Assembly: GCF_964188315.1 (NCBI RefSeq)
Contig: NC_135667.1
Coordinates: 5,828,001-5,892,000 of the forward strand
Direction of reading: 5' to 3'
DNA length: 64,000 nucleotides
DNA from: Podarcis muralis
Lineage: Eukaryota
Position numbers and translations under genes: made by a program. This document shows, piece by piece, positions 1-64,000 of this stretch (positions within the stretch are counted from its first letter, which is position 1; every line of letters begins with the position of its first letter). Under the pieces are notes generated by a model that was given only the letters and a program-made list of their open reading frames with translations, ran no database searches and was not told where the DNA came from.

Positions 1-25172: not shown

Positions 25173-25882
25173 TCGGCGGAGCTGATTGGGAGAATCAGAA
25201 ACCAGTGTGATAGAGCTTTCCAAAAAGACTGGAGTAAATTTGTACAATATTTGAAGGATAATTGTAAACAATTAACAACACTAGCAGGGTTGATATGGGA
25301 CGCGGGTGGCGCTGTGGGTTAAAGCCTCAGCGCCTAGGACTTGCCGATCGAAAGGTCGGCAGTTCGAATCCCCGCGGCGGGGTGCGCTCCTGTCGTTCGG
25401 TCCCAGCGCCTGCCAACCTAGCAGTTTGAAAGCACCCCCGGGTGCAAGTAGATAAATAGGGACCGCTTACCAGCGGGAAGGTAAACGGCGTTTCCGTGTG
25501 CTGTGCTGGCTCGCCAGATGCAGCTTGTCACGCTGGCCACGTGACCTGGAAGTGTCTGCGGACAGCGCTGGCTCCCGGCCTATAGAGTGAGATGAGTGCA
25601 CAACCCTAGAGTCTGTCAAGACTGGCCCGTATGGGCAGGGGTACCTTTACCTTTACCTTTAGCAGGGTTGATATGAAAAGACCTGTAACAATGATTACTG
25701 CCTTTTTATATTTACTCAAAATTTGTGATAATTGGAATAAGTGAAATGTAAATTGGAAGAGGTACCAATGCTAGGATATAGAAGTGAATTATGAAAATCA
25801 TGAGGCGGGAAGGAGGGAAGTCGATTAGCTCATATGAGCAAAGAGTTAAGGTAACAATAAGGATGTATTTAAATATTATAAA
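25173..25882 (+). mobile_element. 5'-truncated L1 containing a Sauria SINE (25297-25659, TSD tagcagggttgatat)
   Basis: Reads ELIGRIRNQCDRAFQKDWSKFVQYLKDNCKQLTTLAGLI*, homologous to other L1 ORF2 ends in the window; flanked by a ~170-bp direct repeat. Confidence 0.75.
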
Positions 25883-26616
25883 GGCAAATTGATATTTCAT
25901 CCAGCAGAGAGCTTTACTGAAGGCAAATGAGCATAATGGTCACAAATCCAATGCGTTCAGGATTGGCACCGTCCATAAGAAATCCAGTTACAAGAGACTT
26001 TAACTTAAACTTACAATAACTTATAATAAGACTAAAACGCTATATATAGAACACCACACCAGAAGGAAGAGAGACAGAAAGATAAAGTGAAACCCAAGCT
26101 CCTCTCAGCCGTATTATTATCCGTAGTCAGCATGACTTTGACAGAAGAAATAAGGCAGGCATGTTGAACAGGTAGATTGTGATCTGCCGGCAGATCACTG
26201 GACGTTTGTGATAGATCACCAGGGGGTAGATCACTGCCAGTTTTTAACTGTGTGAGTAGATCGCAGTCTCTTGGGAGTTGGCCACCCCTGAAATAAGGGA
26301 ACCAGTTTAAGTCAGCTGTACTCAGCTTCTCTGAAGGAACAACTCAAACATCATGAACCTTCTGCTTGTTTCTTTCACACAGAGAAAAGCTCCCAGTAAC
26401 CCTCTCAAATTAAGCAGAATAGGAAAGATCTCTGCACATCAGATCAAGAAATGCCAGCTGACAATGTGCTGGAGGGAAAGGTGTGGTGCTGCGGTTCCTG
26501 TCTTTGGGGTTTGTTTCAGCAGCACCAGATTGTTGTCTGTCGAGAGAGAGAGAGCAGGGCAAGGAGGGAGTTGGGTCCCCCAGCCGTGGGTGATCTTTGA
26601 AGGATACGGACAGAGC

Positions 26617-29600
26617 ATGAAGTCTGCCGCTTTTGTGACAGGTTGGTGACCTCTCTGCCCTCCTCAGATGGGGGAAACTCGCTTTCTATCTCACATTCAC
26701 ACCATTTCTCACTGCATCTCCACTTTGCTCTGTACTTCCAGCCTGTCTCCAGATCCTTCTTGTGAGATCAACCCACCCAGGTAAAGTTGACTTCCATTCT
26801 TGTTTGTTGTTGTTGTTGTTTAGTCGTTTAGTCGTGTCCGACTCTTCGTGACCCCCTGGACCAGAGCAGGCCAGGCACTCCTGTCTTCCACTGCCTCCCG
26901 CAGTTTGGTCAAACTCATGCTGGTAGCTTCGAGAACACTGTCCCACCATCTCGTCCTCTGTCGTCCCCTTCTCCTTGGGCCCTCCATCCTTCCCAACATC
27001 AGGGTCTTTTCCAGGGAGTCTTCTCTTCTCATGAGGTGGCCAAAGTCTTGGAGCCTCAGCTTCAGGATCTGTCCTTCCAGTGAGCACTCAGGGCTGATTT
27101 CCTTCAGAATGGAGAGGTTTGATCTTCTTGCCGTCCATGGGACTCTCAAGAGTCTCCTCCAGCACCATAATTCAAAAGCATCCATTCTTCGGCGATCAGC
27201 CTTCTTTATGGTCCAGCTCTCACTTCCATACATCACTACTGGGAAAACCATGGCTTTAACTATACGGACCTTTGTTGGCAAGGTGATGTCTCTGCTTTTT
27301 AAGATGCTGTCTAGGTTTGTTATTGCTTTTCTCCCAAGAAGCAGGCATCTTTTAATTTCGTGACTGCTGTCACCATCTGCAGTGATCATGGAGCCCAAGA
27401 AAGTAAAATCTCTCACTGCCTCCATTTCTTCCCCTTCTATTTGCCAGGAGGTGATGGGACCAGTGGCCATGATCTTGGTTTTTTTGATGTTGAGCTTCAG
27501 ACCATATTTTGTGCTCTCCTCTTTCACCCTCATTAAAAGGTTCTTTAATTCCTCCTCACTTTCTGCCATCAAGTTTGTGTCATCTGCATATCTGAGGTTG
27601 TTGATATTTCTTCCGGCAATCTTAATTCCGGCTTGGGATTCATCCAGCCCAGCCTTTCACATGATGAATTCTGCATATAAGTTAAATAAGCAGGGAGACA
27701 ATATACAGCCTTGCTGTACTCCTTTCCCAATTTTGAACCAATCAGTTGTTCCATATCCAGTTCTAACTGTAGCTTCTTGTCCCACATAGAGATTTCTCAG
27801 GAGACAGATGAGGTGATCAGGCACCCCCATTTCTTTAAGAACTTGCCACAGTTCCAAGGGATGTAAGGGTGTCACTTTTTTATTTTAAAAATGTCACACA
27901 CACCCCTTGTTACAAAATTAAATAATTAGACGTACATGGCTAACAAAGAATGGGTCACTAGGAGGGGTATAATACTAAACACATTATTTTTCAGTACACA
28001 ATAATCTGGTGGTTACAGTAAACTAGTATAATGAATTCGTCAGCAAATCAACTTGAGTAAGAGCGAGGTAATGAGTTGTGCTTGCTTACCTGCACTATAC
28101 TGCAATATATGTTGTATTTCTCATCCATGTGTTGTCTCATATGTATATTTAGTAAAATCACACCATGCAGTGTAAAAATTATACTGTTTGTTTCCCTCCT
28201 TTTCCGTTTTTGCGACAGCTTCTCCATTACAGATGTTTGTCAGACTGTGTTATACCGGTGATCAATATTCATTAATTGCAAGTTTCTCCAAGTTCTGGCT
28301 ATTACCATTCTAGCTGCCGTTAATAAATGTGTTATCAATTCCTTCTTCATTGGTCCATACCTGAAGTATATAAATTAAGTGGTCACTGGGGTTGTCTGAG
28401 CTGCTATCTGAGAGATCTCTTTAAAAACTTCCTTCCAAAGTAGTTCTATTTGTAGACATTCCTACCACATATGTTGGTATGTGCGTATAATTTGCACCCT
28501 CCTGCAACATAACGGAGGGCTATTGGGTTTTAAGGGAGGCACCTCAGTGTTAAATACCATCCATGCACAATTTTTAGAGAACTTCCTCAAGTCGCAGATT
28601 CAGGGCCGGATTTAGGTTTGACGAGGCCCTCAGCTACTAAAGGTAATGGGGCCCTTTATATGTCCAGCTGTCCTTTGTCAACAACAAATTGTCACTGTTT
28701 TTGTTGAATATATGCTATATGATAATTTATGGACCTCATAGGTATCTAATGTCTTTTACACATAACAAATAGGAGCCTACGCAACACAAAAGACTGTTGC
28801 TGTATGTAGGTTTTATTTTATTCATTTTTGTTTTTTATTTTGGAGATGTAAATCCTCTATTTTCCACCCACATTCTGATTCAATGTCTTTTTTTGTTGTT
28901 TGATTATCCATATTTTTTACCAGCATCTTGGTTTCCCCTTTCTTTACTTTAAAGCCAACCAATTTTCCAGATCTATTTATCTCTTTTGTCACGCCTAGTA
29001 TGCTCACTCTTGGTCGCTCTAAGTTTAACACAATGTCATCCGCAAATGCTTTTATTTTGTAATTTTGCTGGCCCACTGTTATTCCATGAATTTTATTATT
29101 CATCCTTATATTTTTTCTCCCTTTCTATGTTCCTTTCTATTTTCCACGGCTTGCCTTTTCCCTTTTGGCCACCACATGGCGCCAGAGACACTCCTGTACT
29201 TGACTGCTACTTATGTCTCACATCCCACAAGTAAGACATAGGAAGCGCTTTTCATAGTGTGTGCCTTCAGTTTCCTTCTCAGGGTGTCTTCGTCCTCTGG
29301 GTTTCATGCGCTTGTTTCCTGACTGGCTGGCTTTCCTCTCCTCCTCTGTGATCTCCAGGGATCCCACCTGCAGCAATTCTTTCCTTGGATCCCCAGCACC
29401 ACATCTACATGAAAGGTGAAAAGGTGACTCTCACTTGTTCGGCTCCTGGTGGTTTGAAGGTGGCAGGATACACCTTCTTCAAAGAACAGCAAGATCGGAC
29501 CTTCAAGGAGTTGCCCAATAGTGGAATGGGGCCTTATGAGATGTTCCGTGTCAATGAAGATACTGTTGGGAATTACAGCTGTGTATACTGGATCATGCCC

Positions 29601-32600
29601 TCAAGTGAGGAAATCTTTTCCTCACAGAGCAACCTTGTCTTTGTAGCCATGGCAGGTGAGCATCTTTGCATTTTACTGTTTGGCGTTGTCTCTTTCATTC
29701 GCAACACAAGAGGGAGAGGAGCATTGTGTTCCGAAAGGATTTCAGACTGCCTTGAAGGTAATAAGGTACAGTGGCACCTTGGCTCTCGAACTTAATCCGT
29801 TCCGGAAGTCCGTTCGACTACCAAAACCGTTCGAAAACCAAGGCACGGCTTCCAATTGGCTGCGGGAGCTTCCTGCACTCAATCTGAATCAGCGTCAGAC
29901 ATTTGGCTTCCAAAAAACGTTCACAAACCAGAACACTTACTTCCGGGTTTGTGGCGTTCAGGAGCCAATTTGTTCGTCGACTAAGCCGTTCGAGAACCAA
30001 GGTACCACTGTACAGTGGTGCCTCGGGTTACAGATGCTTCAGGCTACAGACGCTTCATGTTACAAACTCTACTAACCCCGAAATAGTACCTCGGGTTAAG
30101 AACTTTGCTTCAGGATGAGAACAGAACAGAAATCGCTCAGTGGCAGTGGGAGGCCCCATTAGCTAAAGTGGTGCTTCAGGTTAAGAACAGTTTCAGGTTA
30201 AGAACGGACCTCCCGAACGAATTAAGTTCTTAACTAGAGGTAAAGGTAAAGGTAAAGGGACCCCTGACCATTAGGTCCAGTCGTGGCCGACTCTGGGGTT
30301 GTGGCGCTCATCTCACTTTATTGACCGAGGGAGCCGGCGTACAGCTTCTGGGGTCATGGGGCCAGCATGACTAAGCCGCTTTTGGTGAACCAGAGCAGCA
30401 CACAGAAACGCCGTTTACCTTCCCGCCAGAGCGGTACCTATTTATCTACTTGCAATTGGACGTGCTTTCGAACTGCTAGGTTGGCAGGAGCAGGGACTGA
30501 GCAACGGGAGCTCACCCCGTCGTGGGGATTCGAACCGCCGACCTTCTGATCGGCAAGTCTTAGGCTCTGTGGTTTAACCCACAGCGCCACCCGCGTCCCA
30601 TGTCAGTCTCATTCAGGCGCTGACAAATTAGACCGCTTGCTTTACTAAAACCCAAAGTGATTAGCTGTTGTGGTGATAAACCACAAGAGTGAAGTTTTTG
30701 ATGGACAATTTTAATCCAGGCGCTCTTGTGACAATCTTGCAGCCACAGAGCTGGCAATCAACGAAGCAGAATGCCAGCGTCAGAGCCATGGCTTTTCATA
30801 GAGCTGTCCAGCCAAAATAAATGCATTCGCTCTAAAAGCCAAGTGGACCACAGTCTCTTAACCATTGAGCCAAGTCATTGTCCTCAATTGATTGCTTCTC
30901 CTTTGTGAACGATCACTCTAGATCCCCATCCCTCTCCGACACTGATAGTGGATCCTCCACCTGGAGTGGTGAACGAAGGAGACTCGCTAAACCTCACTTG
31001 CCTGGCCAACGAGGGGGAGACTGAGAAAAGATTCACTTTCTACAGGGATGGACTTGCGATAACCTTCAGCGATGAAGGATCTGTGTGGAGCTTCAGAGAA
31101 CCTGGAACTAACTTCTCAAATGCCTCTGTTAGCATCTTGAAAGCCAAGCTCAACCATAGTGGAGAATTTGCTTGCAGCTATGAGGAAGAAGTTAGTGGCC
31201 GGTGGGTGACCTCTTCCAGGAGCCAGACGGTGAAAATCATGGTGAAAGTCCCAGGTGAGTCATCTGGAGAAGGTTAGAGCTCAGTTTAGCAGAAGGATAT
31301 TCCATTTTTCTGTGTTGATTGAAGTATTAAGGGGGAGCCACTGGATGGGCCAGAAAAAGGGGGGAGATTGAGCAAAATATCTGTCATTCCCTGTAACCTG
31401 TAAATGTCATCTATTTTATTTCCTATGCCTTTTGTTGTTGTTTTGTTGTTTCGTTGTGTCCGACTCTTCATGACCCCCTGGATCAGAGCACGCCAGGCCC
31501 TCCTGTCTTCCACTGCCTCCCACAGTTTGGTCAAACTCATGCTGGTAGCTTCGAGAACACTGTCCCACCATCTCGTCCTCTGCTGTCCCCTTCTCCTTGT
31601 GCCCTCCATCTTTCCCAACATCAGGGACTTTCCAGGGAGTCTTCTCTTCTCATGAGGTGGCCAAAGTCTTGGAGCCTCAGCTTCAGGATCCGTCCTTCCA
31701 GTGAGCACTCAGGGCTGATTTCCTTCAGAATGGAGAGGTTTGATCTTCTTGCAGTCCATGGGACTCTCAAGAGTCTCCTCCAGCACCATAATTCAAAAGC
31801 ATCAATTCTTCGGCGATCAGCCTTCTTTATTGGTCCAGCTCTCACTTCCATACATCACCTCAGCCTTATTGTTGGGTAAGAGTGAGCAGTTCATATCTGT
31901 GATGGATTGAAAGGAGAGAGGGGGGGGTGTTATTTGCAGGGCTCAAACATCTCTCCTCTTCAACTTGTCTAGAAAAGTCTGACCCTAGTTACTTGTCCTG
32001 AAAGTTACTCTTCAGAAGTTGAATATTTATTTTGCATGACATTTTCTGCCTGTCTCGCATCCAAGGACAAGGAAGCCTTATTAAAAACACAATAGCCTAA
32101 CCATTTTTCCTTTCTTTTCTCAGATCCTTCTCCACCATCAGGTCCATCGCTGGCATTTGCGTATTTGGCAGTCCCCTTTGTGATTCTGATGATTCTCCTC
32201 ATCTTCTACTGTGGACAGAAAAAGACTGGTAGTTACGTGATGGGTTTTGAGGATACTGTGATGCTTGTGTGAATAATATTGTGTGTGCCTTTTCAGCCTT
32301 TGGCTCTCTTTTTCTCCTCTGTGGAAGCAGTGAAATGCCAGCAGGATTCTGAGCCAGAAGAACAGGAGGAGGAGGAGGAGGAGGAGGAGGAGGAGGAGGA
32401 ACTGCGTGATCTTGAAACAGGGGAGCCCCAAACAGCAGTTTGGCAGGAACACGACCAAGTAAGCGAGGAGATTCATGTGTAATATTAGTTACATCCATGA
32501 AAAACTGCCTAACTATTATGGAATGTGGTGCTACTGCAAGATGCAATGATAGCCTACAAATGAGCAAGCTCGTGGACAGAGATCTCTATTGTGTACTGCC

Positions 32601-33300
32601 TTTAGATGTCTTCTAAAAGTCAGGCAGTTGTTTATTTCCTTGACATCTGGTGGGAGGGCGTTCCACAGGGCAGGTGCCACCACCAAGAAGGCCCTCTGCT
32701 TGGTTCCCTGTAACCTCACTTCTCGCAGGGAGGGAACCACCAGAAGGCCCTCAGAGCTGGACCTCAGTTTCTGGGCAGAATGATGGGGGTGGAGATGCTC
32801 CTTCAGGCCTACTGGGCCTTTGAGGCCATTTAAGGCTTTCAAGGTCAGCAACAACACTTTGAATTGTGCTTGGAAACATACCTGGAGCCAATGATCAAGC
32901 ACTAGGAAGTGGGAGAAAAATTTCCTTCTCTGAGCTCCGGCTATGTAGGGTTGTAGGCCAACAGTAGGACATATGCTCTGCATGTAGAAGGTCTGAGGAT
33001 CAATCCCACCGGCCTCTTCAGGTAAGGCTGTGAAGGACTTAGAAAGCTGCTGCCAACCAGTGTCCACAATACCAGATAAGGTACCCAGGGAGGTTATTTG
33101 CCAGGCCCCTCCTGCTTTCAGTGCTGACCAACGGCACCCTCACATTCCTTCTGTTCCCACAGGACTCAACCATCACCTACGCCACCATCAAATTCTGCTT
33201 TGCTAAGTCTTGCTTAGGAAATGGGCTCCGACTGGTGGAAGAGGAGAAGGTGATGTACAGCGAGGTTCTGTTTCCACCTAAGAACAGAGGAAGAAAGTGA
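26617..33300 (+). CDS. Ig-superfamily inhibitory receptor 'gene A' (LILR/CHIR/FCRL-like; 2 Ig, TM, 2 ITIM; 355 aa)
   Basis: Exons 26617-26641, 26742-26780, 29359-29655, 30922-31254, 32124-32228, 32328-32458, 33163-33300 (1068 nt, phases 1-1-1-1-1-0, open frame). Signal MKSAAFVTACLQILLVRSTHP, two C2-type Ig exons, TM LAFAYLAVPFVILMILLIFYC, tail with ITYATI and VMYSEV; AATAAA at 33595. Confidence 0.85.
26803..27852 (-). mobile_element. BovB LINE, 5'-truncated (intron 2 of gene A)
   Basis: ORF 26820-27572 MAESEEELKNLLMRVKEES...GVTKSRTRLND; (CAA)n tail. Confidence 0.92.
29769..30240. mobile_element. two abutting TA-flanked mariner-type MITEs (29769-30010, 30013-30240)
   Basis: TIRs cagtggcaccttggctctcgaac / gttcgagaaccaaggtaccactg, shared TA, then a cagtggtgcctcggg copy. 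Confidence 0.8.
30241..30599 (-). mobile_element. Sauria SINE, full length
   Basis: (ACCTTT)n tail to gcgtccc head. Confidence 0.88.
31431..31858 (-). mobile_element. BovB LINE 3' fragment
   Basis: IKKADRRRIDAFELWCWRRLLRVPW on minus strand. Confidence 0.88.
32366..32401 (+). repeat. coding (GAG)11GAA microsatellite = 12 Glu in gene A tail
   Basis: Direct count in exon 32328-32458. Confidence 0.9.
32596..32905 (-). mobile_element. L2 LINE 3' fragment
   Basis: FKVLLLTLKALNG...QRAFLVVAPALWNALP on minus strand. Confidence 0.85.
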
Positions 33301-33702
33301 AGACATTGTGGAAAGGAAAGAGATTGTGGAGTTCTGAGTGGCTGCCAAAGGATTCTACATCGCCTGCCAGTTGGTTTATTGCTCTCAGCCAGGGCATGGC
33401 TGAAGGCACAGGAGGTGCCCACCTTGCGGAAGCTAAGCAGGTCCGGGTCTGGTCAGTGTCTGGGTGGGTGACTAGCTGGGAACCACAGATGTGCTGCTGT
33501 GATGATGGAAGAAAGGATGGGATGTAAATTTAAGAAAAGAAAACAAACAAACAAATACGTGTTGGTTCCACAGAAATCAACGCAGCTTCTATTCAATAAA
33601 GACAATTCAATTCTTACAAGTAGAATTCTGATGTGATTAAAGATTTGCAGTGTCATTTACAAACATGGTTGGGAAAGAGAAGAGGGCAGAACCATCTCAA
33701 AA

Positions 33703-34205
33703 TGACAACAAATCCAAAATGCAGCTGCCAGACTGGTGATTGGGAGTGGCCAACGGGACCATATAACACGAGTCCTGCATTGGCTCCCAGGACGTTTCTG
33801 GGCAGAATTCAAAGTGTTGGTGCTGACCTTTAAAGCCCTAAACGGCCTCAAAGGCCCAGTAGACCTGAAGGAGCGTCTCCACCCCCATCGCCCAGCCCAG
33901 ACACTGAGGTCCAGCTCCGAGGGCCTGCTGGCAGTTCCCTTTCTGCAAGAAGTGAGGTTACAGGGAACCAGGCAGAGGGCCTTCTCGGTGGTGGCACCTG
34001 CCCTGTGGAACGTTCTCTCATCAGATGTCAAGGAAATAAAGAACTATATTACTCTTAGACGACATCTGAAGGCAGCCCTGTATTGGGAAGTTTTTAATGT
34101 TTGATGTTTCATTGTGCTTTTATGGTTGTTGGAAGCCGTCCAGAGTGGCTGGGGCAAGCCAGTCAGATGGGCGGGGTACAAATAATAAAATTATTATTAT
34201 TATTA
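33703..34205 (+). mobile_element. L2 LINE 3' fragment with (TTA)n tail
   Basis: RDHITRVLHWLP..F.AEFKVL...ALWN.L. Confidence 0.85.
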
Positions 34206-34668
34206 TTGTGCTTCCTGCATAGTAATACGGTTCTCATGAATATTTATTTTTTAATTTAATTTAATTTGTATGCTACCCCTCAACCGAATTTCTCAGCATG
34301 GTTCACAGATTAAAACCGTAAAGGTCATAATAAGAACAAGAACAAAGCAAAACAATAACCCCCCTCCCAAAAACACATTTAAATAATTGCCTGGCACCTA
34401 AAAATGTATAATGAAGGCGCCAGAAGGAGCCTCCGTGGGGAGAGCATCTCACAAACAGGGAGCCACTGCAGAAAATGTTGCAGATATAAAATTTTGTGCT
34501 GTTTGAAGCAAGTGGTAGCTGAAGAACTGACTCCTTTGGAAATGAAACTTTGTCCAGACCCATGAAAATATTGCTTAAACGTTTACTGGCAGAACTTTAT
34601 TCAAAATAATTAAAACATCCATACAATATCTTGTGTTGACCAGCATAGGCTGAGCAACTTACAAAATA

Positions 34669-34908
34669 CAGTGGTACCTCAGGTTAAGTACTTAATTCGT
34701 TCCGGAGGTCCCTTCTTAACCTGAAACTGTTCTTAACCTGAAGCACCACTTTAGCTAATGGGGCCTGCTGCTGCCGCCACGCCACCAGAGCACGACTTCT
34801 GCTCTCATCCTGAAGCAGTTCTTAACCTGAAGCACTATTTCTGGGTTAGCGGAGTCTGTAACCTGAAGCGTATGTAACCTGAAGCATATGTAACCCAAGG
34901 TACCACTG
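34669..34908. mobile_element. Tc1/mariner-superfamily MITE (cagtggtacc family)
   Basis: TIRs with TA TSD. Confidence 0.85.
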
Positions 34909-34940
34909 TACGAAATAGTCAAAATAGACCTATAAGCAGA

Positions 34941-34981
<41 letters not shown>

Positions 34982-35642
34982 CTCTCTCTCTCTCCTACCA
35001 GCTTTCCAACTCTTGCCAAGCCATTATCACATGGATTGTTCTCTGTTGCGTTCAGAGAAAGACTCCATTTGCATCTTCACTCTGTTGGGTTTGGAAGGCA
35101 AAGACTCAAAGGCAGCTCTGTTCAAAATGGCAGATTTGCAACTCAATACCTTCATCACATGATCAAAGGTTCACTCTCAGTAGAGAGTAGAGAAGCAAAG
35201 AGCAGGTCATCATTAGCTAATTACAGCTCAGAAAACTAATTACAGCTTTAGAAAACAGCATTGGGGAAAACTTCAATGTTACCAATATACATTTAGCCAT
35301 GTTCCATTTTAAACCTTCTTTAATACGTTTACATTTTTCATTGCTGTGTGAATTAAACCATTACGCCTAACAGAAAAGGCCCGTTCTCGTGTTGACACCC
35401 TCCAGACCTCTTGTGGAGGAGGCACACAAACAAGGTCCTCGGTTGATGATCGCAGGGTCTGGATCCCTTCATGTAGGGAGAGGCGGTCGTTGAGGATCTT
35501 ATTCCTGCTTCCTGGTGCTGGAGTTCCCATTCTGCTGATCCTGGTCTCTTCTTTCCCCAAAAGGAATGCCTGGTTGGCCACTGTCAGAAGAAGATGCTGG
35601 GCTAGAAGTCACTTTGGCCAGATTAGCAGGACTCTTCTAACA

Positions 35643-35968
35643 TGTTGTTGTTGTTGTTGTTTAGTCATTTAGTCGTGTCCGCCTCTTCGTGACCCCATGG
35701 ACCAGAGCACGCCAGGCACTCCTGTCTTCCACTGCCTCCTGCAGTTGGTCAAACTCATGCTGGTAGCTTCGAGAACACTGTCCCACCATCTCGTCCTCTG
35801 TCGTCCCCTTCTCCTTGGGCCCTCCATCTTTCCCAACATCAGGGTCTTTTCCAGGGAGTCTTCTCTTCTCATGAGGTGGCCAAAGTCTTGGAGCCTCAGC
35901 TTCAGGATCTGTCCTTCCAGTGAGCGCTCAGGGCTGATTTCCTTCAGAATGGAGAGGTTTGATCTTCT
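35643..35968 (-). mobile_element. BovB LINE 3' fragment
   Basis: MRREDSLEKTLMLGKMEG..RRGRQRTRW on minus strand. Confidence 0.88.
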
Positions 35969-36379
35969 TCCTGAGGCCCCTTTTTGAGTCGACCGCCTGT
36001 GATTGCTGCGTCCTTCCGCTTTCTCATTTCTAGCCTCGTGCTACCGCCTCCTCAAGTGTTTTGGTTACAAAGGAGGCTGAGCATAGGCGCTGCAAGGAGA
36101 GATGTGGTGAGATGGTTGGAACATTGGTTGTTCCACCCAGCAGCTTTTGGTGTCCTCAAGGCCTATGAGCTAAGCTGTGTGCTGCGCTGGTGGCCCAGGT
36201 GCAATGCTTTGTGGTGGCTGGGAGGAAAGGAGGTGATGACGGTTCAGTTCCTGCTCTTGTCTTTGCGTCTGACAGTCTGGCAGAGTCAGGGAGAGACAGC
36301 CCATCCTCTCTTTGAAAGCAGAGAGACAGCGGTGGAGCAGAGGACGCAGCCATTGGCCTTCGAGGGACGCCGGCCGAGC

Positions 36380-37182
36380 ATGAAATTTGCTGCTTTGATA
36401 ACAGGTTTGGGGCCTCTCTCTTGTTATAGACAAAATAGGGGGTTTGGCTTTTGCTGCCCTAGTCGCCAAGGTCGCCTAAGCCCATGATCCGTCAGAGATG
36501 AATGGATGGAGGGAAGACCTTGGTAACCAAAAACTCACTCCTTATCCTTATCCTTCTGGCGGTTCCCTCGCTGCGAGAAGCCAAGTTACAGGGAACCAGG
36601 CAGAGGGCCTTCTCAGTGGTGGTGCCCACCCTGTGGAACGCCCTCCCACCAGATGTCAAAGAGAAAAACAGCTACCAGACTTTTAGAAGACATCTGAAGG
36701 CAGCCTTGTTTAGGGAAGCTGTTAATGTTTAATAATGGGACGCGGGTGGCACTGTGGGTTAAACCACAGAGCCTAGGACTTGCCAATCAGGTCGGCGGTT
36801 CGAATCCCCGTGACGGGGTGAGCTCCCGTTGCTCGGTCCCTGCTCCTGCCCACCTAGCAGTTCGAAAGCACGTCAAAGTGCAAGTAGATAAATAGGTACC
36901 GCTCCCGCGGGAAGGTAAATAGCATTTCCGTGCGCTGCTCTGGTTCGCCAGAAGCGGCTTAGTCATGCTGGCCACATGACCTGGAAGCTGTACGCTGGCT
37001 CCCTCGGCCAATAAAGCGAGATGAGCGCCGCAACACCAGAGTCGGCCACGACTGGACCTAATGGTCAGGGGTCCCTTTACCTTTACCTAATGTTGAATAG
37101 GTTATTGTATTTTAATATTTTGTTGGAAGCCGCCCAGAGTGGCTGGGGAGACCCAGCCAGATGGGTGGGGTATAAATAAATT

Positions 37183-37227
<45 letters not shown>

Positions 37228-40200
37228 TGCATCTTATGACTGACAGGCTTGGACTCAGCCACACTGGCAAAGGCCAAGATCAAGAGAGACCAAGCCTAAG
37301 AGGGCCACGGATTCCAGCCACCCTGAAGTAAGACGTCAAAAGCCAGGGGAAATCCGACGCTGCGTGCTCATTCCTGTCAATCTGACACCGAGGAATCTGA
37401 GCTCTACCCACTTTTCTGATTTCCGGGTCAGCTGCCACAAGTCTGCCCTAACCACTAGGCAGTCTTGATATTCTTTTTCTTTGGCGATCTCTCGTAGCTG
37501 AAAACATTGGCAGCATTAAGATAAATTCAACAGTGTAAATAAGTTTTGACAGATGCAATCATGGAATACTGAATGGTACAGTTTTTTATGTAAAATATGC
37601 AGGGATTTATGATAAGCAAAATGAACCATAGGAAGTTCGCAGATGATACAACGGTGGTTGATTTAATCACGGCTGGAGAGGGGGAGGCGGTCTATAGGAA
37701 GGAAGTTGAGCAGTTGGGGGAGTGGTGCAGGAAAAACAACTTACTCCTTAACTTAAAGAAAACAAAAGAGATCTTTGTGGACTTTAGGAAATGTAAATTG
37801 AATATTCAGCCACTTATTATTGAGGGGAAGTGCGTGGAACAGGTCTCGGTGTTTCGATTTCTGGGAATGGAGTTGAGAGACGACCTAACCTGGGGAGAAA
37901 ACAGCAAAGACTTGATGAAGAGAGCACAGCAGAGGTTATATTTTCTGAGAATCCTCCGGAAAAACAATCTCAGAGGACCTGTTGATGGCATTTTACCATT
38001 GTACTGTTGAGAGTGTATTAACTTATGGTCTGTGTGTGTGGTTTGGAAGCTGCACGGCCAGGGAAAAAACAACGCTGTCCAGGGTTGTAAAGACTGCGGA
38101 GAGAATAATTGGGTGCACTCTTCCCACTTTGGATCAATTCTATGCTTCCAGGTGCCATAAGAAAGCTGTAGAGATAGCACAGGATAGTGCGCACCCCAGA
38201 AATGATCTCTTTCAGCTTCTGCCTTCTGGAAGAAGGTACAGGGTTATAAAGACCAGGACTAGCCACCTGAGAAACAGTTTCTATGCAAATGCAATTCTGG
38301 TTCTAAACGCAGCATAAGGAGTCTCTATAGTATATTGTATTTTAAAATGTGGTTTCAGAGTTTTTAGGGGTTTTTGAATGTTTTTTGTAGTTTTTCAGTT
38401 TCATTGTTGTGTATGGGACAATGACAATAAAGATATTGTATATCGAAAGGGAAGAAGGGAAGTCACTGATATTTTAATGAATATTTTAAATTGTAAAACA
38501 GAACATTTAATAATGGTGTGATTGTGAGATAGAGGGTGAGTTTATATAAACTCTATCTCACAAACCACACCATTTCTCATGACATCTCTCCTTTGCTCTT
38601 CACTTTTAGCCTGTCTGTGGATCCTCCTTTGGAGTTCAGTCCATGCAGGTAAAGTTGGTTTCCATTTTTGTTTAATTGATTTTACTAAGCAGTTGCACGG
38701 GATGGCCGGGGTGTCAATTTTGTATATGGTTAAATTCACAGCTCAGGTGCATCTGACAGCAGCAAAAGGCAGAAATCCAGTAGGTCAAATTTTCCACAAT
38801 GGGAGATGTGGCTATAAGCAAGGTATCACCTGTTGGCTTTTTGTTGCTGCTGAGTGTGTCGAACCAAACGTTCTGGAAGGCCGGCAAATGCCACCTTGCT
38901 AGTCAAGAAAACCCCAAAACTAAATGGTAGTCGTTGCAAGAATGAACACATACCGTATTTTTCGCTCTATAAGACACACTTTTCCCCCTTCAAAAATTAA
39001 GGGGAAATGTGTGTGCATCTTATGGAGCGAATGCAGGCTCCTTGGCTTCAGCGATAGCAACGCGAAGCCTCCGAAGCGCAGAGGGAGAGCTGCCCCTGCG
39101 AGCTCCTCCGGAGGCTTCATGCTGCTTTCGCTGAAGCCACCTGAAGCCCCCGGAGTGCAGCAGGAGTTCCCGCTGCACTCCGAAGGCTTGCGGATAGCCG
39201 CCTGAAGCCTGGAGAGCGAGAGGGGTCAGTGCACACCGATCCCTCTTGCTCTCCAGGCTTCGCTTCTCTGGAGAGGCGCTAAACAGCTGTCCCTCTCTGC
39301 ACAGCGCTCCTTCAGCGAAGTGGGAGAAGAAATGGAAGGGGCTCCGTTTCTCCTGCCGCTTCGCTGAAGGGGCACTGAGCAGAGAGGGGGAGAATTATTA
39401 TTTTTCCTGTTCTCTGCCTCCTATGGTCCGGTGCGTCCTATAGAGCGAAAAGTACGGTGTGTGTTTATATTCCTTTGCTTCGGTCTTTCCCCAAATAAGA
39501 TACCCTCTTTATTCTGTGCTCCTTCGCTTCTCAGAGCATCTTTGCCCTCTTGGTTTCATGCGTTTGTTTCCTGACTGGCTGGCTTACCTCTCCTCCTCTG
39601 TGATCTCCAGGGATCCCACCTGCAGCAATTCTTTCCTTGGATCCCCAGCACCACATCTACATGAAAGGTGAAAAGGTGATTCTCACTTGTTCGGCTCCTG
39701 TTGGCCCGAAGGTGGCAGGATACACCTTCTTCAAAGAACAGCAAGATCGGACCTTCAAGGAGTTGCCCAATAGTGGAATGGGGCCTTATGAGATGTTCCA
39801 TGTCAATGAAGATACCGTTGGGAATTACAGCTGTGTGTACTGGATCATGCCCTCAGGACAGGAAATCTGGTCCCCACAGAGCAACCTTGTCTTTGTAGCC
39901 ATGGCAGGTGAGCATCTTTGCATTTTACTGTTTGGTGTTGTCTCTTTCATTCGCAACACGAGAGAGAGAGGAGCACTGTGTTCTGAAAGAAGGATTTCAA
40001 TTTTTAAATATATAAATTTATTTATTTGGTTTTTCAGACTAAAATTTTACACTCACATCCAACATAGAAACAAGATTCCAAAAATCGCCTGGACTTCCCT
40101 CTCCCCTTTTGTTAATCCTATTCTTAATCATTTTTTAACAATCTTTTACCTCTCCATTGTGTCCAAAATTCGCCATTAAACTACAAGTGTTATTCCAAGT

Positions 40201-42884
40201 CTACTAACGATCTTAACTGTTTACAATGGTTTTTAAGATAAATTATAATTTTTCCCCATTTCTTATTAAAATGTTGGTCTTCCTGATTTCTTATTCTTCC
40301 AGTCATTTTAGCCATTTCAGAGTAATCCATCAACTTGATCTGTCATTTTTCTCTGGTAGGGACTTTATCTCCTTTCCGTCTATGGGCCAATAACATCCGT
40401 GCAGTCATGGTCGCATACATAAATAGTATTTTCTGCTCCCTTCGGATTTTGGCACCTAGAATTCCTAATAGGAAGGCTTCAGGGCGGGTTTTAAAGAAAA
40501 GGTTATTTGAAACATTTTTTTTTCAACTCACTGTATATCATTTCCCAAAATTCTTTTACTACCTTACATTTCCACCACATGTGATGAAAGGTGCCCTGAA
40601 AGAGGGATTTCAGACTGCCTAGAAGGTTTATAAGGTGAGCAGGTTCTGATAAGGAAAGGATCAGAGTTGATTTACTGAATGCAACTTCCTTCAGAGTAAA
40701 CATAGTGTGGGAACTTGCATGTATGAATCTTCCTTGTTGAGTTATTAAATATCAGGCGACTCTAACTTAAGCCCATTAATTTCACTGGGTCTGGTCTGAG
40801 TAGAACTTACTGGCCAGCAACACATTCTCAGGTCTCAAGGTGCAGATCTTTTTGGGAGAGTGGCAGTGGTGTAATCTGGGTGAAGAGTCTTCCTTGCCAA
40901 ATTTGCACGTGGCACAACGGGTCAGTGCTTCTTCTTTCTTCTTCTTTGGCGATCCCTCGTAGCCAAGTAAGATTGTCTTCCATAAACATGGTTTTAACAG
41001 TGAGTCCGTAAGTGACTGCGGAGGCCAATTCTGGATCCACACATCCTTCCTCAATGCGGACATAGGTTTCCGGGCAGGAGTTGATCACAGTGAGGGTTTG
41101 CCAAGCGTGCCTTCCTCTTAGCATGTTTCTCCCTTGCGTCCTGACTTCGAGCATCTTCAAAGTCCATGACACCTTTGGTAAAGGCTGTTCTCCAACTGGA
41201 GCGCTTGCAGGCAAGTGTTTCCCAATTGTCATTGTTTATACTTCAATTCTTTAGATTTGCCTTGAAAGAGTCTTCAAATCTCTTTTATTGACCACCAGCA
41301 TTACGCTTTCCATTTTTAAGTTGGGAATAGAGTAGTTGCTTTGGAAGACGATCATCAGGCATCCGCACAACATGACCAGTCCAATGAGGTTGATGTTGAA
41401 GAATCATTGCTTCGACACTGGTGATCTTTGCTTCTTCCAGTACACTGGCATTAGTTCGCCTGTCTTCCCAAGTGATGTGTACAATTTTTCAGAGACACCG
41501 TTGATGGAATCTTTTGAGGAGTAGACAAAGTGGGTCAGTGCATCTAGCTATTATCCAGAAGGTTGGTGTTTCAAGCCCACCAAAGGGCAGTTGTGAGCAG
41601 GATTCCTGCATTCTATGGACTCGATGACTCTTGGGATACCTTCCAACTCAACAATTCTATGATTCTAAATTCAGAAAATAAACTTCTTCAGGCACATGCC
41701 CAGTAATCAACAAAACAATATACCAGCCTTAGACCCCTGAGTTCCCATAGAACTGTCTGACCTTTGTTGAACGGTCACAGAAACTGGATAGCGAGAAATA
41801 TTTGTACAACTGGCATTGGAAACCCACAAAATGCTCACAATTGTGTACGGAGACGAAGCCGTAACTCGAAAGACAGTGTATGAGTGGTTTAAGCGTTTCC
41901 GTGAAGGGCGGCAAATGTTGACAGAATCCGTGAGTTATTGATGCGGGGTCGGCGTTTGTGCGTCCGAATGATGGCAGAAGAATTGCATATTCAGCATGAA
42001 ATCGTTACTGAGGTACTGAGTTGTCCCACCCTCCATATTCTCCCAATCTGGCCCCACCAGATTTCTTTCATTTTCCAAAACTGAAATCTGCACTGAAAGG
42101 ACACAGGTTTTCAAACATTTCACACATCTAAGCTGCTGTGACGAGGGAACTGAAAGCAGTACAAATAGAGAACTTCTCCAGAAGTTCCAGCAGTTCTACG
42201 AACGTTGTCAATGCTGCATTGTATCAGAGGAGGCCTACTTTGAAGGCCTGTAAGGCATGCATGTTCAAATATTTCTCGCTGTCCGATTTCTGTGACCATT
42301 CACCGAATTTTCCGGTCACACCTTGTAGTGGTGCATACTCTAGTTATCTCCCGCTTGGACTACTGCAATGTGCTCTACGTGGGGCTACCTTTGAAGGTGA
42401 CCCGGAAACTACAAGTAATCCAGAAGGCGGCAGCTAGACTGGTGACTGGGGGCGGCCGCCAAGACCATATAACACCGGTCTTGAAAGACCTACACTGGCT
42501 CCCAGTACGTTTCCGAGCACAATTCAAAGTGTTGGTGTTGACCTTTAAAGCCCTAAACGGCCTCGGCCCAGTATACCTGAAGGAGCATCTCCACCCCCAT
42601 CATTCTGCCCAGACACTGAGGTCCAGCGCCGAGGGCCTTCTGGCGGTTCCCTCACTGCGAGAAGCAAAGCTACAGGGAACCAGGCAGAGGGCCTTCTCGG
42701 TGGTGGCGCCCGCCCTGTGGAACGCCCTCCCATCAGATGTCAATGAGATAAACAACTACCTGACTTTCAGAAGACATCTTAAGGCAGCCCTGTTCAGGGA
42801 AGTTTTTAATGTGTATTTTTGGTTTTTGTGGAAGCCGCCCAGAGTGGCTGGGGAAACACAGCCAGATGGGCGGGGTACAAATAA

Positions 42885-42932
<48 letters not shown>

Positions 42933-43901
42933 GCTTCCTTTACAGGCCAAGTGGACCACAAGCTCTTAACTACTAAGCCATGTCTAGCTCACCTGCTCAT
43001 AACTTCTCCTTTGTGGATGATTCCTGCAGATCCCCCTCCTTTTCCGGTGCTGAAAGTGGATCCTCCGTCTGGAGTGGTGAACGAAGGGGACTCCCTGCGC
43101 CTCACTTGCTTGGCCAATGGGACCATAACCGAGAAGAGATTCCACTTCTTCAAGGATGGTGCTGAGATGGACACCAGTCATGAAGGATCCAGAGAACCTG
43201 CAAATACCTCACCAAACGCCTCTGTGAGCATCTTACAAGCCACGGTCAACCACAGTGGAGAATTTGCTTGCAGTTATGAGGAAGCGATTGGTGGCCGATG
43301 GGTTATGTCTCCGTGGAGCAAGACAGGGAAAGTCGTGGTGAATGTCCCAGGTGAGTCATTTTGGGGAAGTGAGAGCCATCTTTAGCAGTAGCACAATCCA
43401 CTTTAATGTATTGTGTGAAAATGAGGCTATCAATATGTCTGGTCTTCCACAAGGGACACAATTATTGCCATCTTCTTTATTTCATATGCTGCGTCTCAAC
43501 CTTCATGCTTGGGGGGAATGGAGGGGGACGGATGGAGATGGAGAGGTCTGCTCACATTTTATCCTATGTTTAGAGAAGTTTTTAATATTTAATGCTGTAC
43601 AGTGGTACCTCGGGTTACAAACGCTTCAGGTTACAGACTCCGCTAACCCAGAAAAATTACCTCGGGTTAAGAACTTTGCTTCAGGATGAGAACAGAAATC
43701 GTGCTCCGGCGGCCCGACAGCAGCAGGAGGCCCCATTAGCTAAAGTGGTGCTTCAGGTTAAGAACAGTTTCAGGTTAAGAACGGACCTCTGGAACGAATT
43801 AAGTACTTAACCCGAGGTACCACTGTATTGTTTTTAACAATTGATTGGGAGCCACCCAGAGTGGCTGGGGAAACCCAGCCAGATGGGTGGGGTATAAATA
43901 A

Positions 43902-43951
<50 letters not shown>

Positions 43952-44270
43952 GTTCTGCTCATGTTGTGAATGGGTTTCCGGAACGGATCCTGGTCGCAAC
44001 CAGAGGTACCACTGTGCCGTCATTAAAGAGATAAAAATCAACATTCAGAAATTATTCTTGGGACCTTTTTCAAATGACGTCACGCCTTCAGGACGAAAGA
44101 CCCAAGCGAAACACAACGAACAAATAACGGATTCCTCTTTATTCCTTTCAGGTCAGGGGCCACATTCATCGGCACCACCATCACCCACACCAAATCCATC
44201 CCTGTCACTGGGATATTTGCGCTTGGCTCCTACGCTCCTGATCCTGATGGTCCCACTCGCTTTCTGTTGA
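36380..44270 (+). CDS. Ig-superfamily activating-type receptor 'gene B' (2 Ig, TM with Arg, no cytoplasmic tail; 266 aa)
   Basis: Exons 36380-36404, 38610-38648, 39611-39907, 43030-43350, 44152-44270 (801 nt, all phase 1, open). Signal MKFAALITACLWILLWSSVHA; C-terminus PSLSLGYLRLAPTLLILMVPLAFC*. First donor (GTTTGG) is weak. Confidence 0.8.
36505..37225 (+). mobile_element. L2 3' fragment interrupted by a full-length Sauria SINE (36737-37088), ending in (ATC)n
   Basis: L2 sequence resumes after the SINE with taatgtt duplication. Confidence 0.8.
37629..38445 (+). mobile_element. Rex1/Babar-clade LINE fragment
   Basis: KFADDTTVVDLI...EV..L..WC..NNL.LN.KKTKE..VDFRK...AQQRLYFLR.L, then HCTVESVLTYG..VWFGSC in a second frame. 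Confidence 0.85.
38953..39457. mobile_element. pogo/Tigger-like non-autonomous DNA transposon
   Basis: TIRs ccgtatttttcgctctataag / ctatagagcgaaaagtacgg; related to 5430-5688 and 59438-59602. Confidence 0.8.
40010..40600 (-). mobile_element. L1 LINE 3' fragment
   Basis: FHHMWWKC..VKEFWEMIYSELKK (40503-40703) and ORF2 end on minus strand. Confidence 0.8.
40935..41530 (-). mobile_element. RTE-clade LINE 3' fragment
   Basis: Reverse-strand homologue of 17786-18325. Confidence 0.8.
41805..42290 (+). mobile_element. mariner transposase remnant (internally deleted)
   Basis: TVYEWFKRFREGR and PYSPNLAP.DFF.FPKLKS.LKG.RF...YFEG motifs with frameshifts. Confidence 0.75.
42321..42930 (+). mobile_element. 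L2 LINE 3' fragment with (TTA)n tail
   Basis: ORF 42292-42933 SRLDYCN.LYVGLP...DLHWLPVRFRAQFKVL. Confidence 0.9.
43600..43825. mobile_element. Tc1/mariner-superfamily MITE (cagtggtacc family)
   Basis: TIRs with TA TSD. Confidence 0.85.
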
Positions 44271-45559
44271 AGGAGAAAGAGGAGCTAAAGATAATGTTGG
44301 GGCTTTCAGGTGTCCCCTTCCGTTCTGTGCATGACCTGGAAGGCGGTCTCCGACCTGCAGTGGGGACAGTTTCCAGGATGGGACCAAAGTCTATGTCAGC
44401 CCTGTCTATCATGGGGGGGGGGGAGTGTTCCAGAAGAAGGCCTTCTCCACTGGTGGCTGCCATGGGGGGTCAGGGCATGGGGTCACCTGCCCTCAGAAAA
44501 TGATTGCTTGGTTTTCATGGAGCATTGCTTTGTATTTACAATATGACCTGTTTGAGTGTTTTCTTTGTCATTAAAGGAATCTTTCAAATAAATAAGTAAA
44601 GCAAAACTTTTTTTGATTCAGTCTTAAACAAACAAAACTCTGGAGGTTTCTGGACGGGGTAGGGCCCTACCAGTGCCGGATTTACGTACAAGATATAGCT
44701 TAGGGCCCCACTCTCTTGGGGGGCCCAAAAAAATTAAAGGGAAAAAACTGGATGTACGTTTCAAAAATATAAGATAAAAACCTAGATTATGAGTCTTTGT
44801 AAATTGTGTTTCTAAATGAACTTTTGTTATTGCCAAATGCCAATGTGATTGCGTTATTAATTTTGTTATGAATAAAAAATCATTTTAAGTTAGATCTTAA
44901 TAATTATTTCACTATTAATATACTTCTTCTTAATTGTATTTCACTATTAATATACTTCTTCTTAATTGTATTTCAGTTCAACAATTATTTTGATAAAATA
45001 CATATTATGTGCAAATGGCAATAATAATAATAATAATAGTAATAATAATAATAATTTATTTATATCCCACCCTCCCCAGCTGAAGCCAGGCTCAGAGTGG
45101 CTAATACCTATTAGGTTCATAAATTACCATATAGCCTATATTCAACACAAAAACAGTGACAAATTGCTGTTGACAAAGGACAGCTGGACATAGAAAGGGC
45201 CCTGTTACCTTCAGTAGCTGAGGGCCTCATCAAACCTAAATCCAGCCCTGGGCCCTACATGGCAACTCTGTTGGCGGCTTGGTTCCCACCAGGGTTTCGC
45301 CTGAAGGCAAATAAAACTACCACCTTGCTGAATCTATGTATCTTTGGATCTGGTCAATGCCTGGCTGTGTGGCTGCCAGGGAACCACAATTAATGTTTCA
45401 CATTGTTCTTAACTACGTACTCGTTGTTGATAATTTTGATATTTCCTTTAAGCTACAGTCAAGCTTTTACTGCAGTCCAGCAATAGAGACATTTTCTTAA
45501 CTAACCAAAGAAATATATGTTTGCCAACAGAAGAAAGGGGTGGGATCTAAATGTAAATA

Positions 45560-45801
45560 CAGTGGTACTTCAGGTTACATACGCTTCAGGTTACATATGC
45601 TTCAGGTTACAGACTCCGCTAACCCAGAAATAGTGCTTCAGGTTAAGAACTTTGCTTCAGGATGAGAACAGAAATCGTGCTCCGGCGGCGCGGCAGCAGC
45701 AGGAGGCCCCATTAGCTAAAGTGGTGCTTCAGGTTAAGAACAGTTTCAGGTTAAGAACGGACCTCCGGAACGAATTAAGTACTTAACCTGAGGTACCACT
45801 G
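45560..45801. mobile_element. Tc1/mariner-superfamily MITE (cagtggtacc family)
   Basis: TIRs with TA TSD. Confidence 0.85.
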
Positions 45802-46417
45802 TAAATACAGTTTCGGCTGAGGTTCTCAGCATGTTGCACTGAAATCTGCTTCTTCAATGCGTGTGTTTTCACATTTCCAAGTTGAATTCTAACTTGACTT
45901 CTTTAAACTGTACTTGGGAAAGAGGAGGGGGCAGAAGCTTCTCAGAGGAGTTTGGCAGGCTGGAAGCAGCTAATACCAGCTTCCCAGAGCAGGAGCTTTC
46001 CTTCCAATCTCCCGATCATCTTTTGGCTATCCGTCTATGCAGGTAAAGTTGAGTTCTGCTCTTCCCTTCGCCCATCCTCCTGCACATTGTTCCATTTGGG
46101 TTTCTTCAAGAAGTTTGACCGCAGAGAAGAACAGGTGATGGCACTGCAAGATCAGATGTGGTTAGCAGTTTCTAGATGGCTAAAGCTTGTGGTTATGGCT
46201 AAAGCCTATAGGCCGAGTTCTGCACACAGCTCAGGGTGTGTGTCTATACAATGATCAGGAGTCAAGGGTGTGATGTTGTGCTTCCTGTCTTTAGTCTTTG
46301 CTTTGAGAAGACAGACTTCGGCAAGGCCGGTTCATTGTCTCTCTTGGGACAGAAACCAGAGAGAAGGTGGATTTGGGGCTCCAGCCGTGGTTGTTCTTCC
46401 AGGGATACTGGCTGAGG

Positions 46418-49400
46418 ATGAAGTCTGCTGCTTTGGTGACAGGTTGGTGACCTCTCTGCCCAACTCAGATTGGAAATTTGCCGTCTATCTCACATTCACA
46501 CTGCATCTCTCCTTTGCTCTTCACTTCCAGTCTGTCTCCAGATCCTCATCGGGAGATCAGTCCAGGCAGGTAAAGCGGATTTCCGTTCTTCTTTCAACTT
46601 TTCTGATAGGAGACAGAAGCTCTATGGGATGTAGGAGTGTCAGATTTTGCATGATTGGGTGGATGGCGGCTAACAGATTGAGGCTGAATCCTGACAAGAC
46701 AGAAGTACTGTTTTGGGGGACAGAGGGCGGGCAGGTGTGGAGGACTCCCTGGTTCTGAATGGGGTAACTGTGCCCCTGAAGGACCAGGTGTCCAGCCTGG
46801 GAGTCATTTTGGACTCACAGCTGTCCATGGAGGCGCAGGTCAATTCTGTGTCCAGGGCAGCTGTCTACCAGCTCCATCTGGTATGCAGGATGAGACCCTC
46901 CCTGCCTGCGGACTGTCTCACCAGAGTGGGGCATGCTCTGGTTATCTCCCACTTGACATACATGGCAACATTTTGTTGCAGGCCACCCTGGTCTCCTGCC
47001 CTGCCACACTTGGGCGGTCTTACGTTTTGCATTTTGAAGGGAAATGGGGCATCGCCAAACAAGGCTTGCTTCTTATTCCTTATCTGTTTATTTGCTTCTC
47101 AGACCCCCTTCGTCCTCCGTTCTTCTCTGTGTCCCCAAAGCTTGACACCTATAGCAGTGGGGAGATTGTGAACTTCACATGCTCTGCTCCTGAAAACCTT
47201 CTCATGTCGAGGGTTCTCTTTCGGAAGGACCGATGGCTGTTGTATGGCTACAGGCCCCCTTCTCCTCTGGCCTCCTTAACGCACATGAAGCGCTTGTTTC
47301 CTCGACACAGCGGGGATCATTTTTGCACGTACCAAGCTGCGGAATCGAGCTGGAACATCTCATCCCCCAAAAGCAGAAGGATCAGGATTTCAGTGATGGG
47401 TGAGGCCTTAAAAAACGCATTATTCCCTTGGAAGATGAAGGGGAAGGACGCCCTAGAATGTCCCAGGTTCAATCCCCGTTGTCTCCTGGTAGGTCTGGGA
47501 AACTCTCCTTCCTGAGGACCTAGAGAGAGATGCTGCCAGTCAGTGTATACAATGCTAGCAGGACCACTGGTCTGGCGTGGTTATAAGCCAGCGGGTGACA
47601 TTCTTAGATACCAGGGTTACCTCGGAAGTGGGAATCTTCTTGATATCTGCTCAGACTGCAATGTGGGTCTTTTTTTCTTGGACGATAGCGCTGTAACCCT
47701 TAGTCAAACATGAATCCAGTTACAGATAGGTAGCCGTGTTGGTCTGCCATAGTCAAAACAAGAATCGCAAGACAGAGAAACCAGTAGGAGAACACTTCAA
47801 TCTCCCAGGACATTCTATACAAGATCTCAAAGTAGCTGTTTTACTACAAAGGAATTTCAGAAATAGACTGGAAAGGGAAGCTGCTGAATTGCAACTCATT
47901 ACCAAACTTAAAACCATGGAGAGACCTGGTCTGAACAAAGACATTGGATTCTTATCTCATTATACATGACAAAGCCATTTTTCACCATCTCACCCCTTAC
48001 TTTTTCCTGTAAGACCTATTGCAGTCGTTAAGAGTCGTCAACAGGCTCATCACAGCTATCTGCCAATCACCCATTCCCACCACCCTTCTGAGTAATACCC
48101 CTCCCCACCTTCTCACTATATAGAAGGATCTGGCAACTTCTGTTTCAGTGTATCTGAAGAAGTGTGCATGCACACGAAAGCTCATACCAAGAACTAACTT
48201 AGTTGGTCTTTAAGGTGCTACTGGAAGGAATTTTTTTTGTTTCAAACATGAATACTACTCATGAGTAAGAAACCAGGCAAGGGGCCTAGGGGCAAGCTGG
48301 AAAGCTCCGACACATCACCCTCATATCAGTTACTTCTTTTATAATAATTTTTGTTGGTTTTACAATCTGGTTTTAAATTCACAGAAAAAATCCAATAAAA
48401 AAATACAGAATTCTCGGACCCTCCCTTTTGTGGAGTCCACAAATAACCCTTTTCACTGTAAATCATATTATCCTCCAAAAAACTCTATTTTCTCCTATAG
48501 TTCTTTTCACATTGCAAGTGTTATTTCAACCTTGGTAATGTTTTTAACCGTTTACAGTGTTCTGTGAAATATATTACAATCTGCCCCCTGATATAGCCCT
48601 GAAAAATTATGGAACGCTTCACAAATTTGCGTGAAAAAAATTATAGCCCTGAAAAAATATGGAACGCTTCACAAATTTGCGTGTCATCCTTGCACAGGGG
48701 CCATGCTAATTTTTCCTGTATCATTCCAATTTTAGTACTGCTAGGTTGGCAGGAGCAGGGACCAAGCAACGGGAGCTCACCCCGTCGTGGGGATTAGAAC
48801 CGCCAACCTTCTGATCGGCAAGTCCTAGGCTCTGTGGTTTAACCCACAGCGCCACCCGCGTCCCTTGACATGAGTAGTACAGATCCTCAAACAGGGATCA
48901 AGAGTTTAGCCAGCTAACATTTACCTTCCCGGACACTGCACATTTCCCCTGAATGTTGCGCAACACAGGCTCCTGATCTTCTACTCTCCCCTCCTGAAGT
49001 CCAAGTGGGGAATTCATGAACCCACAACTCTCTGTTGGCAACCCTGCCTGGATTAACCCGATTTAGTTATGGCTTGCCCCTTAAAACCTCCGTGAGCCAC
49101 AGACTCCTAATCACTTAGCCATTGTACTCATTTTCCTTTACGGACGGCTCCTGTAGCTCCTCCTCCTGCCCCGGTGCTGACAGTGGCTCCTCCGTCTGGA
49201 GTGGTGAAGGAAGGGGGATTCCTGCGCCTCACTTGCTCGGCCTTTGGCAGCGACGCAGAGCAAAGGTTCCATTTCTACAAGGATGGGGTCAAGATTTCCT
49301 CCAGCAGTGAAGAGTCTCTGGCGGACTCCGGAGAACCCAGGAATGCCTTCTTGAACGCCTCTGCAGACATCCTGGTCCAAGTCACAGCCAGCATCTACAC

Positions 49401-52400
49401 TGGGGGATTTGCTTGCAGGTATGAGCAAAAACTGAGCAGCCGATGGATCATGTCTCCCTGGAGCCAAACAGTGAATCTCACAGGTGAGCCATGCCCCAAT
49501 ATTTCACAAATATTAATTCATAACAATCCAAATGGGACCCCTGTCCATTAGGTCCAGTCGCGGACGACTCAGGAGTTGCAGCGCTCATCTTGCTTTATTG
49601 GCCGAGGGAGCCGGTGTACAGCTTCCGGGTCATGTGGCCAGCATGACTAAGCAGCTTCTGGCAAACCAGAGCAGCGCACGGAAACGCCGTTTACCTTCCC
49701 GCCGGAGTGGTACCTATTTATCTACTTGCACTTTGACGTGCTTTTGAACTGCTAGGTTGGCAGGAGCTGGGACCGAGCAATGGGAGCTCACCCCGTCGCG
49801 GGGATTCGAACCGCCAACCTTCTGATCGGCAAGCCCTAGGCTCTGTGGTTTAACCCACACACAGTCAAGCATTAATACTACTCATGAGTAGGAAACCATG
49901 CAAGGGGCCTGGGGGCATGCTGGAAAGTACTGACACATCACCCTCATACCAGTTGGTACTTCTTTTATAACTATTTTTATTGGTTTTACAATTTGGTTTT
50001 ACATTCACAGAAAAAATCCAATAAAAATACAGAATTCTCAGACTTCCACCCTCCCTTTTGTGGGGTCCACAAATAACCCTTTTTTACTGCAAATCATATT
50101 ATCCTCCATAAAACTCTATTTTCTCCTATATTTCTTTTCACATTGCAAGTGTTATTTCAATCTTGGTAATGTTTTTAACAGTTTACAGTGTTCTGTCAAA
50201 GATGTTACAATTTCCCCCCAGTCCTTATTAAAAAATATATAGCCCTGAAAAAATATGGAACGCTTCACTCATTTACGTGACATCCTTGCGCAGTGGCCAT
50301 GCTAATTTTCCCTGTATCATTCCAATTTTAGTACATGTGTTGCGGAAGGGGTCACCACCCTCATACCATTGACAGATGGTGAAGGTCTGAAGTGGGGAGA
50401 CCCCTCTATGGTACCAGTGGAGACTCCTAGGGCAATTTAGGGGATGTGATGGCTTACACATGACATGAGTAGTACAGATCCTCAAACAGGGATCAAGAGT
50501 TTAGGCAGCTAACATTTTCCTTCCCGGACACTGCACATTTCCCCTGAATATTGTGCAACAGATGCTCCTGATCTTCTCCTCTCCTCTCCCCTCCTGAAGT
50601 CCAAGTGGGGAATTCATGAACCCACAACTCTCTGTTGGCAACCCTGCCTGGATGAACCCGATTTAGTTATGGCTTGCCCCTTAAAACCTCCGTGAGCCAC
50701 AGACTCCAAATCACTTAGCCATTTTATTCATTTTCTTTTACGGACAGCTCCTGTAGCTCCTGTAGCCAGTGTGTTGTAATGGTTAAGAGTGGTAGACTCG
50801 TAATCTGATGAACTGGGTTCGCGTCTCTGCTCCTCCACATGCAGCTGCCCCACTCACCTCACAGAGTGTTTGTGGTGGGGGAGGAAGGGAAAGGGAGAAT
50901 GTTAGCTGCTTTGAGACTCCTTCGGGTATTGATAAAGTGGGATATCACATCCAAACTCTTCTTCTTCTTCTTCCTCCTGCCAGGGATTGAATCTCCCTGC
51001 CAGGGTTTGAATTTAGGACAAGCAGATAGATGGTCTGACATTGAGCAACAGCTTTTCCTCATCTTGTGGTCCCTCCTAACACCCTCTCCTTTATGGACAG
51101 CTCCTGTAGCTCCTCCTCCTGCCCCGGTGCTGACAGTGGACCCTCCGTCTGGAGTGGTGAAGGAAGGGGGATTCCTGCGCCTCACTTGCTCGGCCTTTGG
51201 CAGCGACGCAGAGCAAAGGTTCCATTTCTACAAGGATGGGGTCAAGATTTCCTCCAGCAGTGAAGAGTCTCTGGCGGACTCCGGAGAACCCAGGAATGCC
51301 TTCTCGGGCGCCTCTGCAAACATCCTGGTCCAAGTCACAGCCAGCATCCACACTGGGGGATTTGCTTGCAGGTATGAGCAGAAACTGAGCAGCCGATGGA
51401 TCATGTCTCCCTGGAGCCAAACGGTGAATCTCACAGGTGAGCCATGCCCCAATATTTTACAAATATTAATTCATTTCAATCCAAATGGGACCCCTGACCA
51501 TTAGGTCCAGTGGTGGCCGACTCTGGGCTTGCGGCGCTCATCTCGCTTTACTGGCCGAGGGAGCAGCTTCCGGGTCATGTGGCCAGCATGACTAAGCCGC
51601 TTCTGGTGAACCAGAGCAGCGCACGGAAACGCCGTTTACCTTCCTGCCAGAGCGGTACCTATTTATCTACTTGCACTGCCATGCTTTCGAACTGCTAGGT
51701 TGGCAGGAGCAGGGACCGAGCAACGGGAGCTCACCCCGTTACGGGGATTCAAACCGCTGACCTTCTGATTGGCATGCCCTAGGCTCTGTGGTTTAACCCA
51801 CAGCGCCACCCACGTCCCTTGACATGAGTAGTGCAGATCCCCAAACGGGGATTAAGAGTTTAGCCCGCTAACCTTTACCTTCCCGGACACTGCACATTTC
51901 CCCTGAATGTTGCGCAACACAGGCTCCTGATCTTCTACTCTCCCCTCCTGAAGTCCAAGTGGGGAATTCATGAACCCACGACTCTCTGTTGACAACTGTG
52001 CCTGGATGAACCCAATTTAGTTATGGCTTGCCCCTTAAAACCTCCGTGAGCCACAGACTCCTAATCACTTAGCCATTGTATTCATTTTCCTTTATGGACG
52101 GCTCCTGTAGCTCCTCCTCCTGCCCCGGTGCTGACAGTGGATCCTCCGTCTGGAGTGGTGAACGAAGGGGGATTCCTGCGCCTCACTTGCTCGGCCTTTG
52201 GCAGCGACGCAGAGCAAAGGTTCCATTTCTACAAGGATGGGGTCAAGATTTCCTCCAGCAGTGAAGAGTCTCTGGCGGACTCCGGAGAACCCAGGAATGC
52301 CTTCTTGAACGTCTCTGCAAACATCCTGGTCCAAGTCACAGCCAGCATCTACACTGGGGGATTTGCTTGCAGGTATGAGCAGAAACTCAGCAGCCGATGG

Positions 52401-55400
52401 ATCATGTCTCCCTGGAGCCCAACAGTGAATGTCACAGGTGAGCCATGCCCTAATATTTTACAAACATTAATTCATTTCAATCCAAATGGGACCCCTGACC
52501 ATTAGGTCCAGTGGTGGCCGACTCTGGGCTTGCGGCGCTCATCTCGCTTTACTGGCCGAGGGAGCAGATTCCGGGTCGTGTGGCCAGCATAACTAAGCCG
52601 CTTCTGGTGAACCAGAGCAGTGCACGGAAACGCCGTTTACCTTCCCGCCAGAGCGGTACCTATTTATCTACTTGCACTGCCATGCTTTCGAACTGCTAGG
52701 TTGGCAGGATCAGGGACCGAGCAATGGGAGCTCACCCCATCACGGGGATTCAAACCGCTGACCTTCTGATCGGCATGCCCTAGGCTCTGTGGTTTAACCC
52801 ACAGCGCCACCCGCGTCCCTTGACATGAGTAGTACAGATCCCCAAAGGGGATTAAGAGTTTAGCCCGCTAACATTTACCTTCCCGGACACTGCACATTTC
52901 CCCTGAATGTTGCGCAACACATGCTGCTGATCTTCTCCTCTCCCCTCCTGAAGTCCAAGTGGGGAATTCATGAACCCACGACTCTCTGTTGACAACTGTG
53001 CCTGTATGAACCCGATTTAGTTATGGCTTGCCCCTTAAAACCTCCGTGAGCCACAGACTCCTAATCACTTAGCCATTGTACTCATTTTCCTTTACGGACG
53101 GCTCCTGTAGCTCCTCCTCCTGCCCCGGTGCTGACAGTGGATCCTCCGTCTGGAGTGGTGAATGAAGGGGGATTCCTGCGCCTCACTTGCTCGGCCTTTG
53201 GCAGCGACGCAGAGCAAAGGTTCCATTTCTACAAGGATGGGGTCAAGATTTCCTCCAGCAGTGAAGAGTCTCTGGCGGACTCCGGAGAACCCAGGAATGC
53301 CTTCTCAAACGCCTCTGCAAACATCCTGGTCCAAGTCACAGCCAGCATCCACACTGGGGGATTTGCTTGCAGGTATGAGCAGAAACTGAGCAGCCGATGG
53401 ATCATGTCTCCCTGGAGCCAAACGGTGAATGTCACAGGTGAGCCATGCCCCAATATTTTACAAATATTAATTCATAACAAACCAAATTACATACCCATAA
53501 TTAGAGATTTCTCCAAATTTCTGGATTTTCCATCTTCCCCTCCGTGGGTCCTATTGTACACCCTCTTAACTGCATATTTTTCCACAATCCGTATTTTATA
53601 TCTTCCCATCTTGTCCATAATATTAGTTACATTGCAAGTGTTATTAAAATCCTGCTAGGGTTTTCACCTGTTACAGTGATCACCTAGATAAATTATAAAT
53701 TTCCCCCTTTCTTTATTGAAGTTTAGTTCTCCTTGGTTCCTGAGTCTTCCAGTCAGTTTTGCCATTTCGGCATAGTCCAACAGTTTTATTTGCCTTTCTT
53801 CTCTGGTAGGGACACAATTTTCTTTCCATCTCTAGGCTAGCAGCATCCATGTGGCTGTTGTCGCATACATATAATGTCTTTTCTGTTCCTTTGGTATATC
53901 GGTATACCAATATACTGATATGTTTTTAACTTCACTGAATTACTGTTACTGCGTCTTCAACAACAACGGCTGCAATGGAGTCTCTCCTCCCTTTATTCGT
54001 GTTGTTGTTGTTGTTGTTGTTGAGTCGTTTTGTCGTGTTGGACTCTTCGTGACCCCCTGGACCAGAGCACACCAGGCCCTCCTGTCTTCCACTACCTCCC
54101 GCAGTTTGGTCAAACGCATGCTGGTAGCTCCGAGAACACTGTCCAACCATCTCGTCCTCTGCCGTCCCCTTCTCCTTGTGCCCTCCATCTTTCCCAACAT
54201 CAGGGTCTTTTCCAGGGAGTTTTCTCTTCCAATGAGGTGGCCAAAGTATTGGAGCCTCAGCTTCAGGATCTGTCCTTCCAGTGAGCACTCAGGGCTGATT
54301 TCCTTCAGAATGGATACATTTGATCTTCTTCCAGTCCATGGGACTCTCAAGAGTCTCCTCCAGCACCAGAATTCAAAAGCATCCATTCTTCGGCGATCAG
54401 CCTTCTTTATGGTCCAGCTCTCACTTCCATACATCACTACTGGGAAAACCATGGCTTTAACTATATGGATCTTTGTTGCCAAGGTGATGTCTCTGCTTTT
54501 TAAGATGCTGTCTACGTTTGTCACTGCTTTTCTCCCAAGGAGCAGGCGTCTTTTAATTTCGTGACTGCTGTCAGCATCTGCAGTGATCATGGAGCCCAAG
54601 AAAGTGAAATCTCTCACTGCCTCCATTTCTTCCCCTTATATTTGCCAGGACCCCTTATTCATACCAACAGCCAAATCCCCTTCTTTCCTTTCTGCAGTTT
54701 GGGCACCAAATTGCTCTTCGTCACCCCTGCTATATGCACGCTGGGCGATTCCACTGGTGATCCTGATGGTCCCTCTTGCTTTTTACTGCACGAGAAGAAA
54801 GAGAGGTAGGTGATGCTGGAGACTGTGGGCCTCTCATATCATTGGCCCAGTATACCTGAAGGAGCAACTCCACCTCCATCACTCAGCCCAGACACTGAGG
54901 TCCAGCTCCGAGGGCCTTCTGGTGGTTCACTCCCTGCGAGAAGCCAAGTTACAGGAAACCAGGCAGAGGGCCTTCTCGGTGGTGGCACCCACCCTCTGGA
55001 ACGTCCTCCCATCAGATGTCAAGGAAATAAACTACTATCTGAATTTTAGAAGGCATCTGAAGGCAGCCCTGTTTAGGGAAGTTTTTGATGTTTGATCATG
55101 TTTTTAATATTCTGTTGGAAGCCACCCAGAGTGGCTGGGTAACCCAAAAGGTGGGCAGGGTATACATAAATTATTATTATCATTATTATTATTACTACTA
55201 CTACTACTACTACTACCTATGTATGTAGAAGCCTGCTTAAGATCTTTAGGGGATAATGCTCCTCTCTGTGTCGTGAGAGTGGTGGCCGTGAGAGCAGTGT
55301 TGGTTAAAAGCAACAAAACCAAGCATTTGTTTTGTCTTCCTTCGTATTGGATGTGGTTAGGGTGTGGGAGGGAGCCTTGCCTGTGTCTGTCCTGTGGAAC

Positions 55401-56929
55401 TACCAGCCTCAAGAGGTTTGTTTTCAGGTCTCACCACCTTTCTTCTCTTTTCTCTTTTCATTTCCACTTTGGAAGCGTTGAAATCTGAGCAGGAAAACAA
55501 GGAAGAAGCAAATTCTGAGTATGTTGAAATGTTCAGCGCCACTAGGAAGCCTCAGAGGTAACGGCAACTAATGCTAGTATAACACTGATGTGATGTGTGT
55601 GTGTCTTCATAATTTCTTATTTATTTAAAGCATTTCTTCCAAAAAGTGGCTGACCAAAATAACAATGGTGGTGGCACAAAAGGAGGAAGGGAGGAGCGAA
55701 ATAGCCAGCTCAGGCAGCAGTTCAGTTCTTAAAGTTTTGAACATAGTTGGAGGCGAAGAGCACCCACAAACCATGCAAGGAGTTTCCAGAGGGGAGGAAA
55801 ACTTGAACCCAGAGCCTGGCAACCTGGAAATGCAGGAGAGACTTATCAGTCAAGAGAGGGACAACGTCCTGTTGGCTGGGAGATAAAAGGGTGAAAGGAG
55901 ACTGGAGGAACAGGCAGCGGGGGGTGTCCCAGGCTGAAAAAGGAGCCAGAGACCCCACAGGAAGAAGCATAGAATTGTAGAATTGGAAGGGACCCGGTGG
56001 ATCATCTAGTCCAGCCCCCTGCAATGCAGGAATATTCAGCTGCCCCTTACGGGGATCAAACCTGCAACCTTGGCATCATCAGCACCACGCTCTAGCCAAC
56101 TGAGCTATCCAGGAAGAAGGACCAAAAGGACAAGTTTGGGGGTTTCAGATAAGGAGGGGGAAATGATTGGCATGTTGGAGAGAAGGGAAGATGTCTGAAA
56201 GAGATGGGGTGGCTGGGACAGGGATAGAGCGATGGGGCAGGGAAAGGTGGAGGCAGAAGGGGAGAAGGGAGCAGATTCGTTGAGTTGCTTGACCACTCAC
56301 CTTTGCCAAGAGCTGCTGTGTGTATTCTCTGTGTAAAAAAACTGGGAGAGAAATTGTGGAACCATTTAAAAACGAACCTTTGATAATACATTAACTGGCT
56401 CCCTCCCCCACAATCTCTATTTAAGGAAATAGAAACTGAGCTATGGAATTGGCTGCTACAGGATGTGGTTTAGATGCCCTTTGAAAAGAGGTACATTTGT
56501 GAAGAATATTCTGCCAAAGCATTTTAGTCATGACAGCTAAATAGGTCTTCACTGTGCAGAAGCAGTCTACCTCTGAATTGCTGTGCACTGGAGATAAGGA
56601 AAAGAGGAGGGTGGCCTGTTTGTGAGTTGCCCAGGAGTGTCCAGCTGGCTGCTGTCAAAACTTGATGATGCGAACCTTCAATTTGCTCCCAACAGCCTTG
56701 GGGGGATCATCATTCTTTGAACATGTCCCTCAATTTCCTTCTCCTTTTCAGGACTCAGATGCCTTTTACTGCCTTGCCGCCCCCTGCTCTGCCTCAGCCC
56801 CCAATATCGCAATTATGGATGGAGAGCGGAGCCAAACTGGCCGAAGACCAGGAGGAAGGTCTCTACAACTACATTCCCCTTCAGGGCAAGAAGAGAGCAG
56901 ACCGATACAGAGATTCTGAAGAAGAATGA
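46418..56929 (+). CDS. Ig-superfamily receptor 'gene C' (5 Ig, TM Arg, YxxM / Pro-rich / YxxI tail; 678 aa if all exons are used)
   Basis: Exons 46418-46442, 46531-46569, 47103-47399, 49157-49483, 51110-51436, 52111-52437, 53111-53437, 54698-54805, 55476-55557, 56752-56929 (2037 nt, open). Signal MKSAALVTVCLQILIGRSVQA; TM LLYARWAIPLVILMVPLAFYC; last-exon choice less certain. Confidence 0.78.
46641..46946 (+). mobile_element. L2 LINE internal fragment
   Basis: GWMAANRLRLNPDKTEVLF...LGVILDSQLSMEAQVNSV. Confidence 0.85.
47716..48241 (+). mobile_element. Penelope-like element remnant (GIY-YIG end + pseudo-LTR)
   Basis: KPVGEHFNLPGHSIQDLKVAVL...GLNKDIGFLSHYT*; flanked by direct repeat tcaaacatgaat (47704-47715, 48242-48253). 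Confidence 0.85.
48150..48187 (+). ncRNA. minimal type-I hammerhead ribozyme motif of the Penelope pseudo-LTR
   Basis: GTAT-CTGAAGA-A-GTGTGCATGCACAC-GAAA-GC-TC-ATAC: conserved core, stem II GTGTG/CACAC, stem I GTAT/ATAC. Confidence 0.75.
48652..48738 (-). pseudogene. RNU6: U6 snRNA retrocopy (5'-truncated), duplicate of the U6/L1 chimera
   Basis: aaaatatggaacgcttcacaaatttgcgtgtcatccttgcacaggggccatgctaat = reverse complement of U6; local ~50-bp tandem duplication at 48594-48633. Confidence 0.88.
49952..50355 (-). pseudogene. RNU6: U6 snRNA / L1 3'-end chimeric retrocopy (U6 part 50248-50355)
   Basis: Full-length diverged U6 joined at its T-tract to an L1 ORF2 end (NKDWGEIVTSLTEHCKLLKTLPRLK*) and 3'UTR; 13-bp repeat caccctcatacca at 49939-49951 and 50356-50368; no upstream TATA/PSE. 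Confidence 0.82.
50764..50972 (+). mobile_element. tRNA-derived CORE/MIR-like SINE
   Basis: A-box gtgttgtaatggttaagagt, B-box ctgggttcgcgtc, actcacctcacagagtgtttgt core, (CTT)n tail. Confidence 0.7.
53470..53915 (-). mobile_element. L1 LINE 3' fragment
   Basis: Homologous to 40010-40600 on minus strand. Confidence 0.7.
53999..54650 (-). mobile_element. BovB LINE, 5'-truncated
   Basis: ORF 53946-54626 EAVRDFTFLGSMITAD...GVTKSPTRQND; (CAA)n tail. Confidence 0.92.
54832..55215 (+). mobile_element. L2 LINE 3' fragment
   Basis: gaggtccagctccgagggccttctgg...ccacccagagtggctgg with (TTA/CTA)n tail. Confidence 0.82.
55968..56110 (-). mobile_element. Squam3-like tRNA-derived SINE with CR1-type tail
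   Basis: Reverse complement GGATAGCTCAGTTGGCTAGAGCGTGG...GGTTTGATCCCC...ATTCTACAATTCTATG. Confidence 0.75.
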
Positions 56930-58179
56930 GCCATCGGGGAGATTAAAATATTCAGATGGGGATTTATGACCAGGGAGATGGGGTGGAAGGGGTCAGGGGA
57001 GAGGGCAGTGTTCTGCCTTCCCCTGCCTATTCCAGCAAACGGCTTGGCTCACTTTCTGCAGCTCTTTCCTCAAGAGTCTGTCTGTCTAAAATACTTTGCC
57101 CTGTTGCCCAAGGGTGCCTCTAAGCGGCAGGATTTGCCCAGTTAGCTGCTGTTCCTCTCCCTAGATCAGGGATGGGGAACTTGTGGCTCCCTCGATGATC
57201 TTGGGATCCAGCTCCCATCAGCCCCAGCCAACATGGTCTGTGCTCAAGGGATGGTGGGAATGGTTGATGCTGTTGTCTATGCTCTGGTATCCTCAAGGTT
57301 AGATTACTGCAATGCGTTATTTGTAGGGCTGCCTCTGAAGACGGTTTGGAAACTTCAGCTGGTGCAGAATTCAGCGGCCAGGTTGCTCACTGGAACAAGA
57401 GGGTTTGAACATATTGCATCAATCCTGGTCTGATTGCACCGGATTCCGATTACAGGGAATGACAAGACAAACTGTTAGAGTATATTGAACAGGCTAGATT
57501 AACAGAGGCAATTAGAGATCACCGTTTCGAAAAACATGGGGAAAATGCAGAGAATACTTCACAAAACAGTGCCCTAAAAGACATACCTGGACTTGTTTCA
57601 ATTAATGTCTGCAGGAGACTTTGTGGATATTTAAGTTACAATTAGAAAAATCTTAATAATTATTCATAAAGGAAACAGCTTATAAGAAGTAAATAAGGAG
57701 GCCAGATACAGGATAAAGGAAGTCTTTTATTTGTATTGTTGTATGTTATGCTTATTGTATGTTATGTTCATGTTTAATGAGGGTGGATTTCTGTATTGGG
57801 GGGCAGGGGGTTTATGTTATGTTGTAAATAAAATTTCCAATAAAAATTTAAAAAAAATAGAAAAAATAAAGCATGCCCAGCGCACATCACTTCTCCCAAA
57901 GTCCGTCAACATGGACAGATTCTCCCCTCGCTGTGTGTGAGGTTTGGTTTAAACTGGAGAGAACGGCAGGCCTTGAAGCTGTGTGGCTGTGCACTAAGAA
58001 AAAAAGCAGCACTTCCTCACTTGGTAGACCACACTGGCCACGTCCCCAGATTCCTCTCTTCTCAGAAGAACAAAACAAAACCACGGCTCCCTCCACAGCT
58101 CCCCTCTAGTAATATCAGACTGCTGCGCGCCCTGCCTCTTGCATCAACTTTCAAAGGAACAATTGGGGTTTTGCCCATT

Positions 58180-58750
58180 GGCATTGTAAAAGAGTATTGG
58201 GAAATGATCCATAATGAATTGAAGAAGAAAAAAATTAAAAGTACTTTCCCTCCAAAACCAGAATCCTTTCTGTTGGGGATAATTCAGACTGAAATTCCCA
58301 GGTGTCAAAAAAGGTTATTTATGTATGCCACTACTGCAGCCTATGTTTTGTTAACCCAAAAATGGAAAACGAGCGAGATCCCAACTAAAGAAGAATGGCA
58401 ACTTAAGTTGATAGAATATGCACAACTCACAGACTTAACATATGGAATGAGAGAACAAGAATAACATACGTTTAGAGAAGATTGGGAAACATTTATTGAA
58501 TATATGGGAAATAATTGTGTATAGCTGAAAACGCTGGCAGCATTAAGATAAATTCAACAGTGTAAACAAGTTTTGATGGATGCAGTAATGGAATACTAAA
58601 TGGCATAGTTTTTGCAAAATCTGCAGGGATTTATAATATGTAAAATGAACCATGGAAAGAGAAGAAGGGAAGTCATTGATATCTTAAGGATGTAAAATGA
58701 ATATTTTAAATTGTAAAACAGAAAACGTAATAAAAATGATATAAAAAAAA
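58180..58750 (+). mobile_element. L1 LINE 3' fragment
   Basis: KEYWEMIHNELKK...PESFLLG...LFMYATTAA..LLTQKWK. Confidence 0.82.
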
Positions 58751-59085
58751 AGAAAAGAGAAAGTGACGGCCTTCGAGATTCACGCTAATTTTGCAGTTCT
58801 CCAGCTGAGCAACATGTTCAAAAATGCACACTTAAGGTAAAGTGTGCATTTATTGGTGAAAATAGCATGCAGGGACACGTTACGATCAGGGGAAATTGCT
58901 TTGCAAGGATGTGCAGAAAATGCAAAATTGCACAGGCAAGTATGTATGCTAGGAGATATTCTTTCTAAGATGCTGCTGAGTTTTTATGAGAATTGAAAAA
59001 TAAATAAATCACAAACTGATGTGTCAGTGTGGAGAACTGAGAGTGGGAAAAGGAGAGACTGAAAGGGACAAATCCACCCATTGCT

Positions 59086-62000
59086 TCACACAGCACCTGC
59101 CCTTTCCACTTCTGGGCCATCTCTTTCCTGCACAGCCTCGTGGTGGCTTTGTTGAGGATGGAAGAGAAGATCGCTGTAGAGGACCTCTTCGTCTTTTGCC
59201 GAGATGGGATCGTTCTTCAGCGTTGGTTCAGAGGCAGTCACAGTCGGTGGGGAGGCAATGGTGGCATAGGTGACGTCTGAGCTCTGAGGATGGAGAGGGA
59301 AACGGAGGGTGACCCACGGTTCAAGCTGGAAAGCAGAAATGGCTCAGGAACAGTCCATTGAGAAGGAGGTTTCTTTCCCAGTGTACCCCCCAGGGCTCTC
59401 TGCAAAATATACTTCAAACGGGATGACCAGCAAAATACCGTATTTTTCAATCTATAAGACGCCCCCAGGTATAAGATGCCCCCTATTTTGGGGGACTCAA
59501 ATATAAGAAAATGGGGGGAGATGTATCCATGTATAAGACACCCCCTAATTTTTGACATTATTTTTAGGGGGGGACCTAGTGTTCTAACACGGAAAAATAT
59601 GGTAATTTCTGGCACACACATAAGAACTTAAGAATATACACCAGGGGTCAGCAACCTTTTCCAGCCGTGGGCCAGTCCACCATCCCTCAGACCTTGTGGG
59701 GGGTCCAGACTATATATTTTTTTTCGGGGGGGGATGAACAAATTCCTATGCCCCACAAATAACCCAGAGATGCATTTAAAATAAAAGGACACATTCTACT
59801 CATGTAAAAACATGCTGATTCCCGGACTGTCCACGGGCCGGATTGAGAAGGCGATTGGGCTGGATTCAGCCCCCAGGCCTTAGGTTGCCTATCCCTGATA
59901 TACACCTTTAGGCGCCAGGCAAAAACATTCCTCTTTAACCAGGTCTTTGGCCTATTGACACCCAATGCCCTTTTAAATGTGTTGTGGGAGGTGGGATTAC
60001 TGGTTTCTTATTTTTATCATGCATTTTTTTGTTATTTTATACTGTACAGTGGTACCTCGGGTTAAGTACTTAATTCATTCTGGAGGTCCGTTCTTAACCT
60101 GAATCTGTTCTTAACCTGAAGCACCACTTTAGCTAATGGGGCCTCCTGCTGCTGCCGTGCCACTGCTGAGCGATTTCTGTTCTCATCCTGAAGCAAAGTT
60201 CTTAACCTGAGGTACTATTTCTGAGTTTGCGGAGTCTGTAACCTGAAGCGTCTGTAACCTGAAGCGTCTGTGACCCGAGGTACCACTGTAATTTGATGTT
60301 GTGAACCGCCCTGCGATCTGTGGATGTAGGGCAGTATACAAATAATAATAGAATAATAGATTTGCAGGGCTAGGCTAGTGGCCCATCTAGTCCAACATCC
60401 TGTTCTCGCAGTAGCCAACCTGATGCCTGTGGGAAACCCAGGAGCAGCATCCGAGCACAAGAGCAAAACTCTCCCCTCCTGTAGCTTCTAGCAACTGGTG
60501 CTCAGAAGCTTTGCTGCCTCCAGCTGTGGAGGCAGACAATAGCCACTGTGGTGAGCGGCCGCAACGGATGTGGCTGAATCAGTTCGTAAGTTCTGTTTTC
60601 TGTTTCTGACCTTGGCCTGACATATGTACCTGGGAACCTCACAGCCTATCGGGTAATCATCCCTTTTTGTTTATCACCCGGAGTAGTTTGGAAAGGACGC
60701 AGTTGGTGCTGTGGTCTAAACCACTGAGCCTCTTGGGCTTGCCGGTCGGAATCTTGGGCTTGCCGATCGAATCCCCGCGACAGAGTGAACTCCCGTTGCT
60801 CTGTCCCTTCTCCTGCCAACCTAGCAGTTCGAAAGCACGCCATTGCAAGTAGATAAATAGGTACCGCTGTGGCGGGAAGGTAAACGGCATTTCCATGCGC
60901 TCTGGCACTTGTCACAGTGTTTCCATTGCACCAGAATCGGTTTAGTCCTGCTGGCCACATGACCCGGAAAGCTGTCTGTGAACAAACACCAGCTCCCTTG
61001 GCCTGAAAGCGAGATGAGCGCCGCAACCCCAGTCGCCTTTGACTGGACATAACCATCCAGGTGTCCTTTACCTTTTTTTTTTTTTTGCCTTACCTTAGTT
61101 TGTGGGGTGGGGGATAAGGGCTGTAGCTGAGTGGCAAGGTATCTGCACTGCATGCAACAGCTCCCAGGTTTGATCCCTGATGGTATCTTCAGGTAGACTC
61201 CAGTCTGAAACCCTCAAGAGCCACTACCAGTCAATGCAGATAATACTGAGCTAGGCTGGCCAATGACTTGGTATAAAGGAGCTTCTTGTGTTCCTTTGTC
61301 CATGGATGGCCAATTTAGCAGTTATAGACACAAGAGGTTCACGAGTTCTTTTTTTGGTTTTGGTTTCCATTCAAGTGGCCATCCCCACTCCTGGCTGTAG
61401 CTAATTCTCTAAGGACAGCTACACACTTGTTTACTTTCTCACCTGGACGGAAGACCAATCATTACAATTCCTAAGCTTCTTTGAAAGCGATCCTGACCCA
61501 TAAAACTGGTTTCAGTAAGAGGATGGACTCATTTCCCGAGCTCAGATGGAAGCAAAATGCAAACCTAAACCTTTCTACTTACTTTGACCTGAAAGTCTGT
61601 CTTTTGGGGTACCAACAACCCAAACATGTCTTGACTTGTTTCCTCCTTGCTTTCCTTTGTCTCAGATGCTAGCTGATATTTTGATGTGCCCAAGGCAAAA
61701 AGAACTAGAGAGAGAGAGAAAGGGAGTGAAAAGTTAAAAGTATGGTTATGCACCATCCTTATCTCTGATCTGTGAGAGACTCCACAAATTCCTGCACTGA
61801 TCCAGGACTCTGTTTCCTTGGAATGAAGGTCAGCAGAGACTGTGGTGTCTCTAGGGTATATGGTTTTATTTACACACATAAACAACCAGAGCATAGGATG
61901 GAAGGTATCATAGTACTGACATCTCCATAGATCTTGCTTCCCCTTTAGCTTTCCAGGACAGCCCCCAAACCCAGAGCAAACATGTCTCTCTCTTAGAGAT

Positions 62001-62509
62001 GGGAAAGCCTGGGGAAAACCCAGAAAAATTGGAAAGAAACCTGTCCCCAACCCCAATTTTTCTGCCCCCCCCCCCCGGGGGGGGGGGGGGCTTTCTCCAG
62101 CTTCCAGCTCTCACACAACTCTGCCTATTGTTCTCCTATGTAGGTAGGTAAGGAGCTGGAAGAAAAGCCAACCCATCTATTCTATGACACAGAGCGTCTT
62201 TTTTCGTTATGCTAAATTGTGGTACTTAACTAGCCAGCCCAAGTCATTAACTTAACAAAGTGGGCTGGTTTCCACTTACAGATTGTATTATTATGGGATT
62301 TTTAATAGCAGTGCATAGTTAATCTATGGAACTAGGCCCAAAGGGAGGCAGGCTCTTCTTCTGGGGTTTAAGTTGGATGGTCCCAAGGGCCCATCACTTA
62401 CTGCCTTTCTTTCTCCAACAATAGTACGCAAACACGACTGCCGGGATCAGAAGCAGACTAGCCCACCATACATGCCCCATTGATGTAGCAGATGAATCTG
62501 GCAACTGAG
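59086..62509 (-). CDS. Ig-superfamily inhibitory receptor 'gene D', TM and cytoplasmic exons (5' part outside window)
   Basis: Minus-strand exons 62509-62402 (TM VWWASLLLIPAVVFAYYCW-RKKG, GTAAGT donor), 61704-61583, optional 61478-61443, terminal 59283-59086 (SSDVTYATI...EEVLYSDLL...GAV*); phases 1-1-0-0 consistent. Confidence 0.82.
59642..59897. mobile_element. hAT-type MITE
   Basis: TIRs caggggtcagcaacc / ggttgcctatccctg; perfect 8-bp TSD atatacac. Confidence 0.88.
60047..60288. mobile_element. Tc1/mariner-superfamily MITE (cagtggtacc family)
   Basis: TIRs with TA TSD. Confidence 0.85.
60695..61075 (+). mobile_element. Sauria SINE (older subfamily)
   Basis: ggacgcagttggtgctgtggtctaaaccactgagcc...gtcctttacc tail. 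Confidence 0.8.
61118..61295 (+). mobile_element. old tRNA(Ala)-headed SINE
   Basis: gggctgtagctgagtgg...ggtttgatccctg...ccagtcaatgcagataatactgagctag; related fragments at ~22222, ~33040, ~47455. Confidence 0.6.
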
Positions 62510-62704
62510 CTGTGAAGATAAAAAATAAAGGAGCGGGGATGTGCTTAAAAACACACTAACAGGCTTCAAGACAAGTACATAACACAATGTTGAAAGCAAG
62601 TCTTTAAAGAAATAAATTATTTATACATACATACATACATACATACATACATACACTGTGGGCGGCTCACAATATAATATTATAAACATGATAAGACATC
62701 AAAT

Positions 62705-63292
62705 ATTAAAAAATTTCCTAAGCAGGGCGCCTTCAGGTGTCTTCTAAAAGTCAGGTAGTTGTTTATTGATGGGAGGGCATTCCACAGGGCGGGAGCCACT
62801 ACCAAGAAGGCCCTCTGCCTTTTGATGATATGAACTAGCCAAACTTAACTCACCTATAATGGAAACCTCAATGCAGTTACTCCGTTCAGACAGTTGTCCT
62901 GCACTGTTTTCTTCCAAGTAGGCGTTCCACAGGGCGGGCACCACCACTGAGAAGGCCCTCTGCCTGGTTCCCTGTAACCTCACTTCTCGCAGGGAGGGAA
63001 CTGCCAGAAGGCCCTCAGACCTGGACCTCTGTGTCTGGGCTGAACGATGGAGGTGGAGACGCTCCTTCAGATATACTGGACCGAGGCCGTTTAGGGCTTT
63101 CAAGGTCAACACCAACACTTTGAATTGTGCGCGGAAACATACTGGGAGCCAATGTAGGTCTTTCAAGACCAGTGTTATATGGTTTTGGTGGCTGCTCCCA
63201 GTCACCAGTCTAGCTGCCGCATTCTGGATTAGTTGTAGTTTCCAGGTCACCTTCAAAGTTAGCCCCATGTAGAGCACATTGCAGTAGTCCAA
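62705..63292 (-). mobile_element. L2 LINE 3' fragment
   Basis: ORF 62744-63292 DYCNVLYMGL...DLHWLPVCFRAQFKVL. Confidence 0.88.
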
Positions 63293-63477
63293 TATGTAAT
63301 ATTTTACATATTTCCAATAATGAAATATGTTTTCAAAAATGGCAAAGGGTGTTTAAGGAGATAACAGAAATCACTGGGTTAAAGCTGACCAAAATTCCAG
63401 AGGTAGCATTGTTATCAATTTATGGTGGGGTGGAAGGTTCACAGGCTAGGAAGGACTTGCTCTCAAATTTATTGACA

Positions 63478-64000
63478 GAGCCATTTCCGACTTGGAGGAG
63501 AGGGGGTTGCGGGCTAACTCCTCCCACACACGCGCAGGGGCTGGCCTTTGCCCCCCGCGCGAGCAGGGAATCCCCGGGCATGTCACTGAGCCGGCCCGCC
63601 AATCAGCGGGCCGGGGAGGTGGGGCCTGGCCTACTTAAGGCCAGGCACGCCCGGAGACCGCCCTCTTTCCACCTGGGCAGCTGAGAGGTTTTTTTCCATC
63701 CCACCCACCCTTAGGCTTAGCTAGCTATGACCTTGCTATGGACTTCGGTTGGTCGCCGCAAGGGGCCTGGTAGGAATTTTTCCAACTTGGCGCACTTCGA
63801 GCCTTTTGGTTTTTTCGCCTACCTCGTAGCAAACATCACAACTTCCGCGGTATTGGCGGTTAGGCATTGGCAGGGGGAATTGTTATGCAAATGAAAGGGG
63901 GGGAAGGAAGCGCCATCACCTTCCCCCAATGAAAGGGGTAGTCCGGTAGAGGACTCCGGGGGGCGTTGCCTTGTCCGAAACCTAGGGAGGTAAGGGCCTC
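63478..64000. mobile_element. GC-rich LTR-like repeat (family unidentified)
   Basis: Abrupt GC/CpG-rich block with CCAAT (gccaatca) and TATA-like tacttaagg followed by ctctttcc; no terminal structure visible in window. Confidence 0.3.

Follow-up and report, generated by a model that had tools for sequence, protein, structure and literature searches.

What kind of immune receptors do lizards encode in clustered immunoglobulin (Ig)-like genes, and to which receptor family do these genes belong? Ig-like receptors that occur in inhibitory and activating pairs have been described in mammals, chicken, Xenopus and teleosts; for reptiles there are only inconsistent automatic annotations. The stretch analysed here, 64,000 nucleotides of contig NC_135667.1 of Podarcis muralis (the window), contains four such genes, whose models were rebuilt exon by exon: A, B and C lie in tandem on the plus strand, and D is convergent on the minus strand. 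All four likely belong to one multigene family that encodes type I Ig-like immunoregulatory receptors. Within the FcR/FCRL-LRC superfamily this family would be a branch found throughout sauropsids, in which the squamate genes form an expansion of their own; A and D would be inhibitory, B adaptor-coupled, and C activating or dual. Membrane topology and cell type, like the coupling to adaptors and phosphatases, are predictions.

Structure of the four genes

All introns of the four genes have AG/GT borders, and each of the 22 exons has an open frame and canonical splice sites. The open-frame models encode 355 amino acids (A), 266 amino acids (B), 678 amino acids (C), and 130 amino acids (D, partial). 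The initial annotation had described a tandem and convergent cluster of Ig-like receptors with ITIM-bearing and transmembrane (TM) Arg-bearing members. The rebuilt models support this description and predict receptors of type I: the TMs of A and D are uncharged and followed by two ITIMs each, and those of B and C contain a YxR motif (YLR and YAR, respectively). The Ig exons of A, B, and C, which it had put at about 300 nt in phase 1, are indeed all phase 1 and 297-333 nt long, with AG/GT borders; all nine score at or near the Pfam Ig_2/Ig_3/ig thresholds. Its split leader of 25 and 39 nt likewise recurs in A, B, and C, with GT donors, AG acceptors and mutually alignable sequences. The motifs that it quoted are all in place: YTFFKE, FTFYRDG and FHFFKDG are present, and FHFYKDG occurs four times in the window.

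Gene A opens with a 25-nt leader exon (26617..26641, plus strand) that encodes MKSAAFVT plus one nucleotide, runs from an ATG to a GT donor, and aligns with the leaders of B and C; the P. lilfordi protein P0161 uses the same leader. The 39-nt, phase-1 leader mini-exon (26742..26780; AG/GT) is conserved in B and C. Two Ig exons follow, the first of 297 nt and the distal domain type (29359..29655; Pfam Ig_2 1.9e-9; AG/GT, phase 1), the second of 333 nt and the proximal type (30922..31254; Pfam Ig_2/Ig_3; AG/GT), with a 100% match to XP_077773937.1. The stalk and the uncharged TM, LAFAYLAVPFVILMILLIFYC, are encoded by a 105-nt exon (32124..32228; AG/GT). Cytoplasmic exon 1 (32328..32458; AG/GT, phase 1 to 0) includes a poly-Glu (GAG)n run and is homologous to its counterparts in C, in D, and in gecko and snake proteins. 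The last coding exon (33163..33300; stop TGA) carries the ITIMs ITYATI (33172, residue 314) and VMYSEV (33250, residue 340). The product has two Ig domains ahead of an uncharged TM, and its tail with both ITIMs is conserved in squamate relatives.

Gene B begins with a 25-nt leader exon (36380..36404, plus strand) that it shares with the orthologues of P. raffonei and Zootoca. Its 39-nt mini-exon (38610..38648; AG/GT) is joined in RNA to Ig exon 1 (38648>39611; runs X9, X4, and X26). Ig exon 1 (39611..39907; Pfam Ig_2) has RNA joints on both sides, and Ig exon 2 (43030..43350; Pfam Ig_3) is bounded by the joints 39907>43030 and 43350>44152. The last exon (44152..44422) encodes the stalk and the TM, GYLRLAPTLLILMVPLAFC, and continues through a TGA at 44268-44270 into the 3' untranslated region. 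The product has two Ig domains and a TM containing YLR (GYLRLAP...), with the stop directly after the TM. All junctions from the mini-exon through Ig1 and Ig2 to the TM exon occur in spliced RNA contigs from three runs of two studies, and a spliced contig of 1.1-1.2 kb passes colinearly through the TGA to at least 44422, which confirms the tail-less end. Orthologues in Zootoca, P. raffonei, and P. lilfordi all keep the split leader, the YLR, and the stop after PLAFC.

RNA reads were compared with A and B and confirmed junctions for B only. The initial annotation had named spliced transcripts at the predicted junctions as a check; they are seen for B, whereas no spliced RNA of gene A was found in four runs, in which the depth over its exons was zero or near zero. 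The 3' exons of A appear only in low-depth, unspliced contigs colinear with the genome, and the RNA coverage at this gene is repeat-derived.

Gene C has the same leader, with a 25-nt exon (46418..46442, plus strand) aligned with those of A and B and a 39-nt mini-exon (46531..46569; AG/GT). Its first Ig exon (47103..47399; AG/GT) is of a divergent distal type with a weak Pfam Ig_2 match, and it matches P0162. Next come four Ig exons in tandem, each 327 nt long and of the proximal type (49157-49483, 51110-51436, 52111-52437, and 53111-53437; AG/GT, phase 1, open); these repeat units are 92-97% identical and form a clade with 100/100 support. The stalk and TM exon (54698..54805) encodes LLYARWAIPLVILMVPLAFYC with LLYARWAIP..., and the P. 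lilfordi protein P0167 has the same Arg-bearing TM. Cytoplasmic exon 1 (55476..55557; 82 nt; AG/GT, ending in phase 2) contains SEYVEM and matches P0167 at 100%. The last coding exon (56752..56929; stop TGA at 56927) has no ITIM, only GLYNYI; the P. muralis paralogue P0075 has the same tail type. In total, gene C encodes one plus four Ig domains followed by a YAR-containing TM, and its tail carries no ITIM.

Gene D is visible in the window only as a TM exon and two cytoplasmic exons (62509-59086, minus strand), as tblastn and pattern scans found no D Ig exon inside the window. The 108-nt stalk and TM exon (62402..62509; AG/GT) encodes the uncharged TM VWWASLLLIPAVVFAYYCW. Cytoplasmic exon 1 (61583..61668; 86 nt; AG/GT, with fitting phases) is homologous to the exon in A and C, and the last coding exon (59086..59283; stop TGA 59086-59088) carries VTYATI (59257) and VLYSDL (59167), 30 residues apart. 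The cluster of four genes is confirmed, with the qualifications that D shows only its TM and tail exons in the window and that the tail of C is without an ITIM. The D ectodomain is likely encoded by an Ig gene annotated on the minus strand some 6 kb past the window.

The genes are related to each other unevenly along their length. The first Ig exons of A and B are 94% identical over 467 nt, flanks included, while the Ig2 exons are only 75% identical; the first exons have been homogenised. In the domain tree, the second domain of A is sister to the lacertid lineage of B second domains (support 96/86).

Existing annotation and relatives among sauropsids

The initial annotation held that the open reading frame track shows only fragments of this family, but the genes are not hidden: NCBI RefSeq already predicts them in P. 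muralis, with errors, and names one "Fc receptor-like protein 5". A RefSeq model of 1378 amino acids joins B and C to a gene some 80 kb distant, as if all were a single 107-kb gene. RefSeq overlooks the ITIM tail of A, and its A and C models are truncated or chimeric.

The family had also been proposed to be squamate-specific. This does not hold: turtles, alligators, and birds have domains of the membrane-proximal type at 42-50% identity, and the squamate domains occupy one side of the tree. Geckos, snakes, and turtles all retain the two-ITIM tail architecture. Homologue searches with P0158 and with a two-domain alignment yielded proteins of reptiles only, apart from a few from carp that were weak matches named NCAM-like; a search of a representative set returned sauropsids, sharks, and arthropod Dscam. 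Automatic names of the relatives include FCRL5, A1BG-like, IGSF1-like, OSCAR, FcgRII-like, and FceRIa, and the ESM Atlas matches are similarly mixed (FCRL5, A1BG, and FCAR). A search of the literature for descriptions of squamate LRC or FCRL genes found nothing specific.

Placement between the FcR/FCRL and LRC families

We assign the family to the FcR/LRC superfamily and favour, modestly, the FcR/FCRL side over the LRC proper. The evidence does not establish the LRC-type label of the initial annotation: FcgR, FceRIa, and FCRL come out slightly ahead of LILR and KIR in profile and fold searches, the leader fits neither family rule, and the locus is flanked by a histone cluster and a CIDE gene. 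In PDB profile searches and Foldseek, FcgRII, FceRIa, and FCRL ranked at or above LILR and KIR, with scores in the twilight zone of about 10-30 bits per domain. The two-domain profile matched two-domain FcgRII/FceRIa chains at 47-52 bits (FcgRIIa at 51-52 bits) and KIR3DL1/LILRB chains of three to four domains at 52-57 bits; no two-domain LRC chain was among the top 60 PDB profile matches. The profile match to FCRL5 reached 210 bits. The best matches of the distal domain were FcgRIIb D1 (13.3 bits) and FCRL5 (about 10-11 bits for each domain, 63 in all), with no LILR or KIR match at E<=1. The top Foldseek matches of the AlphaFold model were FcgRIIb/c/a at 21-23% identity (FcgRIIb E 3.5e-12).

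A rather doubtful alternative is that the cluster represents the leukocyte receptor complex of squamates (with LILR/KIR/PIR/CHIR-type genes) and is confined to them. The proximal domain (A Ig2), ambiguous between the two families, speaks for it in that its best single-domain PDB match is LILRB1 D3 (12.3 bits, aligned over the whole domain), as do the replacement of the C-strand Trp by Phe, the C-x-Y ... W..S..S pattern after the second Cys, the A1BG-like, IGSF1-like, and OSCAR names of some relatives, and the placement of squamate domains on one side of the tree. Set against this are the per-domain profile scores and Foldseek E-values, the turtle, crocodilian, and bird relatives, and the caution of Guselnikov and Taranin that names taken from the LRC often mislead when used in non-mammalian annotations (PMC6557307). 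The bird relatives P0016 and P0044 match FCRL5/FCRL4 and LILRB, with no match to the solved chicken CHIR-AB1 at E<=1e-5. Predicted interdomain geometry is closer to the LRC (D1-D2 rmsd 7-12 Å to LRC chains and FCRLA, 17-19 Å to FcgRs, on whose hinge the model is not superposable). However, TM scores from the AlphaFold and Foldseek hinge comparison are 0.34-0.47 for FcR and LRC alike, so the comparison is not decisive.

Leader and locus bear on the same question. In LRC genes the signal peptide is spread over two exons, the second of 36 nt. The second leader exon of A, B, and C, at 39 nt, is near but not equal to this length and is unlike the short second exon of the FcR rule; a literature search for a citable source of the '36-bp' rule found nothing specific. 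The leader exons of FCRL1-6, FcgRI, and FCRLB are 30 and 21 nt (PMC2413239), a pattern that the lizard 25/39 leader does not follow. Upstream, the receptor cluster is flanked by an H1/H3/H2B/H4 histone cluster and downstream by a CIDE-N gene; no LRC neighbour genes were seen within the roughly 150 kb viewed, which also argues against the LRC reading. Human FCGR1A adjoins the HIST2 cluster, which is a lead towards histone-flank synteny rather than a test of it; a literature search found no paper to back the idea.

The mixed signals could also mark a distinct sauropsid lineage, neither LRC nor FcR proper, that retains an ancestral mosaic of an FcR-like distal and an LRC-like proximal domain, a leader geometry between both rules, and its own locus between the histone cluster and the CIDE gene. 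This is improbable; if true, the family would be a living intermediate, and a common origin of FcR and LRC would be directly testable.

Comparison with described systems shows the same division. The Xenopus XFL genes, like those of the lizard, form big clusters of intermingled genes with phase-1 Ig exons and a two-exon leader, divide into a TM-Arg class with little or no tail and an uncharged-TM class with Yxx[LIV] motifs on separate exons, and include pairs with similar ectodomains; they differ in the NxxR motif of the TM1 class, where the lizard has YxR, and in the 30/21 leader of part of the genes (PMC2413239). Mammalian FCRL1-6 and FcgRII/FcgRIII/FceRIa are the best profile and Foldseek matches. 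The two-domain D1-D2 layout of A and B is that of classical FcRs, B has its TM and end in one exon as do FcgRIII and FceRIa, and FcgRIIB and FCRLs bear ITIMs, as do A and D. Identity to the mammalian proteins is only 19-23%, however, and the leader (30/21) differs. The classical FcR motif (M/L)Fxx(D/N)TxL and the Xenopus NxxR are both absent from B (GYLR) and C (LYAR), which have no N at -3, while turtle and alligator relatives have GGSFFLINGLIFL-type TMs resembling the classical motif. LILR/PIR, KIR, and CHIR likewise pair ITIM forms with TM-Arg forms, and they further resemble the lizard genes in the long second leader exon, the C-strand F and C-x-Y, and VTYAxI-type ITIMs about 30 residues apart; they differ in lower per-domain profile scores, in mini-exon length (36 vs. 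39 nt), in flanks, and in that the bird relatives are not CHIR-like. The LITRs have paired stimulatory and inhibitory forms with similar distal Ig domains and are distant kin of both FcR/FCRL and LRC (PMC4810170, PMC7404264). A similar split signal occurs in the lizard, with the distal domain nearest FcgRII/FCRL5 and the proximal nearest LILRB1 D3; this likeness is one of features rather than of direct sequence comparison, the carp matches being weak and NCAM-like.

Predicted signalling

In general, paired forms combine ITIM tails in some members with a TM Arg in others. This combination is present in the cluster, and it is also found in non-mammalian FcR-like families. Both A and D carry two [SIVL]xYxx[ILV] motifs with tyrosines about 25-30 residues apart. 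Tyrosine-phosphorylated, these ITIMs (tyrosines 26-30 residues apart) would most likely bind SHP-1/SHP-2-type phosphatases and damp activation. Gene B, with a TM Arg and no tail, would most likely couple to an ITAM adaptor such as FcR-gamma, by analogy with Xenopus TM1 receptors, which are tail-less with a TM Arg and have TM and tail on one exon. The FcR-gamma association of the Xenopus receptors is experimental (PMC2413239), whereas that of the lizard protein is a prediction. Gene C, which has a TM Arg and a long tail that lost both ITIMs and kept a YxxM, is probably an activating or dual-function form. Its TM Arg and long tail recall the bifunctional CHIR-AB and KIR2DL4 types. At the position of the Arg of B and C, paralogues have Cys. 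Relatives in snakes combine ITIM tails with an Arg close to the start of the TM, so an Arg alone is no proof of activation.

It is unlikely that B is instead a GPI-anchored or signalling-incompetent decoy, related to an adaptor-coupled form as FcgRIIIB is to FcgRIIIA. The protein does end directly after a 15-residue hydrophobic stretch that is preceded by small residues (S-S-A, S, G) and lacks basic stop-transfer residues, and the Arg, about 15 residues ahead of the TM end, stands outside the NxxR context common to Xenopus and mammalian FcR-gamma partners, as does that of C. Yet the Arg is conserved in three Podarcis species and in Zootoca, and a divergent B allele in the RNA contigs retains both Arg and stop despite changes in neighbouring residues. 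The best omega-like site is separated from the hydrophobic stretch by a long spacer (about 16 residues), and in Xenopus tail-less TMs with Arg are the FcR-gamma-coupled class. There is also a small chance that B alone works and that one or more of A, C, and D are silent or decaying copies, which are common in fast-turnover receptor clusters. The missing spliced reads of A, the very recent fourfold exon amplification and frame-shifted tail of C, and the defective RefSeq models of both would fit such decay; the intact exons and splice sites throughout, the conservation of the tail exons with gecko, snake, and turtle proteins, and a P. lilfordi model that uses the C TM and tail exons argue against it. 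Immune receptors are also tissue-restricted, and the RNA runs are of unstated tissue.

For a group of animals in which such receptors carry inconsistent automatic names, the locus supplies curated exon-level models, one of them (B) transcript-proven, together with concrete annotation errors. Because its similarity is divided evenly between FcR and LRC receptors, the family is useful material on the unsettled relation of these two families, and its members are a starting point in the search for reptile Fc (IgY/IgM) or MHC-type ligands.

Gene models and genomic setting

The window consists of vertebrate DNA without N runs. Nine Ig-domain exons lie on the plus strand between 26.6 and 62.5 kb, all open, in phase 1 and 297-333 nt long; eight of them reach the curated Pfam cut-off (Ig_2, Ig_3 or ig), and the ninth, C's first, matches Ig_2 weakly. 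Gene models were built by combining alignments of the paralogues with canonical splice signals and with related proteins, and all introns of models A-D have AG/GT borders. Gene A (plus strand, 355 aa; 26617-26641, 26742-26780, 29359-29655, 30922-31254, 32124-32228, 32328-32458, 33163-33300) has an uncharged transmembrane segment (TM) followed by ITYATI and VMYSEV, with a tyrosine spacing of 26 residues. A (GAG)n microsatellite at 32353-32407, in A's first cytoplasmic exon, codes for a run of about 15 Glu whose length is likely to vary between alleles. Gene B (plus strand, 266 aa; 36380-36404, 38610-38648, 39611-39907, 43030-43350, 44152-44270) ends in ...GYLRLAPTLLILMVPLAFC, followed by TGA. 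Gene C (plus strand, 678 aa; 46418-46442, 46531-46569, 47103-47399, four 327-nt exons starting at 49157, 51110, 52111 and 53111, then 54698-54805, 55476-55557, 56752-56929) has the TM LLYARWAIPL... and a tail with YVEM and a degenerate GLYNYI, lacking an ITIM. A, B and C have in common a split leader of 25 nt + 39 nt. Gene D (minus strand, partial, 130 aa; 62509-62402, 61668-61583, 59283-59086) has an uncharged TM and, with 30 residues between them, VTYATI and VLYSDL. No Ig exon of D was found within the window; its ectodomain probably corresponds to a minus-strand Ig gene of 256 aa in the annotation, about 6 kb past the window end. Each motif quoted in the initial annotation was found at its position, and the sequence gives the paired-receptor reading good support (ITIM pairs in A and D, TM Arg in B and C).

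The cluster is directly preceded by replication-type histone genes at 8526-21397: H1 (8526-9128, minus), H3 (13705-14115, plus), H2B (14974-15360, minus), H4 (16809-17120, minus) and a second H2B (21017-21397, minus). For H2A, no ORF of at least 80 aa is listed in this stretch. The receptor cluster extends past the window, over about 68.8-152 kb in window coordinates. This part comprises the 256-aa Ig gene on the minus strand, two small genes that have no Pfam match, the P. muralis family member P0075 (366 aa) and the distal exons belonging to a 1378-aa model, and it is closed off by a gene with a CIDE-N domain.

These genes are already in the annotation, as RefSeq and other lacertid models attest, but they are poorly modelled and uncharacterised. 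XP_077773937.1 (P. muralis, 277 aa, named "Fc receptor-like protein 5") is a 100% match to A over the Ig2 and TM exons, but has another first exon than model A and runs past the TM donor, so that the ITIM tail is missing. XP_077773938.1 ("uncharacterized", 1378 aa; gene model length 107 kb) matches B's Ig exons at 100% and joins C's Ig exons to three further Ig domains, a mucin-like stalk and a TM outside the window. Independent models of P. lilfordi, P. raffonei and Zootoca have the same split leader as initially proposed, and their B-type proteins stop at PLAFC. No description of these genes was found in the literature searched.

Transcripts and proposed signalling

Nearly all RNA words matched by the first, long query came from retroelement or SINE-like repeats. 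With the Ig2 exon of B as query, RNA runs contained 58-85% of its words. Contigs from three runs of two studies contain the B joints 38648>39611, 39907>43030 and 43350>44152, all GT..AG; those of 1.1-1.2 kb in two runs (shorter in the third) pass the TGA colinearly and extend at least as far as 44422 in the 3' UTR. The mini-exon, both Ig exons and the tail-less end are therefore real, and B is the one transcript-proven gene of the four. In its last exon (44181-44383), 18 positions separate the window from the contigs of runs X9 and X26, which represent a deeply divergent allele or lineage. This allele carries L252S, L256F and UTR changes and retains Arg251 and the stop; the two substitutions make B's TM identical to that of the Zootoca orthologue in that segment.

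The proposed junctions of A fared differently: across RNA reads of four runs, no matching spliced joints were found, exon depth was zero or near zero and only repeats were covered (the (GAG)n stretch was left out as a repeat). Low-depth contigs (3-5x) of A's 3' exons in runs X1, X3 and X5 (marked 'RNA?') are colinear with the genome over 31922-32601 and 32913-33399, spanning the donor of A's TM exon and its final acceptor. Possible sources are pre-mRNA, carried-over DNA or an isoform with read-through, like the RefSeq model ending in GSYVMGFEDTVMLV.

A and D would most likely inhibit via their tandem ITIMs, and B would most likely use its TM Arg to pair with an ITAM adaptor. Among receptors tested for this, the nearest to B are the Xenopus XFL of the TM1 class, tail-less and single-exon, which require FcR-gamma for surface expression (PMC2413239). 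Three caveats bear on adaptor pairing: the motif is YxR in B and C rather than NxxR as in XFL TM1, paralogues have Cys where C has its TM Arg, and snake relatives combine a juxtamembrane Arg with ITIM tails. That B is instead a GPI-anchored form is a live alternative.

Duplication within the cluster

Over 467 nt (29272-29737 vs 39523-39989), the first Ig exons of A and B share 94% identity, flanking intron included, and their second Ig exons about 75%; this likeness of the distal domains points to maintenance by gene conversion or to a partial recent duplication. In C, a 1-2 kb unit with the 327-nt Ig exon has been amplified fourfold in tandem (48242-53487); the units are 92-97% identical, with all four Ig exons intact. 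The P. raffonei protein model P0160 has one domain only of this type. C's first cytoplasmic exon ends in phase 2, as against phase 0 in A and D (C region 55476-56929), so the reading of the last exon begins shifted by one base from the ITIM frame; read as in A and D, the exon would give DSDAFYCLA, as against A's DSTITYATI. Many introns, and the stretches 26686-28000, 31286-31880, 35640-35990 and 53920-54650, are packed with pieces (93-98% alike) of a single retroelement that carries a reverse transcriptase, and with several SINE-like repeats.

Affinity and range of the family

Several characters speak for the LRC label initially applied to these genes: the second leader exon is long, the C strand has F, and C-x-Y with W..S..S follows past the second Cys. 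In the same direction, LILRB1 D3 is the best single-domain match of Ig2, and the predicted hinge of the lizard receptor is nearer to LRC chains than to FcgRs. For FcR/FCRL, Ig1 alone matches FCRL5 (2e-16) and FcgRIIb D1, with no LILR/KIR match at E<=1. The two-domain profile scores, all in the twilight zone like the rest of this comparison, are 47-52 bits on two-domain FcgRII/FceRIa, 63 on FcgRI, 70 on FCRL4 and 210 on FCRL5, and 52-57 on three- and four-domain KIR3DL1/LILRB; its best 60 matches include no two-domain LRC chains. Foldseek comparisons of predicted structure place FcgRIIb/c/a at the top, in the PDB library as well as in that of Swiss-Prot. Bird relatives match FCRL5/4 and have no match to solved chicken CHIR at E<=1e-5, and the TM of turtle and alligator relatives (GGSFFLINGLIFL) resembles the classical FcR motif (M/L)Fxx(D/N)TxL. 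The 25/39-nt leader fits neither the FcR rule of 30/21 nt (PMC2413239) nor the 36-nt LRC rule, and the flanks (the histone H1/H3/H2B/H4 cluster and the CIDE-N gene) are diagnostic neither of an FcR nor of an LRC locus. With FcR/FCRL matches at least as good, the LRC label is not sustained, and the placement leans modestly towards FcR/FCRL. Such mixed affinity is reminiscent of teleost LITRs, which are related to both families (PMC4810170).

With A Ig2 as query, 246 matches at E<=1e-10 were found among 1.84 billion representative proteins. Named relatives come from lacertids, a skink, an amphisbaenian, geckos, snakes, many turtles, alligators and birds; weaker ones are shark, ray and arthropod multi-Ig proteins. 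The cytoplasmic architecture, KK | A.K..QE..KEE..(D/E)Y..(M/T) | (D/E)S.VTYA.[ILV] ... EE.VLYS.[ILV], is common to squamates, the ITIM pair occurs also in turtles, and C and P0075 have in common an ITIM-less version. A maximum-likelihood tree built for the proximal domain type places all squamate domains on one side (72/45), opposite turtles, crocodilians and birds; A2 and the lacertid B2 lineage are sisters (96/86), and the four C copies form one clade (100/100). "Squamate-specific", as first proposed, thus fits the local clade only. Judged from these relatives and the tree, the receptors belong to a family that is at least sauropsid-wide, with lineage-specific expansions.

What the first reader, a model, noticed from the sequence alone, without database searches (positions are those of the whole stretch)
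29290..40010. First Ig exon homogenised between inhibitory gene A and activating gene B
By manual alignment, D1 of A (29359-29655) and B (39611-39907) differ at only 8 of 99 residues, and the flanking intron (~70 bp upstream, ~100 bp downstream) is also near-identical. D2 domains are only ~65% identical, and leaders, TM and tails have diverged. Localised identity of the distal, presumably ligand-binding, domain is the gene-conversion signature known for paired receptors such as SIGLEC5/14 and SIGLEC11/16, and is usually attributed to pathogen mimicry.
Basis: partly seen in the sequence, partly recalled or inferred. Interest (0 to 1): 0.72.

Follow-up and report, generated by a model that had tools for sequence, protein, structure and literature searches.

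The report
Lizard immune-receptor pair shares one exon
Two neighbouring immune-receptor genes of the wall lizard, which duplicated long ago, keep copying their first (outermost) Ig-domain exon onto each other; this is a clean new example of gene conversion, a process already well known in paired immune receptors.

Summary
The window is Podarcis muralis. Gene A (D1 exon 29359-29655) and gene B (39611-39907) differ at 8 of 99 D1 residues. A 467-bp block, the exon plus 87 bp and 82 bp of intron, is 94% identical. The D2 block is 73-75% identical (63% protein), the leader exons 74-79%, and the remaining intron cannot be aligned.

Synonymous divergence between A and B is 0.07 in D1 and 0.48 in D2, so protein constraint cannot explain the contrast. 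In P. raffonei, P. lilfordi and Zootoca loci, D2 splits by gene (100/100). The D1 core (29295-29600) groups A with B within species (P. muralis 97/96). Both paralogues share species-specific derived states, including a 9-bp intron deletion.

The tract is a mosaic. Its edges and a 19-bp FG-loop patch still sort by gene in P. muralis and P. lilfordi. A PHI-like recombination test gives p = 0.0002-0.001.

The best reading is recurrent gene conversion within a ~470-bp homology island. A carries two conserved ITIMs in an inferred tail. B has an Arg in its TM segment and stops directly after it. Expression, ligand and pathogen pressure are untested.

This is a new member of a known kind. The scan earlier noted another exon-restricted conversion elsewhere in this genome.

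The parts
29272..29737 (+). Homology tract in gene A: D1 exon plus 87 bp of upstream and 82 bp of downstream intron. The near-identical core is 29302-29701.
   Evidence: blastn gives 94.0% over 467 bp to 39523-39989. Sliding-window identity is and the cross-species alignment.
39523..39989 (+). Homology tract in gene B, the counterpart of 29272-29737.
29359..29655 (+). Gene A D1 exon (Ig_2/Ig_3 domain, phase 1). The acceptor ends at 29358 and the GT donor is at 29656.
   Evidence: It is 100% identical to P. muralis XP_077773937 (P0012).
39611..39907 (+). Gene B D1 exon.
   Evidence: It is 100% identical to the D1 of P. muralis XP_077773938 (P0006).
29604..29622 (+). FG-loop patch (A: SSEEIFSS; B: SGQEIWSP at 39856-39874). 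It holds 6 of the 14 exon differences. It sorts by gene in P. muralis and P. lilfordi, whereas P. raffonei A carries the B type.
   Evidence: Site table and quartet patterns. The loop assignment comes from the AF2 model, where D1 blocks have pLDDT 83-94.
29343..29351 (+). Nine intron bases present in A and B of P. muralis and in Zootoca B, but deleted in A, B and B2 of P. raffonei and P. lilfordi. This is an indel shared between paralogues.
40563..40636 (+). Diverged relic in the gene B intron. It is a second copy of the sequence at the 3' end of the tract and just beyond it, and shows the unconverted level of divergence.
   Evidence: It matches A 29692-29767 at 55 of 78 aligned columns (about 34 of 54 for the part inside the tract), whereas the copy inside the tract (39951-40003) is about 92% identical to A. 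It is also present in P. raffonei and P. lilfordi B and in Zootoca.
30921..31254 (+). Gene A D2 exon (boundaries approximate).
   Evidence: The A type is 95-96% conserved across Podarcis and 75% identical to the B type.
43026..43356 (+). Gene B D2 exon (boundaries approximate).
26617..26782 (+). Gene A split leader: S1 (MKSAAFVT, about 26617-26641) and S2 (26741-26782).
   Evidence: ORF list. tblastn with P. lilfordi P0005 matches S2 14 of 14.
36380..38650 (+). Gene B split leader: S1 (MKFAALIT, 36380-36403) and S2 (38609-38650).
32124..32228 (+). Gene A stalk/TM exon, with an uncharged TM segment (Tyr at the position where B has Arg).
32328..32458 (+). Inferred gene A cytoplasmic exon 1. It is Glu-rich with a GAG repeat, 131 nt long, enters in phase 1 and leaves in phase 0, and has a GTAAGC donor.
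   Evidence: Its length differs from P. lilfordi by 15 nt and from P. raffonei by 24 nt, both multiples of 3. It shows weak similarity to the tail of the transcript-derived protein P0014. The splice itself is not shown.
33163..33300 (+). Gene A last coding exon, with two canonical ITIMs (ITYATI and VMYSEV, tyrosines 26 residues apart) and a stop.
   Evidence: The exon region is 96-99% conserved, and both motifs and the stop are intact in P. raffonei and in both P. lilfordi copies.
44151..44270 (+). Gene B stalk/TM exon. It has an Arg in the hydrophobic segment (GYLRLAPTLLILMVPLAFC) and a TGA directly after it.
   Evidence: The annotated proteins of P. raffonei, P. lilfordi and Zootoca end at the same point.

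Best explanation
Genes A and B are old tandem paralogues of an FcR/FCRL-like two-Ig-domain receptor. A roughly 470-bp island, the D1 exon plus its immediate intron flanks, is repeatedly overwritten between the two genes by non-reciprocal homologous repair (interlocus gene conversion). The rest of each gene evolves independently.

Shown here:
- The island is 94% identical, against 73-79% for the other alignable blocks.
- Its synonymous divergence is about one seventh of that in D2.
- The D1 core groups by species and D2 by gene.
- Derived substitutions and one intron indel are shared by both paralogues within single lineages.
- The pattern along the tract is a mosaic with significant spatial clustering.

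Inferred:
- There were at least four separate events: in the P. muralis lineage, in the lineage leading to P. raffonei and P. lilfordi, in P. lilfordi alone and in P. raffonei alone.
- Tracts cannot spread further because homology ends on both sides. At the 3' side, sequence homologous to what follows the tract in A lies about 560 bp further on in B. A has repeat copies beyond the tract.
- A is an inhibitory receptor (two ITIMs). B is a tail-less partner with Arg in its TM segment that would signal through an ITAM adaptor. Conversion would then keep the membrane-distal domain of the two alike, as in other paired receptors.

Six of the eight remaining differences lie in the BC and FG loops. By Ig-fold topology (my knowledge, not measured on the model) these loops lie at the same, membrane-distal end of D1.

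The confidence given applies to recurrent gene conversion. The inhibitory/activating pairing is less certain, about 0.55.
For: Block identities.

Divergence: dS between A and B is 0.068 in D1 and 0.48 in D2. dS between Podarcis B and Zootoca B is similar in the two exons (0.16 and 0.15-0.17), so mutation rates do not differ. D1 has the higher dN/dS (0.4-1.3, against 0.17-0.46 for D2 orthologues), so it is not the more constrained domain.

Trees: D2 splits into A and B clades at 100/100, and joining P. muralis A with B is rejected at p-AU 3e-6. In the D1 core, P. muralis A+B get 97/96, P. raffonei A+B get 80/82, and monophyly of the A copies gives p-AU 0.04.

Quartet sites, P. muralis vs P. lilfordi: 15 'species' columns, all within 29343-29497; 13 'gene' columns, at 29271-29286, 29604-29622, 29713 and 29732; no 'cross' columns.

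Paralogue-shared derived states, polarised by Zootoca: 29411 and 29474 in P. muralis; 29401, 29605, 29665 and 29688 in P. raffonei; 29471 in all three P. lilfordi copies; the 9-bp deletion and 29403 in P. raffonei plus P. lilfordi. These include intronic and synonymous sites.

Recombination: the PHI-like permutation test gives p = 0.0002-0.0012, and 332 of 741 pairs of informative characters are incompatible.

Other support: the unconverted relic copy in the B intron, the ITIM exon and its conservation, the conserved B terminus, and the loop positions of the differences.
Against: - The whole-tract D1 tree is poorly resolved. It places P. muralis A with P. lilfordi A (84/97), and monophyly of the A copies is not rejected on it (p-AU 0.07).
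- I chose the core/edge partition after seeing the site pattern. Only the PHI-like test is free of that choice.
- Only three Podarcis species and one outgroup were available, and the outgroup lacks gene A. A third protein search found no Lacerta model.
- P. lilfordi has a third D1 copy (B2). P. muralis may have further copies outside the window that act as donors.
- No RNA read lay on any gene A exon in three RNA runs of unknown tissue.
- NCBI's gene A model has no ITIM tail, and a second possible acceptor at 32295 would give a short tail without ITIMs.
Confidence: 0.85

Rival explanations
1. A single ancient transfer or exon-level duplication of D1, followed only by slow divergence, with no continuing exchange.
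For: The junction structure (tract end plus relic copy) is shared by all Podarcis B genes and by Zootoca B. A founding event therefore predates the split of those genera. The tract edges and the FG patch sort by gene.
Against: dS between A and B in D1 (0.068) is well below the Podarcis-Zootoca value (0.16). Both paralogues share lineage-specific derived states in four different lineages, including a 9-bp intron indel. In P. raffonei A and B are 96.8% identical. The PHI-like test is significant.
Confidence: 0.06
2. Strong purifying selection on a critical binding domain keeps D1 alike, with no DNA transfer.
For: D1 is the membrane-distal domain and could be the binding domain.
Against: Intron flanks are 88-94% identical, while other intron sequence cannot be aligned. 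Synonymous divergence is about seven times lower than in D2. D1 has the higher dN/dS and the faster protein change between orthologues. A diverged relic of the same intron segment lies about 560 bp away in B.
Confidence: 0.02
3. A and B are a recent whole-gene duplication, and every part except D1 was later replaced from other, more distant family members.
For: The start of the B D2 block resembles the gene C D2 copies (79-82% over about 155 bp). The cluster is rich in rearrangements.
Against: The A-type and B-type D2, the TM exons and the leaders are each conserved as orthologues across species: 95-98% within Podarcis, and the B type 92% to Zootoca. Zootoca keeps both leader types. Several independent replacements would be needed, against one small island of exchange.
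Confidence: 0.04
4. Conversion is real but functionally neutral. It would be a by-product of tandem similarity, and the pair would not be an inhibitory/activating couple sharing a ligand. For example, B could be GPI-anchored or a decoy, or A could lack a working ITIM tail.
For: No expression was seen for A. The NCBI model of A has no ITIM tail. B has no cytoplasmic residue at all, which is compatible with a GPI signal. The loops most likely to touch a ligand are where A and B still differ. Zootoca lost the body of gene A.
Against: The two ITIMs, the stop and the reading frame of the Glu-rich exon are conserved in three species. B's Arg and terminus are conserved in four species.
Confidence: 0.3

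Closest known systems
SIGLEC5/SIGLEC14 (and SIGLEC11/SIGLEC16) paired receptors
   Same: Adjacent inhibitory (ITIM) and Arg-TM partner genes whose N-terminal, ligand-binding part is kept nearly identical by gene conversion while the TM segments and tails differ (PMC4042635).
   Different: Siglecs bind sialic acid through a V-set domain. The lizard domains here match the Ig_2/Ig_3/ig models best and V-set only below threshold, and only on D2. The best solved relative is FCRL5. This is an analogy in mechanism, not family membership. Here the converted tract is a single exon of about 470 bp and is a mosaic.
CEACAM1 and its ITAM-bearing decoy partners, including reptile CEACAM pairs
   Same: Exon-plus-proximal-intron identity of the N-domain exon between an inhibitory receptor and a partner, read as gene conversion. 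It has been described for alligator, gharial and turtles, and a figure legend of the same preprint analyses a common wall lizard CEACAM1/CEACAM1L1 pair (PMC13278318).
   Different: It is a different gene family and locus. That preprint favours intrachromosomal loop formation between genes in opposite orientation, whereas A and B here are head-to-tail on the same strand.
FcR/FCRL family (FCRL5, low-affinity Fc-gamma receptors)
   Same: FCRL5 is the best solved-structure match (E = 6e-20). NCBI names the relatives 'Fc receptor-like protein 5' and 'low affinity Ig gamma Fc region receptor II-like'. The leader is split over two exons. From my own knowledge, not tested here: the mammalian FCGR2/3 genes also exchange sequence, FCGR3B is a GPI-anchored twin of FCGR3A, and human FCGR1A lies next to a histone cluster, as this lizard cluster does.
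   Different: Orthology to any mammalian gene is not established. The ligand is unknown, and Ig binding was not tested.
LRC receptors (LILR, KIR, OSCAR, chicken CHIR)
   Same: Inhibitory and activating forms occur in tandem arrays. An Arg near the outer end of the TM segment is typical of FcR-gamma partners (my knowledge). The sequence matches are weaker but significant (LILRB2 3e-10, OSCAR 7e-7, KIR3DL1 3e-5).
   Different: These matches are weaker than the FCRL5 match, and locus orthology was not tested.

Membership tests
Paired inhibitory/activating immunoreceptors with concerted evolution of the ectodomain | Two linked paralogues with a near-identical membrane-distal domain and diverged remainder | tested here: met
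   The D1 tract is 94% identical, D2 73-75%, the leader blocks 74-79%, and the TM exons are too diverged to be found by blastn.
Paired inhibitory/activating immunoreceptors with concerted evolution of the ectodomain | Phylogenetic signature of conversion: the shared domain groups by species and the rest by gene | tested here: met
   D2 splits by gene at 100/100. In the D1 core P. muralis A+B get 97/96. Derived states, including an intron indel, are shared between paralogues. PHI-like p = 2e-4 to 1e-3. The edges and the FG patch are exceptions.
Paired inhibitory/activating immunoreceptors with concerted evolution of the ectodomain | One member carries cytoplasmic ITIM(s) | tested here: inconclusive
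   An exon with ITYATI and VMYSEV is conserved in three species, and the splice phases fit through an inferred 131-nt exon. However, there are no RNA reads on the A exons, and NCBI's model stops in a read-through of the TM exon.
Paired inhibitory/activating immunoreceptors with concerted evolution of the ectodomain | The other member has a basic TM residue and a short tail | tested here: met
   B has an Arg in its TM segment and a TGA directly after it. The annotated proteins end at the same point in P. raffonei, P. lilfordi and Zootoca.
Paired inhibitory/activating immunoreceptors with concerted evolution of the ectodomain | The activating member associates with an ITAM adaptor, and both members bind the same ligand | not testable with these tools
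   This needs co-expression and binding assays. A GPI anchor for B is not excluded.
FcR/FCRL family | Ig domains most similar to FcR/FCRL domain subtypes | tested here: met
   phmmer against PDB sequences: FCRL5 5.8e-20, next LILRB2 3e-10, FCRL4 7e-9. Pfam gives only the generic Ig_2/Ig_3/ig models.
FcR/FCRL family | Orthologous locus (conserved synteny with the mammalian 1q21-23 region) | not tested
   A histone cluster lies directly upstream in P. muralis, P. lilfordi and Zootoca. The link to the human FCGR1A/HIST2 neighbourhood is from memory only.
Siglec family (SIGLEC5/14) | N-terminal V-set domain with a sialic-acid-binding arginine | tested here: not met
   D1 matches Ig_2, Ig_3 and ig. 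V-set appears only below threshold, and only on D2. No Siglec is among the solved-structure matches.

The most novel reading that the evidence does not exclude
Conversion and selection act against each other inside one domain. Repeated conversion homogenises the D1 scaffold. The FG-loop patch (29604-29622), and to a lesser degree the BC loop, would be kept gene-specific by selection, so that the ITIM receptor and its tail-less partner hold deliberately different binding tips on an otherwise shared domain. P. raffonei, where the A copy took the B-type patch, and Zootoca, which lost the body of gene A, would be natural experiments in breaking that balance.
Probability: 0.2. Interest if true: 0.6.

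Novelty: new member of a known kind. Interest (0 to 1): 0.45.

Why it matters
Paired receptors with a converted binding domain are taken as footprints of host-pathogen conflict. Nearly all well-worked examples are mammalian (Siglec, CEACAM, KIR/LILR). This pair gives a compact squamate example in an FcR/FCRL-like cluster. It has sharp tract boundaries, an internal unconverted relic that calibrates the true age, several independent events across three Podarcis species, and a loop patch that resists homogenisation. That makes it a usable system for two questions: what limits conversion tracts, and whether selection filters them. It also corrects the public gene models. The NCBI model of gene A lacks both its leader and its ITIM tail, and gene B is fused with gene C in a 1378-residue model.

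Tried and rejected
- RNA support. One read-laying run (4,201 letters, within the 6,000 limit) used two bulk RNA runs, one single-cell RNA run and one run of unknown kind. Reads fell only on interspersed repeats (30046-30609, 31456-31878, 32584-32865) and none on a gene A exon. Run X1 looks like low-depth DNA. Expression and splicing of A therefore remain open.
- More lacertid species. The three word-based protein searches returned only P. raffonei, P. lilfordi, P. muralis and Zootoca models with this D1. The search among long models found nothing.
- NCBIfam gave no hit.
- A tblastn of tail peptides at a loose threshold mostly gave noise, but it did locate the ITIM exon.
- The whole-tract D1 tree is uninformative because the tract is a mosaic.
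- Rejected readings: protein constraint alone, an assembly artefact, and a recent whole-gene duplication (see rivals).
- I did not build or search a joined spliced model of gene A with its inferred tail. Exons were examined one by one by reference, and only database protein models were used whole.


Full report
**What is there.** The window is Podarcis muralis. The D1 and D2 exons match XP_077773937 (P0012, gene A) and XP_077773938 (P0006, gene B fused with gene C) without a difference. Downstream of a histone cluster (H1, H3, H2B, H4, H2B at 8.5-21.4 kb) lie head-to-tail Ig-receptor genes on the + strand.

- Gene A: S1 about 26617-26641, S2 26741-26782, D1 29359-29655, D2 about 30921-31254, stalk/TM 32124-32228.
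- Gene B: S1 36380-36403, S2 38609-38650, D1 39611-39907, D2 about 43026-43356, stalk/TM 44151-44267 followed by TGA.

All Ig exons match the generic Pfam Ig_2/Ig_3/ig models. The closest solved protein by sequence is FCRL5 (E = 6e-20), followed by LILRB2, FCRL4, OSCAR, KIR3DL1 and Fc-epsilon-RI alpha.

**The observation.** In the phase-1 frame both D1 exons are open and differ at 8 of 99 residues. The window's self-comparison gives 29272-29737 vs 39523-39989 at 94.0% over 467 bp, and this block has only these two copies in the window. Differences number 10 of 87 in the upstream intron, 14 of 297 in the exon and 5 of 82 in the downstream intron.

Identity along the pair rises from random to 58-65% at 29222-29301. 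It is 85-100% from 29302 to 29701 and 82% to 29741, then random again. The other unique, colinear blocks between A and B are far more diverged:

| Block | Identity |
|---|---|
| S1 | 74% |
| S2 | 79% |
| D2 and flanks | 73.5% (63% in protein) |
| 3' block | 67% |

The excess of D2 over D1 differences is overwhelming (Fisher p = 1e-15).

**Not constraint and not a young duplication.** Synonymous divergence between A and B is 0.068 in D1 and 0.48 in D2. The Podarcis-Zootoca orthologous dS is the same in the two exons (0.16 and 0.15-0.17), so the exons do not differ in mutation rate. D1 is in fact the faster domain at the protein level: dN/dS is 0.4-1.3, against 0.17-0.46 for D2 orthologues.

Gene B also holds an internal control. 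About 560 bp past the tract end, at 40563-40636, lies a second, diverged copy of the sequence spanning the tract's 3' end. It matches A 29692-29767 at 55 of 78 columns, and at about 34 of 54 for the part inside the tract. The copy inside the tract is about 92% identical to A. That relic and the junction are shared by all Podarcis B genes and by Zootoca B. A founding transfer therefore predates the split of those genera.

**Cross-species test.** I fetched the loci of P. raffonei (L001), P. lilfordi (L002, and a second block L004) and Zootoca vivipara (L003) through their annotated proteins and located the exons.

- D2 blocks: orthologues are 95-98% identical within Podarcis, B is 92% to Zootoca, and A vs B is always 74-77%. 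The tree splits A from B at 100/100, and joining P. muralis A with B is rejected (p-AU 3e-6).
- D1 tract: all Podarcis copies are 90-97% alike whichever gene they belong to. A vs B is 93.8% in P. muralis, 96.8% in P. raffonei and 93.2% in P. lilfordi. These values are no lower than between orthologues.

The whole-tract D1 tree is star-like. P. raffonei A+B group at 93/91 and P. muralis A with P. lilfordi A at 84/97. Monophyly of the A copies is not rejected (p-AU 0.07).

**The tract is a mosaic.** In the quartet P. muralis/P. lilfordi, all 15 columns with the 'species' pattern lie in 29343-29497. All 13 with the 'gene' pattern lie at 29271-29286, 29604-29622, 29713 and 29732. None shows the third pattern.

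Polarised with Zootoca, derived states are shared by both paralogues in four lineages:

| Lineage | Shared derived states |
|---|---|
| P. muralis | 29411, 29474 |
| P. raffonei | 29401, 29605, 29665, 29688 |
| P. lilfordi (A, B and B2) | 29471 |
| P. raffonei plus P. lilfordi | 29403 and a 9-bp intron deletion at 29343-29351 |

Several of these are intronic or synonymous, so parallel selection is not a credible source. Introgression between species cannot make two paralogues in one genome share a new state. A PHI-like permutation test on 39 informative characters gives p = 0.0002-0.0012, and 332 of 741 character pairs are incompatible.

Trees of the two parts agree with the site patterns. In the core (29295-29600) P. 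muralis A+B group at 97/96, P. raffonei A+B at 80/82, and monophyly of the A copies gives p-AU 0.04. In the edges plus FG patch P. muralis A groups with P. lilfordi A (89/99), and P. muralis A+B is rejected (p = 0.01). I chose that partition after seeing the sites, so the PHI-like test and the shared derived states carry the weight.

**Mechanism.** The best reading is recurrent interlocus gene conversion confined to a homology island of about 470 bp. At the 5' side identity falls gradually into old, roughly 60% homologous intron. At the 3' side homology stops abruptly at 29744/40003: sequence homologous to what follows the tract in A lies about 560 bp further on in B, and A has repeat copies beyond the tract. 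Conversion needs homology, so tracts cannot extend further. This last step is inference.

In P. raffonei the A copy carries the B-type FG patch, so that event ran from B to A. The relic suggests that the founding event copied from A into B, but an old local duplication in B would give the same picture.

**The eight differences.** An AF2 model of P0012 was built from a 12-sequence alignment (overall mean pLDDT 77.6; D1 blocks 83-94). It places the differences as follows:

- T23I in strand B.
- G30V and L32P in the BC loop.
- R63H at the end of strand E.
- S82G, E83Q, F86W and S88P in the FG loop.

By Ig-fold topology (my knowledge), BC and FG lie at the same, membrane-distal end of D1. The FG patch is the block that stays gene-specific in two of three species.

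**Inhibitory and activating?** Gene A has an uncharged TM segment. Downstream, 33163-33300 encodes ITYATI and VMYSEV, with tyrosines 26 residues apart, followed by a stop. That exon region is 96-99% conserved, and both motifs are intact in P. raffonei and in both P. lilfordi copies.

A direct splice from the TM exon (phase 1) would miss that frame. An intervening Glu-rich exon, 32328-32458 (131 nt, GTAAGC donor), converts phase 1 to phase 0. Its GAG repeat varies between species only by multiples of three. So an ITIM tail is likely but not shown: NCBI's model reads through the TM donor, another acceptor at 32295 would give a short tail, and no RNA read fell on any A exon.

Gene B has an Arg in its hydrophobic segment and a stop directly after it, in all four species. 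That fits an adaptor-coupled activating receptor, but also a GPI-anchored form. Ligand, expression and any pathogen link are untested.

**Compared with what is known.** The mechanism and layout match paired receptors such as Siglec-5/14 (PMC4042635) and CEACAM1 with its decoys. A 2026 preprint describes exon-plus-proximal-intron identity for crocodilian and turtle CEACAM pairs, and one of its figure legends analyses a wall lizard pair (PMC13278318). The present genes are not Siglecs or CEACAMs. They are FcR/FCRL-like, and I found no paper on this pair.

**Verdict.** It is a new member of a known kind, of moderate interest.

Noticed in passing
window 8526-21397: A replication-type histone cluster (H1 8526-9128 on the minus strand, H3 13705-14115 plus, H2B 14974-15360 minus, H4 16809-17120 minus, H2B 21017-21397 minus) lies directly upstream of the receptor cluster. 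Histone genes are also called upstream of gene A's leader in P. lilfordi (L002:2560-2940) and Zootoca (L003:5853-6233). This may mark synteny with the mammalian FCGR1/histone neighbourhood (from memory, not tested).
   Followed up: partly
L003:10166-17364 (Zootoca vivipara): Zootoca keeps gene A's S1/S2 leader exons and the start of the following intron, but lacks everything equivalent to window positions about 28588-35976 (A's D1, D2, TM and ITIM exons). NCBI isoform X1 (P0010) splices A's leader exons onto gene B. The ITIM partner is thus missing in this genus.
   Followed up: partly
L004:4628-15312 vs L002:15258-26723 (P. lilfordi): A recent segmental duplication (95-98% identical) about 40-55 kb downstream makes a second block. 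It has an A-like copy without a D1 exon and a B2 copy whose annotated product (P0013) continues into a gene-C-type TM segment and tail. B2's D1 is itself a mosaic of A-type and B-type sites. P. muralis may hold similar copies beyond the window end.
   Followed up: partly
L001:2034-2315 (P. raffonei gene A D1): There is an in-frame 15-bp deletion, equivalent to window 29493-29507, which removes five residues (DRTFK) of D1 in this species only.
   Followed up: no
window 29176-29229 and 32229-32272; 36236-56929: The public gene models look wrong. XP_077773937 (gene A) starts at an intronic ATG instead of the MKSAAFVT leader and ends in a read-through of the TM exon donor. XP_077773938 (1378 aa) joins gene B's D1-D2 to gene C and skips B's TM exon.
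   Followed up: partly
window 32364-32399: A (GAG)12 microsatellite lies inside the inferred cytoplasmic exon of gene A and encodes a poly-Glu run. Its length differs between Podarcis species by 15 and 24 nt.
   Followed up: partly
window 40236-40440 vs 53686-53889: Part of gene B's intron after D1 is 75% similar to the intron after the last D2-type exon of gene C. The same is seen in P. lilfordi. It looks like old family intron sequence rather than a transposon.
   Followed up: no
window 54697-54804: Gene C's TM segment also has an Arg at the position of B's Arg (LLYARWAIPLVILMVPLAF), yet it continues into a long cytoplasmic tail. B's stop codon replaces the first residue of gene C's RRKR stop-transfer motif, and the following codons in B still read RRKRS.
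   Followed up: no
window 30046-30609, 31456-31878, 32584-32865: RNA reads pile up only on interspersed repeat copies inside gene A's introns, and most run on into unlike sequence. This is transcription of repeat copies elsewhere in the genome, not of gene A.
   Followed up: no

What the first reader, a model, noticed from the sequence alone, without database searches (positions are those of the whole stretch)
48250..53470. Intragenic tandem amplification of one Ig exon to four copies with a mosaic substitution pattern
Four 327-nt phase 1-1 exons are all open, with intact TAG acceptors and GTGAGC donors. They differ at 9 amino-acid positions in a patchwork: K/K/N/N and L/L/V/V (1,2 vs 3,4), but L/S/L/S and Y/H/Y/H (1,3 vs 2,4). 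Changes cluster in NAF[L/S][N/G][A/V]SA[D/N], which gains or loses an N-glycan sequon (copy 2 lacks it). The SINEs in the units after exons 2 and 3 share the same internal deletion, so they were duplicated with the unit. Inference: unequal crossing-over produces a copy-number-variable stalk, analogous to CR1 or LPA repeats, and symmetric exons allow in-frame skipping.
Basis: partly seen in the sequence, partly recalled or inferred. Interest (0 to 1): 0.75.

Follow-up and report, generated by a model that had tools for sequence, protein, structure and literature searches.

The report
Four-copy Ig exon array, lizard receptor
A lizard immune-receptor gene really does carry four tandem, intact copies of one antibody-like domain exon that have traded short stretches of sequence. 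Public annotations of turtle and snake relatives show the same kind of repeated domain, so it is a clean but ordinary example.

Summary
Four 327-nt, phase 1-1, open Ig exons lie at 49157, 51110, 52111 and 53111. All have tag| acceptors and |gtgagc donors. They differ at 15 nt and 9 residues, in exactly the patchwork described. Copy 2 lacks the N-x-S sequon, and the SINEs after copies 2 and 3 share an 8-nt and a 2-nt deletion.

The exons encode the second (D2-type) Ig domain of an LRC/FcR-like receptor gene ("gene C"). Its leader, D1 and stalk/TM exons are intact and all phase 1.

The mosaic is real. Nine site patterns conflict with the best tree, against 0.4-2.1 expected even with CpG hypermutation (P<=0.0004). 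The copies have therefore exchanged sequence. The history has several steps: unit 1 versus the rest differs by about 10% in outer flanks but 2.4-4.8% near the exon, and units 3 and 4 differ by about 3% throughout.

A second SINE sits 5 nt inside the exon-2 acceptor, with a 25-nt target duplication that creates a decoy acceptor.

Near-identical tandem D2 domains also occur in annotated turtle and snake proteins, so this is a new member of a known kind. The scan had already noted gene conversion between neighbours A and B in this window.

The parts
46418..46442 (+). Gene C leader exon 1 (ATG; leaves phase 1)
   Evidence: Read from the sequence. The leader region 46381-46594 is 79% identical to the leader region of gene A at 26580-26805. 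It encodes MKSAALVT, as at the N-terminus of the Podarcis proteins XP_053218793 (P0006) and P0162.
46531..46569 (+). Gene C leader exon 2, 39 nt, phase 1-1
   Evidence: ag|TCTGTC...GGCAG|gtaaag (one search showed my first coordinates one base too low).
47103..47399 (+). D1-type Ig exon, 297 nt, phase 1-1, open
   Evidence: Weak Pfam Ig_2 match. 74-80% identical to the D1 domains of Podarcis relatives.
48242..48722 (.). Element A. It holds a U6 retro-pseudogene on the minus strand; Rfam places the match at 48653-48758, beyond the end of A, while by eye the U6 sequence breaks off at the junction with the SINE head (48722/48723). A is a copy of A' (49865-50318).
   Evidence: 9.9% substitutions and 5 gap events against A'. 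U6 match. No other copy in the window.
48723..48865 (-). 5' (tRNA-like) head of a minus-strand Sauria-type SINE, abutting the intron segment upstream of copy 1
   Evidence: Alignment A1. 93% identical to the head after copy 1.
49157..49483 (+). D2 copy 1 (unique residues A11, D71)
49534..49859 (-). SINE after copy 1. It lacks the shared deletions, its head is cut short by about 12 nt, and A' follows directly.
   Evidence: Its body is 9-11% diverged from the SINE bodies after copies 2 and 3.
49865..50460 (.). A' plus X: a second copy of element A with a complete U6 pseudogene (50249-50355, minus strand) and about 105 nt of unique sequence. Present only between copies 1 and 2.
50737..50761 (+). 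Left copy of the target-site duplication: a decoy copy of the exon-2 acceptor (tag| at 50756) plus the first 5 exon nt
   Evidence: 25 nt with 1 mismatch against 51090-51114. Both copies carry the unit-2-specific A in gacAgct. Read in phase 1, a stop follows after 6 complete codons.
50762..51089 (+). 328-nt SINE-like insertion (tRNA-like head, CTT run) lying between the two target-site copies, 5 nt into exon 2
   Evidence: Absent from units 1, 3 and 4, with no other copy in the window.
51110..51436 (+). D2 copy 2 (G67, so it lacks the N-x-S sequon)
   Evidence: Its new upstream 40 nt are 70% pyrimidine and contain a ctaac motif.
51487..51819 (-). SINE between copies 2 and 3, with an 8-nt and a 2-nt deletion
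52111..52437 (+). D2 copy 3 (unique V68, P104)
52488..52820 (-). SINE between copies 3 and 4, with the same two deletions
   Evidence: Its body is 2.5% diverged from the previous SINE.
53111..53437 (+). D2 copy 4. No SINE follows; homology between units ends at 53487.
54698..54805 (+). Stalk/transmembrane exon, 108 nt, phase 1-1, with no charged residue in the membrane span
   Evidence: 66% identical in DNA to the TM exon of gene B. 95% identical in protein to the P. lilfordi model P0163.
55476..55557 (+). First cytoplasmic exon
   Evidence: 100% identical to P0163 residues 338-365.

Best explanation
The window holds an intact lizard (Podarcis-like) LRC/FcR-type receptor gene. Its second Ig-domain exon (D2 type) has been amplified in tandem to four copies, predicting a type I membrane protein with one D1 and four D2 domains. 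The repeat unit is about 1 kb: roughly 300 nt of upstream intron, the 327-nt exon, 50 nt of downstream intron and one minus-strand SINE.

The array grew in more than one step. The split between unit 1 and the rest is older, and the tandem copying that gave units 3 and 4 (SINE carried along) is younger. After that, the copies exchanged short tracts by gene conversion or unequal exchange. This produced the patchwork and kept the exon and its near flanks more alike than the outer flanks.

A later SINE insertion duplicated the acceptor of copy 2. Because every exon from leader exon 2 to the TM exon is phase 1-1, gain, loss or skipping of copies keeps the frame.

Shown: the anatomy, the intact frames, and the need for exchange between copies. 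Inferred: that all four copies are spliced in, the order and mechanism of the steps, and any functional effect of the longer ectodomain.
For: The four open symmetric exons and their splice sites are.

Domain identity: Pfam Ig_3/Ig_2. The best solved relatives are FCRL5 for the amplified copy and FCRL5, PIR-B, LILR and Fc gamma/epsilon receptors for gene B's D2 exon. The AlphaFold model is an Ig sandwich with pLDDT 76.8, and OSCAR, LILRB2 D3D4, LAIR1 and FCRLA are among its top structural rows.

Gene context: D1/D2 exon pairs of neighbouring genes lie at 29364/30924 and 39616/43032. The leader, D1, TM and cytoplasmic exons of gene C are intact and in phase.

Exchange: informative sites fall into all three possible 2/2 partitions, in blocks along the unit. 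Nine sites are incompatible with the best tree, against a simulated mean of 0.36 (uniform rates), 1.3 (CpG x10) and 2.1 (CpG x20); P=0, 0 and 0.0004. A runs test for blockiness gives P=0.015.

Heterogeneous divergence: A versus A' is 9.9% and the SINE body after copy 1 versus the later ones is 9-11%. The 291-nt upstream intron differs by only 4.5-4.8% and the exon by 2.4-2.8% (Fisher P=0.007-0.06). Units 3 and 4 differ by a uniform 2.4-4.2%.

Constraint: pN/pS is 0.31-0.94, and there are no indels in the 1308 exon nt, against indels in the flanks.

Not an assembly expansion: the units differ by 2.4-10% and carry unit-specific insertions.
Against: There is no read or transcript evidence, because both tools that could give it were unavailable. 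No protein from this locus, with any number of copies, is in the 5.8-billion-protein collection within 251-1069 aa.

The decoy acceptor ahead of copy 2 may disturb splicing. A simple one-step SINE-SINE crossover model does not fit, because no SINE lies before copy 2 or after copy 4. When CpG-context sites are dropped, too few informative sites remain for the block test (P=0.58). The related Podarcis gene models each show only one D2 domain of this kind.
Confidence: 0.7

Rival explanations
1. Assembly artefact: haplotypes or collapsed reads were laid out as extra tandem units, so the real gene has fewer copies.
For: Units 3 and 4 are spaced regularly (1001 and 1000 nt). No reads could be laid on the region.
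Against: Every pair of units differs by 2.4-10%, including indels. Unit 2 alone has a 328-nt insertion with a target-site duplication, and A'/X lies only between copies 1 and 2. That is far more than usual allelic difference, and expansion artefacts give near-identical copies.
Confidence: 0.07
2. The array is real DNA, but the gene is a decaying or partly dead locus. Only one or two copies, or none, reach mature mRNA, and the remaining exons drift.
For: No annotated or assembled protein from this locus was found. pN/pS is not far below 1. Exon divergence between units 3 and 4 equals their intron divergence. There is a decoy acceptor before copy 2.
Against: All eight exons examined are open with canonical splice sites. 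There are no indels in the 1308 nt of repeated exon, while the flanks have several. Both cysteines and the core of each domain are kept, and the 142-nt exon core is invariant in all four copies (P=0.002-0.02).
Confidence: 0.18
3. The patchwork comes from recurrent mutation at hypermutable CpG sites, not from exchange.
For: Within the exon, two of the three 13|24 sites (49352, 49470) are CpG transitions. The N18 codons differ by a CpG transition.
Against: Non-CpG sites also conflict (48968, 48983, 49127, 49396, 49522-49523). Simulation with a 20-fold CpG rate gives 2.1 conflicting sites against 9 observed, P=0.0004.
Confidence: 0.03
4. Diversifying selection on a ligand-contact loop drives the differences between copies, so each copy binds differently.
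For: Four of the nine variable residues (five of the ten non-synonymous changes) lie in codons 66-71, at the end of the long C'-E loop and the start of strand E, and include the gain or loss of a glycan site. In Fc gamma receptors the C'-E loop of the second domain contacts the ligand (established structural knowledge, not tested here).
Against: pN/pS is below 1 for every pair, counts are tiny, and several of the states also occur in paralogues of other Podarcis species.
Confidence: 0.1

Closest known systems
Multi-domain FcR/LRC-related receptors of sauropsids annotated as 'Fc receptor-like protein 5', 'alpha-1B-glycoprotein-like' or 'IGSF1-like' (turtles, snakes)
   Same: They carry the same D2-type domain (40-52% identity), repeated in tandem with very high internal identity. 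Pangshura tecta P0167 has four copies at 94-100%. Gopherus P0168 has two at 99%. Mauremys XP_044842640 has three at 88-94%. Naja naja KAG8141025 and KAG8141081 have pairs at 99% and 96%. The unnamed P0161 has the layout SP-D1-D2x4-TM.
   Different: Those amplifications are independent and lineage-specific. Here the genomic units, SINE boundaries and exchange pattern are visible, whereas those are only protein models.
Human FCRL5, mouse PIR-B and LILR (FcR/LRC Ig-like receptors)
   Same: C2-type Ig domains, each on its own phase-1 exon; a split leader; paired inhibitory and activating neighbours; and sequence similarity (FCRL5 E=1.6e-14 for the amplified copy; for gene B's D2 exon FCRL5 E=5.3e-12 and PIR-B E=6.9e-9). 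Intragenic recombination and domain shuffling are described as the family's mode of evolution (PMC2413239).
   Different: [quoted passage not shown] Orthology to any mammalian gene is not shown. The repeated domains of FCRL5 are much older and more diverged.
CR1 long homologous repeats and LPA kringle IV-2 (copy-number-variable intragenic repeats)
   Same: Tandem, in-frame, exon-bearing units that could gain or lose copies by unequal exchange.
   Different: From general knowledge, those repeats are nearly identical and are proven to vary between people. Here units differ by 2.4-10%, and variation between individuals is untested.
Gene conversion between paired immune receptors
   Same: Short-tract homogenisation of ligand-side exons between neighbouring copies.
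   Different: Here the exchange is between exons of one gene rather than between genes.

Membership tests
FcR/LRC Ig-like receptor superfamily | Extracellular C2-type Ig domains with the conserved Cys pair, and sequence similarity to family members | tested here: met
   Pfam Ig_3/Ig_2. FCRL5 matches the amplified copy; FCRL5, PIR-B, LILR and Fc receptors match gene B's D2 exon. C27 and C87 (109-residue numbering) are kept in all four copies. The model is an Ig fold.
FcR/LRC Ig-like receptor superfamily | One Ig domain per exon, all introns in phase 1 | tested here: met
   The D1 exon, the four D2 exons and the TM exon all enter and leave in phase 1.
FcR/LRC Ig-like receptor superfamily | Split leader with a short second exon of family-typical length (21 nt in FcR/FCRL, PMC2413239; 36 nt in LRC genes, from memory) | tested here: inconclusive
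   The leader is split, but the second exon is 39 nt. This is nearer the LRC length but equal to neither.
FcR/LRC Ig-like receptor superfamily | Signalling module: ITIM tail, or a charged TM residue for an adaptor | tested here: inconclusive
The TM span has no charged residue. I did not analyse the tail.
Copy-number-variable intragenic repeat (CR1 / LPA type) | Tandem in-frame exon units | tested here: met
Copy-number-variable intragenic repeat (CR1 / LPA type) | Near-identity of units, giving long tracts for unequal exchange | tested here: not met
   Units differ by 2.4-10%, and the longest identical tract is 142-163 nt.
Copy-number-variable intragenic repeat (CR1 / LPA type) | Different copy numbers in different individuals | not testable with these tools
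SINE-mediated unequal crossover (Alu-Alu type exon duplication) | Same-orientation SINEs flanking the duplicated segment, with junctions inside a SINE | tested here: inconclusive
   Minus-strand SINEs bound units 1, 3 and 4, and the unit ends coincide with SINE ends. But there is no SINE before copy 2 or after copy 4. The SINE after copy 1 is no closer to the later ones (88%) than to unrelated copies in the window (90-92%).

The most novel reading that the evidence does not exclude
The D2 array is a length-polymorphic ectodomain. Under this reading, wall lizards differ in copy number, and splicing yields receptors with two to five Ig domains. The independent, recent D2 amplifications in turtles, snakes and lizards would then reflect repeated selection for a longer or multivalent receptor, for example to escape or reach a pathogen ligand.
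Probability: 0.2. Interest if true: 0.55.

Novelty: new member of a known kind. Interest (0 to 1): 0.3.

Why it matters
It gives a fully resolved genomic example of how Ig-receptor ectodomains lengthen. The example shows a 1-kb exon-plus-SINE unit, stepwise copying, later exchange between copies, and a fresh SINE hit on a splice site. It also shows that the same domain type has been amplified independently in several reptile lineages. It is useful for annotating squamate immune-receptor clusters, where current gene models of related species fuse or truncate these genes. It does not open a new mechanism.

Tried and rejected
- **Repeat finder.** Tandem Repeats Finder saw nothing, because the period exceeds 500.
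- **Word search.** Searching with one exon found only one 125-aa genomic ORF.
- **Length-window searches.** Two further searches found no product of this locus.
- **Structure search.** Foldseek against the PDB gave no hit at E<=0.001, only generic Ig folds.
- **Flanks of the paralogues.** The flanks of the D2 exons in genes A and B share no DNA similarity with the unit, so they cannot serve as an outgroup.
- **One-step SINE-SINE crossover.** Rejected as the whole story, because the terminal units lack the expected SINEs.
- **CpG recurrence.** Rejected as the cause of the mosaic.
- **Positive selection.** Not supported, since pN/pS is below 1.
- **Age estimates.** Not given as results, because I have no checked squamate substitution rate.
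- **Complex prediction.** Not used; no binding claim is made.
Full report
**1. Observation**

The region holds four direct repeats with start-to-start spacing of 1953, 1001 and 1000 nt. Reading the sequence and extracting the exons gives four 327-nt exons, at 49157-49483, 51110-51436, 52111-52437 and 53111-53437. Each is preceded by ...ctcctgtag| and followed by |gtgagccatg.

The first two bases of each exon complete a codon and one base is left over at the end. The exons are therefore phase 1-1, and all four are open.

Pairwise differences are 6-11 nt. Copy 2 has G67 and so lacks the N-x-S sequon that the other three carry.

The SINEs after copies 2 and 3 share an 8-nt and a 2-nt deletion, plus many substitutions, relative to the SINE after copy 1.

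**2. What the exons are**

tblastn of copy 1 against the window finds paralogous exons at 43032-43325 (55% identity) and 30924-31238 (47%). Each is preceded by a different Ig exon type, at 39616 and 29364. A third exon of that first type lies at about 47103-47399, ahead of the array.

So the window holds neighbouring genes, each with a D1 exon and a D2 exon, and the third gene ("gene C" in earlier notes of the scan) has its D2 exon four times.

- Pfam calls all of these exons Ig_2/Ig_3.
- The best solved relative of the amplified copy is FCRL5. Gene B's D2 exon matches FCRL5, PIR-B, LILR and the Fc gamma/epsilon receptors.
- An AlphaFold model built on 26 relatives is an Ig sandwich with mean pLDDT 76.8. 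It has a long low-confidence loop at residues 49-64.
- Foldseek gives only weak generic Ig matches. OSCAR, LILRB2 D3D4, LAIR1 and FCRLA are among the top rows.

Gene C is otherwise intact. It has a leader exon with ATG at 46418-46442, a 39-nt second leader exon at 46531-46569, and the D1 exon at 47103-47399. After the four D2 copies come a 108-nt stalk/TM exon at 54698-54805, with no charged residue in the span, and a cytoplasmic exon from 55476. Every exon from leader exon 2 to the TM exon is phase 1-1.

**3. Anatomy of the repeat**

Self-comparison shows a unit of about 1 kb. It consists of roughly 300 nt of upstream intron, the exon, 50 nt of downstream intron, and a minus-strand tRNA-derived SINE of a family with a dozen copies in the window.

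Units 2 to 3 and 3 to 4 follow this plan exactly. Unit 1 is preceded by only the head of such a SINE, joined to an element A (48242-48722) that contains a U6 retro-pseudogene. Rfam places that U6 match at 48653-48758, running past the end of A into the SINE head.

Between copies 1 and 2 lies a second copy of A with a complete U6 (A', 49865-50318), followed by about 105 nt of unique sequence. No SINE follows copy 4.

Unit 2 carries a private 328-nt SINE-like insertion (50762-51089). It is flanked by a 25-nt direct duplication with one CpG mismatch. Both halves carry the unit-2-specific base, so this is a target-site duplication.

The insertion lies 5 nt inside the exon, so the original acceptor now sits upstream as a decoy at 50756. 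Read in phase 1, a stop follows the decoy after 6 complete codons. The true exon 2 has a new SINE-derived upstream tract that is 70% pyrimidine and contains a ctaac motif. Whether copy 2 is spliced correctly is open.

**4. The mosaic**

I aligned the 667 homologous columns of the four units and listed all variable sites. All three possible 2/2 partitions occur, in blocks along the unit:

| Region | Partition | Sites |
|---|---|---|
| Upstream intron | 12\|34 | 4 |
| Upstream intron | 13\|24 | 2 |
| Upstream intron | 12\|34 | 4 |
| Upstream intron | 14\|23 | 2 |
| Exon | 12\|34 | 1 |
| Exon | 13\|24 | 3 |
| Exon | 12\|34 | 1 |
| Downstream intron | 14\|23 | 2 |

A simulation on the best tree gives 0.36, 1.3 and 2.1 incompatible sites when CpG rates are raised 1-, 10- and 20-fold. 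Nine were observed (P=0, 0 and 0.0004). A runs test for blockiness gives P=0.015 with all sites and 0.059 with adjacent sites merged. With non-CpG sites alone it has no power. Exchange between copies is therefore required.

Comparison with D2 domains of other Podarcis proteins shows that several of the alternative states (L66, D71, L/V108) also circulate in paralogues.

**5. Age and constraint**

| Comparison | A vs A' | SINE body | 291-nt upstream intron | Exon |
|---|---|---|---|---|
| Unit 1 vs the others | 9.9% | 9-11% | 4.5-4.8% | 2.4-2.8% |
| Unit 3 vs unit 4 | – | 2.5% | 3.1% | 2.4% |

For unit 1 against the others the divergence is heterogeneous (Fisher P=0.007-0.06). Units 3 and 4 differ evenly: their SINE heads are also only 4.2% apart.

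I read this as an older split of unit 1 whose exon and near flanks were later partly homogenised, followed by a younger copying that gave units 3 and 4. A one-step SINE-SINE crossover does not fit the ends of the array.

pN/pS between copies is 0.31-0.94. A 142-nt core of the exon is invariant in all four copies (P=0.002-0.02). The exons have no indel, while the flanks have several. This suggests mild constraint and gives no sign of positive selection.

Four of the nine variable residues, carrying five of the ten non-synonymous changes, lie at the end of the long C'-E loop and the start of strand E.

**6. Relatives**

A profile-free search of 1.84 billion representatives gave 545 hits. Many reptile proteins carry two to six domains of this type.

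Internal copies are near-identical in:
- Pangshura tecta 'FCRL5' (four copies at 94-100%)
- Gopherus (99%)
- Mauremys 'A1BG-like' (88-94%)
- two Naja naja proteins (96% and 99%)

One unnamed 608-aa protein has the same layout, SP-D1-D2x4-TM. Tandem amplification of this exon type is thus recurrent in sauropsids. The literature on FcR/KIR-related receptors already describes intragenic recombination and domain shuffling as their mode of evolution (PMC2413239).

The closest proteins are Podarcis models with one D2 each, and several look mis-built:
- Three isoforms of one gene named only 'Podarcis' (the species name was cut in the output; XP_053218793, its isoform X1 XP_053218791, and P0160) read through the D2 donor.
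- P. lilfordi 'receptor 5' (P0163) joins gene B's domains to half a D2 and the TM exon of gene C.
- P. muralis XP_028560738 starts with a tail exon of one gene and continues into another.

No product of this locus was found in the collection within 251-1069 aa.

**7. What could not be done**

Copy-number variation, assembly correctness by reads, and transcription or exon skipping therefore remain untested.

The case against an assembly artefact rests on the 2.4-10% divergence between units and on their private insertions.

**8. Verdict**

This is a real, well-preserved, multi-step tandem amplification of the D2 Ig exon in an intact LRC/FcR-like receptor gene, with statistically supported exchange between copies and a recent SINE hit on one acceptor. 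It is a new member of a known and, in reptiles, evidently common kind.

Its mechanism is partly right: exchange is supported, while a young CR1/LPA-like hyper-variable repeat is unlikely. Its population and splicing claims are untested.

Noticed in passing
window 50737-51114: A 328-nt SINE-like element landed 5 nt inside exon 2 of the array, with a 25-nt target-site duplication. This leaves a decoy acceptor at 50756 whose reading frame stops after 6 complete codons.
   Followed up: yes
window 48653-48758 and 50249-50355, minus strand: Two U6 snRNA retro-pseudogenes (Rfam 84.5 and 89.7 bits) sit inside the duplicated element A/A'. By eye, the first breaks off at its junction with a SINE head (48722/48723), although Rfam aligns the full model across it.
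   Followed up: partly
P0006, P0151, P0160 (isoforms of one 'Podarcis' gene; species name cut in the tool output): All three isoforms end by reading through the D2 donor (...NLT then GEPCP...), the same intron start as in this window. This is either a secreted read-through isoform or an annotation artefact.
   Followed up: no
P0005 (P. muralis XP_028560738), P0163 (P. lilfordi 'receptor 5'): Both look like fused or mis-joined models. P0005 begins with a cytoplasmic tail exon like that of gene C (window 56750-56884) and ends with exons like gene D on the minus strand (59089-62923). P0163 joins gene B's D1-D2 to half a D2 and the TM exon of gene C.
   Followed up: partly
P0167 (Pangshura tecta), P0168 (Gopherus), P0003 (Mauremys), P0002/P0012 (Naja naja), P0161: Independent, very recent tandem amplifications of the same D2-type domain (internal identity up to 100%) occur in turtle and snake proteins.
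   Followed up: partly
window 49210-49351 and the matching parts of copies 2-4: A 142-nt stretch of the exon (strands B to C' and most of the long loop) is identical in all four copies, while 15 sites vary in the remaining 185 nt (P=0.002-0.02).
   Followed up: partly
window 46570-47102: Gene C has no exon for the extra N-terminal Ig domain that related Podarcis proteins carry between the leader and D1. That intron holds a reverse-transcriptase-like open frame instead (46713-47171).
   Followed up: no
window 53946-54626, minus strand: A 226-aa open frame in the intron between copy 4 and the TM exon looks to me, by eye, like the C-terminal part of a LINE reverse transcriptase. tblastn finds similar stretches on the + strand at 4733-4828, 27148-27243 and 54349-54444.
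   Followed up: no

What the first reader, a model, noticed from the sequence alone, without database searches (positions are those of the whole stretch)
55476..56929. Gene C tail appears to have erased its ITIMs through a compensated frameshift
The terminal exon (56752) is homologous to the ITIM exons of A (GAC TCA ACC ATC ACC TAC) and D (AGC TCA GAC GTC ACC TAT) when read in phase 0 (GAC TCA GAT GCC TTT TAC). However, the distal Tyr segment homologous to D's EEVLYSD (here EEGLYNY) lies in another frame. The upstream exon ends in phase 2 (AG/GTAACG), which selects that other frame. The proximal ITIM region therefore becomes Pro-rich TQMPFTALPPPALPQPP, and the distal Tyr survives as DQEEGLYNYI, with Gly at Y-2 breaking the ITIM consensus and acidic residues resembling hemITAM/ITAM halves. 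Inference: an inhibitory-to-activating conversion, as described for KIR, by an unusual mechanism.
Basis: partly seen in the sequence, partly recalled or inferred. Interest (0 to 1): 0.75.

Follow-up and report, generated by a model that had tools for sequence, protein, structure and literature searches.

The report
Frame-shifted ITIM tail, ancient in lizards
The last exon of this lizard immune-receptor gene descends from an inhibitory (ITIM) tail exon but is entered in another reading frame, which destroys the first inhibitory motif; the change is an old, conserved tail type shared by lacertid and iguanian lizards, not a recent accident of this gene.

Summary
Gene C's transmembrane (TM) exon (54698-54805) ends in phase 1. 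The 82-nt exon 55476-55557 is open in one frame only and ends in phase 2 (AG|GTAACG). The last exon (56752-56929) is therefore read one base off the frame used by the ITIM exons of paralogues A and D.

Annotated proteins of P. muralis, P. lilfordi, Lacerta, Zootoca, Anolis and Sceloporus carry this same tail. One spliced contig of a related species joins 55557|56752.

The first 12 codons resemble ITIM tails only in phase 0 (p=0.0004). After nt 36, only the used frame resembles them (z 3-8). A DNA alignment places a net +1 insertion at exon nt 52-55 (about 56803-56806) in all four C-type exons compared. The compensated frameshift is therefore real, but it predates the lacertid/iguanian split.

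"Inhibitory-to-activating conversion" is not shown. There is no ITAM, and the TM Arg is not conserved. These point to PI3K/Grb2/SH3-type adaptor signalling, by inference only.

Verdict: a new variant of a known kind, of moderate interest.

The parts
54698..54805 (+). Transmembrane exon of gene C. It ends in phase 1 (AGA G|GT). It carries Arg codon CGC at 54739-54741, near the outer end of the membrane span.
   Evidence: tblastn of P0057/P0036/P0044 maps here at 83-95% identity.
55476..55557 (+). Penultimate cytoplasmic exon, 82 nt. Only one frame is open. It ends in phase 2 (CAG AG|GTAACG).
   Evidence: It is 93-100% identical to the same exon of the annotated proteins P0057, P0036 and P0044. 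The same phase-2 donor is seen in P. muralis, Lacerta, Anolis and Sceloporus.
55520..55531 (+). YVEM, a YxxM motif. It is conserved as YVEM or YLEM in all C-type tails.
   Evidence: It aligns with DLET in A and with (D)MFG in D, so it was gained by point changes.
55558..56751 (+). Last intron (GT..AG, 1194 nt). It holds interspersed repeats and no further exon in any annotated model.
   Evidence: a contig of run X1 joins 55557|56752; the annotated models splice directly.
56752..56929 (+). Terminal coding exon, read in the +1 frame relative to the ITIM exons. Stop TGA at 56927-56929.
56752..56802 (+). Segment derived from proximal-ITIM coding sequence and now read out of the ancestral frame. 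It gives the Pro-rich stretch. The relic Tyr codon, TAC in phase 0, is at 56767-56769.
   Evidence: phase 0 p=0.0004; used frame not significant. (same offset as the ITIM exons up to exon nt 51).
56803..56806 (+). Best estimate of the frame-restoring insertion (AATA). It is 4 nt in lacertids and a net +1 in all four C-type exons compared.
   Evidence: MAFFT alignment A2, columns 75-78, with frame bookkeeping. The exact placement is approximate.
56852..56878 (+). Distal Tyr motif EEGLYNYIP, in the ancestral frame. Tyr is at 56864-56866. Position 56870 is T here and A in three other lacertids (LYNNI).
33163..33300 (+). Last exon of paralogue A, with two ITIMs (ITYATI, VMYSEV) in phase 0.
59086..59283 (-). 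Last exon of paralogue D, with two ITIMs (VTYATI, VLYSDL) in phase 0.
   Evidence: The annotated P. muralis protein P0013 reads ...QVK|SSDVTY.

Best explanation
Gene C is a multi-Ig, single-pass receptor of the FcR-like / LRC-like family, in a Podarcis genome. Its cytoplasmic tail belongs to an old squamate tail class that was made from a two-ITIM tail by two compensating changes.

1. The penultimate exon came to end in phase 2 instead of phase 0.
2. A net +1 insertion arose about 52-55 nt into the last exon.

As a result, roughly the first 17 codons of the last exon are read one base off their ancestral frame. Those codons once encoded the proximal ITIM. They now give a Pro-rich, PxxP-type stretch. 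From the M-E-x-G block onward the ancestral frame is kept, including the distal Tyr. That distal motif has Gly or Asp at Y-2 and Asn at Y+2 (LYxNIP), so it is not an ITIM. A YxxM motif was gained in the penultimate exon.

Shown here: the exon structure, the phases, the homology in two frames, the rough position of the indel, and conservation across Lacertidae and Iguania.

Inferred here: the tail no longer recruits SHP-1/2 through ITIMs. Once phosphorylated, it instead docks PI3K p85 (YxxM), Grb2-type SH2 adaptors (YxN) and SH3 proteins (Pro-rich stretch). That would make it a co-stimulatory or adaptor type of tail rather than an ITAM-type activator.
For: Structure:
- The phase chain in the window is 1 -> 2 -> +1 frame.
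- Annotated proteins have the identical junction (...KPQ-R-TQT...) in P. muralis P0057, Zootoca P0055, Lacerta P0036 and P. lilfordi P0044. The same tail type occurs in Anolis P0071 and Sceloporus P0061.
- These proteins map back to DNA with phase-2 donors.
- One contig of run X1 (related species) joins 55557|56752 at GT..AG.

Homology in two frames:
- The first 12 codons match 5 ITIM tails in phase 0 only. The score is 84 against a null of -44 +/- 30 (p=0.0004). For Lacerta p=0.001 and for Anolis p=0.03.
- After nt 36 only the used frame matches, with z = 3.5, 7.8, 3.2 and 2.9.
- The acceptor region and the first ~51 nt align at the same offset. All four C-type exons become +1 mod 3 at alignment columns 75-78.

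Distribution and motifs:
- ITIM-type tails are widespread in the turtles and squamates of the hit list. C-type tails were seen only in squamates.
- YxEM and LYxNI are conserved.
- Within the shifted segment, the lacertid changes are 3 synonymous to 1 non-synonymous in the used frame.
Against: - Expression in the window's own species is not shown. Two bulk RNA runs and one single-cell RNA run gave no reads on the exons.
- The spliced contig is single, of depth 3.6, from a run whose RNA status is a guess.
- Outside the motifs the tail evolves almost neutrally. Lacertid changes are 6 synonymous to 10 non-synonymous in the used frame and 9:7 in phase 0. Anolis and Sceloporus differ evenly over the three codon positions.
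- Phase 0 is open in every species.
- The position of the indel rests on an alignment of 40-60% identity. A frameshift-aware protein/DNA alignment put the switch at nt 31-38 for some pairs.
- A turtle protein (P0078) ends in MYVNIPF, so YxNIP may be older than, and independent of, the distal ITIM.
- In this genome Asn at Y+2 is replaced by Tyr, which breaks the YxN consensus.
- No binding or signalling data exist.
Confidence: 0.65

Rival explanations
1. The tail still acts as a brake, but by a non-ITIM route. For example, Grb2 docked on the distal phosphotyrosine could bring in SHIP-1 or Csk, as reported for mouse FCRL1. The frame change would then alter the wiring but not the sign of the signal.
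For: LYxNIP fits a Grb2-type site. In mouse FCRL1, pY281-dependent GRB2 recruitment brings SHIP-1 and SOS1 and lowers ERK phosphorylation (PMC10562807). The TM Arg is not conserved, so no adaptor pairing is implied.
Against: No ITIM or ITSM is left. YxxM and the Pro-rich stretch are typical of positive co-receptors (own knowledge). There are no data either way.
Confidence: 0.25
2. There was no ancestral frameshift. The C-type last exon is an unrelated tail exon, and the phase-0 resemblance to ITIM exons comes from chance or from shared splice-site constraints.
For: blastn finds no paralogue hit for the tail exons inside the window. Identity in the pre-shift block is only 40-57%.
Against: The anchored test gives p=0.0004, and the signal is repeated in Lacerta and Anolis. 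The polypyrimidine and acceptor region is also alike. The same-offset identity of 10-12/18 falls to 0-4/18 at +/-1. Similarity in the used frame after nt 36 gives z up to 7.8.
Confidence: 0.07
3. Phase 0 of the last exon is also translated, in an alternative isoform, giving a tail that starts DSDAFY. The exon would then be dual-coding.
For: Phase 0 is open over ~55 codons in the window, P. raffonei, P. muralis, Lacerta, Anolis and Sceloporus. Lacertid changes are 9 synonymous to 7 non-synonymous in phase 0.
Against: The upstream exon is open in one frame only and ends in phase 2 in all five species checked. Lacerta has His in place of the phase-0 Tyr. In the window all three frames are open, so openness says little. 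No annotated isoform uses phase 0.
Confidence: 0.04
4. The tail is a recent degenerative change, and gene C is on its way to becoming a pseudogene.
For: There are no RNA reads in three runs of the same species. The linker evolves almost neutrally. The conserved Asn is replaced by Tyr in this genome.
Against: The same tail, with the same junction and motifs, is kept in six or more species of two squamate clades. All frames and splice sites of the tail exons are intact.
Confidence: 0.03

Closest known systems
Activating KIR and Ly49 formed from inhibitory homologues (Abi-Rached and Parham 2005, PMC2213150)
   Same: A paired-receptor family in which a member loses ITIM signalling through a small change in the signalling module, while keeping related ectodomains.
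   Different: In KIR the proximal ITIM is cut by a stop codon and a TM Lys is gained. Those activating forms are also young and recurrent. Here the ITIM coding sequence is kept but read in another frame, through an intron-phase change plus a compensating insertion. The tail stays long, and the form is old and stable.
Bifunctional chicken Ig-like receptors (CHIR-AB; PMC6760009, PMC3601082)
   Same: Ig receptors that combine a charged TM residue with a long tail. The window's gene C has both a TM Arg and a long tail.
   Different: The Arg of gene C is not conserved in other lacertids or in iguanians. Its tail has no ITIM. Relatedness to CHIR was not tested.
FCRL1 (ITAM-like tail that binds GRB2; PMC10562807)
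   Same: An FcR-like receptor without a canonical ITIM or ITAM, whose tail tyrosine recruits GRB2. Several relatives of gene C are auto-named Fc receptor-like.
   Different: Orthology is not shown. The motifs differ. In this genome the Asn needed for a YxN site is replaced.
YxxM co-receptors such as CD28, ICOS, CD19 and DAP10 (own knowledge, not tested here)
   Same: A tail with a YxxM site of the kind bound by the SH2 domains of PI3K p85; CD28 also has Pro-rich motifs.
   Different: There is no sequence relationship. This is a resemblance of short motifs only.

Membership tests
ITIM-bearing inhibitory receptor | (I/V/L/S)-x-Y-x-x-(L/V/I) in the cytoplasmic tail | tested here: not met
   The tail tyrosines of gene C are SEYVEM (Met at +3), GLYNYI (Gly at -2), YNYIPL (Tyr at -2) and DRYRDS. 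None fits. Paralogues A and D fit twice each.
ITAM-bearing activating receptor | Two YxxL/I motifs 6-12 residues apart | tested here: not met
   YVEM lies about 45 residues before the distal Tyr. No second YxxL/I follows at ITAM spacing.
hemITAM | Acidic triplet, then Gly directly before YxxL (DEDG-YxxL; pattern from own knowledge) | tested here: not met
   The sequence is QEEG-L-YNYI. It has an extra Leu between Gly and Tyr, and Ile at +3. This is a resemblance only.
Adaptor-paired activating receptor (FcR gamma / DAP12 type) | A conserved basic residue inside the TM helix | tested here: inconclusive
   Arg is present at 54739-54741 in the window and in P. lilfordi P0044. It is Cys in P. muralis, Lacerta and Zootoca, and Trp or other residues in Anolis and Sceloporus.
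PI3K-recruiting co-receptor tail | YxxM motif | tested here: met
   YVEM at 55520-55531. YVEM or YLEM is present in all C-type tails seen, including Rhineura. Binding was not tested.
Grb2-recruiting tail | Y-x-N motif | tested here: not met
   The window has YNY. The other lacertids have YNN, and Anolis and Sceloporus have YKN. The feature is met in the relatives but not in this genome.
Squamate C-type tail class (defined here) | Phase-2 entry into the ITIM-derived last exon, plus a net +1 shift near exon nt 52-55, plus YxxM and LYxNIP-like motifs | tested here: met
   The motif is slightly altered (LYNYI) in the window.

The most novel reading that the evidence does not exclude
A tail-making event more than 150 million years old, in which the coding sequence of an ITIM was kept but re-read in another frame as an SH3-binding Pro-rich segment. 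This 'overprinting' inside a signalling tail would have created a distinct, conserved class of non-inhibitory (co-stimulatory) Ig receptors in squamates, and that module has since been shuffled onto different ectodomains.
Probability: 0.35. Interest if true: 0.6.

Novelty: new variant of a known kind. Interest (0 to 1): 0.45.

Why it matters
Paired immune receptors are known to switch sign by stop codons and by TM charge changes. Here the switch uses a different route: an intron-phase change with a compensating insertion. This route keeps a long tail, deletes only the proximal ITIM, and turns its codons into a Pro-rich stretch. The form is conserved across lacertid and iguanian lizards, so it is a stable functional class rather than a decaying copy. 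It offers a concrete, testable set of motifs (YxxM, PxxP, LYxNIP) for reptile leukocyte signalling, a field with almost no functional data. It also flags mis-joined gene models in the public annotations of this locus.

Tried and rejected
- blastn of the TM, penultimate and last exons against the rest of the window found no paralogue at E<1e-3. The homology only shows in anchored or profile-like tests.
- The word search with the 58-aa last-exon peptide found nothing. Its length window excludes full-length proteins.
- The exhaustive representative search with the stored tail P0057:281-366 returned four proteins: P0057 itself, the chimeric model P0013, and two Pro-rich proteins that I take to be spurious. 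It gives no information on distribution.
- Pfam finds no family for the tail.
- The P. raffonei locus L002 holds the last exon at 95% identity, but not gene C's TM or penultimate exon. There the last exon is attached to a different stalk and TM in protein P0067.
- I first misread D's donor as AAAG|GTAAGT (phase 1). It is AAA|GTAAGT (phase 0), as in P0013.
- I first placed a 1-nt insertion directly after the relic TAC. I dropped this because the block TGCTCTGC further on still aligns in phase 0 with the Lacerta A-like exon.
- The three T>C differences of run X1 are all synonymous in phase 0, which looked like selection on phase 0. With four lacertid sequences the pattern is not significant.
- The Rhineura model keeps the YVEM exon, whose sequence runs on into AG|GTAA as in the phase-2 donors, but it uses another short last exon. 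No LYxNIP motif lies within 3 kb downstream. This is inconclusive.
- The RNA runs of the window's species covered only repeats.

Full report
**Setting.** The window has no N. It carries a histone cluster at about 8.5-21 kb. This is followed by tandem genes for Ig-domain receptors (Pfam Ig_2, Ig_3 and ig on the exons). The closest proteins are from Podarcis: 93-96% identity for the repeated Ig exon. More distant hits carry automatic names such as Fc receptor-like 5, alpha-1B-glycoprotein-like, IGSF1-like and OSCAR. I therefore call the family FcR-like / LRC-like and do not assign it further.

**The four genes.**
- Gene A: plus strand, last exon 33163-33300.
- Gene B: plus strand, TM exon near 44.2 kb.
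- Gene C: plus strand, 47-57 kb, with one Ig exon plus four near-identical Ig exons.
- Gene D: minus strand, last exon 59283-59086.

**The observation.**
- C's TM exon (54698-54805) ends AGA G|GT, which is phase 1.
- The next exon starts at 55476, after a good polypyrimidine tract and AG. Two of its frames hit a stop within 9 nt. The third frame is the one handed on by the TM exon. The exon is 82 nt and ends CAG AG|GTAACG, which is phase 2.
- The last exon starts at 56752. In the selected frame it is open to the TGA at 56927-56929 and reads a Pro-rich stretch, a linker and EEGLYNYIP. In phase 0 it begins DSDAFY.
- A and D have ITYATI/VMYSEV and VTYATI/VLYSDL in phase 0. Their upstream exons end in phase 0. 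The P. muralis protein P0013 confirms the D junction.

**Is the junction used?** Annotated proteins of P. muralis (P0057), Zootoca (P0055), Lacerta agilis (P0036) and P. lilfordi (P0044) contain exactly TM - penultimate exon - last exon in this frame. Mapped back on their genomes, P0057 and P0036 show the same AG|GTAA donor and the same acceptor.

Reads gave the following. Two bulk RNA runs and one single-cell run of the window's species gave no reads on the exons, only on repeats, so expression in this species is not shown. In run X1 (a related species; contigs; RNA status only guessed) one contig joins 55557|56752 at GT..AG (depth 3.6, 27 letters on the shorter side). The same run also covers the intron at depth 6-10.

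**How old is it?** Anolis (P0071) and Sceloporus (P0061) have the same kind of tail: YVEM, a linker with a small Pro-containing block, M/V-E-x-G, and EE(D/G)LYKNIP. On their DNA the penultimate exon also ends in phase 2 (TAC AG|GTAAAG and GAC AG|GTAAAG), and the last exon starts one base before the coding frame. Podarcis is in Laterata and Sceloporus in Toxicofera, and both clades lie within Episquamata. The arrangement therefore predates that split. From my own knowledge this is well over 100 million years ago. It is not a recent erosion of one gene.

**Is the last exon really a frame-shifted ITIM exon?**
1. The intron end and acceptor are alike in both exon types, and the exon starts align at the same offset. 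Identity of the first 18 nt is 10-12/18 at offset 0 and 0-4/18 at offsets of +/-1, for all four C-type exons against A and D.
2. Translated in phase 0, the first 12 codons of C score 84 against five ITIM tails (window A and D, Anolis, Hemicordylus, Notechis), with a shuffle null of -44 +/- 30 (p=0.0004). For Lacerta p=0.001 and for Anolis p=0.03. The used frame scores -60.
3. From nt 36 on, only the used frame is similar to the ITIM tails (z = 3.5, 7.8, 3.2 and 2.9). The other two frames are at null.
4. In a MAFFT alignment of three ITIM-type and four C-type exons, exon positions agree modulo 3 up to column 74 (exon nt 51). All four C-type exons are +1 from column 79 on. The insertion is AATA at about 56803-56806 in lacertids. 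The M-E-N block just behind it is in frame in both exon types.
5. A frameshift-aware protein/DNA alignment also switches from phase 0 to +1, at nt 31-38 for some pairs. The site is therefore bracketed between about nt 30 and nt 60.

On the upstream side, the alignment of the penultimate exons suggests a 1-nt gap behind YVEM and a donor 6 nt further up than in D. This part is of low confidence.

ITIM-type tails are common in the turtles and squamates of the hit list, while C-type tails were seen only in squamates. This favours the polarity ITIM to C-type.

**Constraint.**
- Among four lacertid exons, the shifted segment has 3 synonymous and 1 non-synonymous change in the used frame.
- The whole exon has 6:10 in the used frame and 9:7 in phase 0.
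- Anolis and Sceloporus differ evenly over the codon positions (13, 14 and 17 of 54), except in blocks such as the one coding EE-x-LYKNIP, which is almost identical at the DNA level.
- The tail is thus a fast linker with short conserved motifs. Phase 0 is open in all species, but in the window all three frames are open, so openness carries little weight.

**What it does (inference).**
- No tyrosine of C fits an ITIM, an ITSM or an ITAM.
- The conserved motifs are YxxM in the penultimate exon, the Pro-rich stretch, and LYxNIP. By established SH2 specificities (own knowledge), pYxxM binds PI3K p85 and pYxN binds Grb2. FCRL1 is a precedent for a GRB2-binding FcR-like tail (PMC10562807).
- I therefore expect an adaptor or co-stimulatory type of tail, not an ITAM-like activator. 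A negative role through Grb2-SHIP-1 cannot be excluded.
- The TM Arg (54739-54741) occurs only here and in P. lilfordi, so adaptor pairing is not a family feature.
- In this genome, Asn at Y+2 is replaced by Tyr (A to T at 56870). This breaks YxN and creates YIPL.

**Comparison with what is known.** Activating KIR and Ly49 arose from inhibitory forms by a TM Lys and a stop codon in the proximal ITIM (PMC2213150). CHIR-AB combine a TM charge with a long tail (PMC6760009 and PMC3601082). The present case shares the theme but differs in mechanism (phase change plus compensating insertion, with a long tail kept) and in age. My literature searches found no description of this tail in squamates. That is not proof of absence.

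**Limits and procedure.**
- I did not search a joined (spliced) model of the window's gene. Its exons were searched one by one by reference. For the joined tail I used part of a stored annotated protein (P0057:281-366).
- The word search on the tail and the exhaustive representative search were uninformative.

Noticed in passing
window 54739-54741; gene B TM exon near 44220: The TM exon of gene C has an Arg (YARWAIP) at the same place as the Arg of gene B (YLRLAP). P. lilfordi shares it. P. muralis, Lacerta and Zootoca have Cys (YACLAIP). This could be a recent Cys-to-Arg change, or an exchange between B and C.
   Followed up: partly
window 56870: The conserved LYNNI is LYNYI in this genome (A to T). 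This removes the Asn of the YxN site and creates a second Tyr (YIPL). Whether it is fixed or an allele is unknown.
   Followed up: partly
L002:8089-8266 (P. raffonei); window 47-54 kb: The same last exon (95% identity) is joined in P. raffonei to a different mucin-like stalk and TM (P0067, 524 aa). The Ig exons of the window's gene C are only about 50% identical to those of P0057, although the TM and tail exons are 83-100% identical. The signalling module therefore seems to be shuffled between ectodomains.
   Followed up: partly
P0036 (Lacerta, L004), P0013 (P. muralis): The public gene models at this locus are chimeric. P0036 fuses an A-like gene (through a donor inside its distal ITIM) to a C-like gene. 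P0013 carries the C-type last exon at its N-terminus, in front of a D-type gene.
   Followed up: no
L005:10860-11052 (Anolis); window 8.5-21 kb: A histone gene lies 1.8 kb downstream of the Anolis C-type gene, and a histone cluster flanks the receptor genes in the window. The linkage to histone genes therefore seems to be conserved.
   Followed up: no
L004, about 33900-33948 (Lacerta agilis): A 10-nt deletion near the end of the last exon changes the C-terminus behind KKRAE and moves the stop.
   Followed up: no
P0078 (Chrysemys picta): A turtle receptor with an otherwise different tail ends in MYVNIPF, close to the LYKNIPF of Sceloporus. The YxNIP motif may be older than the squamate C-type tail.
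   Followed up: no
window 57157-57810: RNA reads of the window's species pile up here, mostly with the first mate on the minus strand, at 90-95% likeness and with fixed differences. They probably come from repeat copies elsewhere rather than from the 3' UTR of gene C. AATAAA signals lie at 57827, 57839 and 57865.
   Followed up: no
window 56760, 56814, 56838 (run X1): All three differences shown for the related species in the last exon are T>C at third positions of phase 0. With four lacertid sequences the excess is not significant, but it stays slightly odd.
   Followed up: yes
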